Source: Prasinococcaceae sp. CCMP 1430 (lineage: Eukaryota > Plantae > Prasinodermophyta). Taken from it: a DNA stretch of 64,000 bases. The translations under genes and the position numbers were made by a program. The notes below the pieces were generated by a model. The model had not been told where the DNA came from. It was given only the letters and a program-made list of their open reading frames with translations, and did no database searches. The stretch spans positions 452,429 through 516,428 of the forward strand of contig RQSC01000032.1 of the NCBI GenBank assembly GCA_013416795.1, read 5' to 3'. Shown here in pieces: positions 1 to 64,000 of the stretch. Position 1 is the stretch's first letter. Each line of letters begins with the position of its first letter.

Positions 1-1227
1 CGAGCGAAGGAGTTTCATCTGAATCTGAGAGACTACGACCACCAGAGCGCGCGGGAGGTCGCGCACCCCGCGCGGGAGTACGACGACCCGCGCGAGCGGC
101 TACAGCGCGAGGCCGACGCTGTGCATGCCGGCCGCGTTTGGATTCCCACCATATGGACGCCTAGCAAGGCCTCAGACAAACCCTACGTGCCGACCGCGGA
201 CAAAGCTGCAAGCGCGGAGGTCTCTGGCAAGCGCAAGGACGAGTTCAGCGTGACGCGTTGGTACACCGTGCAGATGGGGCGCGCCTGCGGCAGCGCGCGA
301 GCGCAGCGAGACAACGGCGCGACGGCGGCGTTGGAGCGCCCTCGCTCGTGCCTCGCATCGACTCGAACTGCCTCGCGCGCAGAAACGCAAACCCCTATGC
401 GCTCGCCTGCGCGCGAGCGCCCGCCGTGGGGCAGCAGCGCAACTGTTGGGCGCAGGCTCGCTCCGGAGCTGCGTGACGCTGCCCTGCGCTCGTCCCCCGA
501 AGCCATGCGCCCTGTCAGCCTGCCGACGAGCCCCGTGCGGTACCACAGCAAAGCTTCCGGCGCCCTCGAAAGGGACGACGACACCCACGCGGGCCCGGCG
601 CCGGACGCTCACGCCCAAGCACCCGCCCAGGCCAACGCCCACGCGCGCGCAAGCGCCGGCTCCGATTTCTCTGTGAGCAATCGCGTGGGCTATCGCGCAC
701 TTGCGCCAGGAGCCGAGACGTCTCCGATGCACGCGCTGCCCCCTTCGCAGGCAACAGAGACGCCCTCTTTGCCGGCAATGAAACCTCAGACCAACGATGC
801 GGAGGCTTTGGACTGGACCGATGATGACTTGCTCTCGACCCTTGCGCGCGGCGTGCTTGTCACGAAGCTCACGAAGAAGGGCTTGGGGCGTGGGCACGCC
901 CGCGTGATGCATTTGTATGCGTGCGAGGATGGGCGCGGCATCTCCCTCGCGTGGATGGGGGGCGCCCGACTCGACAAAGAGAGGGTGGCTGCCGTGAAGA
1001 GCTTCGACCTCGTCAGTCGCGCGGACGAACGCGCCACCGTGGTGAGCACAGAGACGGGCCCGATCGTAGTGGTCTCACACAGCGATCAGGAGCATGGTTT
1101 GTTTGTGCAGGGCGTGCAGGCACTGGTGCGCCGCACGCGTTCCGCGGCCACACATTCTTGGGATGCTGCGTCGCTCGGCGAGCCTCTCGCGCCCGCCGTG
1201 CCCAGCTATGGCGTTGGCACAATATAG
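1..1227 (+). CDS. 5'-truncated protein: low-complexity N-terminal part, C-terminal PH-like domain
   Basis: Frame 1 is open from base 1 to TAG at 1227. The C-terminal ~110 aa (LLSTLARGVLVTKLTKKGLGRGHARVMHL...LFVQGVQALV) follow the pattern of a PH domain ending in an amphipathic helix. Confidence 0.55.
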   Translation, partial: RAKEFHLNLRDYDHQSAREVAHPAREYDDPRERLQREADAVHAGRVWIPTIWTPSKASDKPYVPTADKAASAEVSGKRKDEFSVTRWYTVQMGRACGSARAQRDNGATAALERPRSCLASTRTASRAETQTPMRSPARERPPWGSSATVGRRLAPELRDAALRSSPEAMRPVSLPTSPVRYHSKASGALERDDDTHAGPAPDAHAQAPAQANAHARASAGSDFSVSNRVGYRALAPGAETSPMHALPPSQATETPSLPAMKPQTNDAEALDWTDDDLLSTLARGVLVTKLTKKGLGRGHARVMHLYACEDGRGISLAWMGGARLDKERVAAVKSFDLVSRADERATVVSTETGPIVVVSHSDQEHGLFVQGVQALVRRTRSAATHSWDAASLGEPLAPAVPSYGVGTI

Positions 1228-1288
1228 ACCAGCTATTCTCAGCTGTAGTGTGGGTGTTGGAGCATAATCTTACAGTACAATCTTTAGT

Positions 1289-4200
1289 CTATACAACACT
1301 TGTGCCATACGGCCGCGTGATGCCGTTCTCCGTCGCCGCAGCGGCTGCGCCGCGGCTCGTGAGGCCCAGCGTCGCCAGCGCTTCGCTCACGGCGTGGAGT
1401 TCGTCGCCATTGCGCGCGCGCGCGGTGTACACGGGGCAATCAATGCTGTCGCACGCCAGCCGACGCATGCCGTCACCACCGCCGCATGACACACACACCG
1501 CCGATGCTTTGACCGCCACGCGCTCCAGTCGCGTCATGCGCCCGATCAGTGCCATCGCGGTGGCCTGCGGTGTGCCTCGGCAACGACCGCACAGCGCCAC
1601 CGCCGTCTTAGGCCTGCGCACGTTGGCGGTCTCGCCACACATCACACACCGAGCGCTCGCGAAGAACGCATCGATGGTGCACGGAGGCAACCTGCGTGCC
1701 CCAAGGCCGCCACCGCCCTGCCGGCGCGCGGCCGCTGCCGCAGCGGTGGCTGCGGGCAACACTGTTGGCACCTCGCGGGGCATGTCTGCGAGCCACGAGC
1801 TCACATCGCAGCCGAGCAAACCCAGTGAGCGCTGAAGCGCAGGCACTATCACCTTGTCGACGTAGTACTGCCCACACGGGCGAAGTGCGCCGCGCGAGAG
1901 CGCAACATCGCGTGGGTCAAAGCAACGGTCGACGAGGTTGGAGCCGGGGGCACCCCAGCACACAACGAAGCGCACGCGCTCCCCGCGCGGCGGCTCCGCG
2001 CGGCGATCGATGGCCATCGCTCTATACGCGACCACTGCCGCAGGTGGGGGGGACGCGTATGAACCGAGCTTGACCTCCTTGGCGAAGACGAGCTGCTCGA
2101 GCGCGCATCGACCCCGCAGAATGAGTGATGCCTGCTCGCGCACGTATCGCTTCGCAGCCGACACGTCGTTGGCAGCGAAGAGCGCGCGTATGGCCCCCTC
2201 GACAGCCACGCGGCACGCGCCGCAGCCGTCGCGGCGCACCGTCTCTATGCCCTTCGCGTCGAACTTTGGGCGTTCAGTGGGGAGGGCGGTTTCGTACATG
2301 TACCCCACGTAGCGCTTCTTGGACGCAAGGATGCATGGCTGATATACTTTTTCAAACTTGAGCTCGACCGGCGGCGGATTGGCCCCAGTGACCGCCTTGC
2401 TCATCTCATGGCCGATCGCATGGGCTTCGAGTCTGTCGCGGCCGGGCAGTAGCACGAACATGCTATCTGTGTCGCCATAGACCACCTTTGCGTTCCACTC
2501 GGGGTTGCCCTCGACCATGGCGATGGCACGCTCGAGAGTGCGCCTGCCAAAAGACACGATGGAGTCAGCAATCTCCGCGCAGGGCATGCGCCCGCTGAAG
2601 GATGCGCTTGTGTAACCGTACGTCACATTTGCAATGAGCTTGAGGCCCATCTGGCGTGCGTTGAGCGCGCGGTAGAGCGCACGATCGCGCTGTGCGGTGT
2701 GCGACTTCATCGCGCGCTTCACCATCGCGCGTGTGGCCAGCAGCTCCTGCAGCATTCGTGGAAGCACGCCACGCAACTTGCTTGGCGGCGCGAACGCCGT
2801 GCCGCTCGGCGAGATTATTGCGTCGCGTGCATGTTCCCGCAACGCGCCCGCTGGCGGTCGCCAATCGCGCAGTGGACCGAGCCCTTGCGCTTCCCTCCCC
2901 GGTGAGGGTACCTTGCCCAAGCACGTCGAGTAGCACAGATTGTACGCGATCACCATCGAGGGATACAGACTGGTGAAGTCCAACACAACGACGGGGTCCG
3001 TGTAGAACTTGCCCTCGGGCTCCATAATGAGCGGGAGAGCCTCGAGTGCAGGCTGCGACGCCACCTCCTCCTTGGAGGGGCTCGCCAGCAGATAGTTCTG
3101 CGTACGGCACAGGCGCGCCAGCAGGCTCTCCACACGGTACTGTGAGCCGCGCAGCATCACATCCAGGAAAGGGATGCCGAAGACACGGGCGAATTCTGCG
3201 TTGCGGCCCACGATATCGAGGCGCTCAATGAGCTCCAGGTTGATCGTTGCGGAGCGCAGGAGGTGAGACGCGCCAACCAGTGCGGCAGATGCAACGCGCT
3301 GACCGAGCATTGACGCGATGGCACCCGGCGGCATAGAAGGCACACGCCTCCCAAGCACCGCCTCAGCGGCAACCTGAGCGCTATAAATAGTGAGTTGGAG
3401 CTCCTTGCGCATCACGCGCCACCCGTTGAGAACAACCCGGCCAGGAATGTTGATGCCGCTTCCATGGTCGACGTTCCACGCGTCTGTACTCGCGCGGCTC
3501 GCGCGCTGCTCGGGGAAACGGCTCAGCTGCTGTGACAGCGGCGGGCGCTCAAAGTCACCAGGTGCGCGTGGGCGCTGCTGAGCCGGCGTGGTATTGCTCG
3601 CGGGCGGTTGAGGGGTCGCCGGAGCCGTGCCTCTGAGGATGGCAGCGCGCTCAAGCAGGTACCCCAGGCTGGCACGCTGGGTGTCGTAGCCCAGCAATAT
3701 CTCCGGATCAATGGCGGTGACCGTCTGTGCGAAAGTGTCCATGAGGTCGGCCTCCGTGCCCACATTCATGACGTAGGCCTTGGTGCACGCGTCCCAGAGG
3801 AAGCCAGGAGCGCCGCAGAAACCGGGCATCGTCGCACTTGCGCGACCGTCGTCCGTCGACTCTGGCACTGGGCCTCTGTCGCCGCTGTCCTGCGGGGCGT
3901 ACGGGCCCAGACCACGAGGCCCTTTCCTCGCAGCAAAGCTCGGACACCGTGTGATGTCGACGATAAGAGCGCGCTCGTAAGGCGCATCCATGTCAGCAGC
4001 GTTGATGCGCACAGCCATGGCGATTGCGTGCACCGCATCCGAGCGTGGGCAGGCGAGAAGCCCGCCACGGCTAGGGCAAGCGATTTCCACTGACATGACA
4101 GTCAGGTGAGAGGCGCCAACGCCGCCACCGGCCGCATACGCCTGGCTGTGCCCCGCGGAGTTGGCAAGCGAACCGCGAGCGACCTCGCGGTGCTCCTTTG

Positions 4201-7200
4201 CTTCGCGCGCGGCTTTGCCGGGTGTCACGTGCGTCTTTACCGCACCCCGTAGCCCCGCAGCCTCGCGTACCACGGCGCCCGCGCCCTTGCCGCTTGACTG
4301 CGGGCCGCTAGCCCTGCGGACGGTAGACGGTTCGGCAGCGTGAGCATTGCCGTTGCGGTCGCTGTCTCTGCCTGCATCGGCGCCCACAACTTGTGCGTGG
4401 CCCATCGACGGTGTCGCATACGTGGCAGGCGATGCAAACTCCAGCGTTTCCGCGCCCTGTCGCCCGGCGTCGGTGTCGAGCGTAACCTGCGTGCCACCGC
4501 TGATAAGATTCTGGTACACATCATCGTATTTCGGTGAATGTGGGCGCGGCAATGGCTCAAGATGTCGTACGGGTGTGCCGTCTGGGTTATCACTTGCGTC
4601 GCCGACAGCTGCGGCTGCAGCGCGCTCGTGCTCAGACGCTGGCACGAGCTTGCCCGTGTTGGCATCCGCTGCTAGCGCTGCACTCGTGCCCCGCCGCCTG
4701 CGTGTGCGCTCTGCCGCAAAGTTGCGCGCCACCGCATCGAGCCACGCGTCTACCTCGGTGCAGCTCGGAGGAGGGAGCAGCATCGTATACGCCCTCAGCC
4801 GCTTGGGCTGCAGCGCCGCTGTGCGCTCCAGCTGAGCGGGTGCACCGGCGTCCTCGCCGTACGCGCGCGCAAGTGCGCGCGCGTATCGCTCGTCGCGAGC
4901 GAGCGCACGGGCAGCGTCTCCACCAAAGAAAGGCGGCAGGCGCGCCGGATCAGCGCTTGCGATGGCAATCTCCCTGCCAATTTCGACGGTCCTGCCCCCC
5001 ACGTCAGCGATGTCCCCCCAGTATGGCAGTGGCGTCTCGCGCAGGGGCAAGCCACTGGCATCCAAATCAGCGGCAATCTCAGCATCAGTGGGCGGTGGCG
5101 TGGTGTACCTGTACGCGATGAGACCACGCATAGACACCTGGGACACCAAGTCGGCAGCTGCGGAGTTACCGCTAGGGGCAACGTCCTGCGAGGGTGACAG
5201 GTAGAGAGCGAAAGGTGCCTGGGGTCCGCCGCGTGATTCGACGGCGGTGCGATCATTCTGCTCGTTGCCGTCAGCGGTAAAGGCCTCTGCGATGTCCATC
5301 ACAGGAATTTTGGTCGAGGCGCGCCATGCTGGACGCGCGGACGACGCCGCGCTGCTGCGTCGGTATTTGTATCTCTGAGATCGTTGTGCGCCTGGATCGT
5401 GCTGCTCTGCGTCTTGTGAGCCCCCAGTACCGTGTACAGGCGAGGGCAAAGGTGACTGAGTGCCAGGCGCGAGCGTCAACTCCATCGCCTCCTCTTCACC
5501 CGACGCATCGCCGTCATCACCGAGAGCGTTATTGCCATTGCCGCCGCCGTCATCTTGTCCGCAATCCTTGGCACTCCCCCCTAGCGTATCCATCATTTCG
5601 AGCAGCCTGCGACGCTTGGCACTCTGCTTCGAATCACCCGAGCCGCACATTCCATCGCTACCATTAGGTTTGTCGGATGCCACCGCGGCTACGCCAGTAG
5701 GGCCGCGTCGACTGGCGGGCAGATCTGTACGTGCTTGCGTCAGCGCATGCGCGCGCACATGTGCGTGCGCACCCACGCAAACCGCCTCCCCCCTGACGTC
5801 ACTCTCGAGCGCCTCCTCAGCCTCGTCGGGCGCGCTCAGCATCAGTACCAAGGAGTCGGACACTGCTTGAGTCGCAGATGGATCGCTCACTTGTCCACGC
5901 TCGTCCGACCCTTCGATCTCACCCCCGCCGTCGACACCGCGCCCGTCGCTACCCGCACCGCCGTCGTCGTCACCCACCTGCTGGCTCGCACGGCCTGTTG
6001 ATGTGTGCATGATCCCCTGTCGCATAATCTCAGGATCCTCTTCGTCGCTGTGATCCTCGCCCATCAGAGGCATGACGCGCTCCTCGCCAATGGCGCCGGA
6101 GTCGAAAAGAGCTCGTCCCTGCGACAGCTCCAGTGGGCCCTCGTCTGCGCGCGCGTCGTCATTGTCCGTCACGGGCGGCGCCATCGCTGGATCCAGCGCC
6201 TGCGTAAGTGCTTCGGGGTCTTGACAGAAAATGGGTGTGCCTACGCGATATTCCATCTGCTGCAGCGTGGGTAACTGCGCCTGGCTGCCGCCGCGTGCCA
6301 TCCAGTCCAAGATGTCTGCGAGATCTCCTTGGGAGGTCTGCGAGAGCGGCACCTGGGTCTCCGGAGCTTGCAAGCGCCGCGGCGTTGGCTGCGAGTGGTG
6401 TTGCGCGTGCTGCTGCTGCGACACCAGGGCAGCCGCCGCCTCATCTGAGAGCTGCTGCTGCTCCTCGCGCGTCCATGCGTCGCTCAGCGGGTCATGTTCC
6501 CCACTGGGTAAGTCGTTTGCGGCGACAACGCTCTGAACAGCCCCGCCCGCGCCCTCAGTCTCGCCTTCGGTCCTGCCCTCCGCCCCACGGTTGCAATCAC
6601 CCGCAACCTCCGCTGCGGCAGCAAACGCACGCTGTAGGGCTCGTTCGCGCCCATCTGGGTCTGGGAGATTCCGGTCTTCGGCGCTCGGCAGCTTTGCCTC
6701 GAATACGGGCGCCTCCGTGCCCTCAGCAGCGCAGCGTTCTGCCTCGGCCTCCCACACGAACGCGAGACTTTGCACGAGGTGCACATCGGCGCAAGCCTGC
6801 GAGAGTGGCACGCGCGTCACTTCGCCCACATTAAGGATGTCGGAGGCTGCCACGTCGACCTCAAGCGCGCACGTGGCCGTCCTGCGCGGCGGTGAGACAC
6901 ACACCGATGCCCAGCGCCACTCGGGCGGCACTGTTGCCTCATTCCACACTGCCTGCAAGCCCGAGCTCTGGCTGTTCGGTCGCGCGACCCCCTGCGCATA
7001 AAGGCGCTGGTTGTATTCGACACTGTCACCAAATTCGCGCACGCCTACGTTGGGCAGGGGCGCTCTGAAGTACGCCCTCGACGCGAGCATGACGCCCTGG
7101 CCAACGAGGTTCAGGTCGATCAGCGCGCGCATGATGAACGGTATGTGCGCTTCAAGCGGCCTCGTACCCAGCGTACGCGCGGCGGCGGCGGCGGCGCTGA

Positions 7201-7860
7201 GCTCATTCGGTGAATAGAGCGTAAGGCGCACGAAGAGCGCGTCGCGGGCAGTGCCCGTCTCGCCCTGCACATGCTGAGGCGAAAAGCCGTAGAGCTCGCG
7301 CGCTCGCACGAGCGCTGCCGCGCGAACATGGCGTGTGCTGCCCACGCCCGCGTAGGCACGCGCCCGTTCGCGCGTGGCGAGCTCGCCCTCGAGACGCATC
7401 GCAATGTGTCTCGCCCAGCTCACCGCGTCCTCGACAACGCCAGCGCGCCCGGGCGGCACCGGCACATACAGATATGGGTAGCAGCCTCGGATGTGGCAGA
7501 CGCACTTCTGCCCGGCGGTCGTCACGCCGAACGCGCGCAGAGCCGGCACGCGCTTCGCACGCGCGTCGCCACCGAGGAGCGGGTCGCGCGGGTCGTCGAG
7601 AGGTGGCAGCGGCGTACATGTCGACGCGTCCAGGTGAAACACGCGCAGCGCGAAGCCGGCGCGCTGGGACGGCTGCACGTGCGTGTCAGTGCGCGCATTC
7701 CCCTTGTTTCGCTCGCGGTGGCAGCGCACTGCACAGCGAGCGGGCCAGCCAGCGGACGCACCGTCATATGCCCATCAGAGCGCGCACCCTCTCTGCTCGT
7801 CAACTCCGCCCCGCGCATCGCGCCCGCAGGCAAGGGGGGGGGTGATGCGGCTGCTGCCAT
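1289..7860 (-). CDS. REV3: DNA polymerase zeta catalytic subunit (B-family)
   Basis: N-terminal VPALRAFG.T.AGQKCVCHIRGCYPYLY; PolB motifs LDFTSLYPSMVIAYNLCYST, KLIANVTYGY, YGDTDSMF, KGIETVRRD; C-terminal CysA/CysB (CVMC..CGRC, CVSC..CDSIDC). The tracked ORF lacks an ATG. A phase-0 intron at 7673-7761 (GTGCGT..CTGAC..GCAG) joins it to ATG 7860. Confidence 0.95.
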
Positions 7861-8099
7861 CGCAGAAGCACCGCGCCACCGCCCTTGCCCGTTTGTCACC
7901 GCCCCCGAAGCCGTCACCACTGACGCGGCTACGAGCGCGCACGAGCGCGCATTCGCACGCGTCGCACCATCCCCCGCGGCACCCTCGCACGCACGCAGCG
8001 CACGCGACTACAACACGCCCCAAGCCCGCCTCGCCCGGCGCCGGCGTGACGGAGCGCGGCTGCTACACCCAGCCGCGCGTGCCGGCGCGCGCCGGGTCA

Positions 8100-8136
8100 G
8101 GGAGGGGGAGGGGGGGGGGGGGGGGGGGGGGGGGGG
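8100..8136 (+). repeat. poly-G tract in the REV3 / TPR-Trx divergent spacer
   Basis: Nearly uninterrupted G run seen directly. Confidence 0.9.
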
Positions 8137-8304
8137 CTGTGCGCGCGTTGTGGGCCTCGTCAGCCAGTGCTGTCATTGTCATTTGTGCTCGGCTTGGGGC
8201 GGAGCGTGCCTGCCGCAGGGTGCCACACACGGCAGCGGCGGCGCTGGTGGGTGCCGGGGGCGCAGGGGGAGGACAGGCGGCGCAAACAGGACAGGTTCGC
8301 GCAA

Positions 8305-9427
8305 ATGGCGGACATTAAGGCGAAGGCAAGCGAGCTCTACAAGTCTGGCGACTACGGGGCAGCTGAGGGACAGTACTCGGCAGCGGCGGCGGCGTTCGAG
8401 CAAGCTGAAGACGCGCCGGCGGCGGCCGTGTGCCGTGGCAACCGCGCCGCCGCGCTGCTCGCGCTGCGTAGACCCGGCGAAGCGGCGGTCGAATGCGCGC
8501 GCGCGGCTGCGCTCGATGCCACGTATGCGCGAGCGCGCCAGCGGCTAGGCACGGCCGTCGTCCGCGCAGGGGGCTTCACGGAGGCCATCGGCGCGGCGGA
8601 GGGAAGTCTGAAGGGAGAGCTTGAGGCGCTGGCAGCAGCCCGCGAGAAGGGGAATGCGCTCTTCAAGGAGGGCGATAAGGCCGGCGCGCGTGACGCGTAT
8701 GGCGTGGCGCTTGACGCACACCCCACGGCACCGGGCGCCGCGCTGCTGCGATGCAACCGCGCCGCGTGCCGCGCCGCGCTCGGCGATGCTGCCGGGGCGC
8801 TCAAAGACGCGGAGGACGCGCTCGCTGAGGACGAGAGTTATACGAAAGCCAAGCTACGTCGCGCCGCGGCGCTGGCGGCACTTGGTGATAGCCGCGCCGC
8901 CGATGCCGTGGCCGCGTATCGCGAGCTGCGCGCGCTCATTCCTGGCGACGACGGCGTGTGCGACGCGCTCTTCGCTGCCGAGAAGGCTGCGGGCAACGCC
9001 GGCGCGAAGAAAGAGACCGCAGGCGTGATCGTTGTCACCGACGGGGACGACTACCGCCGGCGTCTACGCGCGGCGCCTGGCCTCATCGCGGTCGACTTTA
9101 CGGCGACTTGGTGCGGGCCATGCAGGCAGGTCGCTCCTGTATTTGCGCAGCTTGCGCTGGCGTACAAGACGACCACGTTCCTGAAGGTCGACGTAGACGA
9201 CGTGCAAGAGGTGGCTGGTGCGGAGGCGGTCCGAAGCATGCCAACGTTCAAGTTCTTCAAGGCGGGAAAGACCGTCGCGACGTTTTCTGGGGCAGATGGC
9301 AACAGGTGCGTTGTGCTCTTGTCGGCGCGGAGCGGTGGGCTTAGATTGGGCGCCTGATGCTGACTCGACGCCTGCGCCACGCGTGCGTGGCAGGTTGGCC
9401 GCCATCGTGAAGCAGCACTCCGAGTGA
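8305..9427 (+). CDS. TPR-repeat protein with C-terminal thioredoxin domain (WCGPC)
   Basis: Two TPR clusters (KAKASELYKSGDYGAAEGQYS; REKGNALFKEGDKAGARDAYG..CNRAAC) and VDFTATWCGPC. Intron 9306-9393 gives the C-terminus GNRLAAIVKQHSE*. Confidence 0.88.
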
Positions 9428-9651
9428 GCGCGGCCTGCCGCACGCATGCGCGGATGGCTGCGTTGCGCGCGCGCGTGCGCTGGTGGTCGTGTGCTACTGC
9501 TCTACCGCCTGCAAGCACTGCGCTACTTAATACATACATACGTAGCTTGTGCGTGCTTCCGCCGACCGGCACATCCGTGCGTGCAGCTGGACTTGTAGCT
9601 AGCGCGACATATATACATGCGCCCACGTGTGCGAAACTGTTGGATGCGGGA

Positions 9652-10092
9652 CTACTCCGGCGAGTTGAGCGATGCCCTGAGGAGACTGAGGAAGTACATA
9701 AGCCCGCAGCCGACCAAGAGCGTCACGGTCACACCGACGCTTAGCAGCGCGGCCTGCTCGAGCGGCCACAGGACATTAAATCCCAGGGCATAGCGGAAAT
9801 GATCAAAAGCGCGCGTCGCCCGCTCCGAGAAGGTCAGCTGCTTGCGCGTGTACGTGTACGGATAGGCGCGCAGGTATTCGATGGAAGAGTGGTCCGTGGG
9901 GCGGGCGTTCTCGCAGCAGGTGCGCCGAAATGCTTCCCTGCGCGCCCTTGTGCAGACCCCGACAGGGTCGATGGCGCTGTCAGCGAAGCTCGGCGGCCCG
10001 TGACGCGAGGCCTTGTCAGTGACGGGCGACGACGGCGCCGTCATGTCGTCGACGTCTGGCGGCGACTCGTACTGCAGAGCGATGTCGCCCAT
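9652..10092 (-). CDS. small membrane protein; C-terminal ~55 aa resemble serine palmitoyltransferase small subunit (ssSPT)
   Basis: ATG-initiated 146-aa ORF with a C-terminal hydrophobic helix. FDHFRYALGFNVLWPLEQAALL loosely follows the ssSPT pattern (Y..Y....LYMLEPWE). The family call is weak. Confidence 0.4.
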   Translation of the reverse strand: MGDIALQYESPPDVDDMTAPSSPVTDKASRHGPPSFADSAIDPVGVCTRARREAFRRTCCENARPTDHSSIEYLRAYPYTYTRKQLTFSERATRAFDHFRYALGFNVLWPLEQAALLSVGVTVTLLVGCGLMYFLSLLRASLNSPE

Positions 10093-10931
10093 GGCACTCG
10101 CTCACTCGCCGCGTGCACGTCCTCGGGCCCCTCCACAGGCGCACCGACAGTCGGCCCAGCAGCGGCAGCCGCCTCAATGCCCCAAACGGGATGTGTTGGA
10201 TTGTACGTACGGACGCTCAGACGGCCGTCAAATCTCCCGGCGTCTTCTCTCGTCCAGGCGGCGCGCCTCCTTGCTTAGCTTGACTCGAGCGCCCAGTGCC
10301 GCCAGCTGGACGCCTGCGCGACGCCCTCCCGCGCCACCTGCGCCGCCGCCCCACCCCTCCCCCGACAAGGCGGCGCCCGCCCTCACCGAGGCCGCGCCTG
10401 CACCCGAAAAAATCTCGCGGCGTACTGCGCGCCGGCACCTGCTGCGGCTGTTCGTCGCCGCCGCCCCCTGCTGGGACGGCCTGCTGCGACGGCGCGCAGC
10501 ATGCACGCGCGCGTGCCCCCTAGCCCGCCCGGACGCGGCGGCGGCGCGCGCGCGCGCAGGAGTGGCGCGCGCTCCGCCGAGGCCGAGGGCGCCAACTGTC
10601 GCCCTGTCAACGGACTCGCGCCGTTCCTGAGCGGCCGCGTATACATGCATTTTGATGGCACATGTTCCGTTTACATGATGTGTGCCTTCATTCATGCTTT
10701 TACCCACCCCTCGGCGACGCGCCCACTCCTGCTGCGTAGACGAACCTGCTGCCGCTCATGGCGCAAACGCCGACTCCCACACGTCTGGCTCCAGTGAGAA
10801 AGCGACCTCAAACACACGGATGGTGTCGGCGCCAAGGAGCTCATCGACGAGCACATCATGCGTAATGGCCTCGTACTCAGTGTGGCCAACTCCTGCGAGC
10901 GAGCGCGTCGCGCACGTCAGCTACAGCGCTT

Positions 10932-11960
10932 TCACACGCCTGCACACGCGTCAGCGCCGCCACGAGCAGGCACGAGTCGCGCGCGCGTGCCTTCAGCACT
11001 CTGATGCACGCGATGAACGTGGTAGCCAGCCTCGCGGAAAAGCTGGAAGGCTCTGCGCGCTTGTTCCTTGCGCTCAGGCAGGTTTTGGACCTCGATGATC
11101 ACGCTACGAAACCTGCGTGATCGAATCAGGGTCGCCGCACCAAGAAGCACGAGCGCCTCGGCTCCTTCGCAATCGATCTTGAGTAGCTCAACCATTCTCT
11201 CACCAAGCTCGTTCCTAAGCACGTCTTCCATCCGAACTGTCACAGATGAGCCCTCGTATCGCACGCCCTTTGTATTCACGCGCGGATCAGTCCCGCTCGT
11301 CGGGATGAAGGTCGATCCATAGTTGCCCTCAAACATGTACAGGTCCACAGCCCCAGGGCCACTTGAGAGTGCCGCCGAGTACAGCTTCGACCGCTTGAAG
11401 TCATTCATGCGCAGTGCTTGCCACATGAGGCCATAGTTTGATTGCAAAGGTTCGAACGTGAACGTGCGAAATCCGAGCGCCGCGGCAAACAGCGTGAAAG
11501 TGCCAATGTTTCCGCCGACGTCGACGAAGAGCGGCTCTGAAGCTTTCGACGCGTAGGTGTGCGACCAATAGGCATGCACGCGAGCCACGCTCTCGTACAC
11601 GTGCGAGTCAAACATTTCGCCGCGATGAATGAGCTGTGACACGTAGATGTCGTGATCAGGGCGGTGCAGGCACATGTCATACTGCGCGGCGCGAGGAAGA
11701 TTCGTGACACGTGTGCGATAACCACAGGCACACTCAGACACGCCCGCGGTCGACGCGATCTCGGTTGACAGGTCCCTGTCAGGCATCGCCCGCCTCCTAT
11801 GCACAGCCGACCGTGGGGACGTGCGCCGCAGCGGTTGGCGGCTCGGGACCGCACGCATCCATGGGGAGCTGCCCACGCTCCACACCACGGCGGTGACCAA
11901 CGCCGCACCCAGCGCGGCACACACCAGCAGCGCGGTGGGATGCGACGGACGACGCATCAT
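10932..11960 (-). CDS. FkbM-family SAM-dependent methyltransferase with N-terminal signal anchor
   Basis: FVDVGGNIGTFTL, FTFEP, LLKIDCEGAEALVLLGA; hydrophobic N-terminus ALLVCAALGAALVTAVVW. The 3' end probably continues through an intron to about 10700. Confidence 0.85.
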   Translation of the reverse strand: MMRRPSHPTALLVCAALGAALVTAVVWSVGSSPWMRAVPSRQPLRRTSPRSAVHRRRAMPDRDLSTEIASTAGVSECACGYRTRVTNLPRAAQYDMCLHRPDHDIYVSQLIHRGEMFDSHVYESVARVHAYWSHTYASKASEPLFVDVGGNIGTFTLFAAALGFRTFTFEPLQSNYGLMWQALRMNDFKRSKLYSAALSSGPGAVDLYMFEGNYGSTFIPTSGTDPRVNTKGVRYEGSSVTVRMEDVLRNELGERMVELLKIDCEGAEALVLLGAATLIRSRRFRSVIIEVQNLPERKEQARRAFQLFREAGYHVHRVHQSAEGTRARLVPARGGADACAGV

Positions 11961-12545
11961 GTGCTACCAGCGTCGCGCCGGCCGATGCCCCGCGGCTACT
12001 TCTTGTACGCGATAGGACCTGCCGCTCGCTCGGACCCTCGGTCTCTTGCTTCGCTCGCCCGCTCGGGCGAAAGCCACTCCGACGCGCGCCCGCGACGTCG
12101 GCGGCAAGCGGCGCCGCCCGGGGCGAGCGCCACCCTGGAGGGGGTAGGGGAACGCACCCCCAGGCCCTGATCGATCGCCCTCCCCGCCCCCCGCGGCGCC
12201 GGGCGCCGCGCGGCCCCGGCGCGGAGGGGAGGGGAGCCTCGCGAGCTCGTAGCCGGTTGCGCATCGGAACGGCTCGCAAAGGGAAAACGATGGAGAGAAA
12301 AAAAATGACGCGAACGCAGTTGGGGGCTTCAGCATTTTAAAAGTGTGCATTTTCGAAGGAATTTGGACAAAAAATACCAGACAAAACAAGGGGGGGGGGG
12401 GAAAGGAGCGCCGCGCATCATGGAGGATGGGCGGGGGGAGGGAGGGAGGCGGGGTGCGCGGCGTGCGCGCGCCATTGGCGCGTGCCCGGCCGCCCGCGAG
12501 GATCGACCTCCCCCGAACCCCCACCCCCCAGCCCGCAGCGCCGCG

Positions 12546-12698
12546 ATGTCCTCCCTCGAGGACGTGGCCGACAGGGCCGAGTGGCCCGAGCCCAACTTCA
12601 ACGATCCCTTCGAGGTCGCAGCGCACTGCGAGGTCCCCGAGGAAGGCGAGTGGGAGTACCACGTCCGCAAGGGCGCCAACGACGGCAAGGGCGACGCG
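12546..12698 (+). CDS. orphan first exon (51 codons, MSSLEDVADRAEWPEPNFNDPFE...)
   Basis: ATG, strong C/G third-position bias, ends at a GTGCGT donor (12699). No nearby acceptor or second exon. Confidence 0.4.
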
Positions 12699-13104
12699 GT
12701 GCGTGGTCGCGGCGGCTCTCCGGCTCCCAGTCTGACCGCATATGTCGATCGCGCGGCCTCATCCCCGCCCCACCACGCCCATCGACGCGACAACCTCGCT
12801 CTCGCCGGCCCGCTCGCCCCCACGCCCGCCAAACCGCGGCAACGCGAAACGCGTCGCAAAATCCGTCAAAATTCGCCCGAGGGAGGGGGGGACGCGCGCG
12901 CGCGCGCGCGCGCGCCAAAAGTTTCTTTCGCGGAAAGCGACGAATTCGGGGCGACGAACCGCTTGCCATCCAAACTTTTCAAACGCGACTCCCGCGATGT
13001 GTATTTCCATTTCATACACACACATATGTGTGCGTTTGGCGTAATGCGGCGAATTTTGTCGGTGCTTTTCCGCGATGTTTTCGCGGACGGGAATTGCGAC
13101 GTTT

Positions 13105-13745
13105 GGTACCCCGCCGAGCGCCGCGCCGGTGAGCCGCGCCCCTTCAGCGGCCGCCGCGTGCGCGTCCGATTCGTGACCGGCGCCGTACGCGGCGTCGCCC
13201 TGCGCGGCGGTCGCACCGGCCGCGTAGCACGCCTGCAGGGCCTCGCGCTCGAACGCCAAGTGCGTCGCGCGGTGCGCCTCGTACGGCATGCCCGCGGCCG
13301 ACGCGCCGCTCACCGACGCCTCCTGCACGATGCAGCGCAGCGTGTACAGCGCAGCGCAGCGCGCGCGCGGCTGCTCGCCGACAGCGCGCGCGCGCAGGGC
13401 CTCGAAGCTGGCGTCGCGCGCCTGGCGGAGCGCGGGCGCGCACCACGCGAGCTTGAGCGCTGCGCCCGCAGCCGCTGCAAGCATGCGACACGGCGCCGAC
13501 GGCCACGCGTGCGCGCCGCCCGGCCCGCCATCGATCACGAGCGAGAGCAGCTCGCTGAGTAGCGCCGCGCGGTCGGGGTCGGCGAGCGCGCGCCACTCGC
13601 GCAGCAGCGCGTCCTTGAGCGCGGCCGCCGCATGGAAGCACGCCGCCTCAGACGCGGGCGGCGTCGCGCCGTACGCGGTCAGCAGCAGCGCACGGCTGCT
13701 GGCCAGGGGCTGCCGTCGCAGCGCGAGCAGCACCTCCGCTTGCGG
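13105..13745 (-). pseudogene. XPO4: exportin-4 N-terminal fragment (~210 aa)
   Basis: AEVLLALRRQP..CFHAAAALKDALLREW..L..LKLAW..AAGMPYEAHRATHLAFEREALQACY matches the recalled XPO4 N-terminal HEAT region. No ATG; homology stops near 13105. Confidence 0.65.
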
Positions 13746-13747
13746 TC

Positions 13748-14413
13748 GTGCCGCTGCAGCCGCTGTCCGCCGCCGCCGCCGCCGCCCGCGAGGTGCTGCG
13801 GGAGCGGCTCGCGCAGGGCGGGCCCAACGCGGTGGGGACCTTCGACACGAGCGCGTGGCTCGAACCTGACGCGCTGGCCGACCGCGTGGGTGCCGTCGAA
13901 GCCCTCGCCAAGCAGCTGCGCATCGACCTCTGGGTGCCGGGCGCGCCGGCTCTTGCCGGGGTGGGCGTGTGCGAAGATGCCGTCGAGCTCGTCGCCAAAC
14001 GCGCCGACGCTCAGTGCAGCAAGCTCGGGTGGAAGGTGACACTCACGCTGGCGCGCGAGGCATCGTGTCCAATGCTTCATCTCGACCGCGTCCGACAGCG
14101 AGCCATTTGCACACTGTTGGGCAACGGAACCGAGTGGCTGACAGACCAGGACAGCCCGAAGGCCGTGGCAACCAAGGCCGCCGATCTCGCTGCAGACTGG
14201 TCGACTTCGAAAAGGCTCAAGGCCGAGCTCGAACGCGGCGAGTGGGCAGCCGCGGCAGAGAGGGAGTGCGTGCTCGTGCGCGGCAGCAAGTGGGGAGAAG
14301 CGACCGAAGCGTACCTACACCGTTCCCCCTTGATTGGCCCCGGGCAGTTCCGGCTCGTACTCAAGGTCGACGAGGTACGGGAGGACGGTCCTGCCCCGTG
14401 GCAGAGCGCGTGA
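13748..14413 (+). CDS. DUF1826-domain protein (no in-frame ATG before the domain)
   Basis: SCPMLHLDRVRQRAICTLLGNGTEWL..LVRGSKW..LHRSP..RLVLKVD follows the DUF1826 pattern CP.FH.D...R...T..G.GTEWL..HRSP..RL.L.LD. Confidence 0.75.
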   Translation: MPLQPLSAAAAAAREVLRERLAQGGPNAVGTFDTSAWLEPDALADRVGAVEALAKQLRIDLWVPGAPALAGVGVCEDAVELVAKRADAQCSKLGWKVTLTLAREASCPMLHLDRVRQRAICTLLGNGTEWLTDQDSPKAVATKAADLAADWSTSKRLKAELERGEWAAAAERECVLVRGSKWGEATEAYLHRSPLIGPGQFRLVLKVDEVREDGPAPWQSA

Positions 14414-14722
14414 GGAACAGAGTGCCCCCGCCTGCCCCCGCAGCCGTGAGAGGTGCCGAATGCGGTGCCTGCGCGCTGCCCTCAATATGCGAGAGGTTCA
14501 GCGGCTGCCAACCGCTGCGGCGCGCAAAGTACGAATTGTAAACTATTATTTGTAGCCCGGACTGTCGGCCTGCGCGCACGCGCACTCGCACTCGGTGCGG
14601 GATGCAGCGCGGGGGCTCTCGCGCCACGCCCTGTGCGCATGAGACGCTCACCAAGGTGAGGCCGTGGTCGCGCTGCTTGATTGATACAGAAACCATTACA
14701 CATGCGTCCATTGCGAGCGCGC

Positions 14723-17700
14723 CTACGCGGAGATGTGGGCAACGGGGTCGCCGTCCCTGTTGCGAAGCGGGTATGGGAGAGAGACTTTGACCCTGTCCAT
14801 GTCTGCTCCCCTCGCCGGCCTTCGTCGTCTCGCATCCATGACCGCCCGATCGTGCAGCGCCTTCTCGGTGGCCCGCTCCCTCTCGAGGACGGACCGCTCG
14901 TTCTTGAGGATGGCCCGCTCCTCTTCGGCAACGGCCCGCGCTTTCTCAGCGACGGACCGCTCGTTCTCAGCGACGGCCCGCTCGTTCGCGGCGACGGCCC
15001 GCTCGTTCTCGGCGATGGACCGCTCGTTCTCGGCGGCGGCCCGCTCCTTCTCGGCGGTGGCCCACTCCTTCTCGGTGGCCCGCTCCTTTTCGGCGACGGC
15101 CTGCTCCTTCTCAGCGAGGGCCTGCTCCTTCTCGGCGGCGGCCCGCTCCTTCTCGGCGGCGGCCCGCTCCTTCTTGGCGGCGGCCCGCTCCTTCTTGGCG
15201 GCCTGCTTCTTAATTATCTTCTCGGCGGCGCGCACAGCCTCGCTCTCGCGCACGGCATTGTTAGCACGCGCGCGTTCATGTTGCAGCTCGGCCTTCAGCT
15301 CATTGAGAAGCTCGTTTTCGTTGTACTCAGCCCACGAGCGCGCGGCCTCCAGCTCTGCCCTAAGCTCCGGCACGAGGTGGCTTTCGTCGCGGGCACGCTG
15401 GGCCTCCAGCTCGGCCCTCAGTTGCTCCACCACGTGGTCTTGGCTTTTGGCCGCGTTGCGCTGGCGCTCGGCTTCCAGCTCAGCCTCCAATGCCTGCAAG
15501 TCATTCTGGAGTTCCTTGACGGTGTCCATGTCCTGCTCGTGGACTTTCCTCGCATTGAGCTCACGCGCCTTAGCCTTGCGTTCGGCCGAGCGCGCCAACG
15601 CCAGAAGCGAATGCAGCGACTGGTCCACGTCCTCGCGCTCCTCATCTGAGGAGTAGGAATCGGAATGAACCTTGTCAGCCAGTGCCGTAGCAGCCGCTAG
15701 CTTCGCCTTGAGCTCGCGGTTGGCGTCAGACGCGCGCGCCCCCATCCGCACAAGCTTCTCCTGCGTCTGCCGAGCCAATTCCTGGCTCCTCTCGGCCTCC
15801 TTCTGTGCCTCGACGACCTGCTCAAAGAGCATGCGCATGCCCTCGCGCGTGCCATCAGACTCGGCGGAAAGATCGCCTCGCCTCGCCTCGGGCTCGTCGT
15901 TCGTGTCGGCCGCGCGTGCGCCTGCCCGCGACAGCCTCGCCTTCATCTCCTCGGCAAGCCTCTGGCTTCGCGCACGCTCAGCCTGCGCCCGCGCCGCCTC
16001 AGCAGCACGCGCGCGCATCGAGTTGCGCGCAGACTCGAGCTCGGAAGTCAACATCGTCTTCGCCTTGTCGGCGTCAGCGCGGATCGCGTCGCCGCGCTCT
16101 TTTGCCTGAGCGAGCTTCGTCGAGAGATCGTGGTTTGCCTCAGCCGAACGGAACGCCACGCGCGCGAGCCTCAGCTGCATCTCCTCGGCGATCTCTGCGT
16201 TGGTCTCGGCTTCAGCCTCCGCCTCCTTCGCCTGTACCGTCCACGCGTGCGCGTCGACTCGACAGGACTCGAGCTCGCTGGCCAGCTGCTGTTTCACCTC
16301 CTTTGCCTCGGCGAGGATCTGTGCCTTCTGCTCTTGAGCCTCTCTCAGCTTCTCCCTGAGGACACCGTTGTCGTCGGCCGCACGCGCGCCAACCCGGGAG
16401 AGTCTCGACTGCATCGTCTCAGCCAGGTTCTGGCAACTCTCGACGTCAGCCTGCGCCTGGACCACCTGCCCCGTAAGCTTGCTCATGCCCTGGCGAGCAG
16501 ACGCAAGCTCAGCTGCCATCCTTGACTGGGTGTGAGATGCCTGAGCGCGGGTGATCTCATGCTGCTCCCTTTCCTCGGCAAGCTTTGACGTCAGCTCTCG
16601 GTTGGACTCGGCCGCGCGCGCCGAGACGCTCGCGAGCCGAGATTTCATCTCCTCAGCCAGCCTCGTCGCGGCTTCCGCCTCGGCCTGCGCCTGCGCCGCC
16701 TCCGCCGTGCGCGTGCGCGCTTCATTGCGAGCGGCCTCGAGCTCCGCAGTCACGCTCGATTGGGCCTCCACGGCGTGCGCGAGGTCCGCGTGACCGCGCT
16801 CCCTGGCAGTCTCGAGCTGCGACGTCAGCTGGCGGCTGGACTCGGCCGCACGCCCCGACACGCGCGAAAGGCGAGACTTCATCTCCTCGGCCAGCCCCTT
16901 GGCGGCCTCGGCCTCGGCCTGGGCCTGCGTCGCCTGCGCCGTGCGCATGCGGACTTCGTTGCGCGCGGCCTCCAGCTCGGCGGCCATGCTCGACTTGGCC
17001 TCCGCGGCGTGCGTGAGGTCAACGTTGCCGCGCTCCCTGGCCGTCGCGAGCTCCGACGCGAGCTGGCGGTTGGACTCGGCCACGTGCAAGAGCCGCGACT
17101 TCCACTCCTCGGCCAGCTTCGTCGCGGCCTCCGCCTCCGCCTGCGCCTGCGCCGCCTCCGCCGTGCGCGCGCGCACGTCGTCGCGAGCGGCCTCGAGCTC
17201 CGCGGCCATGCTCGACTGGGCCTCGACGGCATTTGTGAGGTCCACGTGGCCGTTCTCCCTGGCCGTCGCGAGCTGCGATGTCAGCTGGCGGTTGGACTCG
17301 GCCGCGCGCGCCGACACGCGCGAAAGCCGGGACTTCATCTCCTCGGCCAGCTGCGTCGCCGCCGCCGCCTCGGCCTGCGCCTGCGCCGCCTCCGCCGTGC
17401 GCGTGCGCACGTCGTTGCGAGCGGCCTCGAGCTCCGCAGCCATGCTCGACTTGGCCTCCTCGGCCTCCGCACGCGCCTGTGCGCCCTCCTCCCTGGCTGT
17501 CGCCAGCTGCGAAGTCAGCTCTCGGTTGGACTCGGCCGCGCGCGCCGAGACGCTCGCGAGCCGAGATTTCATCTCCTCAGCCAGCCTCGTCGCGGCTTCC
17601 GCCTCGGCCTGCGCCTGCGCCGCCTCCGCCGTGCGCGTGCGCGCTTCATTGCGAGCGGCCTCGAGCTCCGCAGTCACGCTCGATTGGGCCTCCACGGCGT

Positions 17701-20700
17701 GCGCGAGGTCCGCGTGACCGCGCTCCCTGGCAGTCTCGAGCTGCGACGTCAGCTGGCGGCTGGACTCGGCCGCACGCCCCGACACGCGCGAAAGGCGAGA
17801 CTTCATCTCCTCGGCCAGCCCCTTGGCGGCCTCGGCCTCGGCCTGGGCCTGCGTCGCCTGCGCCGTGCGCATGCGGACTTCGTTGCGCGCGGCCTCCAGC
17901 TCGGCGGCCATGCTCGACTTGGCCTCCGCGGCGTGCGTGAGGTCAACGTTGCCGCGCTCCCTGGCCGTCGCGAGCTCCGACGCGAGCTGGCGGTTGGACT
18001 CGGCCACGTGCAAGAGCCGCGACTTCCACTCCTCGGCCAGCTTCGTCGCGGCCTCCGCCTCCGCCTGCGCCTGCGCCGCCTCCGCCGTGCGCGCGCGCAC
18101 GTCGTCGCGAGCGGCCTCGAGCTCCGCGGCCATGCTCGACTGGGCCTCGACGGCATTTGTGAGGTCCACGTGGCCGTTCTCCCTGGCCGTCGCGAGCTGC
18201 GATGTCAGCTGGCGGTTGGACTCGGCCGCGCGCGCCGACACGCGCGAAAGCCGGGACTTCATCTCCTCGGCCAGCTGCGTCGCCGCCGCCGCCTCGGCCT
18301 GCGCCTGCGCCGCCTCCGCCGTGCGCGTGCGCACGTCGTTGCGAGCGGCCTCGAGCTCCGCAGCCATGCTCGACTTGGCCTCCTCGGCCTCCGCACGCGC
18401 CTGTGCGCCCTGCTCCTGCGCCTCCGCCAGCTTCTGCGAAAAGTCGTGGCTCGCAGCCGCCGCGCGTTCCGCCACGCGCGTCAGCCTCGTCCGCATCTCG
18501 TCGGCGCGCTCCGCGTTCGATTCGGCTTCCGCCTGCGCCTGTGCCGCCTGCGCCGTGCGCGTGCGCACGTCGTTGCGAGCGGATTCAAGCTCGGCAGCCA
18601 TGCTCGACTTGGCCTCCTCGGCCTCGGCACGAGCCTGCTCGCCGCGCTCCTTGGCCGTCGCCAGCTGCGACGTGAGCTGGCGGTTGGACTCGGCCGCGCG
18701 CGCCGACACGCGCGCGAGTCTGGCCTTCATCTCATCAGCAAGCCGCGTGGCGTCCTCCGCCTCGGCCTGCGCCTTGGCTGCTTGCGCCGTGCGCGTGTGG
18801 ACTTCGTTGCGTGCGGCCTCGAGCTCGGCAGCCATGCTCGACTTGGCTGCTTCGGCGTGGGCGAGGTCCGTGTGGCCGTGCTCCCTGGCCGTGGCGAGCT
18901 GCGACGTGAGCTGGCGGTTTGATTCGGCAGCGCGAGCCGACACGCGCGCGAGTCTGGCCTTCATCTCATCGGCAAGCTTTGTGGCAGTCTCTGCCTCGGC
19001 CTGCGCCTGCACCGCCTGTGCCGTGCGCGTGCGCACATCGTTGCGGGCGGCCTCGAGCTCCGCAGCCATGCTCGACTGGACCTCCTCAGCGTGCGCAAGA
19101 TCCATGTCGCCGTGTTCCCTCGCCATCGCAAGCTGTGACGTGAGCTGGCGGTTCGATTCCGCCGCACGTGCCGACACGCGCAGGAGCCGAGATTTCATCT
19201 CATCGGCAAGCTTTGTGGCTGCCTCCGCCTCTGCCTGCGCGTGCACGGCCTGGGCCGTGCGCGTGCGAACGTCGTTGCGAGCGGATTCAAGCTCGGCAGC
19301 CATGCTCGACTTCGCCTCCACGGCCTTCGCGAGGTCCGTCACTGGCGCGAGGGACCGTCAGAGCTCGACGCTGCAGTCGACCGCCGACCTGAGCGCCGCA
19401 CGCCCCGACACGCGCGAAAGGCGAGACTTCATCTCCTCGGCCAGCCCCTTGGCGGCCTCGGCCTCGGCCTGGGCCTGCGTCGCCTGCGCCGTGCGCATGC
19501 GGACTTCGTTGCGCGCGGCCTCCAGCTCGGCGGCCATGCTCGACTTGGCCTCCGCGGCGTGCGTGAGGTCAACGTTGCCGCGCTCCCTGGCCGTCGCGAG
19601 CTCCGACGCGAGCTGGCGGTTGGACTCGGCCACGTGCAAGAGCCGCGACTTCCACTCCTCGGCCAGCTTCGTCGCGGCCTCCGCCTCCGCCTGCGCCTGC
19701 GCCGCCTCCGCCGTGCGCGCGCGCACGTCGTCGCGAGCGGCCTCGAGCTCCGCGGCCATGCTCGACTGGGCCTCGACGGCATTTGTGAGGTCCACGTGGC
19801 CGTTCTCCCTGGCCGTCGCGAGCTGCGATGTCAGCTGGCGGTTGGACTCGGCCGCGCGCGCCGACACGCGCGAAAGCCGGGACTTCATCTCCTCGGCCAG
19901 CTGCGTCGCCGCCGCCGCCTCGGCCTGCGCCTGCGCCGCCTCCGCCGTGCGCGTGCGCAGCAGCAACGCTCGCCGGAGCTCGAGGCGTCGGTACGAGCTG
20001 AACCGGAGGAGCCGCTCCGCACGCGCCTGTGCGCCCTCCTCCCTGGCTGTCGCCAGCTGCGAAGTCAGCTCTCGGTTGGACTCGGCCGCGCGCGCCGAGA
20101 CGCTCGCGAGCCGAGATTTCATCTCCTCAGCCAGCCTCGTCGCGGCTTCCGCCTCCGCCTCGGCCTGCGCCTGCGCCGCCTCCGCCGTGCGCGTGCGCAC
20201 GTCGTTGCGAGCGGCCTCGAGCTCCGCAGCCATGCTCGACTTGGCCTCCTCGGCACTTGTGAGGACCCTGTCGCCGTTCTCCCTGGCCGTCGCGAGCTGC
20301 GACGTCAGCTGGCGGTTGGACTCGGCCGCGCGCGCCGATACGCGCGCGAGCCGCGATTTCATGTCAGCAGCAAGCTCGGCGTTGCCGGCAGCCTCGGCCT
20401 GTGCCTGGACCGCCTGTGCCGTGCGCGAGCGCAAGTCGTTGCGCACGGACTCGAGCTCGGCAGCCATGCTCGACTGTGCCTCCTCGGCCTCAGTGCGCAT
20501 CTTTTCGCGCTCCTCCGTCGCTGCAGCAAGCTTCGATGTGAGGTTGCGGCTTGTCTCTGCCGCCCGCGCTGACACCCGCGTGAGCCTCGCCTTCATCTCC
20601 TCAGCCAGCGCCGCGTTGCTAGTCGCCTCGGCTTGCGCCTGCACCGCGAGCGACGAGTGCAAGCGCGCGTCGTTGCGCGCAGACTCGAGCTCGGCGCTCA

Positions 20701-22540
20701 TTCTCAGCTTCGACTCCTCCGCTTCCACGCGAATTCTGTCGCCCTCTGCCTTGGCCTCGGCGAGCTTCGACTCGAGGTTGCGACTCGTCTCGCTCGCTTG
20801 CGCCGCCACGCGCGTGAGCCTCGATTGCATCTCGTCCACAACCTGCTGGCTGTATTCGGCCTGCGCTTGCGCCTTCACAACCTCGCCCGAGAGCCGTTCC
20901 ATGCCTTGGCGCGCAGACTCGAGTTCGGCGGCCATGGCCGTCGAGCCGTGAGCAAGCCGGTCGCCGTGCGCACTTGCCTCCGCCAGCTCCGACTTGAGAC
21001 CGCTGATGTTGGTGCGAGCTTCTTCCGCGACCGTGCCCATGCGCGCCTCTGCCTGCTCGAGCCTCGCCCGCAAGTCGTCTGCGACTCTCTGGCTGTTGGA
21101 GGCCTCGTGCTGTGCCTGGGCCGCTTGCCCCGTGAGTTCGTGCATGGCCTGGCGCGCAGACTCGAGCTCGGCGGCCAGCCTCGCCTGTGCCTCTTCCGCC
21201 TCGGCACGGATCTCGTCGCCGCGCTCCCTCGCCTGCGCCAGCTGCGACGTGAGGTCGCCGCGCGCCTCGACCGCGCGCGCTCCCTCCTGCTCGAGTCGGT
21301 GCTCGAGCTGCTCAATGCGTCGCAGGCCGTGGTCGACCTCGGCCTGCGCCCGGGCAGCCTGATCCGTGAGCGTGCGCATGCTCTGGCGCGCAGACTCGCC
21401 CTCGCGGCGCGCCGCATCAAGATCGGTGGCCATCCTCGACTGCGCCTGCTCGGCGTCGGCGCGAATCTCGTCAAGCTCCCGCCGCACGCGGTCCCGCTCC
21501 GACTCCGCCGCCGCCGCTCGCCCCTCGGCCTGAGCGAGCGCGTCCTGCACGGCGTCGCGCTCGCGCTCCGCTGCGGCCGCTCGCTCTTTGGCGTGAGCCA
21601 GCGCATCCTGCACGACGTCGCGCTCGCGCTCCGTCGCCGCCGCTTGCCGCTCAGCCGCGGCGAGCGAGGCCTGCACTGAGTCCCGCTCGCCTTCCATCGC
21701 CGCCGCGTGCCGCTCAGCCTCCGCGAGCGATGCCTGCAGGCCGCCCACCGTCTCCTGGAGTTCTCGCCGCTCGACCTCCGCGCGCTGCAGGCGCGCCTGC
21801 TCCCCCTCGAGCTCGGCCTGCAAGGCGCCGTTTCGGAGGGCCTCGCGTTCGCTGACTTCGGTCGCACGTGCCCCTGCCTCCTCGAGCCTCGACCGCAGCT
21901 CCTCGACGACCTTGCGGCTGTTGTCAGCATCGGTCTGCGCCTTGAGAGCCTGCGCGTGCGCGGCGCTCGCCTCGGCCGCCCGCGCGCTCGCGTGCTCGAG
22001 CCTGATCTGCAGCTCCTGGACCACCCTCTGGCTGTTCTCCGCCTCCGCCTCCGCCTGCGTCGCCTTCGCCTGGAGCTTCGTCAAGTCGTTGCGCACAGCC
22101 GCACCCTCGCTGCGCGCGGCGCTCAGCTTGTCGGCCATCCTCGAGTTCGCGTCGCGAGTCTCGTAGAGCTCGCGCTGGATCTTGGAGAACGTCAACACGC
22201 TCAGGTTCGTCCACACCATGTTCACCCAGTAGCGAAACGCTCTCTTTCGGGTGGCGTCGAACCTGGACGCGAAGGGGTACATCACGAGCATCAGCGCGAA
22301 CAGCGGCGCGGACATCAAGAGCGTCCACACGTAGAAACAGATGCCGCGCCACAAGTTCACCATCCTGTCCCACGCCGCGCGGACTCCGGCGAACGGCCCG
22401 TCGCCTTGGTCCGTCGCCCCCGCGCGTTCGCCCCGCGGCTCGCCCGCAGCCGCCGGCGCCTCCTCCGTCACCGGCGGCACCTCGTACGGCGCCTGCCGCT
22501 CCTCGTCCGCCGTCCGCCTCGCCTCTCTCATGACCTCCAT
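14723..22540 (-). CDS. giant coiled-coil repeat protein A (~2,600 aa once repaired): LPAAT1-like membrane hairpin, ~23 x 78-aa repeats, AEKERAA heptad tail
   Basis: ORFs 19358-22921 and 14723-19342 are in the same frame. The only stop lies inside a complemented 55-nt block (19340-19394). ATG 22540 is the first visible start; the true start may lie in or beyond the N gap at 22619-22652. Confidence 0.8.
14865..15205 (-). repeat. 21-nt tandem repeat encoding AEKERAA-type heptads
   Basis: Repeated ggcggcccgctccttctc units; protein AAKKERAAAEKERAAAEKEQALAEKEQAV... Confidence 0.9.
16585..18410 (-). repeat. near-identical 924-bp tandem duplication (four repeat units); a third partial copy at 19395-19959
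   Basis: Identical shadow ORFs at 16879/17803 (offset 924) and 19429 (offset 1626 from 17803). 924 nt = 308 aa = 4 x 78 minus a 4-aa deletion. Block ends are approximate. Confidence 0.85.
19340..19394. other. 55-nt block complemented but not reversed (assembly artefact)
   Basis: The minus strand reads g ctc agg tcg gcg gtc gac tgc agc gtc gag ctc tga cgg tcc ctc gcg cca gtg. This is the base-by-base complement of the regular repeat c gag tcc agc cgc cag ctg acg tcg cag ctc gag act gcc agg gag cgc ggt cac. Confidence 0.95.
19960..20014. other. second 55-nt block complemented but not reversed (assembly artefact)
   Basis: The minus strand reads cggctcctccggttcagctcgtaccgacgcctcgagctccggcgagcgttgctgc. 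This is the complement of the regular gccgaggaggccaagtcgagcatggctgcggagctcgaggccgctcgcaacgacg. Confidence 0.95.
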
Positions 22541-22618
22541 CGGGGTTGCCAGCGCGGCCGCGCCCACCCCCCGCTGCGGCGACACGCCGCGTGAGCTCGG
22601 GCCGCGGGCGGGCAGGCT

Positions 22619-22652
22619 NNNNNNNNNNNNNNNNNNNNNNNNNNNNNNNNNN
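22619..22652. other. assembly gap (34 N)
   Basis: N run. Confidence 0.99.
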
Positions 22653-24522
22653 CCCCCACCCCCACCCCCACCCCCACCCGCTGCCGCCGCCGGCGCCCCG
22701 CTCGCTCGGCGTCGTCGGGCGAGACGAGATGTGTGGCGTCGGGCGCCCGGCCGCGCCGTCCGCGCCGCAGCAGGGTGCACCCGCGCGCGCGCCCGACGGC
22801 GCACGTTCGGGGTCTGACCCCAAAAAGCAAAAATTTCAAACCCAAACCCCGAAACCCTCGACCCCCAACCTCCGTGCTCCGGTTTGGCGCTCTCGCGCGT
22901 GCATTCCAACACCCCTCTCAAACCCTTTTCTCGGGAACGACCCCAAACGCGCGCGCGCGCGCGCGCGCGCGCGCGCGCCGCAGCGGAGCAGGTTCCGCGC
23001 GGATCCGCGCGAATTCCCCGCGGCGGCGGGAACCCGGCGAAAAAAACGCGAACGCGCGGAAGACGCGGAAAACGCGGAAACGCGGGAGCGAAACGCCCTC
23101 CCCCGAACGCGGCCCGTCAAAAGCCCATCGAAATCAAAGGCCGCGACGGAACGAAGCGCGCTGCGATGGCAATTCGGCCCGCCGAACGTCGGAACGAATC
23201 GGTATTGCGATGCGATTGCAATTCGATGCGATGCGATGCGATGTATGTAGTCTCCTGTGGCTACTTATAATGTAATGATGAATGGTAATATGGGAGGGAT
23301 CGAAGTGCGCGCGCGTCCTTCCTCACCTGCCTTCATTCCTTCCTTCCTTCCTTTTTCCTGCTTTTTTTTTTTTTTGGTCTCCCGACCGAACTCTGTTCCG
23401 TTCCCCCCTTTGGATTTTTCGATGTTGGGCGGACGTTTCTTGCCTCCTTTCATCAGAAAGACAGTTATAGACGAGGGTCGTTTTTGATTTGGGTGGGAAA
23501 TTGCTCCGCACACACACACATCACACACACTTGAGACTTTCGCTGGGGGCGGATTTTTTGGCTGCAACCCCAGGCAGGTCGTGTTGATTTTGATGGCGCC
23601 CTCACCTCCCCCCACCTCCCCCACCACCTCGCCTCGCCTTCGGCCTCGTGCGCCCCATCCTCCCACCCCCTCCTCCCGAACGGCCAGAGCGTCTGCTGCG
23701 CGCCCCCCTCCTCGCTCTGCGCCGCGCAGCGCGCGCTGCGCCCGCCGTTTTTTCCCGCCGCCGCCGCGCGAAAAAGCGCCCCGCGGACGTTGCGGGCGGG
23801 CCGCCGCCGTGCGGGCAGGCTGCGGCAGCGCACAGAGCGCGCGCCGGCCGCGCTTCGTTGCAGCCGCGACGATACCAATTCTCTTCGCGATGTGCACATG
23901 TGCGTGGGCAGGGACGGTACAGTACAGTGTGCATGGACGCTTCACGAGGCTTGTGAGACGCTTCTCGGCCACCACACCCGTTTTTCCTACGGAAACGATT
24001 CCGAGAAGCTCGACGCGGAGCGCGAGAATGCGAATGTATGAGCATTCGACCGGAATGCGTGCTAATTCGCGCGCGCGCGTTCGCGGGGGAACGCGCGCGC
24101 ACGCGCGCCTCATCCGGCTCCAAAAACCAACGATCCGATCCGCTGGTGTAACTGCCGCAGCCGAGGCGCGTCGCGACGGCGCGAGGGCGGGAGGGCGCGC
24201 GGGTGAGAGCGAGGGCCGAGGGGCGGCGTGAGGGCGCCGGGAGTGAGGGCTGTTACGTCTCCCCACCCACCCCACCCCTCCTGCCGTCGCCCTTGATGTG
24301 GTCGCTCCGCGCGCGCGGCGTCACACCGCGCGGTGCGTGCCTCGCAGGCGCCGTGACATCGTGCGGCGCCAACGGGCACCGCGGCGAGGGTGCCGCTGAG
24401 GCTCTCCCCCGCCACTGTCTGGCCGCAGGTTCCTGCGCGCGGTCCTTGCGGAGCGAGAGGCGGTCGAGTTCGAGAACTGTGGACGTTGCACGGAGGACCG
24501 CGAGATAAGGGAGGGGAGGCAG

Positions 24523-25320
24523 ATGGCGGACAGAGCGCTGCTCCTGGGGACCATGAGCAATGACAATTCGTACAGCATTTGCTCCACGTGGAACAACGAC
24601 GTACCGGCGTCCTTCCTGGAGCCGAACGGCGAGTGCAAGTACGGCCATGCGGCCGCTTGGGGGCAGAAGTGCCGGGAGGGCTACAACAATAAGGACGCGG
24701 CAAACACGTGCGAGTGCGTCAGCCAGGCGCGCGCGCGTAACGGCATGGAATCGAGGCTAAACAACTATCTCATCTTTGGTGCCGTTGCCTGTGGGCTCGC
24801 CATCCTCTGGATCGTATGGGCCTTTTACCGCAAGCGGAAGATGAAGTCCCAAGAGGCCTCGTCGGCGCCCGCGTACGGCGGCGTCTCGGTGCAGATGAGT
24901 TCCATGCTGCCGCCGGCCGGAGTGGTGCCCGTCGCGACCCCAGTCGCGGCGCCCAACTACGTGACGGCTGGGCAGCCCGCCGGCGCGGGGCAACCCGCGG
25001 GCGTGGCCGCGCCCATGCAGGCGGGCTACGCCGCGGCGGCCGTGCCTACGGCCATGCCCGGGCAGACCATCGCCCCCACGGTTCCGGGGGGTATTGCCAC
25101 CGCGCCACGCTACACCACGCCGCTGGCGCGTCTTCCCAAGGCGGAGGGCAACGCCTGCTGCGGCATGTCTCGTGGAGAATGCTGCGGCTTTTGGGTCACG
25201 CCGGGCTTTCTCCTCGTCATCGGGGGCTGTGCGCTCATCTATGGCGCGTCCAGAGAGAAGACCGACGAGTACTGGGCGGGGTGCGGAGAGGACACCGGGA
25301 TCACCAGCCTGTTTGGTTAG
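24523..25320 (+). CDS. hypothetical two-TM membrane protein: Cys-rich N-part, Pro/Ala-rich linker, Cys-Cys motifs before TM2
   Basis: TM1 YLIFGAVACGLAILWIVWAFY followed by RKRK; TM2 FWVTPGFLLVIGGCALIY. The frame is open upstream to an acceptor near 24428, so the start is probably further 5'. Confidence 0.7.
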   Translation: MADRALLLGTMSNDNSYSICSTWNNDVPASFLEPNGECKYGHAAAWGQKCREGYNNKDAANTCECVSQARARNGMESRLNNYLIFGAVACGLAILWIVWAFYRKRKMKSQEASSAPAYGGVSVQMSSMLPPAGVVPVATPVAAPNYVTAGQPAGAGQPAGVAAPMQAGYAAAAVPTAMPGQTIAPTVPGGIATAPRYTTPLARLPKAEGNACCGMSRGECCGFWVTPGFLLVIGGCALIYGASREKTDEYWAGCGEDTGITSLFG

Positions 25321-26053
25321 ACTCTAGAATCAGTACGGGCGGGCGGGCGGGCACGGCGCGTTCCTCCCCAGGCACGGAGCACAGGGCCAGCAGGGCCGCA
25401 TGGCTCGACCGACTTCAAGCGGCAGCTCGATTCTCGAGCTCGTGCTCGAGCTCGGGCCCTCGAGCACTCCGTCCGAGTTCCAAACCCTGCAGCACACACC
25501 TCCCTGAAATAATACCACGACGTTCCCAAACGATCGACGCTTGCTTGGCTGGCCTCGGTTGGCCTTCGTCCGGCGCGCGAGTCCCCCATCGGCAGTCACG
25601 CACGCGCGGCTGGTGCGGTGCGCGCTGGCGGCGGGCCCAGCCTGTGCACACCCAGCCGCGGACGGCGCACCCTCCCTCCTCTCTCTCGCCACCCATCTCT
25701 GCATCCAGCACTGTCCTGTACGTCGCTAGCTTCGGGCCGTTCCTTAATAGCTTCCTTCAGTACTACAGTAGGGTTTCACGAGGGTGCGCCGCGCGCGCGC
25801 AAAAAAAAAAAAATCCCACGTGTCACGAATGGTCTGCGGGACACGGCGCGATACGATACGATGGCGACGAAGAAGTCTGACCTGGTATCAGCAAAAAATT
25901 ATACGCGTCGCACGCACGCGCGCGCGCTCGCGCTCGCTCGCTCGCGCGGGACGCCGTGTACCAGGTGCGCGGCGCGGCCCTGCCCTGCGCGCCTACGCGG
26001 CGCCCCGGCGGCACCGCTGTCCGTCGCGGCGCGCCAGCTAAGGGGGGTGGTTA

Positions 26054-26479
26054 CTAGTACGGGTCGCGGACCGCCGACAGCCGCGCGAGCCTGTCCTGCA
26101 TCTCGTCCAAAAGCTGCTGGCTCCTCTCGTACTGGGCCTGCGCCCTGACCGCCGCCGCCTTGTGCCGCCACGCCTCGTCGCGCGCGGCCTGGAGCTGGGC
26201 GGCCAAGGTGAGCTCCGTCTCCTCCTTCTCGAGCTCGCGCTGCATGTGGTAGAACGTCAACGTGCTCATGTTCGCCCACACCAGGTTGGCCCAGATGTGG
26301 AACGCCTTCTTGCGCACCGCGTCGAACCTCGAAACGAAGGGGAACATCGCGGCCATGAGCGCGAACAGCGGGACGGACAGGACAATCGTCCACACGTAGA
26401 AGCAGACGCAGCGCCACACTGCCACCGCGCCGGAGAATGCCTTGTCAAAGATGTCCCTGTTGTCGTCGGGCATCGCCAT
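26054..26479 (-). CDS. short paralogue B: LPAAT1-like membrane hairpin plus one coiled-coil repeat unit (~141 aa)
   Basis: WRCVCFYVWTIVLSVPLFALMAAMFPFVSRFDAVRKKAFHIWANLVWANMSTLTFY, then QRELE..LAAQLQAARDEA..AVRAQAQYERSQQLLDEMQDRLARLSA. ATGs at 26479 and 26473; the frame is open to TTG 26644. Confidence 0.75.
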   Translation of the reverse strand: MAMPDDNRDIFDKAFSGAVAVWRCVCFYVWTIVLSVPLFALMAAMFPFVSRFDAVRKKAFHIWANLVWANMSTLTFYHMQRELEKEETELTLAAQLQAARDEAWRHKAAAVRAQAQYERSQQLLDEMQDRLARLSAVRDPY

Positions 26480-27399
26480 CGCCGCCCCCTCCGCGGCCGC
26501 GACCGCCACGTTCGCCGCGCGCCGCTGTACCGGGCCGCGGCCGACGCCGCGCGCTGCGGCCGGCACGGGCGGGAGGCGAGCGGCGCTCACGGCCGCCGGT
26601 GCGGCGGTCGCGGCGGCGGGGGTGGATGCGAGAGAGGCTCGCAAGTCGCCCTGCGCAACCCCTGCCGGGGCTCTTGAGGTTCAAGGCGCTGCGGGGCCTG
26701 CAGCGTGCGCTGCGCTGTTTCCGCCGAGCGGCCGCGCGCTCGTCGGGCGGGGCATGGAGCGCTTCGTGCGCGGCGACCTGGGCAGCGCGATGGCAGACTT
26801 CGACGCCGCGTACGAGATGGACGAGCAACTCAGGCCGCTTTTGTGGCAGCGCGGGCTGTCGCTTTACTACGCAGACAGGTTCGACGAGGCGCAGGTGCGT
26901 GATGCCCGCACACGCACGTTGCTCAACGCCATCGCACGCTCTCCGCCGGCTGCTCACACTGCGCGCTCACTCGCGCCATGCGCAGGCGCAGTTCCTGCTC
27001 GATACCTCGCGCAATCCGAACGACCTAGAAGAGCTCCTGTGGGCATTCGTATCGGACGCGCGCCGTCCTGGCAGCTCGGCGGCGGCAGCCCGTGGCCGAC
27101 TTCCCACGTTTCGCGGACGCGAGCGCCGCGCGCCGCTGCGTGCCGCGTGGGAGGCTGCGCGCACCGGCGCGCCGGAAGCGCTCGAGCAAGCGCTGGCAGG
27201 CGCGGAGGATGGCTCTGGCGCGCAGTTCTACTGCTTGCTATACACTGGCCTGCTTGCCGAGGCCGACGGCGACGCGGTGCGCGCGCGCGAGTATATCTCT
27301 CGTGCGGCGCGCTCGCCGTACGCAGCGCGCAGCGGGGACTACATGGGCGCACTCGCAATCAACCACGCGCAGCTACGCGGCTTCGATGCGGGCGCGTAG
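26451..27399 (+). CDS. conserved plastid-type TPR protein (NlpI-like)
   Basis: RGMERFVRGDLGSAMADFDAA..RPLLWQRGLSLYYADRFDEAQ|AQFLLD..NPNDLEE..GDYMGALA. Intron 26895-26985. The N-terminus is Ala/Arg-rich with RRAAL. Start ATG uncertain. Confidence 0.8.
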
Positions 27400-27481
27400 A
27401 CTACGAGTGCCGCCGCAGCAGTACACTGTACCGTATTGTGTCTCTACAAGCTCTTCCCTCCGAGACCGCGTGCATGCTGCG

Positions 27482-28189
27482 CTATCGCATGCAGTGACGT
27501 CTGTGCCCTGCGAGCGCCTGCGGGCTCTTGAAGTCGCGCCCACACTGCGTGCAGCAAGTGGCGGACACGGTGTTTCCGGTGCCGCCGCCGCCTGATGCGC
27601 CTTCGGTGCCACCGGCGCGGTAGTTACCAGCCCCTCCCGCTGGCTGCGCTCCCTTGCCTGCGCCGTACACGCCGCCGTTGGTGCCGGCCGACCCGGCGCC
27701 ATTGGCACTCGGCTTGACGGCTGTGTCCGCTGCAGTCTCACCAACGGCCGCGGCGGTGTCGCCCTCGCCATTCGCGGCGCTGGCAGCTGCGTCGCCCTTC
27801 GGCGCCAACGCATCGCCCGCGTCTGCATCGGCGCCTGCGCTGCCATTCGCTTTGGCGCCCGCCTGAGGCGCCCCTGTGTCCCTCTTCCTCTCCTCAGCCG
27901 CGGCGGCGGCGGCCTTCGCAGCCTCCTCGGCAGCCGCGGCCTCAGCGACCGAGCGCACAACGAGGATAGGCTTGATCTCGACCTCCTCGGCAAGCTCAAT
28001 CTTTCGCACGTGCTTCTCAAAACCGCCCCAGAGCGCCAGCGTCACGCGCCGCAACTCCGACCCCTCCGCCGCACAGTACGCGGCATCGCGCAGCACCGCA
28101 CGCACGTCTGCGACGAATGGCGCCGCCGACTTGTACTCGCCTTGCGACAGCCGCTGCTGCACCACGCTCAGGTCCAGCGCGTCGTTCAC
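27482..28189 (-). CDS. terminal exon of a protein with the C-terminal half of a bromodomain and a C2H2 zinc finger
   Basis: LDLSVVQQRLSQGEYKSAAPFVADVRAVLRDAAY..GS..FE (bromodomain helices A-C) and CTQCGRDFKSPQALAGHRRHC. Acceptor at 28190; upstream exon not identified. Confidence 0.7.
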   Translation of the reverse strand: MNDALDLSVVQQRLSQGEYKSAAPFVADVRAVLRDAAYCAAEGSELRRVTLALWGGFEKHVRKIELAEEVEIKPILVVRSVAEAAAAEEAAKAAAAAAEERKRDTGAPQAGAKANGSAGADADAGDALAPKGDAAASAANGEGDTAAAVGETAADTAVKPSANGAGSAGTNGGVYGAGKGAQPAGGAGNYRAGGTEGASGGGGTGNTVSATCCTQCGRDFKSPQALAGHRRHCMR

Positions 28190-29252
28190 CTGCGTGGGGG
28201 CGCGGGCGCTGCCGTCAGCACTGCTCCACCCGCCCTCTCCTTGTTGCAAGCGCTGGCACCCGCTCGCGATCTTTTTTTTTTTTAGGCGAAATCCCGCCCC
28301 GGCGAAGCTTCAACCGTCAAGGAGCGCCGCGCGCGCGCGCGCGGGCACTGCTCCTCCCTCTCCTCCCGCCCCGCCCCAAGGGATGAAGGCAAGACATCAG
28401 GGCCTCTCCTCTCGCCTCTGTCTCCCTGGCGTGGCGTTTCTGCCTCCCCCCCGCCCCCCGCCGCCGCGCCCCCTCGCGCGCACTGTGGCGGCGCGCGCGA
28501 CACCGCAGCCCGCAAAGACGACCGCCGCGCACCAACGATCCCCAATCGAAATAACATTATGTTGAATCAATACAACTCATTTAGACTTCACAAACGACGT
28601 TACATTCGTATGAAATCTAAAATATTCCGAAAGCCGCAAGCTCCTCACGGGCGAGCAGACTTGGATAAGTCTCAAGCACGTCGCGTGTCGGATTCGGCGT
28701 CGCCGCATGCGTTTTGACCTGCCGCGGCCCAACGTCACACTTTTTGGAATGACTTCCATTTGAATACAACCTCCGTGTTTTTATCGCCCTTATTAGACAT
28801 CTCCGTGAGTTCGTCAGAATACGACGGATTCAATTTGGAGGGCGGCACGGCGGCGGGGGAGCGCGCGGCCCGCGACGGAGCCGCGCCGCGCGGGGGATTC
28901 GCATGCATTGACTTCTTCGATGTTTTTTTTGAACGGGCCCACGTCACAAAGCACGTCGAGACGGGCATATTTTAACCCTCCTTCTACCCCAAATATGCAC
29001 AGCGTGCCGCGTTCGTACCCATACCTTGAAGCGTTCTTGTTCGGGACAGCAGTTGAGGCGGAGGCCCCCCGGGAGAGACGCGTCAGCCCGCGGTGGCGTC
29101 GGCGCGCCGAGGCTGCAAGCGAGCAGGTGGAACCAAGGCGACGGGCGGCGCAGGCGCCCGCTGCCAGCGGCGCCGGCGTCGCCGCCGCGGCCGCCCAATC
29201 GCTGTCACATATACTGTTTGATTGTTACATACAAGTGTGCACGTACGTGCTC

Positions 29253-32200
29253 CTACGCCGAGACGCCGAGCACGCCGCTGCCGCCCCGAGCAACGTCGGC
29301 GTCGACGAGCGATTCCTCGGCGGCGCGCTCTGCCAGCGCCGCCGCCTTCTCGGCGCGCGCGCCAACGGATTCCAGCTCGTCGCTGAGTTCCTGCACGAGG
29401 TCCTTGTCCGAGAGCCACCGCTGGATGAAATTCGAGCAGAACTTGAACGCGTCCTTCTCGCGCGACCGCTTCACGTGCGCCTCGCGCGCCACGGCCTGTC
29501 GTTCGGCCGCATGCGCCTCCGCAAGCTGCGACTGCAGCGAGGCCGCCACCTCCTCCACGTCGTCGTACTCGTCCTGCAGCGCGTCGTGAGCATGCATCAA
29601 GTCGGCGTGCGCCTGCATGGCAGCGCTCACCGCCGCCGGCGTGACACCCCCGCCCTCGCGAAGGACATCCGTCCGGTCGCACAGGGCGCCAAATGCGCGC
29701 TCCAGGTCTCCGAGGCGCGCGCGCAGCCTGTAGGCCTCCGACTCGCTCGCCGCGAGCTGGCCCCTCGCGTCCGACAGCTGCGAGGACAGGGCGTGGCTCT
29801 GTTCGGCCGCGTGCGCTCGCACCCGCGCCAGCTTTGACTCGAGCAAATCGGCGTGATTCTGGTTCTGCTGGACCGCGGCCTCCGTCCGCGCCAGCTGGGC
29901 CGTGCGCGCGCGCACGTCGTCGTGCGCCGACTCAAGCTCGGAGGCCATTCTCGACTGTGCCGCCGCGGCGTCGGCGCGGATCTTGTCACCCTGCTGCCTC
30001 GCCTCCGCCAACTTGAGCGTGAGGTCACGGTTCGCCTCGATCGACCGCGCGAGTCTCACCTCCAGGTCCTCGACACGTTGCTGATAGTCCTTGGCCTCAG
30101 CCTGCGCCTGCTCCGCCTGTGCTACGCGCGTGCGCTGGAACATGCGTGCAAACTCAAGTTCGGCGGCCATGTGCGCCTGCACCTCCTCGGCTTCCGCGCG
30201 GATCATGTCACCCTGCGCGTGTGCGTCTGCCAGCTGGGAGGCGAAGTCGTGGCTGGCCTCGGCCGCGCGCTCCGACACGCGAGCGAGCCTCTCCTGCATC
30301 TCCTCCGCATGCCTGCTGCTCTTGTCGGCCTCGTCCTGCGCGCGCGCCGCCTGCGCCGTGCGCATGCGCACGTCCTCGCGGGCAGACTTGAGCTCGGCCT
30401 CCAGTCGCGCCTGCGTCTCCTCGGCTTGAGCGCGAATCCTGTCGCCCTGCTCGCTCGCTTCCGAGAGCTTCGCCCCGAGCTCGTGGCTCGCCTCAGCCGC
30501 GCGCGCGGCCACGCGCGCGAGCCTCGCTTTCATCTCTTCCGCGAGCTCAGCGTTGGCGTCGGCCTCGGCCTGCGCCTGCGCTGCCTTTGCAGTGCTCGTA
30601 TGCGCGTCGTTGCGCGCAGACTCGAGCTCGGCCGCCATTCGCGACTGTGCCTCCTCCGAGTAAGCGCGAATGGCGTCACGCTCCCCTCTTGCCTCCGCGA
30701 GCTTCAGGCCGAAGTCACGGCTCGACTCGGTGGCACGCGCCGCCACGCGCGCGAGTCTCGTCTGCATTTCCTCAGCGAGTTGCGAGTTGGCCTCTGCCTC
30801 CGCCTTTGCCTGCGCCAGCTCCGACGTGCGCGCGCGCACGTCGTTGCGCGCGGATTCCAGCTCCGCGGTCATGCGGGCGTGGGTCTCCTCGGCCCAAGCG
30901 CGCATCCTGTCACTGTGCTCCTGCGCGTCCGCCACCTGGGATGCGAAGTCGTGGCTGGCCTCGGCCGCACGCGCCGCCACGCGGGCGAGCCTTCCCTTCA
31001 TCTCCTCAGCGAGCTGAGCGTTGGCGTCGGCCTGCGCCTGCGCCTGCGCGGCCTGGGCTGTGCGGGCGAGAGCGTCGTTGCGCGCGATCTCGAGCTTGGC
31101 AGCCATGTCCAACTGCGCTTGCTCAGCGCCGGCGCGAAGCATGACGCCGTCCTCCCTCGCCTCCGCGAGCTGCGACGTGAGGTCGCGGCTTGTCTCGGCC
31201 CCGCGCGCTGCAACGCGCGACAGCCTCGCCTTCATCTCCTCAGCAAGTTCGGCGCTCGAGTCGGCGTCAGCTTGCGCTTGCGCTGCCTGTGCCGTGCGCG
31301 CGCTCACGTCGTTGCGTGCTGACTCGAGCTCGGCGGCCATGCTCGAATGCGCGCGCTCCGCGTCGGCGCGAATCTTGTCGTTCTCCTCCTTTGCGGCGGC
31401 CAGCTTCGAGGCCAGATCACGGTTGGCGTCCGCTGCACGCGCTGCCATTCGCGCGAGCCTGACCTGCATCTCCTCAGCAAGCTGGTGACTCTTGTCAGCC
31501 TCGGCCTGCGCCCGCGCCGCCTGCGCCGTGCGCGCGTGCGCGTCCTGGCGGGCTGACTCGAGCTCGGCTTCCATTCGCAAGTGTGCCTCCTTTGCCTCAG
31601 CCCGAATCCTGTCGCCCTCGACCGTGGTATCAGCGAGCGTCGATATCATGTCGCTCCTCGTCTCGGCCGCGCGATACGACAACCGCGCAAGCTCCAGCTG
31701 CGATTCCGCATCGGGGTCATTCCGAGACACAACTTCGATGGCCAACCTCGACTGCACCTCCTCAGCGTTGGAGCGAGCCTTGTCGCTCCGCGCCTCTGCC
31801 TCTGCCAATTTCGAGGACAGCTCGCGGTTTGCCTCGGCCGCACGTGCTGCCACCCGCGTGAGCCTCGACTGCATCTCCTCGGCGAGCTTGCTGCTCTTGT
31901 CGGCCTCGGCCTGCGCGTGTGCAGCCTGGGCTGTGCGCGCGAGCACATCGTTGCGCGCAGACTCGAGCTCTGTAGTCATCCTCGACTGCGCTTCCGCGGC
32001 CTCGGCTCGAATGGCATCGCCCTGCTCCTTCGCAGCAGCAAGCTTCGCCGTGAAACCACGGTTGGCCTCGGCCGCGCGCTCAGCCACGCGCGCGAGCCTC
32101 GACTGCATCTCCTCCGCAAGTCGGTTGCTCTCGTCCGCCTCCGCCTGCGCCTGCGATGCCTCTGCCGAGCGCACGCGCAAGGCATTTCGCGCGGACTCAA

Positions 32201-35200
32201 GCTCTGCGGACATTCGCGACTGCCTTTCCTCCGCCTCGGCGCGTATCCTTTCACCTCGCTCCTCCGCTGCTGCGAGCTTCGAGGTGAGGTCACTGTTCGT
32301 CTCGGCCGCACGTCCGGCCACCCTCGCAAGCCTTGACTTCATCTCCTCAGCGAGCTCCGCGTTGGCACTGGCCTCGGCCTGCGCCTGCGCCGCCTGGGCC
32401 GTGCGCATGAGCACATCGTTGCGTGCAGACTCGAGCTCAGCGGCCATTCGCGACTGCTCTTCTTCCGCCTCGGCACGTATCCTTTCACCTCGCTCCTCCG
32501 CCGCGGCGAGCTTCGACGTGAGGGCACTGCTCGTCTCGGCCGCGCGCTCTGCCACGCGCGCGAGCCTTGTCTGCATCTCCTCAGCAAGCTCTGCGTTGGC
32601 GTCGGCCTCACCCTTCGCATTTGCCATCTGTGAAGTCCGCGAGCGCACGTCGTTGCGTGCAGACTCGAGCTCAGCGGCCATTCTCGACTGCTCTTCGGCG
32701 GCCTCGGCACGGATCTTGTCGACCTCTTTCTGCGCCGTGGCGAGCTTCGACGTGAGGACACGGCTCGTCTCGGCTGCACGATGGGACACTCGCGTCAGCC
32801 TCGAAATCATAGCTTGAGCGAGCTCCGCGTTGGTGTCGGCGTCGGCCTGTGCCTGTACCGCCTGTACTGTGCGTGCGCGCGCGTCTTGGTGCGAGGACTG
32901 AAGTTCGGCGGCCATTCTCGACTGCGTCTCCTCGGCCTCGGCGCGAATCTTGTCACCTTGCTTCTGCGCGTCTGAAAGCGCAGCCGTCAGATTGCGACTG
33001 GTGTGAGCCGCACGATCGGAAACCCTCGAGAGCCTCGACTGCATCTCTTCAGCAAGTGTCGCGTTCGAGGCGGCCTCAGCCTTCGCCTGCACCGCTTCTG
33101 CCGTGCGCGCGCGCACATCGTTGCGCGCCGACTCCAGTTCGGCGGTCAAATGCGCCTGCGCCACCTCTGCATCCGCGCGAATCCGATCGCCCTCCTGCCT
33201 GGCGTCCGCCAGCTTGGAGGTGAGGTCACTGCTTGTCGCAGCCGCACGTGCACCCACGCGCGACAGCCTCCCTTTCATCTCCTCGGCAAGCTCCAGCATG
33301 GAGTCGGCCTCGCGCTGCGCCTGAAGTGCCTCCGCAGTGCGCGAACGCACGTCGTTGCGCGCAGACTCGAGCTCCGCAGCCATGCTCGACTGCGCGTTTT
33401 CGGAGTCGGCACGGATCTTGTCACGCTCCTCCTTTGCATCTGCTAGCTTGACGTTTGCCTCGGCAGCACGTGTTGCCATCCGCCCGAGCCTTGTCCGCAT
33501 CTCCTCGGCGAGTTTCTGACTCCTGTCGGCCTCAGCCTGCGCACGCACTGCCTGCGCCGTGCGCTTACGCATCTCGTTGCGCGCAGACTCGAGCTCGGCT
33601 TCCATGCGCGATTGCGCCTGCTCCGCCTCGGCGCGAATCTGGTCGCCCTCAGTCCTCGCGTCCGAGAGTGCCACCATGAGGTCGTGGTTGGCCTCGGCAG
33701 CACGTGCTGCCACCCGCGTGAGCCTCGACTGCATCTCGTCCGCCAGCTTGTGGCTCTTGTCAGCCTCGGCCTGCGCCTGCGCTGCCTGTGCCGTCCGCGC
33801 GCGCACGTTTCTGCGTGCGGTCTCCAGCTCGGCCGTCAAACGCGCCTGCGCCACCTCTGCATTCGTGCGAATCCGATCGCCCTCCTGCCTGGCGTCCGCC
33901 AGCTTGGAGGTGAGGTCACTGCTTGTCGCAGCCGCACGTGCCCCCATGCGCGACAGCCTCGACTGCATCTCCTCGACAAGCGCCGAGTTGGAGTCGGCTT
34001 CGGCCTGCGCATGTGCTGCCTGTACTGCACGCGCGCGCACGTCATTGCGAGCCGACTCGAGCTCAGTGGACATTCTCGACCGCACTTCCTCCGCCTCTGC
34101 CCGAATCCTGTCGCCCTCTTCCCTTGCGTCCGCAAGCTTCGACGTGAGGTCGCTCGTCGTCTCGGCTGCACGCGCGCCGAAGCGCGTGAGCCTCGACTGC
34201 ATCTCCTCGGCAAGCTCCAAGTTGGCGATGGCCTCGCGCTCGGCCTGCAAGGCCTGCGCCGCGCGCGCGCGCACGTCCATGCTTGCGGACTCAAGCTCTG
34301 CGGACATTTTTGACTGCACCTCGTCCGCTTCTGCCCGAATCCTGTCCCCCTCCTGCCTTGCGTCCGCAAGCTTCGACGTGAGGTCGCTTGTCGTCTCGGC
34401 TGCACGCGCCCCAACTCGCGTGAGCCTCGACTGCATCTCCTCGGCAAGCTCTGCATTGGCGCTAGCCTCGGCCTCCGCCTGCACCGCCCGGGTCGTGCGT
34501 GCGCGCACGTCGTTTTGTGCGGACTCGAGCTCTGCGGCCAACCTCAACTGTGCGTCCTTTGAGTCAGCACGCATCTTGTCTCGCTCCTCGATTCCTCTTG
34601 CCAGCTGCGTGGTCAAGTCAGTATTTGTCTTGGCCGCACGTGCTGCAACACGCGCGAGCCTCGACCGCATCTCCTTCGCGACTTTGTGACTCTTGTCCGC
34701 CTCAGCCTGTGCTCGCACTGCCTGCGCCGAAGACATGCGCACGTCGTTGCGCGCAGACTCGAGCTCGGCTTCCATGCGTGATTGCGCCTGCTCCGCCTCG
34801 GCGCGAATCTGGTCGCCCTCAGTCCTCGCGTCCGAGAGTGCCACCATGAGGTCGTGGTTGGCCTCGGCAGCACGTGCTGCCACCCGCGTGAGCCTCGACT
34901 GCATCTCCTCGGCGAGCTCGTGGCTCTTATCGGCCTCGGCCTGCGCCTGCTCTGCCTCTGCCGTACGCGCACGCGCGTTGTTGCGCGCGGCCTCCAGCTC
35001 GGCCGTCAAACGCGCCTCCACCTCCTCTGCATCCACACGAATCCTGGCGCCCTCCTCCCTCGCTCTCGCCAGCTGGGAGGTGAGGTCCCTACGTGTCTCC
35101 GCGGCACGCGCCTCCACCCGCGCCAGCTTTGACCTCGTCTCCTCAGCGTTGCGATCGGCCTCGGCTACCGCCTGCGACGCCTGCGCCGTTCGCGTGCGCA

Positions 35201-36715
35201 GGTCGTCGCGCGCGGACTCGAGCTCGGCAGCTATCTTTGCCCGCGCCTCGTCCGCCTCAGAGCGAATCATGTCGCCCTTCTCCGCGGGCGTCAACCAGGA
35301 CTCGAGGTCGCCCGTCGTCTCGGCCACACCAAGCTCGGCCTTCGTTTGCGACTTCTTGAGCGACAGATTGATCACGTGCCGGCGCGAGGACTCGCTCTCG
35401 CCGGGGCGTGGAGGCACGTCGGGCAAGGTTGGCTTCCTGATGCCGCCAATCTCTTTGATGGGCGCGGTGGCCAGCACGCTCCCTTCGGCCGCCTTGGCCT
35501 TGGCGCCGGCGATGGCCTTCTTCATCTGCTCGCGCGTAAAATTGGACGCTACCTCGATGGGGTTGCCACCGATGAAAAGCCGCGCGATGATGGAGCCCTC
35601 TTCGAAGTTGACGTCAATGTCGGAGTCTTCCACGCCCATGATGTCGGCATACGCGGTCTTGAGCTGCGCGCGCAGCTCGGCCTCAGCCTTGGGGTCGTTG
35701 GCGATGGCATCGAAGTCAGCGTCGAGCGACACGAACGTCGTGAGCTGCTGCCCCGTTCGGCTGTCCCTGGCCTCGGCCGCGGGCGCCGGTGGCGACGAGA
35801 AGGGAGCGCCTCGCGGCGGCTGCATCGCAGGGCCCACCCGTGGCCCACCGCCGCGTGGCCCGCCGCCGCCCGGAGCGGACTGCCGGGCGTCGGCAACCCG
35901 CTGCACTCGAGTGTGGTAGGAACGCTCGCTGCTGCTCACGAAGGACGAGCTCTCGTACCAGTCGCGCTGCGGCCGCGTCCACTTGCCGCGTTCGGGGGAG
36001 GGTGGCCGTTGGCGGAGGCTCTTTTGCAGCTCCTCGCGGTTCGCGCGAGCCTCGCGCCGGAGCCTCTCCGCGCCCGCCTCCCAGCGGTTCGCGGGAGCAT
36101 CCGCGCCCCCCTCACGGCTGTCGCCTCCCGCCAGCGGCTCGCGGCTCGCCGCGCCGCCAGCGGCGGAGGTGCTGGCGGCGCCTGCGCCCCCCGCCTGCGA
36201 GGAAAAGCGAAGGGAGGACACCCCCGCGGCGACCAGCGAGCCCACGACGAGCGCCGCGCCCGCGGGCCCCGCGCCGACTCCAGGGACGGTGGAAACCACC
36301 TCGGACAGGCGCCCCAGCGCTGCGGCAGCCGGAGCCAGCGTCGCGGCAGCCGGCGCTGCGGGCTCCGCAGGCGTGGCAGTTCGCGCTGCTGCTACGGGCA
36401 GAGCGCCAGGGGCTGCGGGTACCGTGGCCGGCGCGAGCGACGCGGCACCCGGCGCCGCCCGCAGCCGCGAGGCGGCCTCAGAGGCCGCCTGAGCCTGCAA
36501 CCCCTGGTCGCGCTCCTGCGCCTGCTCCGGCTCCGCCTTCTGCCGGCGCTGCCTCGCCCACGCTCCCGGCAGGCCGACGTTCTCGGCGGGGGCGCCAGCT
36601 TCGGGCTCGGCCACCCAGCTCCCGCCGGGACCCCACTCGGTCTGCACCAGCGTGACCGTGGGCAGCTCGACCCCGCGCGCCGCTCGCGCCGCCGCGCGCC
36701 GCCGCCTCGGCGTCG

Positions 36716-36716
<1 letters not shown>
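29253..36716 (-). CDS. giant coiled-coil repeat protein C (~2,490 aa): Ala/Pro-rich N-part, hydrophobic segment, SEA-like module, ~23 x 78-aa repeats
   Basis: Uninterrupted ORF with the same repeat consensus as protein A (AELESARNDVR.RTAQA.QAQAEA..N..LAEEMQSRL.RV.ARAAE). No ATG is seen before the (CA)n tract. Confidence 0.8.
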
Positions 36717-36775
<59 letters not shown>

Positions 36776-36809
36776 GCACGCACACACACACGTGCTACAC
36801 ACACGTGCT

Positions 36810-36840
<31 letters not shown>

Positions 36841-36911
36841 CACACACACGTGCTACACACACGTGCTACACACACACACACACACACGCACGCACACACA
36901 CTTAACACACA
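36717..36911 (+). repeat. compound (CA)n microsatellite with cacgtgcta interruptions
   Basis: Seen directly. Confidence 0.97.
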
Positions 36912-38055
36912 CATCGTATTATCAGCACAAACGAATCAGAACGTCTCTCAGACCCGCCATTCGATGTGATGATTCATATTCATTCGCACCCCAATCGTTC
37001 CGTTGAAAAAAAACGTTGCGACCATTTGAAGCAGCGGCGGCTGCGCGCGCGCGCGCGCGCGCGCGCGGCCGCGCGCTTTTTTTGCGGCCCCATTTTTTCG
37101 CATGCGCTGCGCGCAGCGCCCGCGCGACGCGCCCGCAAACGCCCGTTCGAAGCGGCTGAAATCCGTCGAAAAACGCGTCCGTTCGTGCCAAAAACGCACG
37201 CGCTGCCGTACGTTTGGCGTCGGATCGAGATCTGCCACCAGGCGCGTCGGGCGCGCACCGCGCATCACCGGTGATGAAATGTTTGCTCCTGTGATGCGCC
37301 GGGAGGACGCCCCGACCGAAGCAGGCGGAGGGCAAAAAAAAAAAAAAAAGCCTGCACCTGCGCTCCCAGCCAGCCGCAGAGATAGCGGCAACAACGCGCG
37401 TTTGACCGCCGGCGGCTCGGCTCCCGCGCGCTCGAATTCGGTTCCGCTCGTTCGACGGCCGCGTCGGACGGCACGCGCGCGGGCGGCGCGAAACCGCGGG
37501 GGGCGACGCGAAATCGGGCGCCGCGAAGTAAAGGTTCGGGTCGACTCTTTTAAGGTATCTACATCGAGGGTTTATATCACACGCGCTCATGCGCTCATCG
37601 ATCTCGTGCTCGCCTCTCGGCCTTCGGCCGGTTTTTGATTTTGATTTTATTTGCATTTATTATTGGGTTCCATTCGGCACGCCTTTTTTTTTTTTTCCTC
37701 GGCTCCCTCCATCGGGGGGCGGGGCGGAGGCGCCGCAGCGCGCTTCCGCTTCCGCCGTGCGTGGACCCCAAGAAAGACCAGCTTTTCGGCGCGCGCGCGC
37801 GCGCGCTCGCGGTGCGCTGCCCGGGCGTTTCCCCCGGGTCCGTTCCGGCCTCGGGAACATCCGAATCCAACGCATCCGCGCGCGCTCGCGCTGTTGCCGC
37901 GATGACAATCAATGGAGTTTGATCATCGGTGTCACATCGTCACTGCAATTTGCACACGTGGAAGTGCCAACGTTCGACGTACGCTGCAGGTGTGCAGCGA
38001 GAGAGGCGCCACAGCGCGCGCGCTGCGGGCGCGCCCGCGCCTCGCGCCGCGGCGT

Positions 38056-39501
38056 ATGGCCGCGTCCGCCGACGGAGCGCGCGCGGGCGCGGGCGCGGGC
38101 GGCGCGGGCGGCGGCAGCAAGAAGGAGCGCAAGCCGAAGAAGCCGGGCGTGATGCAGCAGCTGGAGGACCTCATCATCCGCCCGCCGCGCGCGCAGTACA
38201 GCCGCGAACTCGACCTCCTGGGGGGGGCGCCGACGGCCGGCGCGCCGGGCGCGCTGTTCGTGCTCCAAGGCCGCGCCTTCTGCCGCGTGGACCGCACGCT
38301 GCGCAACGCGCGCGGCGAGGCGCTGCAGCTGTCGTACTACCACCCGGCGTGGTGGAACGGCGAGCGGCGGCTACCGGCGGTCATCTACGCGCACGGAAAC
38401 AGCGGCTGCCGGTGCGACGCGAACGACGTGGCCGCCCTCCTGCTGCCGCAAAACATCTGCGTGGTCGCGCTGGACTTTGCCGGGTCGGGCAAGTCCGAGG
38501 GCGAGTACGTGACGCTAGGGGCGCGGGAGATGGAGGACCTCGGCGCGGCGAAGGAGTGGCTCATGCGACGAGGGCAGACTAGCCGCGTTGGTCTGTGGGG
38601 CCGGTCGATGGGCGCCGTGGCGTCGCTGCTGTGCGCGCGCCAAGACCCCTCGGTGGCGGGGCTGGTGCTCGACTCGATATTTTCGCGGCTGAATGACGTG
38701 GCGATGGAGCTGGTCAGGGTGTCCGCGCCGAAACTCCCGGGCGCCATCGCGCGCTCCGCGCTCTACTTCATGCGGCGAGGCATCCGGCGGCGAGCGGGCT
38801 TTGACATCTCCGAGCTGGACGCGCTGAGCGCTGCCGAGGGCTCGTGGACGCCCGCGCTCTTCATGCACGGCGAGGCCGACACCATGATCGGCGCGCACCA
38901 CTCGCGCAAGGTACATGCGGCCTACTCGGGCGACAAAAATCTTGTGACGTTCGAGGGCGACCACAACGATGCGCGGCCGCAGTTCGCGAAGGACAGCGCG
39001 TCGATTTTCTGGTACAACACGCTGCAGCCGCCTTCGAAGCTTGAGAACGAGGTGCCAGGGTGTGCGCCGCACGCGAAGGACCTGCTCTTTTTCTCCGAGA
39101 TGACGCGCATGGGGAACGAAGACGCGGGGGGCGGCGAGCTGGGCTCGCGCGGGAGCTCAGACGCCGACGACGGGACGCGAGCGGCCTCCGGCATGCCAGG
39201 GATGTTCGGCGTGGAAAGTCTGACTCGCGAGATGCAGCGACACGCGGAGACGGCCGACAGCACGCGGGCCGCCAGCGGTGGCGCGCGGCCCAGGCTCGGC
39301 GTGCAGGGCAGCGAAAGAGGTGGTGGCGGGGGAAGGACAAACGGCGCCGCCCTGTGTCGCTCGACGAGGAACGTGGCGTCGGACTCCGATGACGACTTCG
39401 GCGCCATGGACGACACCGACGAGCAGCTGCTTGCGGCGGCCATAGCGATGAGCCTCAGCGACGCCGTCGAATCGTCCGCAGACGGCCAGGGCGGCGCGTA
39501 A
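38056..39501 (+). CDS. alpha/beta-hydrolase (YqkD-like serine hydrolase) with C-terminal UIM-like motif
   Basis: YAHGNSGCR, LDFAGSGKSEGEYVTLG, GLWGRSMG (nucleophile elbow), HGEADTMI, FEGDHN; tail DEQLLAAAIAMSL. Confidence 0.9.
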   Translation: MAASADGARAGAGAGGAGGGSKKERKPKKPGVMQQLEDLIIRPPRAQYSRELDLLGGAPTAGAPGALFVLQGRAFCRVDRTLRNARGEALQLSYYHPAWWNGERRLPAVIYAHGNSGCRCDANDVAALLLPQNICVVALDFAGSGKSEGEYVTLGAREMEDLGAAKEWLMRRGQTSRVGLWGRSMGAVASLLCARQDPSVAGLVLDSIFSRLNDVAMELVRVSAPKLPGAIARSALYFMRRGIRRRAGFDISELDALSAAEGSWTPALFMHGEADTMIGAHHSRKVHAAYSGDKNLVTFEGDHNDARPQFAKDSASIFWYNTLQPPSKLENEVPGCAPHAKDLLFFSEMTRMGNEDAGGGELGSRGSSDADDGTRAASGMPGMFGVESLTREMQRHAETADSTRAASGGARPRLGVQGSERGGGGGRTNGAALCRSTRNVASDSDDDFGAMDDTDEQLLAAAIAMSLSDAVESSADGQGGA

Positions 39502-39646
39502 TCATATCATTTGCGCGTCACTGATCGGGCGCAGGGACGCGCGCCTGCGATCGCTGCGCTACGTGCGCTGCGCAGGCCGCAGCCTCGTCACTTCGTCGGC
39601 GGCCGCATCGAGTGGTCGAAGCATGCATGGAGGGCTCGAGAGCGCA

Positions 39647-41100
39647 TTACAAATCGCAGTGCCGCTGCTCGCCGCCGCCGCCGTCGCTCGAGCACGCGCC
39701 GCTCGCGTCGGCGTCACCGGCGGCGGGCTCGACCGCCAGGATGGCGCCGTCCAGGAAGCTGGTGTCGTGCGAGCCGCCCGTGTGCGCGTGCGCGTACTCC
39801 GCCAGCGCGTCCAGGTAGCCCTTTGGCAGCGCCGCGTCCGGGTCGAGCTCGTCTTGCGCGGCCACCGTCTCGTCCGACGCCTCGTCGTCGGGGGTGGCGT
39901 AGCCGAGCTCGCGACGCGCCTGAATTTCGATGTTCAGCTTCACGTTGTCCAGCAGGTTCCACATTTGCGGGCTGCCGCCGAGGCCCGTGTTGCGCAGGCT
40001 GGGCGTCTCAGCGATGCGCACGAGCTCCTCAAGCGCTTCTCCCCATAGCTTTTGGCGTGCGAGCGAGTGTGCTGCCTCGAGTGCCTGGGCTGCCGCCTGC
40101 TCATTCTGCGCCGACATTGACGCCCCACGGCCGGGTCCATTCACGCCGGGCACCGCCGCGGCCGCCCGTGCCGCCTGCTCCTCCGCCTCGCGCTCCGCCT
40201 CGCGCCGCGCCAGCAGCGCGTCCGACGCACGCGCCTCGGCGAGATGCGCCGCGGGCGCGCGTACGAAGTCCATGAGCGCGCGCGGCTTGCGCTCGCCCTT
40301 GAACACTAGCGGGCGCGACCGGTACCCCGCCGGCCACAGCAACACAGACGGGAAGCCGCTCACGTTGTAGCGCAGCGCGAGCGACCTGTGCTCGCCCGCG
40401 TCGAGGTTGGCGACAAGCACTCTCTCGTCGTCGGCGAACTCGGCCCCCACTTCGTACAGGTAGGGCTTGAACGCCTTGCAGTGCCCGCACCACGCCGCGG
40501 TGAAGGCCACCAGCGCCGACGTGCCCTCGTCTGCGAGCACGCGCGTCTCGAACGTCTCCGGGGTGAGCTCCTCAACCACGGGCCGCGTGGGCGCAGCGAC
40601 GCCCGCAGCGGCGAGCGCACCGACCTCGTTCGCCCACGCGACGCACGGTGCCGCCGAGAGGTAGCCCTCGTAGCGCGGCAGGCCCGTCGCCTGGGTGCGC
40701 GGCACCATCTCGCCCCGCCGCAGCGTGTACCAGCGGCCGTAGCGCAGGTAAGCAACGTGCGGCACGTTGCGCACGCCGAACGTCTTTGAAAGCTCGCCGT
40801 GTGCGTCAACGTCGACGCTGAACACCAGCGGCGACGCACCGCCGGGGATGTGTGCGAGACCCGCCGCCGCGCCGGCGCCGCGACCGCCCGCGGCGTCTGT
40901 GGCATTTGCCTCGGCGGCGTCGGCGGCGGCGCCGAGCCTCTGCGCGACCTTCTCCAGCTCGGGCGCGAACGCCGCGCAGAGCGGGCATGCATCCGAGTGG
41001 AACATGGCGATCGCCGAGTGCGTGCCCAGCGCCGCGAAGAGCTCATCCGCGCCAGCGGCCGTCACCTTGCCCCGGTGCGCGCGCGTGAGCGCAGCCGCGG
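39647..41100 (-). CDS. protein disulfide isomerase-like protein with two thioredoxin domains (CPLC and WCGHC)
   Basis: AMFHSDACPLCAAFAPE; LVAFTAAWCGHCKAFKP..RYNVSGFPS..FKGERKPRALMDFV. The 5' end and signal peptide are not resolved (ORF open to 41221). Confidence 0.8.
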
Positions 41101-41102
41101 CG

Positions 41103-41291
41103 GCCTCTCGCGCCGACTCCGTGGGCCTGCTGGAGGAGGTCGCGCGGCGCGGCAGGGCGCTGCTCGACGCCCGCGCGTTCGTGCACTGGTACGAGCGCCA
41201 CGGCTGCCCCGCCGATGCCATCGCGGACGCGCTCGAGGCGCTCGAGGCCGCCTCCGCCGACGCCCGCTGGTGGCACGGCGTCGGCGCGTGA
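41103..41291 (+). pseudogene. C-terminal fragment of a delta/zeta-type tubulin
   Basis: VGLLEEVARRGRALLDARAFVHWYERHGC..IADALEALE matches the tubulin C-terminal pattern (K)AF.HWY..G and recalled delta-tubulin L..IV.KA..MF.SKAY.HQY..G. The upstream frame is not tubulin. Confidence 0.55.
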
Positions 41292-41897
41292 GCGACACCG
41301 CGCTCGCGGTCGCGCGCACGAACGAACCCTAATTTTTAATACACCCTAATAAAATCCCCAACCTCAACGTCGGTTCCGCGCCCCCTTCGAAAACGCCATC
41401 AAACAGAGGGCGCCGCGCGCCCCACCCGCATTCTGATGGGCGAAGGCAACGCCACGCCGAGCCGCAGCTGCCCGCGCCGTGTGCACGTGCGGGCACACGT
41501 GCGCCGGGCAGCCTTGCAGGCGCGGGGCAACAACAAACCTCAGCAACGACGCTGCGATGAGATCTTTTGCCTTTTCGGGTGGCGTTTTTCGGCGTCGCCT
41601 CGAGCGCTATTGAATCCCTTCATGTCACACGGCGTTTAACTGTGTTGTTGGATTCGTGATTTTGTGGGAAGAATGGTGGGTTCCATTGAATCCATGTATG
41701 CGGATCCGGATCCGTCTTCCGAAAAGATCCCGGCGCAGCGCGGGTCGGTCCCAGCCGGCGCCAGGCGGCGGCCTGCCGATCTGCTCCGGCGCCGGGAAAG
41801 CGCGCTTCCGCGCGCGCGAAACGCGCGGCCCGCCGCGAAATCGCACACGCAGGTTTAGGCGAGGTGCACAGTCCAGCGCCGAATGAATGCCCTTTGA

Positions 41898-43578
<1,681 letters not shown>

Positions 43579-43946
43579 AAGACAGCTACACGAACCATGT
43601 GGATGCACAACAGCACAAGCCAACGTCGTACGACGAGGAGGGTGCCGCATGGCACGCCGTGGACCAAGGGCGTGCGGGAGAGCGCGGGCAGCACCGTCAC
43701 TAAGAACGCATTCTTTCTTGAAACTGATAACCAGGCAGCTTGCTGCAGGGGACCGGGAGCGTGCCATCGCTACAGCGGGAAAGCCCCCCGCCCGGCCCAC
43801 CCTACTGCCGCCTTCGTCTATATGTTGCGGTGCTGATGTCTTGCCATGAGTGCTGGCGTGCGACGCGATGCCGCTCGCGGTGTCCTTGTGCTCGCGCCTT
43901 TGTTCGTTCGCACAACAATTGCTTGCCTGGCTCCGGGAGCGAGTGT

Positions 43947-45053
43947 TCACTGCGGTGGGGGTGATGCGCTCGCGATGGCGCAGACTGATGCGATCGCCCC
44001 CGCAGCAAGCGCGACCTGCGACTCTCTCTCCGGGCCAGTCACGACGCCGTCCGAGCGGCCCCATCGCTGCGCGGCTGCATCGCCGAAGGCCTGACGGATT
44101 CCCTCTTGACGGCCGCCGCGGTCGTAATGCGCGAAGCCTTGGTGGGTCCCGGATGCGATCACAATGTAGCCGGTACCGTCGGGCATGTGTCTGAGGCCCG
44201 CCTCCACCTCCTCCGGACGCACGATGCTGTCGCGCCCTCCGGCGATCGCCACGGCCGGCAACTCGGCAGCCGAAAGATCAAGGCCCGTTTCCATGTCCGC
44301 GCCCGAGACGCGCCCTCCAAGAACGGCAATGCCCGCCAGCTTTTTGTATGGGAAGGCAGGCACATTGGAGGGCAGATCGAGTTCGAGCGCCGCAGCGGCA
44401 CTCGCGGCTGCGTGCCCGCCCATCGAGTGGCCTGCGAGCACCCAGCGCTCGACCTGGCTCAGGCGCGAGGCAACTCCAGCCGCGCGGCCTCCCTTGGGGT
44501 CGCGGGGCAGATCGCCCGCGAAGCAGAGGATCGCAACAGGGAAGCCGCACTGCGCAATCTTGGCGGCGAGCACTGAGTAGGAGCGCGGATCCACCAGCCC
44601 CGCACCATAGAGCATCACGCCCACCGGGTAGGTCTTCGCTGTGCTGCCGGGAGGCTCGATGAAAATTTCAGCGGGCTTGTTCGCGGCGGACGCAGCTGAG
44701 GTCTCAGCCGGCGCGTGTGGCTCGGCAGACATGGCAGCTTCGGCGAACGCGGCAGCCTCGCGCATTTCCTGGAGCTGTGCGTGAGTGATCGAGCCGCAGC
44801 TCGCGGAGGAGAGCGCAACGAGCGCGTCGTACAACGGCGGGCTGGTGTACAGTGGCTGCGTTGGGTTGACCGATTTAGTGTGTCAGGATGGCACGCTCGG
44901 TACGCAGGACAATGAGCGACCAGCACAGGGGGGCGCGCGCGCGGTGTGAAGCCGTACCTCAGACGCGACCGCTGCCGGCTGACTGGCGTCCTCAGTGCCC
45001 GAGCGCACTCCTATCGGGGCGGGGCGATAACCCCCCGGCGGATCTGACGCCAT
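43947..45053 (-). CDS. alpha/beta hydrolase family 5-like esterase
   Basis: MLYGAGLVDPRSY, WVLAGHSMGG, GGRDSIV, IASGTHQGFAHY. Exon 1 is 45053-44958 (32 codons) with a phase-0 intron at 44856-44957. Confidence 0.85.
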
Positions 45054-45624
45054 CGCGGCCCGCCGCGCTGTCAACCTGAACGTGACAGCGCCCCGCCGCC
45101 CCGCACCACGTGCGGCGGCGGGGGGGCGCCCCTGGCACAGGCGCACGAGCGCAATGGTGGCCGCCGAAGGACGCTCCGGGAGCGTGTGCAAAAATGCCGA
45201 CAGCGCCCCGCGCGCCGCGCGCGCGCCCGTTCGCAAGCGCGGCCGCCGCGCGAGTCGACGGCGCACTCGACGCCCCCTGGCTAGTGCCCGTGACCCACTG
45301 CGCGCAGGAGGCCCGGCACCGCGCGGCCGCAGCCCCTCCTCGCCCGCGCTGCCCGCCTGCCCGCGCGCTACCGGCGCGCTGTGTGGCGCGCTGCTAAGAA
45401 GCAGCGCAGCGTACTGCCAATGACTGCATGCATGTCGACAACTCTCCACGTCATCATCAGTCATCACGCGTGGCATCGAACCCACGGGAGATGACTTTTT
45501 TTGACGTATCAAAACGCTTTGAAAAAGCCGGTATGCCCCGAGGGAAGATCAAAATGCACGCGACGGGTGAGGATGGGCGAGCGACGGGGCCCCGGGTGGC
45601 GGCTGCTCGCGCGCGGCCGCGTGT

Positions 45625-47127
45625 GTGTGCCTGCAGGGGGAGCGAGGAGGGGGGGGGGGGGGGGGGGGGGGTGGCCGCGGGGTCAAGCGGCGGCGCGCCG
45701 CCGCGGGCGCGCAGCCGCAGGACGCGTCGTGGCACAGCATCGTGGAGCACGGGGGCGCGGCGGGCTACCGCGCGGCGCTAGCGTCGTGGGTGGTAGGGGA
45801 GGGCGCCCTGGAGGCGCGGGAGAAGAAGCGCACCACGGCCATCGTTGCGCTCGCGCGGGTCATCGCTCAGGGGCGCGACGCGCAGTGGGCGGGCGTCGTG
45901 CCGCACGGCTTGAGGAAGGCGAGCGGCAGCAAAGTGCCGCCGCACGTGCGCGGTGACGCGGTGGGTCGCGCGGCACTCGACGAGCTGCTCACTGCGGCGC
46001 TCACGCTCACGCTGTCGCAGGCGCGCTGCGACGACCTCTGCAAGGTGTTGCTTACAGAGCCTGGCACCGAGGTCCCGCCTGTGCCCGATGCTGCCGTGAG
46101 CGGCACGGAGGCCGCCCCGCCGGCAAGTGAGGATGCGAGCGAGCGCGCTCGCGATAGTAGATCGAAGACCGACCGCGCACCTGCCTCGGGCGCCAGCGGC
46201 GCGCTCGCCGCGGCGACGGCAAGTGCCAAGGGCATCGCGATTGGCACCATCATGGGTCCAATTTTGGCCGATGTGTCAGCAGCGTGCAACGCGCCGGCGA
46301 TGCGCTCAGCGGAGTGCGCGGCCGTCGTGCACGAGCTCGCATCGGCAGCAGCGCCGTCATCGCATCTGCTTCTGCGCTGCCTGGCCCTCCAGGCGGCTGT
46401 GGGTGCACGTGACGCCAAAGGTGCCGCTGAGTGGGCGCGCGTGCTACCACGTGACCGCGTGCCGAAGCCGCTTCGCGAGGAGGCCGAGGCGCTCATCGCG
46501 GCGCCTGCCAACGACCCCTGGGACGAGCGCTGCCCACAGGCGGGCAAGGACGGAGAGCAGCCACAGGCGACGCAGGCGGCGAGCGCGCCGCTGCTCCTGG
46601 AGCCTCTCCCCGAACACCTCGGTCGCGCGGGTGAGCTCGCGGCGGGTGGCTGGGGCCGCAAGCTCAGCTTCAACAAGCGTGGACGGCACGGCGCGGTGCT
46701 CGTGCGGCCGGCCGAATGCGAGGGCGAGGAGGGCAGCCAAGACTGCGTGGACGAAGTGTTGGGCAGTGGCGTCAATTCTGCGGAGGGCCCTGACGGAGGC
46801 GGTGTCAGGGGCAAGTTCGTGGTGCATGCGGAGATGGCTGCGCTGCGCGAGGCTGTCGCAGCGCGCGGGCTGCGCGGCGTGCGCGGCACGACCGTGTACG
46901 TCGCCCGCCTCGCCCCGCAGGGGGAAGCATTCGAGTGCGGCGCGCCGTGTGAGAACTGCGAGGCAGCGCTGCGAGCTGCGGGCGTCGGCGGTGCCATCTG
47001 GACCACCGAGGCGGGGCCAATCGGTGAGGCCAAGTATGACTACCATTCGGTGCGCGAGGAGGACTTCACCGAGGAGCACCGGCAGTGGGCAGGCATCAAG
47101 GACGAGCCAGGCACGGCGCCCAACTGA
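45625..47127 (+). CDS. cytidine/dCMP deaminase-superfamily protein with a long unknown N-terminal region
   Basis: RHGAVLV..VLGSGVN..VVHAEMAAL..TVYVAR..APCENCEAALRAAGV (HAE / PCxxC zinc motif). Start unresolved next to a poly-G run at about 45648-45671. Confidence 0.8.
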   Translation: MCLQGERGGGGGGGGGGRGVKRRRAAAGAQPQDASWHSIVEHGGAAGYRAALASWVVGEGALEAREKKRTTAIVALARVIAQGRDAQWAGVVPHGLRKASGSKVPPHVRGDAVGRAALDELLTAALTLTLSQARCDDLCKVLLTEPGTEVPPVPDAAVSGTEAAPPASEDASERARDSRSKTDRAPASGASGALAAATASAKGIAIGTIMGPILADVSAACNAPAMRSAECAAVVHELASAAAPSSHLLLRCLALQAAVGARDAKGAAEWARVLPRDRVPKPLREEAEALIAAPANDPWDERCPQAGKDGEQPQATQAASAPLLLEPLPEHLGRAGELAAGGWGRKLSFNKRGRHGAVLVRPAECEGEEGSQDCVDEVLGSGVNSAEGPDGGGVRGKFVVHAEMAALREAVAARGLRGVRGTTVYVARLAPQGEAFECGAPCENCEAALRAAGVGGAIWTTEAGPIGEAKYDYHSVREEDFTEEHRQWAGIKDEPGTAPN

Positions 47128-47242
47128 GCCAGAGCGCTGCTCGGGCACTCTAGAGAGAGTAGCTAGCTAGAGCGAGTTGGAAAGGCAACGCAGCAAGACG
47201 CGGCCCTCTCAATCACGATCGCTTGTTGGGATGCCCATACAT

Positions 47243-49183
47243 TCACATCGCGGTGCGGCGCGGCGGCACAAATGCAGCTCTGCGTGGCCGCTTGAGTGTA
47301 CGCACAGGCGAGCGTCGCGCCTCAGTGCGCGGCTGACAGGGCTCGCGCACAGAAACTGAACGAATCGCAGAAGGGAGAACGAGCTGTTGGGCCGTCGCCA
47401 TGACGGGGCTAGCGCTCCCGCGCTCCCGGCAGCGGTCGCAGGGCTCGTCCTCGCCCTGCTTGCACTGCCGCGAGTGGTTGCGGCCAAAGTGTGACAGCAG
47501 TACGGACCTGCGACACACGGCCCTCCGGGCAACGAACGCGACTGCTCCCTGTGCCTCTCCGTCCTCACCCCCTCCTCTCTCTAGCCGGCAGAGCTCGGCC
47601 GTGTCCTCTTCGTCAACATACACGCGACAGATTGCGCGTGCGCCATCTCTCCCCGCTCTTCCGCTCTGTTGGTAGTATGCCGTCATGCCGGGCAGGTTCC
47701 AGTGACACACGTAGCGGACATCTGCGCGGTCCATGCCCATGCCAAAAGCCACCGTCGCAACCACGCACGTCTCATCACCTTGCATGAAGTCGCGTAGCAC
47801 AGCAGAGCGGCGAGCGTCCGCCAGGCCGGCGTGGAAGGGCTCCGCTTGGACGCCTTCGTCAACGAGTGCGCTGGCCAAGCGGTCGACGGTGGCGCGCCGG
47901 CGGCAGAAGACGATGCCAGCATGTCCGGCGCGCTGCTGCTCGCAAATGAACGCCGCGAGATGAGCGAATGCGCCATCACGTGAGAGCAATTTCTCATCGT
48001 CGTCGTCGTCGCTTTCTTCTTGCCCCTCCTCCAGACCATCTTCCACGACTTCCTCATCTCTGCCCTTTGATTCGCCGCCGCCGCCGTTGCACGCACCAGG
48101 AGGCGTGTTCTCTTTCGACGAGGCGCCACGGAGGTCTTCCTTGCGGAGCACCTCATAGCGCAAGTTAGGACGGTTCAACTCCACGCGCTCGACATTGCAG
48201 TCATTGCGCAAGCCTAGCGCCTCGCGTATCTGCCCCTCGACCTCTGCAGTTGCGGTGGCAGTCAGCGCGACCATCGCTGTGTCAGTTTGCAGGCACGTGC
48301 CCTCTCCGCCCGCGCCATCTCTGAGAGCGCCCAACACAAGATAACACGGCCTGAAGTCGTGGCCCCAGGAAGCCACGCAGTGTGCCTCATCGACCGCGAG
48401 CGCAAGCACTCGTCCCGCCTTGGCAAGTTCCGCAAGGGCGGTGCGAAGCGCAACGTTGCGCGCCAGGGCTTCAGGCGTTGCGAACAGAACATCGACGGGC
48501 GAGTCCTCCGGGTCATCACCTTCGGCGTACTCTGTCAGCTCGCGTGCGAGCTTCTCGAGCGTGTCGGGGCTGATCGCAGAGTGCCACTGCGCGACGGAGA
48601 GCCCGCGATCCTCACACGAACGCGTCTGGTCTGCGGCGAGGGCGAGGAGGGGCGTGACGACGACGACGATCCCTCCAGCGGCGCCGGCAACCTGAAGCTC
48701 GGTCCTTTCACTGCCTCGGGCAGAATGCCGCCGCTCGCGCAGCGCGCGCGCTGCCTCGGGTAGGCACTGATAAATCAGCGACTTCCCGTAGCCAGTCGGC
48801 GCGAGCACGAGCGCGTCGCGGCCGCGCAGCACGGCTGCAGCCGCAGACACCTGCGCAGCGCGAGGTGCCGCCCCCGCCCCCCACAGGCGTTCCACGGCCG
48901 TCCGCACCGCCGCTCGCGCGGCGTCCTCGACGCTTGCGCCGGTGGAAGCGGGGCGCATGATGGCGGGACCTTCAGGCTCCGCTCCGGGGCGCGGCGGCAA
49001 CGACAAAGCACGTCCGCTGCGCTGGCCGCGCCGCCTCGACGCACGCCACCGCCGTTGGACAGACGGCGTGTGGCGCGCGCCCACCGTGGCCGGCCGGGCA
49101 CACATCCATCCGCATGCGGAGAGGCGTGCAAGGTCGGGCGCAACCCGAGCAATGGCAGTGCCGGCCGCGGGCGCGCTCGCCAT
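47243..49183 (-). CDS. RECQ: compact RecQ-family DNA helicase
   Basis: APTGYGKS, VDEAHCVASWGHDFRP.Y, ALTATA, VATVAFGMGMD, YYQQSGRAGRDG, RQC zinc CRR..C..CDRC. No HRDC domain visible. Confidence 0.93.
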   Translation of the reverse strand: MASAPAAGTAIARVAPDLARLSACGWMCARPATVGARHTPSVQRRWRASRRRGQRSGRALSLPPRPGAEPEGPAIMRPASTGASVEDAARAAVRTAVERLWGAGAAPRAAQVSAAAAVLRGRDALVLAPTGYGKSLIYQCLPEAARALRERRHSARGSERTELQVAGAAGGIVVVVTPLLALAADQTRSCEDRGLSVAQWHSAISPDTLEKLARELTEYAEGDDPEDSPVDVLFATPEALARNVALRTALAELAKAGRVLALAVDEAHCVASWGHDFRPCYLVLGALRDGAGGEGTCLQTDTAMVALTATATAEVEGQIREALGLRNDCNVERVELNRPNLRYEVLRKEDLRGASSKENTPPGACNGGGGESKGRDEEVVEDGLEEGQEESDDDDDEKLLSRDGAFAHLAAFICEQQRAGHAGIVFCRRRATVDRLASALVDEGVQAEPFHAGLADARRSAVLRDFMQGDETCVVATVAFGMGMDRADVRYVCHWNLPGMTAYYQQSGRAGRDGARAICRVYVDEEDTAELCRLERGGGEDGEAQGAVAFVARRAVCRRSVLLSHFGRNHSRQCKQGEDEPCDRCRERGSASPVMATAQQLVLPSAIRSVSVREPCQPRTEARRSPVRTLKRPRRAAFVPPRRTAM

Positions 49184-49863
49184 CCGCCACTGCCAGCGCC
49201 TCTGCGCGCGCCGCGCGCCCCTTCCGCCGCTTCACGCTGCGGACACATTCGCGCGCGCGCGCCCGCGTGCACTCACTTATTCTGATGCCAAAACAAACAC
49301 AATTCAACCGTCGTCGTTTCTGGCGGATTCGATCCGGATTCTGCGCAATCAGAGTGCTGGTGCAAAGCGCGCCACTTGATTTGATTTGACAAACCCAGGA
49401 ATCATCCCGCCTGGCGCGCCCCCGCTGCTTTTCGGGCGCGCGCGCGCACCGCCGTGCCAAACTGCGGATTGGTCGAGCGCGAATGCGTACCGGGGCGGAA
49501 AGCGGCGAGGCGAGCCTGGACGGAGCCGGGACCTCGCGCGCGCGCGAATTGCGAAAGCGGGAAAAGCGCACGCCGAGGCGCGCGAGCGCGCGGGGGGGGG
49601 ATCTGAGGCGTAGATCTTTGGCGAACCCCAAATAATATCGGGGCGCGCGGGCGTGCGCGCAGTGACCGCGGCGCGGCGCGGCGCCACAGGGCGCTTGCGC
49701 GGCGCGGCCGCCGCTCGCCGGCGGGGACAGGCCGCTCTTCGAGGGGCGGCCGTCGCCGCGCAAGAGCTACGGCCACCAGGCGCCGCTGCTGCCGCTCACG
49801 GGCACCGATGAGGACACGCTCTCGCTGCTCGCGCCGTACCCGCGCGCCTCTATCGTTGCCACC

Positions 49864-51420
49864 ATGGGACCCTCCACGCCTCTGGAGGACTGCGTGGAGG
49901 CCGGCATGCGCATCATGCGGCTGAATTGCTCCCACGGCGACCACGACTTCTACCGCGGGATGGTCGCGCGGCTGAGGGAGTACCTGGAGCTGCGCCCCGA
50001 CAGCGACTCGCGAGATAGGTCCCGCGGCGTCACCGTCGGCTGCGCTGTCGCCCTGGACCTCAAGGGCCCGGAGATTCGGACAGGCACGCTCGCGGCGGGC
50101 GAGATCCGCCTCGAGGCGGGCGACACGGTGAGCCTGGTTGACAACGAGGGCGCCTGCGGCGAGCGCGTCGGGCTCGAAGGCTCGTACGAGGTCTACTGCG
50201 ACTACACGGATCTGTGGAGCTCGGTGAAAGTGGGGAGCCCCGTGTACATAGACGATGGCCTGCTGCAGCTCTTGGTGACGCACGCGCAGCCGGGCATGGT
50301 GACGTGCGTGTGCCGCAACGCGGGGTCGCTCGGAGAGCGCAAGGGCGTCAACCTCCCGGGCGCCATCCTAGGGCTGCCGGCGGTCAGCGAGAAGGACCAA
50401 GCCGACATCAAACTCGGCGCGTCTCTCGGCGTCGACTTCATCTTCGCATCCTTTGTGAGGAAAGCGGACCACGTCGACGAGGTCCGCTGGCTCCTCGAGT
50501 CAGCGGGATCGCCGCGGACGATGGTCATCTCCAAGATCGAGAATCAGGAGGGACTCGACAACTTCGCGGAAATCCTCGAGGCCAGTGACGGCATCATGGT
50601 GGCCCGCGGGGACCTCGGCATCGAGATCCCAGCGCACGAGGTGGTGCGCGCGCAGAAGCGCATCATCTCCATGTGCAACGCTGTGGGGAAGCCCGTCATC
50701 TGCGCCACGCAGATGCTCGAGTCCATGGTCACCAACCCGCGACCCACTCGCGCCGAGGTCTCCGACGTCGCCAACGCGGTGCTCGACGGCGCAGATTGCG
50801 TGATGCTCTCGGGCGAGACGGCGAAGGGCAAGTACCCGCTCGAGGCGATCGAGGCGATGTCGACCACCGCCAAGGCCGCCGACGAGCTACTCGACTATGG
50901 GGAGCTCTACGCGCGGGCGGTGACATCGCCGTACAAGTATGGCCCGGTCGAGTCGGTCGCGGCGGCTGCGGTGCGGTGCGCCGCGGAGGAGCGCGCGGCT
51001 GTCATCCTCGTGGTCACAGACAACGGCACGGCGGCCAGGTTTGTGAGCAAGTACCGCCCATGCCAGCCAGTGCTCGCGGCGACGACAAACCCGCAGGTCG
51101 CCAACCAGCTCTTCATGTACCGCGGCATCACCCCGCTGTTGCTGAAGGACCACGGGTGCCCCATCGACCCCGATGGGCTCGTGACGTACGACACAGATAC
51201 CGACGACGAGATGGCGCTGTGCGAGCTCCACGGCGTGCGCACGGGCCTGCGGGACGATGTGCACAAGGCACAGTTGCGCGAGGACCTCCTTCAGGAGGGC
51301 GTGAGGACCGCCAAGCGCCTGGGCATCCTGTCGACTGCGGACGGCGCCAAGAACGTGGTTGCGGTGGTGGGATCTAGCACGACGGGCTTGGCAACAATGC
51401 GCTCGTTCCCAGTGCGCTGA
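49864..51420 (+). CDS. PYK: pyruvate kinase (true start upstream of 49864)
   Basis: RASIVATMGP, RLNCSHG, DLKGPEIRTG, SKIENQEG, DGIMVARGDLG, ATQMLESM..NPRPTRAE, DCVMLSGETAKGKYP. The tracked Met lies inside the conserved N-terminal motif. Confidence 0.96.
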   Translation: MGPSTPLEDCVEAGMRIMRLNCSHGDHDFYRGMVARLREYLELRPDSDSRDRSRGVTVGCAVALDLKGPEIRTGTLAAGEIRLEAGDTVSLVDNEGACGERVGLEGSYEVYCDYTDLWSSVKVGSPVYIDDGLLQLLVTHAQPGMVTCVCRNAGSLGERKGVNLPGAILGLPAVSEKDQADIKLGASLGVDFIFASFVRKADHVDEVRWLLESAGSPRTMVISKIENQEGLDNFAEILEASDGIMVARGDLGIEIPAHEVVRAQKRIISMCNAVGKPVICATQMLESMVTNPRPTRAEVSDVANAVLDGADCVMLSGETAKGKYPLEAIEAMSTTAKAADELLDYGELYARAVTSPYKYGPVESVAAAAVRCAAEERAAVILVVTDNGTAARFVSKYRPCQPVLAATTNPQVANQLFMYRGITPLLLKDHGCPIDPDGLVTYDTDTDDEMALCELHGVRTGLRDDVHKAQLREDLLQEGVRTAKRLGILSTADGAKNVVAVVGSSTTGLATMRSFPVR

Positions 51421-51444
51421 TTTTTTGTACATGCACGAGAGAAT

Positions 51445-53292
51445 TTACATGAAGCGCTCGGCATAGCCCTCGCGGAACGCCGCGGCCTGGGCGCCGGACA
51501 GCTCCTTGGCCGCGCGCGCGCGCACGCCATCAAGCGCAGCCGCACCGCCGCGGGCCGCCTCGAGTGCGGCCGTATCGAGCCAGCACTCCACGCCGCCGCC
51601 AGCGGCGCGCGCCTCGCGCAGGCGTGCGGTGGCGTCCGCATCCGAGCCCGCGCGGGCAGCCAGGGCCGCCAGGCAGCGCGAGAGCGGAGCCGAACGCTTC
51701 GATTGGTCGGCCGCAGCGCCGGCCGTCCTGGCAGCGCCCACCCCCGCCGCGTCGGCGAGCGCGTGCAGCGCGCACACGAAGAGGCGGTCCGCAGACTCGG
51801 CTGCCGGCGTGCCGGGCGCAGTGCGAAGCCTCTCCTCGCCCGCGGCCTTGACGGCTCGCCGTAACGCCGCCGGGCACCCCGCGGCCGCCGCGCGCACCAG
51901 CGCCGCGTGCCACGCCGCCTCGCTGGCAGGCAGCCCCGGCAGCGCTGCCAGTCGCGCGGCCTGTGCAGGGTCGAAGCTGACCGAGCCGTCCGCGGCCGCA
52001 CCCATCATCGTCCCCAACGAGTTGGCAGCGTCGTGCGCGCCCTCCCCGTCGCTGCCTTCGGCCTCCTCGTCCGAGTCAGACTCGTCAGACTCACTGTCTC
52101 GCGCGTCTCCGGCGTCGGCGCCGCTCGCCGCCACGCCCTCGCCGCGCGCGGCCGCGAGCGAGCCGGCGACAGCCTCGAGCGCGCACATGCCGCCGGCGGC
52201 CGCCTGCTCGGCCTCCTCCTCAGCGCCGCGCACGTCCCCCGCGGCGAGGCGCGCGCCCACGCTCTCGATCGCCAGCACCTCGCTCGAGACGTTCGCCGCG
52301 GCGGCGGCGCTGACGGCGTCGGCCACAGCCGCTGCCGCCTCGGATGGCAGGAGCTCCCCCTCGGCGGCCATGCGCCGCAGCTCACCGACGGCGGCGGCCA
52401 GCACGTCGGCCGTCGGTGCCGCCTCCCAGCCGGCACGCAGCGCGGCGGCAGCGTGCGCCGCGTCGGCCGCCGCCGCCGCGCGCGGCTGCTCGCCGCCCAG
52501 CCGCGTCTCGCCGAGCTTCGCGGCGAGCGCGGCGGCCAGCGCCGCCTTGTCGGCCACCTTTGATTGCTCCGCGTCGCACGCGTTGCGCACGACGCGCGCG
52601 CCTGCCTCGCCAGCAAGCACCTCTGCGAGCGCCGCCCTGCCGGGGTCCTCCTCCCCTCCGTCGACGGGCATCGACAGGCCGAGCGTCTCGCGGCGCAGGC
52701 GCAGCCCGCGCGCGTACCGCAGCTCAAAGGCGAAGCTCTCCACCCACAGCCGCTGCGAGCCGCCATTCATGCGCAGGCCGCGCTGCAGCAGCTTGCGCGC
52801 GGCGGCGGCGTTGCCCTGCACGGAGTACTCGAAGCCCGCGGCGTACAGCCACATGCCCGCCGACGTCGGGTGCAGCGCGAGCGCCTTGGCGAGCGCCTTC
52901 TGCAGCGCCTTGTGGCTGCGCGTCGCGCGCAGGAAGGCAAAGTAGTCGCGCCACAGGGACTGGTCGTCCTTGAACTTGCGCAGCGCGCGCTCGTACACGA
53001 AGGCACAGTGTTTGGTCACTGAGTAGTCCGCCTTGGTCTTCTTGAGGTCGCTCAGCCCCAGTCTCGCCCGGCGCTTCTTGAGCAACTCGTTCAGCGCCTT
53101 CTCGTACTCGACGTAGCGCGTGTAGTCCGCGCGGCGCGCGACGCGACGCCGCAGCTTGTGCTCGTGCGACGCGCGACGCGCAGCGACGGCGCGGCCCTCT
53201 TCGGCGCTCAGCAACGACTTGGACACCAGCGCCTCGAGGTCCTCCACCATGCCCTCCATGATGTGCGCGATGGTGCCCGTCGCGCCCGCCAT
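51445..53292 (-). CDS. UTP6: U3 snoRNA-associated protein 6 (HAT repeats)
   Basis: IMEGMVEDLEAL..RRASHEHKLRRR..DYTRYVEYEKALNELLKKRR..YERALRKF..LW..ALALHP..GMWLYAAGFEY..NAAAARKLLQRGLR. Confidence 0.85.
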   Translation of the reverse strand: MAGATGTIAHIMEGMVEDLEALVSKSLLSAEEGRAVAARRASHEHKLRRRVARRADYTRYVEYEKALNELLKKRRARLGLSDLKKTKADYSVTKHCAFVYERALRKFKDDQSLWRDYFAFLRATRSHKALQKALAKALALHPTSAGMWLYAAGFEYSVQGNAAAARKLLQRGLRMNGGSQRLWVESFAFELRYARGLRLRRETLGLSMPVDGGEEDPGRAALAEVLAGEAGARVVRNACDAEQSKVADKAALAAALAAKLGETRLGGEQPRAAAAADAAHAAAALRAGWEAAPTADVLAAAVGELRRMAAEGELLPSEAAAAVADAVSAAAAANVSSEVLAIESVGARLAAGDVRGAEEEAEQAAAGGMCALEAVAGSLAAARGEGVAASGADAGDARDSESDESDSDEEAEGSDGEGAHDAANSLGTMMGAAADGSVSFDPAQAARLAALPGLPASEAAWHAALVRAAAAGCPAALRRAVKAAGEERLRTAPGTPAAESADRLFVCALHALADAAGVGAARTAGAAADQSKRSAPLSRCLAALAARAGSDADATARLREARAAGGGVECWLDTAALEAARGGAAALDGVRARAAKELSGAQAAAFREGYAERFM

Positions 53293-53484
53293 GGCTACGG
53301 AGGGGGCGCGACACCAAGAGAGCGAGAGAGAGGGGGGGGAAGAGAGGGAGAGAGGGAAAGGGAGAGAGGCGGGGCAGCGTCTGCCACGCCCGCTCTGGCA
53401 CAGGTCGCGCGGCAGCCCGTGGTCGCGTCCGCACCGGGCGTCTGCCCAGCGCCTGCCCGCGCCCGCCCGCCCGCCCGCCCCCGC

Positions 53485-53708
53485 NNNNNNNNNNNNNNNN
53501 NNNNNNNNNNNNNNNNNNNNNNNNNNNNNNNNNNNNNNNNNNNNNNNNNNNNNNNNNNNNNNNNNNNNNNNNNNNNNNNNNNNNNNNNNNNNNNNNNNNN
53601 NNNNNNNNNNNNNNNNNNNNNNNNNNNNNNNNNNNNNNNNNNNNNNNNNNNNNNNNNNNNNNNNNNNNNNNNNNNNNNNNNNNNNNNNNNNNNNNNNNNN
53701 NNNNNNNN
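53485..53708. other. assembly gap (224 N) in the UTP6 / TRM1 divergent promoter
   Basis: N run. Confidence 0.99.
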
Positions 53709-53767
53709 GCGCGCTCTCGCTCTCGCTCGCGGGCGCGCGCGCGCACACGCGCGCTGCGGCGCCTGCG

Positions 53768-55396
53768 ATGGCCGACGACGCGGGCGTCGACCCGGTTGGC
53801 TTTGTCCCCGACGGCTTCACGGTGGTGCGCGAGGGCAAAGCGGCGGTGCTGCAGCGCGCGGGCGAGGTGTTCTACAACAAGGCGCAGGTAATCAACCGCG
53901 ACCTAAGCAAGGCGTGCCTGAGGCTTTTCTCGCGGGCGCGCGATGCCGAGGCCAAAGACCGCGACTCCAAGGACCCCTCCGGCCGCACCTCGCGCCGGCG
54001 CCAGCGCAAGAACGGCCCGCCCGGGGACCCGCTGGGCCTCGCGGACGTGACGGGCATGCGCGTGCTCGAGGGCCTCGCCGCGTCGGGCCTGCGCGCCATC
54101 CGCTACGTGCGCGAGCTGGGCGCGGACGAGCTGGGGTGCGTGGTAGCCAACGACATCGAGGACGCCGCCGTGGAAGCCATGCGGCGCAACCTGGGCTTCA
54201 ACGGCATGGCGGCCGACGGCTCAGGGCGCGTCAGGCCGCTCCAGTCGGACGTGCGCGCCACGATGCTCTCGTATGAGCGCGCGTTCGACGCGGTAGACCT
54301 AGACCCGTACGGTACGCCCTCCACCTTCCTCGACGGCGCCGTGCAGTGCGTCGCCGACGGCGGCCTGCTGCTATGCACCGCCACCGATATGGCGGTGCTC
54401 TGCGGCAACACGCCCGAGGTGTGCTGGTCCAAGTACGGCGCCTACCCGCTCAAGGGCGAGCACTGCCACGAGCAGGCGCTGCGCGTGCTGCTCTACGCCA
54501 TCGAGACTGCAGCCAACCGCCACGGGCGGCACATCCAGCCGCTGCTCAGCGTGTCCATCGACTTCTACGTGCGCGTCTTCGTGCGCGTGTACACCTCCAG
54601 CCTCGTCGTCAAGCAGGCGCCCTCCAAGATGGCCTACCTGCACCAGGCGGTGGGCTCGAAGTCGTTCGAGCTCAGCCCGGTGGGGCGGGTCGTCCAGAAG
54701 AACGGCAACCCGAAGCACGCCGCGGGCCACCTGCCCGCGAGCACGCGAGAGGGCGGGCGCAGCGAGATCTGTGGCTCCCCCATCGCCGTGGGAGGGCCCA
54801 TGTGGAGCGGGCCCATCCACGACATGGGCTTCGTCAAGGACCTCCTGGCGGAGCTCAAGTCCAACGAATCACAGTACCCTGCCGCCAAGAAGGTGCGCTC
54901 CATCCTCACCGCCGTCTCGGAGGAACTCACCGACGCGCCGCTGTACTGGAATCTTCACTCGATGAGCGGCGCGCTGAAGTGCACGCCACCCGCCTACGAC
55001 GTCTACAAGAGCGCCATCATCAACGCGGGCTACCGTGCGAGCGGCACGCACGCGAGCCCGCTTGGCATCAAGACCGACGCGCCGCCGTCGTTGCTGTGGG
55101 ACATTCTGCGCGTGTGGGTGAAGGACCACCCCATCAAGCCGCAGCATGAGGAGAGCGTGTCGCACGCGGTGCTCAGCGTGGCACCCACACACGAGGTCAA
55201 CTTCGCGCGCGCGCAGGGATCGCGCTCCAAGGCCAAGGACAACAGGGAGGCACGCTTCCTTCCCAACCCGCAAGCCAACTGGGGCCCCATGCCGCGCGCG
55301 GGTAGCAAGCGCGCGAGAGAGATTGCCGAGCAGGACGCCGCCGCTGCCGCCGAGAACGGACAGAAGGCGGACGCGACGCCTGGCGCTGCCGAGTAA
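53768..55396 (+). CDS. TRM1: tRNA (guanine26-N2)-dimethyltransferase
   Basis: VFYNKAQVINRDLS, VLEGLAASGLRAIRY, DLDPYGTP, GGLLLCTATD, HEQALR, SIDFYVRVFVRV, GPMWSGPIHD, NWGP. Confidence 0.95.
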   Translation: MADDAGVDPVGFVPDGFTVVREGKAAVLQRAGEVFYNKAQVINRDLSKACLRLFSRARDAEAKDRDSKDPSGRTSRRRQRKNGPPGDPLGLADVTGMRVLEGLAASGLRAIRYVRELGADELGCVVANDIEDAAVEAMRRNLGFNGMAADGSGRVRPLQSDVRATMLSYERAFDAVDLDPYGTPSTFLDGAVQCVADGGLLLCTATDMAVLCGNTPEVCWSKYGAYPLKGEHCHEQALRVLLYAIETAANRHGRHIQPLLSVSIDFYVRVFVRVYTSSLVVKQAPSKMAYLHQAVGSKSFELSPVGRVVQKNGNPKHAAGHLPASTREGGRSEICGSPIAVGGPMWSGPIHDMGFVKDLLAELKSNESQYPAAKKVRSILTAVSEELTDAPLYWNLHSMSGALKCTPPAYDVYKSAIINAGYRASGTHASPLGIKTDAPPSLLWDILRVWVKDHPIKPQHEESVSHAVLSVAPTHEVNFARAQGSRSKAKDNREARFLPNPQANWGPMPRAGSKRAREIAEQDAAAAAENGQKADATPGAAE

Positions 55397-55699
55397 GAGG
55401 CAAAGAACACAGCTGCTCGTAGCGCTGGCGATCCCGCCAGCCGCCGGCGCCCTCGACGCGCGTCGGCGTGCTGCTGCTCGCACTGCCTGCTGGGGAAGGG
55501 GGCGCGTGGGAGCACAGATGATACACTGTACAGTATGTTTGGGTTTCATTATTGAGGTCAAGTAGAGGGTTCATATCTTGCTGCAAGATATCCTGCTTTG
55601 CTGTGGTGTGGAGACGCCGTGGCGCAGGCACGGGGGCACCAGGAGCCGACACGCGCCTGCGCGTGTCTTTTGGGTGCCACACTGGCGCCCGCCGACGCG

Positions 55700-57002
55700 A
55701 TGAGCGGGAGCGCCCTCCTCGAGCGCGAGGGTGCCGCCGTCGCCGCGCTTGATGTGGCTGCGGCCAGGGGCGCCGGTGCGGCGCGCGGTGGCCGAGCGTG
55801 CTGCGCCCCGTGCCGCGTGCTGCATGTCTGGTCTGGCCCGCGCTGCCTGTCGACGTCGTGCTTGTATGCCTTTGCGCAGGTGCGCCGCGCGCTCGCGCTC
55901 GTGCAAGAGCACCCGCAGAGTTGCGCGCTCGAGCATGACAGCAGTCGCAGCAGCCTGGCGGCCTGCAGGTGCTGATGCCCACACTCGCACGCGTGCCGTC
56001 GCTCCCACTCGCGTGCACGCAGCACGGGCGCGTTGCGCGCGTTCTGGACGAGCCGCTGTACGCGCACTGGCTGCACCGACACCCAGAGGTGGAGCGACCG
56101 TACAAGGAGGCGCTTTTTGCATCGCAGAGCTCCGACGGCCAGGACGTGCTAGACAGGCTGGTGTGTGCGGAGACGGGCTCCAGTCCAGAAACGGCGCCCA
56201 TGGAGGTGGGCAACAGTGGCGCTGCGCCATGCCATCCCTCGCCTGGCCCGCGCATGCAGAGCATCGAGCGCTCGCTCCCCAGCGTGCTGCTGACGGCATC
56301 AGCTTTGCGCCGCACTTTGCTCGCAGGGCAAGGAGGCGCTTGGCGCGATGGGGGTGACGTACGTCAAACACATCGGCAAATTCTACTGCGGAAATCTGCG
56401 ACTGGCGCCACAGCTGACCGCCCCGGGGCACTACCACGTGGTGATGGCGCGAGACCCAGAGCGCGTCCTGGGCTCGTTTGCTGAGGTCGTCACGCCTGAT
56501 ATGGCCGAAACAGGCTACCCTGAGCTGCTACAGATCGTGCACGAGCTCGACGAAGCACGCGCGCCACTGTTGTGCGTCGACGCCAACGAGCTCGCCGCCG
56601 ACGCCGAGCGCACGCTGCGGCGCATGTGTGCATTCAGCGGCATCGGCTGGGACGAGGGTATGCTAAGCTGGGATGCGGGCGGACGACCCGAAGACGGCGT
56701 TTGGGCGCCGTACTGGTGCGAGTCTGCGCGCACTCCCGCTCGCTCCCACCGCCGCGGCGCGATGCTTCCAGCTCGCGACGCACTGTGACCCTGCCCCATC
56801 CCCCGCGCTGACATCGCGGGGCGCGCCCAGGTACGGCTCGGTGCACGCCAGCACAGGCTTTGAGCGTGCAGCAGGTGAGCGCCCGCCACGCGCGCAGCTT
56901 CCAGATGCGCTGAGGCCGCTCGCGGAGGAATGCACGCCCCTCTACAGGGCCATCGTCGAGAGGGCCGCCGCGGACAAAGTCAAATACGCAAGCTCAAGCT
57001 AG
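55700..57002 (+). CDS. stand-alone sulfotransferase-like P-loop protein (homologue of the N-terminal domain of plant BCAT-like proteins), multi-exon
   Basis: RVLHVWSGPRCLSTSCLYAFAQ | VLDEPLYAHWL | YVKHIGKF..HVVMARDP..TGYPELL..VDANEL..ML.WDAG.RPEDGVWAPYW | YGSVHASTGF. About three introns; boundaries approximate. Confidence 0.8.
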
Positions 57003-57129
57003 GGGAGAGCAGGAGTCAACACACACAAAGAGTACCATACCAAAGCAGCCGCGGGCGCTTGGCGTTCGTTACGCTCGGCGTCCTTCAATAATTGTTACAT
57101 GTACATACTGTTACACACGGAAATACCAT

Positions 57130-59007
57130 TCACTCGGGTGGCGGCTGGACGAACACCTCCTCCTCGGCGTACTCGTCGCCCAGCTCACAATTTGCCCTGC
57201 ACGTGTACACGGCGATAGTGCCAAAGTCGAGCGTTTCCGCTTTGTCGCCGCCAGCGTCGGCGCGCATGAAGTGCAGTAGCTGCGGCAGCACCTGTGCGTA
57301 GGCCACATGCGCACGGGTGGGCGCCGGTCAGACGCATGACAAGTCGGAGGTTTTGTACAGATGCGCGCATGGAAGTGCTGGGGCGTGCGTTGCCAGCATG
57401 AGATCTCGCAGGAGGACTGCCTTCCGGATCATTGGCGAGTACCGCCTAGCCGCAAGGTAATTAATCCCGCTTGTTCGCCGCGTCGCTGCGGGCGATGCTG
57501 TGCGCGCGTTCGGGTCCAGACAGCCGCCCGCGCGCGCGCGCGCGCACGCACACACACACACGCCCACGAACTCACACACGCATGCGGATCCGCGCGAAAG
57601 CGAGCGTCTCACCTGGTATTCGAAGATTCTCTCCCCCCCACAGCGCGGGCACGCCGGCGGCGGCCTGGGCGCCCCGGGCGTCTTCCTTGGCCACAGCGGC
57701 GCGCCGGCCGCAGTGCTGCGGCAGTGACGCAACACCTGCTCAGGCGCCGCCGCACAGCGCGCCTGGAAGCTCACCCATTGCCTGCGCTCCGGGTCGAACT
57801 GTAGGTCGGCGGCGGAGGGCATCGCCTCGGCCGGCAGGCCATGTGCTTGTCCCGCGCCGTCGGCCTTCTCCGCGGCCGAGTAGCGTTGCAGGAGCTGCTC
57901 GACGCTCGCGCTGTTCGACAGACACTCCTCTTCGGGCTCGACCACGAGCTCGAGCTCTGGCCACTGGCCGCTCGGGCCTACACCGCCCTCGCTCGCGCGC
58001 ACCCATGAGCTCGCGTCCGCACCACCCTCGGACCCCGAGCCTTCGTCGTCACTGTCGGTATCAGGATCGGGCAGCGCTTCATAACTAAAATGCGCGTTCC
58101 GCCGAGGGAGCTGCCCGCGAAGCGCACGGCACGCCCCGCCCCCGTGCTTGGCGACGCAACGACCGTCAGCGCAGCAGAACAGGAAAACGGTGCGGTGGAA
58201 GGTCGCCTCGTGGCCGCCCCCCACAGCGTCGCCCGCCATGACGGGGCAGTACACCTGCGTAAGAAGCGGCGCCACGCCCCCGCATTTCCTGCATGTCTGC
58301 GCAGCCGCCGCGGCCTTCCGATTGCCCATGCGCGCATGCGCAGCAGCCATTTTGGTGCGTACGGTGTGCGTTTGTGGAAGTGGGGGGCAGGGGGTGGGGC
58401 GGGTGGATGGGGTGGGGTGGGCGTTTTACCCCAAGCGCCCCGCGGGTGTGTGGCGCCGTGCAAGTCAGCAACGCCAGCCTCCGCGAGCGGGGCGGTCAGG
58501 CACGAGGACCTGCCGAGTCAGTGCATATTACTATAGAGTCCTCACTGGGGCCGTCCGAAAAGAGAAGTGGGCGCCCCCGTCACGCAAGCAAAGTGTCCTC
58601 CTCCCTCGGCTGGGACGCTGCCAGCACGCGCTCGCCCATTCGCGCTCACGCACCGAGCCCTCAGTGGGCGGCGCGAGCCACGCAGGCTCGCCGCCGACCT
58701 TCGACGGGAAGTAGGCCGCCGCCATCGCCGCGCGCGCTCGAGGCCGCTCGGCGAAGCCCAGCATCACCTCCTCCTCACACTCCTCGTCGAGGTCGCCGTC
58801 CGACTCCGAGTCCGAGCCGACCGCTTCGCACTCCCCGGCGCCGGCTGCAGCACCGACCTCCAGCGCTGCGATCTCCTCGGCGGCGGCCGCCACACCGCCC
58901 GCGTCGCCCAGCGCCACGCCAACGGCGCAACTCGCTCCAGCCGCGTCGCCCTCGCCGCCCGCATCGCCGTTTGCCGTCGCCTTGGCGGAGGCGGGCGCCT
59001 CCCCCAT
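57130..59007 (-). CDS. PDCD2: PDCD2/TSR4-family protein (uS5 chaperone family), 3 exons
   Basis: VMLGF..YFPSKVGGEPAWL | CRKCG..LLTQVYCP..FHRTVFLFCC..C..EQVLR..PLW..CPRCGGERIFEYQ | VLPQLL..LDFGTIAVYTC..C..EEVFVQ. Confidence 0.88.
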
Positions 59008-59596
59008 GGCTGGCGGCAGCGCGCACGCCGAGCGCCGCGTCGCAGCCGCCGTTGCCGGTTGCGCTGCGGGCGGCACTGCTGCCTGCGCCGCGCGCGCACG
59101 GCGGGGGGCGGGGTGCGCGCGCGGGTGCGGAAGGGCGGTCGAGGAGGGTGGTCCTTCAAGGACGTGCGCCGCCCTCCGCGTTCGCAAGGTGTGGCGAGGG
59201 CTGCGCTTGCTCGCCACCTCCACGTCACCCCAGCAAGGCATGTCGCCGCCGCCAACTTGAAACGACGGTGTATATCAACGAAATTGAAATGCGTTCCTCT
59301 CGACTTAAATACAATGACGTTCAAAATACGGACGCAGTGATCCCTAAAAAATAAACGCCGATTCGTGCCCGCAAACGCGGCGGCGGCTGTGGCAGCCGCA
59401 GCTGCCAGAGCGCGCGCTCTCGCACGAGGGAGAGCCAGGGGGGTGAGGGGTGGGGGGGTGGGGGGGTGGGGTGGGGGGTCGCGCCTCACCCCCTCGCGCT
59501 TTCTCAACCGCTGTTGCCGCCTCCGCCCGCGGTGCTCGCTGGTGACCGTCCGTGCACCACCGGAGCTGCCGACTGCGGACGCAGCCGACCGCGCCG

Positions 59597-62063
59597 ATGG
59601 TGAAGCGCAGGCGCGGCGAGGACCCCGCGGCGGATGCCGCGGCGTCCGCCGCGGCGGAGGAGGCACGCACAGCGTGCGAAGAGGTCATCGCTCGCATCAC
59701 CGAACACGCCGCCGCGAAGCGGCTCAAGGCGGCCGCGGCGGCGTACGCGGAGCTCGCGCAGCGGCGGCTGCCCGACTCGCTGCGCGCGCGCACGGCGCTG
59801 CTGCACGCACACGTGAACGCCGGCGACCGCGCGGGTGCATGGGCGCAGCTGGAGGGCATCAAGGCCGCGGGCTTCACCCCAAATGTGGTGGTGTTCACGG
59901 CGCTGCTCAAGGCAGATTCGCTCGCGGGTGACGTGCGCGGGGCGCGCTCGACGCTTGACGCGATGGTCGGGTGCCGTCCGCGCCCCGTGCTGCCGGACAC
60001 GCGCGCGGTCAATACCTTCCTGCGCTGCTGCTCGCGCTGCGGCGACACGGGTGCTGCCGTGGAGATCTACGCGCGCATGGCGGACGAGTGGGAGGTGCTC
60101 CCTGATGCAACGACCTACCGGCTGCTGTCGCGTCTCCTCGCGCAGGCGTTGCGGCTCCACGAGGCGCAGGCGCTCGCCACGCGCCATCGCGAGAGCTCCG
60201 TCACACAGACCGCGGTCGAGGGCGCGCCTGCAGAAACTGGCGCGGGCGCGGGCGCGGTGGCCCATCCGCCAAATCAAGGCACGGAGCTCGTGCCAGGCGG
60301 CGCCTCGTGGGAACAGAAGGCCGCCGCTAAGCGCGCCAAGAAAGAGTGGACGAAGCGCGAGAAGTCGGCCGTGCCACAGTGCATGTTCTGGCAGCGCGGG
60401 CGTTGCGACCGCGGCAATAGCTGCCGCTTCTTCCACGACCCGGCGCTCGCGCCTCAGCTGGTGGCCGAGCTCATGCTCGAGAAACACGGTGAGCATGAGC
60501 GTGCGCGCGTGCTAGAGAGAGAGAGAGAGAGAGAGAGTGGAACGAGGAGTGGCGCGTGCTGTCGATAGCGTGTGCGCGGTTTCGTGTGCGGGCTCGCGCT
60601 GCGCGAACTCCGACAACACAGCCAAATTCGTCGCTTTTGCCGTCGCTCCGCACCCCCTTGCCGCCCAGTCCCGCCGCATCAGCGGTGGCTGCTCTGGGCG
60701 TCGCGGGAGCGTGCGTCGCGGTCACCGGTACTCGACGCCAGACACTGTGTGAGATCTCAACATCGAACCCACCATTCTTTTGGGGGGATGCTAGCTGCGT
60801 GATTCCCACGCCTCGCGCTCGCGACCCGAGGCGAGCAAGTGGCGCTGACACGCGTGCGCACGCATATCTGATCCTCGCCCGGTCCCAGGCGCTGCTGTCG
60901 AGGTTGAGCTCGCCGTAGCGGCTGCGGCTGCGGGTCTATCTGACTGGCCAGCTGCGCGTTCGGCGCTCGAGCGCGCCGGCGCCGCGCGTGCGGCGCTCGA
61001 CGAGGCCGCCGCGCGCGACGCCACCCTGATGGCCGCATTCGATCGCATGCGGCAGGCGGAAATCGACAAGGAGCTTACGCGCCTAAATGAGGCTGCCGTC
61101 GCCGCCAGTCCGAAGTCTGCGAAGAAGCTCGCCAAAATGCTGCGCAACGTCTTCCTCTTCTACCCTGAGCCGACGAAGCCCGACAGCAGCGGCGGCAGCG
61201 GCGGCGGCGGCGGCGGCCGAGAGGACGATGCGGGAGGCTCAAAACCCCGCGGCAAGCACGCGCGTCTCGTTCGCAGGCTGATGGACATGCTGATGCACAC
61301 GGTGGGGCTGGGCGGGCTCGTGGCGGTGGGCGCTGCGGACGCGGCGGCGTTCGAGGCGCGTGTGGGAAAGGTCGTGTCGTCCAAGTGCCGTCTACGCTGG
61401 CGCAAGGTCTTCGGCGTGAAGAAGGGGCGGGAGCTGCTGCCGGTCAAGCTCGAAATCTGCTCGGGCTCGGGCGACTGGGCCGTGGCGCAGGCGCTGGCGG
61501 ATGCGGGCAAAGCTCACTGGGCAGCGATGGAGCTGCGCCACGACCGCGTGTGCCACATCTTCAACCGCGCGCTCTCCGCGGGCGCGACCGACCTGTGCGT
61601 GGTGGGTGGCGACGCGTCGGTGATCGTGCCCGACCACATCGAGCGCGCGTCGGTTGACCACGCCTACATCAACTTCCCCGAGCCGCCCAACCACACCGGC
61701 AACCGCGAGGCCGACACCAAGCACCATCTGCTCACGCCGGCGTTCTTTCGCAACCTGCACGCGGCCCTCAAGCCGGGCGGACGCCTCACAATCTTTTCCG
61801 ACCAGCGCGCCTACTGCGAGCTTCTCTGCGAGACTCTGAGCGAGCTCGCACACGAGCGCGGCGGTGGCTACATGTTCGAGGCTGTGCAGGTGAAGGGCGC
61901 CGAGGCCGTGGTGACGACGGGGGTGCGCGTGCCGCTGCTGTGCGACGTGGCGGACGTGACGGCCGCAGGCCATGCGGTGGCCGCCGAGAGCTACTTCGAC
62001 AAGTTCTGGTCCAACGGTGACATGACCGAGCGCTTCTTCGTGGTCGTCAAGGCACGCGCGTAG
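59597..62063 (+). CDS. PPR - CCCH zinc finger - TrmB-like tRNA m7G methyltransferase (PPR-TGM type)
   Basis: PPR motifs (GFTPNVVVFTALLK; PDTRAVNTFLRCC; PDATTYRLL), CMFWQRGRCDRGNSCRFFH, and TrmB-like LEICSGSG / INFPEP / LKPGG.LTIFSD. Intron 60489-60888 joins the two tracked ORFs in frame. Confidence 0.85.
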
Positions 62064-62811
62064 CGCCGCACGCGCCAATTGTACAGTAAGTAGTAGGATG
62101 TGTACACTGGTGGTGGTGGGGGGGGGGGCGCACCTACGCCGCCTCGACGGCAGAAGCTCTCTCTGAGGCCTCCGCGAGGCTGGCGGTGCGCCCTTCGGCG
62201 ACTGGCGCCGCGCCCTGCGCGCCGCCGAGAATGGCTGTCGCGGACGCGTGCGCGCGCAGGCACGGACTGGCACCGACGTCACGGTTTCCATTCCGGGTCG
62301 TATTTGGGGACCCTTTCGAAGCGGCCGTCCGGCGATCAGTTCGGGTTAAAATACGTAGAGTAATATGGGTCAGAATCACTCTAGGGTTCAAATTGCAATT
62401 CATTCCTGCGCGCAGCACAAACGGACGGGCGGACGTGGTGTGCCCTCGGTCGGATCGCCCTGCAACGGAGCAGGTGCGAGCTGCTTCAGGGCGGCCGGGG
62501 GCGCGGGGGAGGGGCTCAGCGGCGGGTCTCCCTCCCCTCTCGCTCTCGCCTCGCGCGGTCTGCTCTGCCTCGATGCGCGCGCCGCGCAGCGCGCCTCTCG
62601 CCGCCTCGTCGACGACGGCGGCGGCGTCCGCGGCGGNGCTCTGCATTTGCTGTTCGACGGACGGAACCAGGTCCACGCTCCCAGAGTGGCTCGCGGCGCC
62701 GGAGGCGCGCGCCGTCGAGCGGCGGCGGCGGCGCGTGCTCGTGCCCTCGAGCGGCGCCCGCGCCGCTCGCGATAGTAAGATAATGTGTATTTACCCACCC
62801 GCTGCTGCTGC

Positions 62812-63378
62812 TTAGTTGCCGTACTCGAAGGTGACGGCCTTGCCGGTCATCTTAGAGTACACACCCGCGAACGTCTCCAGCTTGTACTCGGAGGTGTTGC
62901 GGTCCTTGGGGTCAAGGAAGACCCTGAGCAGCTTGCTGCCGTCGAGCTTGTAGCGCATGCGCTTGCCGACGATCTCCACGGGGTACACGAGGTCCTCGAG
63001 CAGCGCGTCGTGGACGGCGGTGAGGGTGCGGCTGCGCGGGCGCTGGTCCTTCAGCGACTTGGTGGGGCGCATGATGCGCCTGTTGCCGACGATGACGACG
63101 TCCTTGCCCGAGAACTTCTTCTCGAGCTCGCGCACGAGGCGCTGCTGCACGCGGTTGAACTGCTTCAGCAGCCTGAAGGGCACCTTGATCACGATGGCGC
63201 GGCGGTTGGACGACACATTAACCTCGCTCGCGCCGTTGATGTACAGGTCCTTGAGGTCCGCCTTGAGCTCGGCGTTGGTGGCCTCGAGGTCGAAGAGAGC
63301 CTGCGCCACGGTCTCCTCGAAGTCGGAGGGGGCAGCGCCGCCCTCCTTGACGATCTTCTTGCGCTGCATGGCGGCCAT
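62812..63378 (-). CDS. RPS7: 40S ribosomal protein S7 (eS7)
   Basis: [90 protein letters not shown]. Confidence 0.97.
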
Positions 63379-64000
63379 GGTTGCAGCTGCGTAGCGGGGC
63401 GATACGGGCATCGCGGTGCGGCCGCACAGGGGCAGCGCGGAACACGGCATGTCAGCGCACGAGCCGAGGAGGCGCTGCCACCGCCTCGCATCGCCCTTCC
63501 CCCCGGCGCGCGGGAGAGCGAGCGCGCGCGCGCTTCCGGACGCCCGCGCGACGCCCAACCGCCCGCGCGGTTGGGGCACCGCAACGCCCCATCAAAACCA
63601 GGAGGGGTGGGCCCTTCCACGCGGCGCCGACCGTTCGTGCGCTCCCAGGCGGCAATGCAGAGGTTGGGGCCGCACGAAAGAGAGCATGCATCGAGTCGGC
63701 GTGTTTCGTTTCCCGTTTCTTGCCGCGTTTGCATTTTTGTATGCATCCATCCGCGCCGCGCGTGCGAATCGCCCCGCGCCCCAACGCCGCGCGCCGGATC
63801 GATTTCGCGGGGTGGTGCGAGGCGAGGGCGGAGGGAGCGGCGGCGCCTGCGCGTTTTTCCCCATCATTCGGTCGGTCGGAGGGGTCGAGAACGTGGGTCG
63901 CGCGATGATGGCGGCGCCCTCGGACGCGCGCGGGGCGAATCGGCCCCGCGCGATTGCGCGCGCGCGCGCGCGCGATCGCCGCGGCGGGCTGCGGATTCGG

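Follow-up and report, generated by a model that had tools for sequence, protein, structure and literature searches.

Three genes sharing a 78-residue tandem repeat

The window, by which we mean the whole 64-kb stretch of DNA that was analyzed, holds three genes, A, M and B, all on the minus strand, that share a tandem repeat of 234 nt (78 aa). TRF locates the repeat at 16587–20488, 30093–31619 and 31825–35000. An HMM of the unit, built from the window sequence itself, matches gene A about 27 times, gene B 24–25 times and gene M once (unit positions 1–43), with best single-unit E-values of 1e-35 and no further match outside these genes in the 64-kb window. A first-pass annotation of this DNA had described a 78-aa/234-nt repeat on minus-strand genes, which TRF and the unit HMM bear out; its copy numbers of about 23, 1 and about 23 shift to about 25–27 in A and about 24 in B, and M carries only half a unit. 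The GC content is 68%, and near-identical DNA is present in Tara Oceans metagenomes. Prasinoderma, a genus considered for comparison, has 69.8% GC (PMC7455551). A neighboring pyruvate kinase has its nearest named relatives in Tetraselmis (57%) and Nephroselmis (53%).

The part of the gene A coding sequence that lies within the window (14723–22618, minus strand, as are all gene features below) spans 2631 codons, from the edge of an assembly gap to the stop at 14723–14725. Its array of 78-aa units (15638–21406) comprises about 25 units, of which three have only 74 aa, and the unit HMM finds two more weak unit-like matches at 21755–22111. Two side arrays have periods that are both heptad multiples: a 63-nt array (3.9 copies of 21 aa, or three heptads) within the N-terminal rod at 21484–21729, and a 21-nt array (7 aa, AEKERAA type; 16 copies) near the C-terminus at 14870–15200. 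Gene M (26054–26644; 196 aa) consists of a presequence-like N-terminus, a transmembrane module recognized by its hydrophobicity and its likeness to that of gene A (26225–26455), about half a repeat unit, found with the unit HMM (26072–26200), and a stop. Gene M is a short paralogue that matches gene A at the 5' end.

Gene B (29253–35825) runs from its first ATG at 35823–35825 to the stop and encodes about 2190 aa: a non-repeat N-terminal region of 190 aa, about 24 units and a helical C-terminal region of 215 aa. The unit array (29709–35393) contains 23 full or near-full units, one truncated unit (31569–31700) and one partial unit. The frame stays open upstream of the first ATG (35826–36791), where it runs into a CA microsatellite (36717–36913). 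This upstream frame has no Met in 322 codons, the first ATG being codon 323, and its GC at codon position 2 is 0.71 vs 0.46–0.56 in genes; it is probably a 5' UTR or promoter and not coding. A weak, G/A-rich "hydrophobic segment" ascribed to B sits in this non-coding-like frame. We found no transmembrane segment in gene B itself, and the A/M module is absent upstream too. An AF2 model of the N-terminal 199 aa, computed without an alignment, has a pLDDT of 46 and is unusable.

Assembly faults and coding evidence

Gene A is listed as two ORFs (14723–19342 and 19358–22921), divided by a stop at 19358–19360. This stop, the only one in frame, lies in a 55-nt block (19340–19394) that is the exact complement, not the reverse complement, of sister units. 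A second 55-nt block complemented without reversal (19960–20014) garbles one further unit, and the two blocks flank 565 nt identical to two other copies in the gene (19395–19959 = 17769–18333 = 16845–17409). When both blocks are complemented in silico, canonical units return and gene A becomes one stop-free ORF of 2631 codons. Both blocks are assembly artifacts. A further pair of stretches is 100% identical (16590–17487 = 17514–18411), and because identical copies make up about half of the array and the sole independent scaffold has Ns there, the copy number of gene A is unreliable. For gene B, the longest exact internal repeat in the array measures only 128 nt, which makes the assembly credible; the array is also recovered in the independent contigs L001 and L004.

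At its 5' end, gene A is affected by the gap at 22619–22652, which falls within the presequence, is not spanned in frame by real sequence and has a real length of at least about 160 nt. The first ATG inside the window is at 22538–22540. The Tara scaffold L002 (99% identical) has an ORF with which the frame at the gap edge agrees; its positions 1–161 have no counterpart beyond the gap, so that these 161 nt are absent from the window. An ATG at L002 position 27 opens an in-frame, Ala/Arg/Gly-rich extension of 71 aa; the gene M ortholog P0001 has a homologous N-terminus. We place the true start of gene A in or beyond the gap. With two complement blocks and an underestimated gap, any annotation would split or truncate this gene.

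Codon statistics and purifying selection support the reading of A, M and B as real protein-coding genes. In A and B, codon positions 1, 2 and 3 have a GC of 0.72–0.74, 0.51 and 0.80–0.88 (0.74, 0.51 and 0.85–0.88 in A), resembling the neighboring pyruvate kinase and PDI-like genes; gene M has a GC of 0.93 at position 3, and antisense ORFs have atypical GC at position 1 or 2. Comparison with L001 and L002 gives 18 synonymous changes over 1480 synonymous sites and 12 non-synonymous changes over 4646 non-synonymous sites (omega of about 0.21), and comparison with L004 gives an omega of 0.27. Against L001, the 3' 1374 nt of gene B differ by seven synonymous and no non-synonymous changes, and gene M by four synonymous and one non-synonymous change. 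The non-repeat N- and C-terminal regions share their frame with the unit arrays. That the arrays are non-functional (a 234-bp satellite held open by GC richness, decaying pseudogenes or assembly artifacts) is very improbable: GC-rich repeats do yield long ORFs on both strands, and gene A has a stop, two garbled units and extensive identical copies opposite Ns in the metagenome scaffold, but the stop and the garbling of both units trace to exact complement artifacts, the gene B array stays open over 2190 codons without long exact repeats, synonymous change is in excess, the terminal regions are in frame, and the hydrophobic register is kept across units only 55–62% identical to one another.

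Helical core of the repeat unit

The unit has 22 core positions in 78 residues, equivalent to 10 heptads plus two four-residue stutters, or 3.545 residues per turn. Core positions are hydrophobic or Ala in 82% of cases vs 25% elsewhere, and shifting the register abolishes this signal. The best closed path of three- and four-residue steps scores 0.823, vs 0.69 ± 0.04 for shuffled columns, the Fourier peak is at 3.54 residues, and the core stripe closes without a break across unit borders. An AF2 model of four units is all helix, as the first pass had expected of the repeats: two helices, 135 and 171 residues long and not interrupted unit by unit, fold back on each other as an antiparallel hairpin (pLDDT 63, low). 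The run was of a monomer, and such a model does not address the oligomeric state.

The continuous a/d-type core stripe and the all-helix model also uphold the earlier suggestion of long helical rods. We propose that the tandem units would form an uninterrupted alpha-helical rod, probably dimeric, which at 0.1485 nm per residue would measure about 0.3 µm for B and at least as much for A. Roughly half of the core is Ala, and large hydrophobic residues fill just about 40% of core positions, a composition with which a weakly associating or single-helix rod is also possible. An Ala-rich core, periodic charge zones and skip or stutter residues are features of tropomyosin and the myosin rod. The 78-aa unit shares with these the Ala-rich core, the charge periodicity (acidic and basic clusters alternate regularly within the unit) and the stutters; it differs in having neither homology to them nor an actin context, and A and B are far larger.

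A different fold, in which the units double back to give a chain of discrete helical bundles, much as spectrin repeats or apolipoproteins do, would make the proteins shorter, elastic or lipid-binding. A semi-conserved Gly-Asp at unit positions 63–64 could be the turn of such a bundle, an Ala-rich, weakly hydrophobic core suits antiparallel packing, and the four-unit model is a hairpin broken at a Gly-Asp site. However, the helix breaks at only one of the four Gly-Asp sites, a hairpin is the usual AF2 answer for a monomeric coiled coil, and the core stripe runs on over the unit borders. The Pfam Spectrin family (PF00435), whose three-helix bundle spans about 106 residues, was rejected: it reaches 14.8 bits vs a cut-off of 29.9, its match lies in the gene B C-terminal region outside the units, and the AF2 helices cross unit borders. 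We consider the bundle fold unlikely and retain the continuous rod.

Relatives, membrane anchor and proposed roles

A profile search of 1.84 billion proteins returned five matches, three of which are fragments of the genes described here. One further relative is a SAP-domain protein on contig L003 (the SAP domain scores 24.7 bits vs a cut-off of 23.9), in which this DNA-binding domain replaces the anchor; plant proteins were absent from the matches among these 1.84 billion representatives. Searches of Pfam, NCBIfam and PDB with units, anchor module and terminal regions gave sub-threshold coiled-coil or transmembrane noise only, and the named coiled-coil families SMC (20 bits vs 729), CALCOCO1 (19.7 vs 36) and KASH_CCD (23 vs 43) were set aside as generic coiled-coil noise. 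A word-indexed protein search with gene M retrieved only its own ortholog P0001, and the same search with the gene B repeat region retrieved nothing, candidates being swamped by low-complexity words. In JGI metagenomes, neither the anchor module nor four gene B units brought up any relative, and four units likewise found none in prokaryotic genomes and IMG/VR.

These searches agree with the first-pass view that the repeat lies outside named families. Its description as an undescribed system was overstated: the structural kind is a common one, and these genes form a family of it that is lineage-specific. Since only one relative outside these genes appears among 1.84 billion proteins, we regard the family as a lineage-specific invention, restricted on this evidence to a single GC-rich lineage of marine green algae. 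The A and B arrays show no position-by-position colinearity, and the best match of each B unit is another B unit. Their similar unit numbers were thus not inherited position by position, and each array grew or became homogenized inside its own gene.

The first pass had assigned an N-terminal hydrophobic segment to every gene, and with it tethering to a membrane; both are supported for A and M, which share a transmembrane module, and unsupported for B, which has no anchor. In gene A, the module (22157–22411) consists of a hydrophobic core (22265–22345; Kyte-Doolittle mean of 1.99 over 19 residues) and a following basic amphipathic segment. The region common to A and M is 46% identical over 138 aa (E 3e-39), the transmembrane modules themselves are 60% identical, and the coiled coil begins directly after the module in both. 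Searches of NCBIfam and PDB with the module gave sub-threshold noise only. The idea that the module derives from an LPLAT/AGPAT acyltransferase (PlsC, plastid LPAT1) found no support: the acyltransferase domain PF01553, whose HX4D motif would follow the N-terminal anchor, gave no match at E up to 1 in M and the N-terminus of A, and BLASTP of E. coli PlsC, which is bacterial and not a plastid-type LPAT1, gave no alignment with the module.

About 120 residues in M and 190 in A precede the hydrophobic segment. Within the first 60–70, which are basic and Ala/Arg-rich, each protein has a single Asp or Glu, and this stretch is conserved when A (as read in L002) is set beside M (as in P0001). This N-terminus looks like an organellar presequence, a likeness that is weak evidence at 68% GC, since GC bias by itself would be expected to yield an N-terminus rich in Ala, Arg and Gly. 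Neither A nor M has a twin-arginine (Tat-type) motif directly before the anchor. The flank after the transmembrane segment is the more basic one, and by the positive-inside rule the rod of A and M would lie on the stromal, matrix or cytosolic face.

Based on these observations, we propose that: (i) A is a membrane-tethered structural rod, (ii) M is an anchor with a short coiled-coil stub, and (iii) B is an unanchored rod that may co-assemble with the others through the shared unit, all three being real, lineage-restricted genes. We give this reading a probability of about 0.5; within it, we infer the oligomeric state, topology, compartment, co-assembly and function. Gene A would serve as a scaffold, spacer or tether, most likely at an organellar (chloroplast) membrane; the first pass had named a plastid envelope as a possible site.

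Among the closest known arrangements is that of thylakoid-anchored MFP1, in which a transit peptide and a short transmembrane domain precede a long coiled coil in the stroma (PMC10801857). A and M resemble it in having an N-terminal targeting sequence, presumed here from composition, a short hydrophobic anchor and a long coiled coil, which in MFP1 acts on the stromal side as a positional scaffold (PMC10801857). MFP1 differs in lacking the 78-aa tandem unit and in being several times shorter, and A and M lack its twin-arginine motif directly before the anchor. No sequence homology to MFP1 was detected in the profile search of 1.84 billion proteins, Pfam or PDB.

Kinectin, CLIMP-63 and p180, all of the ER, combine an anchor at the N-terminus with a long coiled coil; golgins have theirs at the C-terminus. 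In these, as proposed for A, a single anchor carries a rod hundreds of nanometers long as a tether or spacer; they are not homologous to A and lack long, near-regular tandem units. A second location, to which we assign a clearly smaller but still appreciable chance, is the ER or nuclear envelope, where the A/M module would act as a signal anchor, as in kinectin, CLIMP-63 or p180, and the rods would face the cytosol or nucleoplasm; alternatively, the proteins would build striated fibers through their charge pattern, as SF-assemblin does. The SAP-domain relative points toward chromatin or the nuclear matrix, the alternating charge clusters would suit fibers, and the presequence-like composition may reflect GC bias alone. 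SF-assemblin itself is an algal segmented coiled coil whose 29-residue repeat comprises four heptads plus a skip residue in a 253-residue rod (PMC2119799). It and beta-giardin, from algal flagellar roots, share with the present genes the structural rod and the regular repeat of heptads with a periodic register shift. Membership was rejected, however, because the unit here has 78 residues with 22 core positions (10 heptads and two stutters), not 29, occurs in at least 24 copies and, in A and M, is joined to an anchor, and no similarity to SF-assemblin or another Pfam family reached threshold. The long, conserved, basic stretch ahead of the A/M anchor also fits a presequence better than a cytosolic head. 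SAP domains, moreover, occur in plastid nucleoid proteins too.

The replacement of the anchor by a SAP domain on L003 means that membrane tethering is not a property of the whole family. A more speculative scheme would make the unit a heteromerization module joining the A/M anchor, the B head and the L003 SAP domain, with 0.3-µm rods tethering plastid nucleoid or chromatin DNA to the membrane at a fixed distance, and with an anchor perhaps co-opted from a plastid lipid acyltransferase. We think this quite improbable and keep to the tethered rod, anchor stub and unanchored rod proposed above.

As a clean lineage-specific invention, the family is a useful case for the growth of tandem coiled-coil arrays. 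If A and M are rods of about 0.3 µm anchored to an organelle, they would rank with the largest structural elements in the cell of this picoplanktonic green alga, and would be candidates for organizing the architecture of chloroplast or envelope in a lineage that has been little studied.

Repeat arrays and coding status of genes A, M and B

The neighbouring minus-strand genes A (14723–22618), M (26054–26644) and B (29253–35825) share a 78-aa (234-nt) unit, as the first-pass annotation had proposed: 234-nt tandem arrays lie at 16587–20488 and 30093–35000 as judged by TRF, and a profile built from the units (unit HMM) finds matches in all three genes. On the minus strand, the gene A frame extends from 22921 to 14723 with one stop only, and that of gene B is open from 36791 to 29253. 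The copy numbers first proposed, about 23, 1 and about 23, are revised by the unit HMM to about 27 in gene A (an uncertain number; 25 are good matches at 15638–21406, and the other two, which are weak, lie farther upstream), a single half unit in M, which is 196 aa long, and 24–25 in gene B (29709–35393), with no other match over the remainder of the 64-kb window. Mean identity among units is 55–62%, five columns are gene-specific, and every B unit finds its best match in another B unit, which argues that the arrays grew or were homogenised inside each gene. Gene A also carries, in the same frame, a 7-aa tandem array of the AEKERAA type near the C-terminus (16 copies, 14870–15200) and a 21-aa array in the N-terminal rod (about 4 copies, 21484–21729).

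Several lines of sequence evidence agree in presenting A, B and M as genes. Their GC by codon position (about 0.73/0.51/0.80–0.93) resembles that of the nearby genes for pyruvate kinase and the PDI-like protein; no such resemblance is seen for antisense ORFs or for the open frame that precedes B's first ATG. Differences from independent contigs lean to synonymous sites, with a pooled omega of about 0.2–0.27; synonymous and non-synonymous counts are 7 and 0 for the 3′ end of B and 4 and 1 for M against the Logan contig L001, 2 and 1 for the 3′ part and 5 and 10 for the 5′ part of A against the Tara Oceans scaffold L002, and 14.5 and 12.5 for B against the low-coverage metagenome contig L004.

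Compared with the window, L004 is short of exactly one 234-nt unit in gene B (about 32304–32537). Either the copy number varies or the unit was collapsed in assembly at 1.3x coverage. L004 also carries several indels of 1–5 nt, which break up its gene B ORF. It comes from a metagenome labelled chicken (sample chicken_3, ERZ28548065), where DNA nearly identical to the window is presumably contamination or derived from feed or water.

The surrounding genes are ordinary eukaryotic nuclear genes, mostly intron-poor. A REV3-type DNA polymerase zeta (1289–7729, minus strand), a PDI-like thioredoxin protein (39647–41221, minus), a RecQ helicase (47243–49183, minus) and a pyruvate kinase (49864–51420, plus) are each encoded by a single long ORF, which indicates that the genome is intron-poor here; an FkbM methyltransferase and an alpha/beta hydrolase are also present. 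The nearest named relatives of the pyruvate kinase are from green algae (Tetraselmis, 57%; Nephroselmis, 53%), and Tara Oceans metagenome scaffolds and one Logan assembly hold DNA 97–99% identical to the window, so that the source is a marine green alga with GC-rich DNA. The window has a GC content of 68% and three N gaps, two of them outside A, M and B (53485–53708, 224 N; 62637, 1 N). Between M and A, a plus-strand 265-aa ORF (24523–25320) has a Cys-rich N-terminal portion, a single clear transmembrane segment and no Pfam match. CA, CG and CCCCCA microsatellites lie directly upstream of B and A (36717–36913, 22948–22978 and 22653–22679).

Assembly faults in gene A

The gene A frame reaches a gap edge at 22618, from which point L002 is 99.2% identical. 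Upstream of it, L002 has 161 extra nt with no counterpart beyond the window gap, and an in-frame ATG there adds 45 codons, giving a 71-aa Ala/Arg/Gly-rich N-terminus with one acidic residue, which aligns with the N-terminus of the M ortholog on L001 (P0001) and shares its GPSLP-x-RG motif. At least about 160 nt are therefore missing at the gap, the start of A among them, and the 34 Ns there (22619–22652) are, judged from L002, an underestimate of the true length. The open frame at 22653–22921, which traverses the CCCCCA repeat, does not belong to gene A.

Within the array, the stop-bearing unit and a second garbled unit each deviate from sister units over exactly 55 nt (19340–19394 and 19960–20014). 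Both of these blocks are base-by-base complements of the sister sequence, not reversed. No biological process is known to yield such a product, an inversion giving the reverse complement, and a 30-mer scan of the 64 kb revealed no further such blocks. The two blocks enclose 565 nt that recur at 100% identity in two other places, 16590–17487 is an exact duplicate of 17514–18411, and the central array is Ns throughout in L002. Complementing both blocks in silico removes the sole stop, restores two canonical units and gives an ORF of 2631 codons. The stretch has the look of sequence patched in during assembly or gap closing; gene A is one gene, with an uncertain number of units. Annotators of the window should be aware of the artefacts at 19340–19394, 19960–20014 and 22619–22652.

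Proposed helical rod and N-terminal ends

Large hydrophobic residues occupy ten columns of the unit (3, 10, 30, 34, 38, 41, 52, 56, 66 and 77) in 70% or more of the copies, and a further 11 columns are at least 85% Ala. Twenty-two core positions with 3- or 4-residue spacing form a closed cycle across the 78 residues, equivalent to 10 heptads plus two 4-residue stutters and to 3.545 residues per turn, in accord with a Fourier peak at 3.54. Hydrophobic residues or Ala occupy 82% of core and 25% of remaining positions; the core score (0.82, versus 0.69 ± 0.04 for shuffled columns) collapses when the register is shifted. The strongly helical character first ascribed to the repeats is borne out by an AF2 model of four units (14-row in-register alignment), in which two helices, 135 and 171 residues long, fold into a hairpin (pLDDT 63); units are predicted to be helical through their borders, and the model is uninformative about oligomer state. 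An α-helix rises 0.1485 nm per residue, so the roughly 2000 helical residues of B would span about 0.3 µm.

A hydrophobic N-terminal segment had been assigned to each protein. This holds for A and M, which share a presequence and, after it, a module (46% identity across 138 aa, E 3e-39) with a hydrophobic core of 24–27 residues, flanked by a basic segment rich in Trp. Gene B lacks the module: the first Met of its open frame is codon 323 and is preceded by the weak G/A-rich hydrophobic stretch, and what follows this Met is a 190-aa region, without Pfam or NCBIfam match, and then the units. A CA run upstream of B holds the frame open for 25 meaningless codons. Since the module is more basic after the hydrophobic core than before it, the positive-inside rule suggests that the rod of A and M faces the stromal, matrix or cytosolic side. 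The module may resemble the N-terminus of plastid LPAAT, which is a lead only; weak tests (Pfam; BLASTP against E. coli PlsC) gave no support.

M terminates after half a unit, and the unit HMM detects no additional unit-like exon downstream. In L001 and L004, about 350 nt (92% identical between these independent contigs) replace the 1.9 kb at 26561–28447, which contains a bromodomain and C2H2 zinc-finger ORF (27482–28249, minus strand), and give M an A-like presequence; the difference reflects a structural variant, or else the window is mis-joined here.

Relatives and analogues of the family

A 29-unit profile searched against 1.84 billion representative proteins met no well-characterised family and returned five hits. 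Three (P0002, P0004 and P0005) are pieces of A and B recovered in Tara and other assemblies, and P0006 was rejected as a spurious match to a fish zinc-finger protein. The fifth, P0003, is a separate protein whose cluster has ten members in Tara contigs, and it is the only relative found outside A, B and M. Its 1164-aa ORF (L003:13–3507, plus strand; Tara Oceans scaffold, GC 0.70) combines a SAP DNA-binding domain (24.7 bits; cut-off 23.9) with four or five 78-aa units and about six 22–23-aa repeats. The unit is found joined to different heads. Searches of Pfam, NCBIfam and PDB gave nothing beyond noise, in keeping with the first-pass view of the repeat as no named family, and no relatives turned up when JGI metagenomes, prokaryotic genomes and viral contigs were scanned. 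This is a real family, very narrow and without a name.

Based on these observations, the initial description is confirmed in part and its interpretation as membrane-tethered rods partly supported. The reading with most support is that the family consists of long, Ala-rich coiled-coil rods, in which the presequence-plus-anchor module would tether A and M to a membrane and B would be a rod without an anchor. A serious rival to this reading is an anchor in the ER or nuclear envelope, or the formation of fibres; DNA tethering, kept alive by the SAP-domain relative, has a low probability. For the coiled-coil rods, the nearest analogue by architecture is MFP1 of plant thylakoids, in which a transit peptide and short transmembrane domain precede a long coiled coil that lies in the stroma and serves to position other proteins (PMC10801857), and the nearest by repeat logic is SF-assemblin, with heptads and a periodic skip residue (PMC2119799); the family shows homology to neither. 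It is new, but the kind of protein is already known.

What the first reader, a model, noticed from the sequence alone, without database searches (positions are those of the whole stretch)
22178..22355. Plastid LPAAT (LPAT1/ATS2) membrane hairpin reused as an anchor, without the catalytic domain
Seen: WRGICFYVWTLLMSAPLFALMLVMYPFASRFDATRKRAFRYWVNMVWTNLSVLTFSKI runs straight into coiled coil (QRELYE). Recalled, to be verified: plastid 1-acyl-G3P acyltransferases have G.C/FFY.W....PLF..M....P.V..FD..RR.F....N..W...S...FYK[IV] just before the NHQSxxD catalytic domain. No NHxxxxD motif follows here. Inference: a lipid-enzyme targeting/anchor module was captured by exon shuffling.
Basis: partly seen in the sequence, partly recalled or inferred. 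Interest (0 to 1): 0.8.

Follow-up and report, generated by a model that had tools for sequence, protein, structure and literature searches.

The report
Lipid-enzyme membrane anchor on giant coiled coils
In a marine green picoalga, two neighbouring expressed genes carry the N-terminal membrane-binding module of the chloroplast lipid enzyme LPAAT, without its catalytic domain, joined directly to coiled coil, so an enzyme's anchor seems to have been reused to fix long filaments to a membrane.

Summary

An 83-aa query around it found 53 proteins at E<=1e-3 among 1.84 billion. One is an environmental orthologue of a 141-aa paralogue in this window. The other 52 are green-lineage plastid-type LPAAT N-termini, matched at the stretch just before the acyltransferase domain.

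A profile built only from LPAAT segments finds just these two loci in the window (64-68 bits). No catalytic part exists anywhere in the 64 kb, by Pfam, motif scan or tblastn.

Contigs from two marine metatranscriptome studies cross the module-coil junction colinearly, while the intergenic DNA is uncovered. Homology ends at Q|R. Four algal LPAAT genes have a phase-0 GT..AG intron at exactly that position, which fits capture of an exon but does not prove it.

The module corresponds to the two-helix membrane motif of bacterial PlsC (PDB 5KYM). The large gene is probably one 2605-aa protein, because its internal stop lies in an assembly artefact.

Anchoring, the target membrane and topology are inferred. 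An intact LPAAT elsewhere in the genome could not be checked. Earlier scan notes on this window (mini-paralogue, artefact blocks, 78-aa repeat family) were re-tested and hold. The scan has no note of this on other DNA.

The parts
22352..22540 (-). Start codon and 63-aa acidic N-terminal extension of the large protein (residues 1-63)
   Evidence: This is the first ATG in the transcript contig, which reaches 17 nt beyond 22618. The extension has 13 D/E against 8 K/R. AF2 gives low to medium confidence and mostly non-helical structure for residues 16-50.
22175..22351 (-). LPAAT-type two-helix membrane module of the large protein (W64-Q122): hydrophobic helix 1, FD..RKR turn, helix 2
   Evidence: Translation. 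Homology to LPAAT N-termini. Maximum Kyte-Doolittle 19-residue mean is 1.99 at residues 67-85. The invariant LPAAT residues F69, F81, M84, P89, D95 and W110 are kept.
14723..22174 (-). Coiled-coil body of the large protein (R123 to the stop at 14723-14725; 2605 aa in total if read through the artefact)
   Evidence: ORFs. Hydrophobic period 3.52-3.54 and 78-aa repeat with 0.52 identity at lag 78. No Pfam family. AF2 predicts a helix for residues 121-219 at pLDDT 94-98.
19340..19394 (.). 55-nt block that is the plain complement (not the reverse complement) of other repeat copies and creates the in-frame stop at 19358-19360; assembly artefact
   Evidence: A 25-mer complement-only scan matches 16790 and 17714.
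19960..20014 (.). Second 55-nt complement-only block inside the coil ORF; assembly artefact
   Evidence: The complement-only scan matches 17410, 18334 and 20200.
26054..26479 (-). Mini-paralogue CDS, 141 aa plus stop: 21-aa N-terminus, two-helix module (W22-Q80 = 26416..26240), then about one coil unit
   Evidence: It is 50% identical to the large protein across the module and junction, E 2e-31. It is identical to environmental P0058. Transcript contigs cover 25922-26554 and 26044-26311. AF2 pLDDT is 88.6.
29253..36791 (-). Third family member (context): giant coil gene with the same 78-aa repeat but a different N-terminus and no LPAAT module
   Evidence: ORF. The module query does not match it while the coil unit does. 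Repeat autocorrelation is 0.53 at lag 78.
22619..22652 (.). 34-nt run of N just upstream of the large gene's 5' end
   Evidence: The transcript contig of run X1 ends 17 nt into it.

Best explanation
Two tandem minus-strand genes encode non-enzymatic proteins. One is 22540..14723, about 2605 aa. The other is 26479..26054, 141 aa. In each, the N-terminal part is a diverged copy of the two-helix membrane-binding module that precedes the acyltransferase domain in green-lineage plastid LPAAT (LPAT1/ATS2, PlsC family). The copy stops exactly at the end of the LPAAT exon that encodes this module and is joined in frame to a heptad-based coiled coil built on a 78-aa repeat.

Shown here: the homology, the absence of any catalytic part, the colinear expressed junction, a single origin of the two copies, and retention of the residues that are invariant in LPAATs.

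Inferred: the module works as an autonomous membrane anchor. It would be a strongly hydrophobic, Pro-kinked helix 1 followed by a basic turn and a helix 2 of near-neutral mean hydropathy, as in PlsC. It would hold the coil on one face of a membrane, as a very long filament in the large protein (about 370 nm if fully helical) and a short one in the mini protein. Neither protein has a transit-peptide-like N-terminus, so the target membrane is more likely reached from the cytosol than by plastid import.

The likely origin is a duplicated 5' part of an LPAAT gene that recombined in the intron after the module exon with a member of a pre-existing coil family. The junction intron was later lost and the fusion gene duplicated.
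For: Homology:
- 53 hits at E<=1e-3 among 1.84e9 proteins. All but the paralogue's orthologue are LPAAT N-termini.
- The full-length hits carry PF01553 directly after the matched stretch, with NHQSxxD about 20 aa further on.
- P0053 contains the peptide encoded by the transit-peptide reverse primer of the experimentally plastidial CrLPAAT1 (PMC5096022).
- A reciprocal LPAAT-only profile hits only the two loci, at 68.3 and 64.5 bits.

No catalytic domain.

Expression and colinearity:
- An X1 contig covers 21750-22618 with 0 mismatches.
- Metatranscriptome contigs from two studies cover 21750-22381 and 21868-22362 across junction 22175/22174 without a gap.
- The intergenic stretch 22746-25733 has zero depth in these three runs.

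Single capture: big and mini form a clade (100/98) nested among LPAATs, sister to P0002.

Constraint:
- All six invariant LPAAT positions are kept in both proteins.
- The three strain differences in the mini CDS are all at third codon positions.

Intron: a phase-0 GT..AG intron lies at the homology end in L005, L007, L008 and L009.

Link to a known anchor: the LPAAT profile aligns the module to residues 9 to about 70 of TmPlsC 5KYM, E 5e-34. These residues form the N-terminal two-helix membrane motif (PMC6688108 citing Robertson 2017).

Hydrophobicity. Coil periodicity. Helical AF2 models.
Against: - No experiment or localisation exists, so anchoring and the target membrane are inference.
- The two AF2 models place the helix break differently: residues 52-54 in the mini protein and 118-120 in the large one. 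The geometry of the module is therefore unresolved.
- Foldseek found no PDB match for the mini-protein model, the only one searched.
- The Micromonas LPAAT gene has no intron, and the donor genome's own LPAAT was not seen.
- The homology break coincides with a structural domain boundary as well as with an intron, so exon capture is not the only route.
- The assembly contains artefacts, and the 5' end of the large gene abuts an N-run.
- Between strains the large protein shows 6 amino-acid changes in 7 nucleotide differences, so its coil is weakly constrained.
Confidence: 0.78

Rival explanations
1. The module is kept not as a passive anchor but to bring the coil to the site of plastid lipid synthesis. 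There it would pair with the two-helix motif of the real LPAAT, or bind lysophosphatidate or phosphatidate in the envelope, as a scaffold or regulator. The mini protein would act as a small competitor or adaptor.
For: The polar and aromatic positions that are invariant in LPAATs (FD..R, W) are retained in both proteins although catalysis is gone. A short and a giant form coexist. The module derives from an envelope enzyme.
Against: Both N-termini are acidic and short, and the upstream ORF of the mini gene is not conserved between strains. Import into the plastid is therefore unsupported. The conserved residues can be explained equally well by membrane insertion. No interaction data exist.
Confidence: 0.1
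2. The fusions are evolutionary debris: an LPAAT 5' fragment that happens to be in frame with a repeat ORF. It is transcribed, but the module has no function.
For: Both genes are restricted to one lineage, with no diverged orthologues found. The coil evolves fast.
Against: Two paralogues about 50% diverged still keep every invariant LPAAT position and the same junction. Strain differences in the mini CDS are all at third codon positions. Both genes are represented in RNA libraries from independent studies.
Confidence: 0.07
3. The module is exon 1 of a genuine LPAAT whose catalytic exons lie outside the window, or are joined by distant or trans splicing. The open frame into the coil would then be a by-product of 68% GC.
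For: High-GC genomes give long spurious ORFs (one search lists many). Algal LPAAT genes do have an intron at exactly this point.
Against: RNA-library contigs run colinearly from the module hundreds of bases into the coil with no joint at 22175. No catalytic sequence occurs within 64 kb on either strand. The coil is a real repeat family with heptad periodicity. The mini gene ends at a stop conserved in environmental contigs.
Confidence: 0.02
4. Chance resemblance between hydrophobic segments.
For: The segment is short (about 60 aa) and hydrophobic. phmmer against PDB gave only weak GPCR and transporter matches with E>=1.
Against: All 52 non-self hits belong to one family at one position. The reciprocal profile gives E about 1e-13 at database scale and no other piece of the window scores.
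Confidence: 0.01

Closest known systems
Plastid lysophosphatidic acid acyltransferase (LPAT1/ATS2 of Arabidopsis, CrLPAAT1 of Chlamydomonas; PlsC family, PF01553)
   Same: The roughly 60-aa segment between transit peptide and catalytic domain is shared. It has a hydrophobic helix with FY...PLF..M....PF, an FD..RR turn and a second helix with an invariant W. Identity is 35-47% and the alignment is gap-free except for one residue.
   Different: There is no acyltransferase domain and none of motifs I-IV. There is no transit-peptide-like N-terminus. The conserved Pro before the domain boundary ('PF') is replaced by Thr in both proteins. The module is followed by coiled coil instead of the alpha/beta domain.
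N-terminal two-helix motif of Thermotoga maritima PlsC (PDB 5KYM; Robertson et al. 2017, as cited in PMC6688108)
   Same: The LPAAT module maps onto PlsC residues 9 to about 70 in a profile alignment. In PlsC this part holds the enzyme on one leaflet, and helix 1 enters and leaves on the same side at a GG kink. Our PLF proline falls in that kink region.
   Different: Here the motif stands without the enzyme it positions. The link is indirect, through the LPAAT profile. Foldseek found no PDB match for our mini-protein model, and the two AF2 models disagree on where the turn is.
Membrane-anchored long coiled-coil tethers and scaffolds (golgins such as giantin, and similar proteins)
   Same: The architecture is alike: one terminal hydrophobic anchor plus hundreds to thousands of residues of heptad coil. 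This comparison rests on general knowledge.
   Different: No sequence relationship to any Pfam coiled-coil family passes threshold. The anchor is N-terminal and derived from an enzyme, not a C-terminal tail anchor. The 78-aa repeat is specific to this gene family.

Membership tests
Plastid-type LPAAT (LPAT1/ATS2, PlsC family) | Acyltransferase domain PF01553 with motif I NHxxxxD | tested here: not met
   No PF01553 hit on the ORF pieces at E<=1. No NHx[ST]xxD in six frames of the window. The catalytic parts of five LPAATs find nothing by tblastn.
Plastid-type LPAAT (LPAT1/ATS2, PlsC family) | Motifs II-IV (the FxxR type, EGTR, and the C-terminal hydrophobic motif) | tested here: not met
   Downstream sequence is coil only. 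tblastn with full-length LPAATs aligns only their residues before the catalytic domain.
Plastid-type LPAAT (LPAT1/ATS2, PlsC family) | Conserved pre-catalytic hydrophobic two-helix module | tested here: met
   E values from 6e-8 to 1e-3 against 1.84e9 proteins. 64.5 and 68.3 bits to a profile built without our sequences. All invariant columns are kept.
Plastid-type LPAAT (LPAT1/ATS2, PlsC family) | N-terminal chloroplast transit peptide | tested here: inconclusive
   The extensions are short and net acidic. The Ala/Arg-rich ORF upstream of the mini gene's ATG is not conserved in a strain that is 99.5% identical downstream, and the transcript contig ends there. No dedicated targeting predictor was available.
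PlsC two-helix membrane motif (5KYM) | Correspondence to helices alpha1-alpha2 of TmPlsC | tested here: inconclusive
   Met indirectly: the LPAAT profile aligns the module to 5KYM residues 9 to about 70. Foldseek found no PDB match for the AF2 model of the mini protein. The turn is placed differently in the two models.
PlsC two-helix membrane motif (5KYM) | Monotopic insertion in one leaflet | not testable with these tools
   This needs protease-protection or carbonate-extraction experiments. Hydropathy alone (KD19 of 2.0-2.2) cannot separate a re-entrant helix from a spanning one.
Membrane-anchored coiled-coil tether (golgin-like architecture) | Long heptad-based coiled coil | tested here: met
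   The hydrophobic period of 3.52-3.54 has power 20-150 times the median. Pro is 0.4% and Gly 1.8% of residues. AF2 helices reach pLDDT 94-98. Oligomeric state was not tested.
Membrane-anchored coiled-coil tether (golgin-like architecture) | Sequence homology to a described tether family | tested here: not met
   Only sub-threshold Pfam matches (APG6_N, HAUS1, Tropomyosin; 11-15 bits against cut-offs of 38-45). The Atlas feature search gave nothing.

The most novel reading that the evidence does not exclude
The PlsC/LPAAT two-helix motif is a self-sufficient, portable membrane-insertion module. This alga has used it to plant a family of filaments up to about 370 nm long on the plastid envelope or another specific organelle membrane. 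That would make a previously undescribed membrane skeleton or tether, with the 141-aa mini protein as its capping or competing partner.
Probability: 0.2. Interest if true: 0.7.

Novelty: new variant of a known kind. Interest (0 to 1): 0.52.

Why it matters
This is a natural experiment on a lipid enzyme. Evolution has cut the plastid LPAAT exactly between its membrane module and its catalytic domain, and has kept the module under constraint in two expressed proteins. If the module anchors on its own, that supports the proposal drawn from the PlsC crystal structure that the two-helix motif is an independent membrane-positioning device. It would also show which conserved residues (FY, PLF, PF, FD..R, W) serve insertion rather than catalysis.

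It also gives a clean, datable example of intron-position-matched domain capture in a compact algal genome. And it points to a family of giant membrane-attached coiled coils of unknown role in picoplankton. The family is lineage-restricted, so the direct biological reach is modest.

Tried and rejected
1. phmmer of the N-terminal 144 aa against PDB sequences gave only chance-level GPCR and transporter matches, E>=1.
2. Foldseek of the AF2 model of the mini protein against PDB found no match. An extended two-helix model is not searchable this way.
3. The ESM Atlas feature search with the mini protein gave no usable hit.
4. The search for homologous proteins with the large protein's N-terminus, at two query lengths with the region restricted to the module, gave nothing. 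No diverged orthologues of the large gene were found. These blanks are limited by the word index and the length window.
5. I first read the Ala/Arg-rich ORF upstream of the mini gene's ATG as a transit peptide. I rejected this for three reasons. The window ORF starts at TTG. The environmental contig L001 is unrelated upstream of 26557 although 99.5% identical downstream. The transcript contig ends at 26554.
6. I first read the L001 divergence point, which follows a CAG, as an intron acceptor. I rejected this because L001 continues into the neighbouring coil gene (window 30631..28448), so it is a genomic structural variant.
7. I guessed the organism was Micromonas because P0049 is its LPAAT. 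I rejected this because the window's pyruvate kinase has no close named relative (Tetraselmis 56-57%, Nephroselmis 53%).
8. Whether this genome has an intact LPAT1 could not be tested. The scan's notes list only a different PlsC fusion elsewhere, and the read-laying run was already used.
Full report
**1. What is at the coordinates.**
It lies on the minus strand, and window:22178-22351 translates exactly to the 58 residues from WRGICFY to TFSKI. The stated end, 22355, is four bases too far, and frame 1 of the stated interval gives other peptides on both strands.

The peptide sits in a minus-strand ORF 19358..22921. The coil continues in a second ORF 14723..19342. The first ATG downstream of a 34-nt N-run (22619-22652) is at 22540, so the peptide is residues 64-121 of the product.

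The window is 64-72% G+C. Its pyruvate kinase (49864-51417) is closest, among named proteins, to Tetraselmis (56-57%) and Nephroselmis (53%). The same DNA occurs in marine metatranscriptomes. The organism is therefore a marine green-lineage picoalga that I cannot name. It is not Micromonas.

**2. Is the resemblance to LPAAT real?**
An 83-aa query (window:22142-22390, minus strand) was scored by HMMER against all 1.84 billion cluster representatives. It gave 53 proteins at E<=1e-3.
- The best hit (P0001, E 3e-22) is an environmental orthologue of a small paralogue in this window.
- All the others are one family, matched at one place: the stretch just upstream of an acyltransferase domain.
- Eight of the nine hits of 300-376 aa that were scanned carry PF01553, starting at or within about 12 residues of the end of the matched stretch. 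The ninth, P0042, looks like a mis-spliced model. NHQSxxD follows about 20 residues after the match.
- Named members come from Closterium, Asterochloris, Acetabularia, Mesostigma and Micromonas pusilla. [quoted passage not shown]
- P0053 contains PNVLLAKI, the peptide encoded by the reverse primer used to clone the transit peptide of CrLPAAT1. That enzyme is the Chlamydomonas orthologue of Arabidopsis ATS2/LPAAT1 and was shown to be plastidial (PMC5096022). P0053 is therefore CrLPAAT1 or a close relative. This last step is an inference.

As a reciprocal test, I built a profile from 21 LPAAT segments only and searched all 853 six-frame pieces of the window. It hit just two loci, at 68.3 and 64.5 bits, E about 5e-14 and 7e-13 scaled to 1.8e9 sequences.

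In the 23-sequence alignment, the six columns invariant in LPAATs are F of FY, F of PLF, M, P of PF, D of FD, and W. Both window proteins keep all six.

**3. No enzyme part.**
- Pfam finds no acyltransferase domain on the ORF pieces.
- No NHx[ST]xxD exists in any frame of the 64 kb.
- Five full-length LPAATs used as tblastn queries align only through their pre-catalytic segment, at 22351-22175 and 26443-26240, and nowhere else.
- The large ORF runs on as coil to a short non-repeat tail and a stop at 14723.

**4. The paralogue and the family.**
A second gene, 26479..26054, encodes 141 aa. It has 21 N-terminal residues, the same module, the same junction (TFYHMQ|RELEK against TFSKIQ|RELYE) and about one coil unit. 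It is 50% identical to the large protein over module and junction, E 2e-31. The identical protein (P0058) and near-identical ones occur in eight environmental entries, all ending at the same stop.

On a tree of the module, the two window proteins form a clade (100/98) nested among LPAATs, next to P0002 (86/72). This indicates one capture followed by duplication.

A third gene, 29253..36791, has the same 78-aa repeat but a different N-terminus and no module. A coil family therefore probably existed independently of the module.

**5. Is the fusion expressed and colinear?**
Contigs of four runs were laid on 21750-26700.
- A 1970-nt contig of run X1 (same organism label) covers 21750-22618 with no mismatch or gap.
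- A 1439-nt contig of metatranscriptome X2 covers 21750-22381.
- A 495-nt contig of X3, from another study, covers 21868-22362. Each of the X2 and X3 contigs has seven substitutions and no gap.
- All three cross the junction (22175/22174) with hundreds of bases on both sides, and no joint is reported there.
- The mini gene is covered at 25922-26554 (X1) and 26044-26311 (X3).
- The intergenic stretch 22746-25733 has zero depth in X1-X3. This serves as the silent-stretch control and argues that these are transcripts, not contaminating DNA.

Contigs cannot give transcript ends with certainty. Even so, X1's contig stops 17 nt beyond 22618, and the mini gene's contig stops at 26554.

**6. N-termini and targeting.**
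The large protein's 63-residue extension has 13 D/E and 8 K/R. The mini protein's 21 residues have 4 and 2.

An Ala/Arg-rich ORF upstream of the mini gene's ATG looked like a transit peptide, but three points count against it.
- In the window it has no ATG, because the ORF starts at TTG.
- Environmental contig L001 is about 99.5% identical to the window from 26557 through the stop and 3' region, yet unrelated upstream. There it joins, after 352 unique bases, to the 3' end of the third coil gene. That strain therefore lacks the window's 26558-28447.
- The transcript contig ends at 26554.

The mini protein therefore most likely starts at 26479. Neither protein shows a plastid presequence. No dedicated predictor was available, so this is inconclusive rather than excluded.

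**7. What the module is in the enzyme.**
A profile of nine full-length plastid-type LPAATs hits one solved structure, Thermotoga maritima PlsC (5KYM), at E 5e-34. The module columns align to PlsC residues 9 to about 70.

According to PMC6688108, citing Robertson et al. [quoted passage not shown] It holds the catalytic domain at the membrane, and helix alpha1 enters and leaves the same leaflet at a G25-G26 kink. The conserved PLF proline of the plant and algal module falls in that region of the alignment.

In the window proteins:
- Helix 1 is strongly hydrophobic, with a maximum Kyte-Doolittle 19-residue mean of 1.99 and 2.19.
- Helix 2 has a mean hydropathy near zero.
- The conserved 'PF' that precedes the boundary in most LPAATs is 'TF' in both proteins.

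AF2 models are confident and helical (pLDDT 88.6 and 85.0), but they disagree on the turn. In the mini protein, helix 2 runs unbroken into the coil and the break is at 52-54. In the large protein the break is at 118-120. Geometry and topology are therefore open.

**8. The coil.**
In the second ORF of the large gene (14726-19342), Ala, Glu and Arg make up about half of the residues. Pro is 0.4% and Gly 1.8%. Across the large gene's coil, large hydrophobic residues recur with a period of 3.52-3.54, at power 20-150 times the median. A 78-aa unit repeats with 52% identity at lag 78. This fits a heptad coiled coil, though the oligomeric state was not tested.

The in-frame stop at 19358 lies inside a 55-nt block (19340-19394). 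This block and a second one (19960-20014) are the plain complement, without reversal, of other repeat copies. No biological process produces that, so I read it as an assembly artefact. I take the gene to be one ORF of 2605 codons, 22540..14723. At about 0.15 nm per residue that is about 370 nm of helix (my arithmetic).

**9. How the fusion may have arisen.**
In the locus of P0002, the LPAAT closest to our module, the exon ends ...FFFYKIE. A 64-nt GTGAGC...GGTAG intron follows, and the next exon starts VEGWENLP...ANHQSYLD. Three further algal loci (L007, L008, L009/L010) have a GT..AG phase-0 intron at the same alignment position: YRVQ|IEGKENL, NKVT|IEGWENV and NKVV|IEGRNNL.

Many of the short hits are gene models that read into this intron (...VQV...TVR, and so on). 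In our proteins, homology ends at the aligned residue (Q122|R123 and Q80|R81), and the profile alignments stop one or two residues later. This is what recombination within that intron, followed by intron loss, would give.

The evidence has limits. The intron sits at the structural domain boundary, so any fusion that keeps a working module would break nearby. The Micromonas gene is intronless. This organism's own LPAAT was not available.

**10. Constraint.**
Between the window and L001, the mini CDS differs at three positions, all third codon positions. Between the window and the metatranscriptome contigs, the large gene differs at seven positions. These give six amino-acid changes, one of them in the module (V86A) and the rest in the coil. 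The numbers are small. They suggest constraint on the mini protein and a fast-evolving coil.

**11. Verdict.**
Shown:
- an LPAAT-derived two-helix module without the enzyme;
- its fusion in frame to coiled coil in two expressed paralogous genes;
- a break in homology at a conserved LPAAT intron position.

Inferred:
- the module anchors the coil to a membrane in the PlsC manner;
- the membrane is reached from the cytosol;
- the origin was exon capture.

Not testable here:
- localisation and topology;
- oligomeric state;
- the presence of the canonical LPAAT elsewhere in the genome.

The proteins are not members of the LPAAT family in the enzymatic sense, because the defining domain was tested and is absent. 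They share only its membrane module. No diverged orthologues were found, so the invention looks lineage-specific. A literature search for LPAAT exon shuffling returned nothing relevant. I rate it a new variant of known kinds (domain co-option; membrane-anchored coiled coil) and of moderate interest.

Earlier scan notes on this same window were each re-tested here. The mini-paralogue note s1-400054 and the complement-only blocks note s1-400055 hold. The 78-aa family note s1-399964 holds for the repeat, but its 'membrane-anchored' label was not tested for the third gene.

Noticed in passing
window 19340-19394 and 19960-20014: Two 55-nt blocks are the plain complement, without reversal, of other copies of the coil repeat (targets 16790/17714 and 17410/18334/20200). 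The first creates the stop that splits the large ORF. This is almost certainly an assembly or scaffolding artefact.
   Followed up: yes
window 26558-28447 versus L001:2180-2531: There is a structural variant between strains. The environmental contig L001 joins the 3' end of the third coil gene (window 30631..28448, 98% identical) to the mini gene (26557..25801) through 352 unrelated bases. The window instead has about 1.9 kb carrying other ORFs.
   Followed up: partly
window 26555-26613: Contigs of run X1 end at 26554 (mini gene, minus strand) and begin at 26614 (running on past 26700). Only about 59 nt lie between what look like two divergent transcripts, so this may be a very compact bidirectional promoter.
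   Followed up: no
window 29253-36791 (minus strand): This is a third giant coil gene with the same 78-aa repeat but no LPAAT module. Its long ORF begins in a (TG)n microsatellite, so the true start is probably further in. The non-repeat N-terminal region includes a short hydrophobic stretch and a small non-coil segment.
   Followed up: no
L005, L007, L008, L009/L010: A phase-0 GT..AG intron separates the two-helix module exon from the exon carrying ENLP...NHxS in LPAAT genes of several unrelated green algae (locus G+C 47-61%). The Micromonas gene (L002 3001-4026) is intronless. Many database 'proteins' of 60-160 aa are models that read into this intron.
   Followed up: partly
window 22653-22690 and 22940-22980: Just upstream of the large gene's 5' end, a (CCCCA)n run directly follows the N-gap, and a long (GC)n run lies about 300 nt further on. 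Read contigs are cut at both places.
   Followed up: no
window 49864-51420 (plus strand): This is an intact single-exon pyruvate kinase (PF00224 and PF02887 in its homologues). Its nearest non-identical relative in 5.8e9 proteins is only 70% identical and unnamed, which shows how poorly sampled this lineage is.
   Followed up: partly
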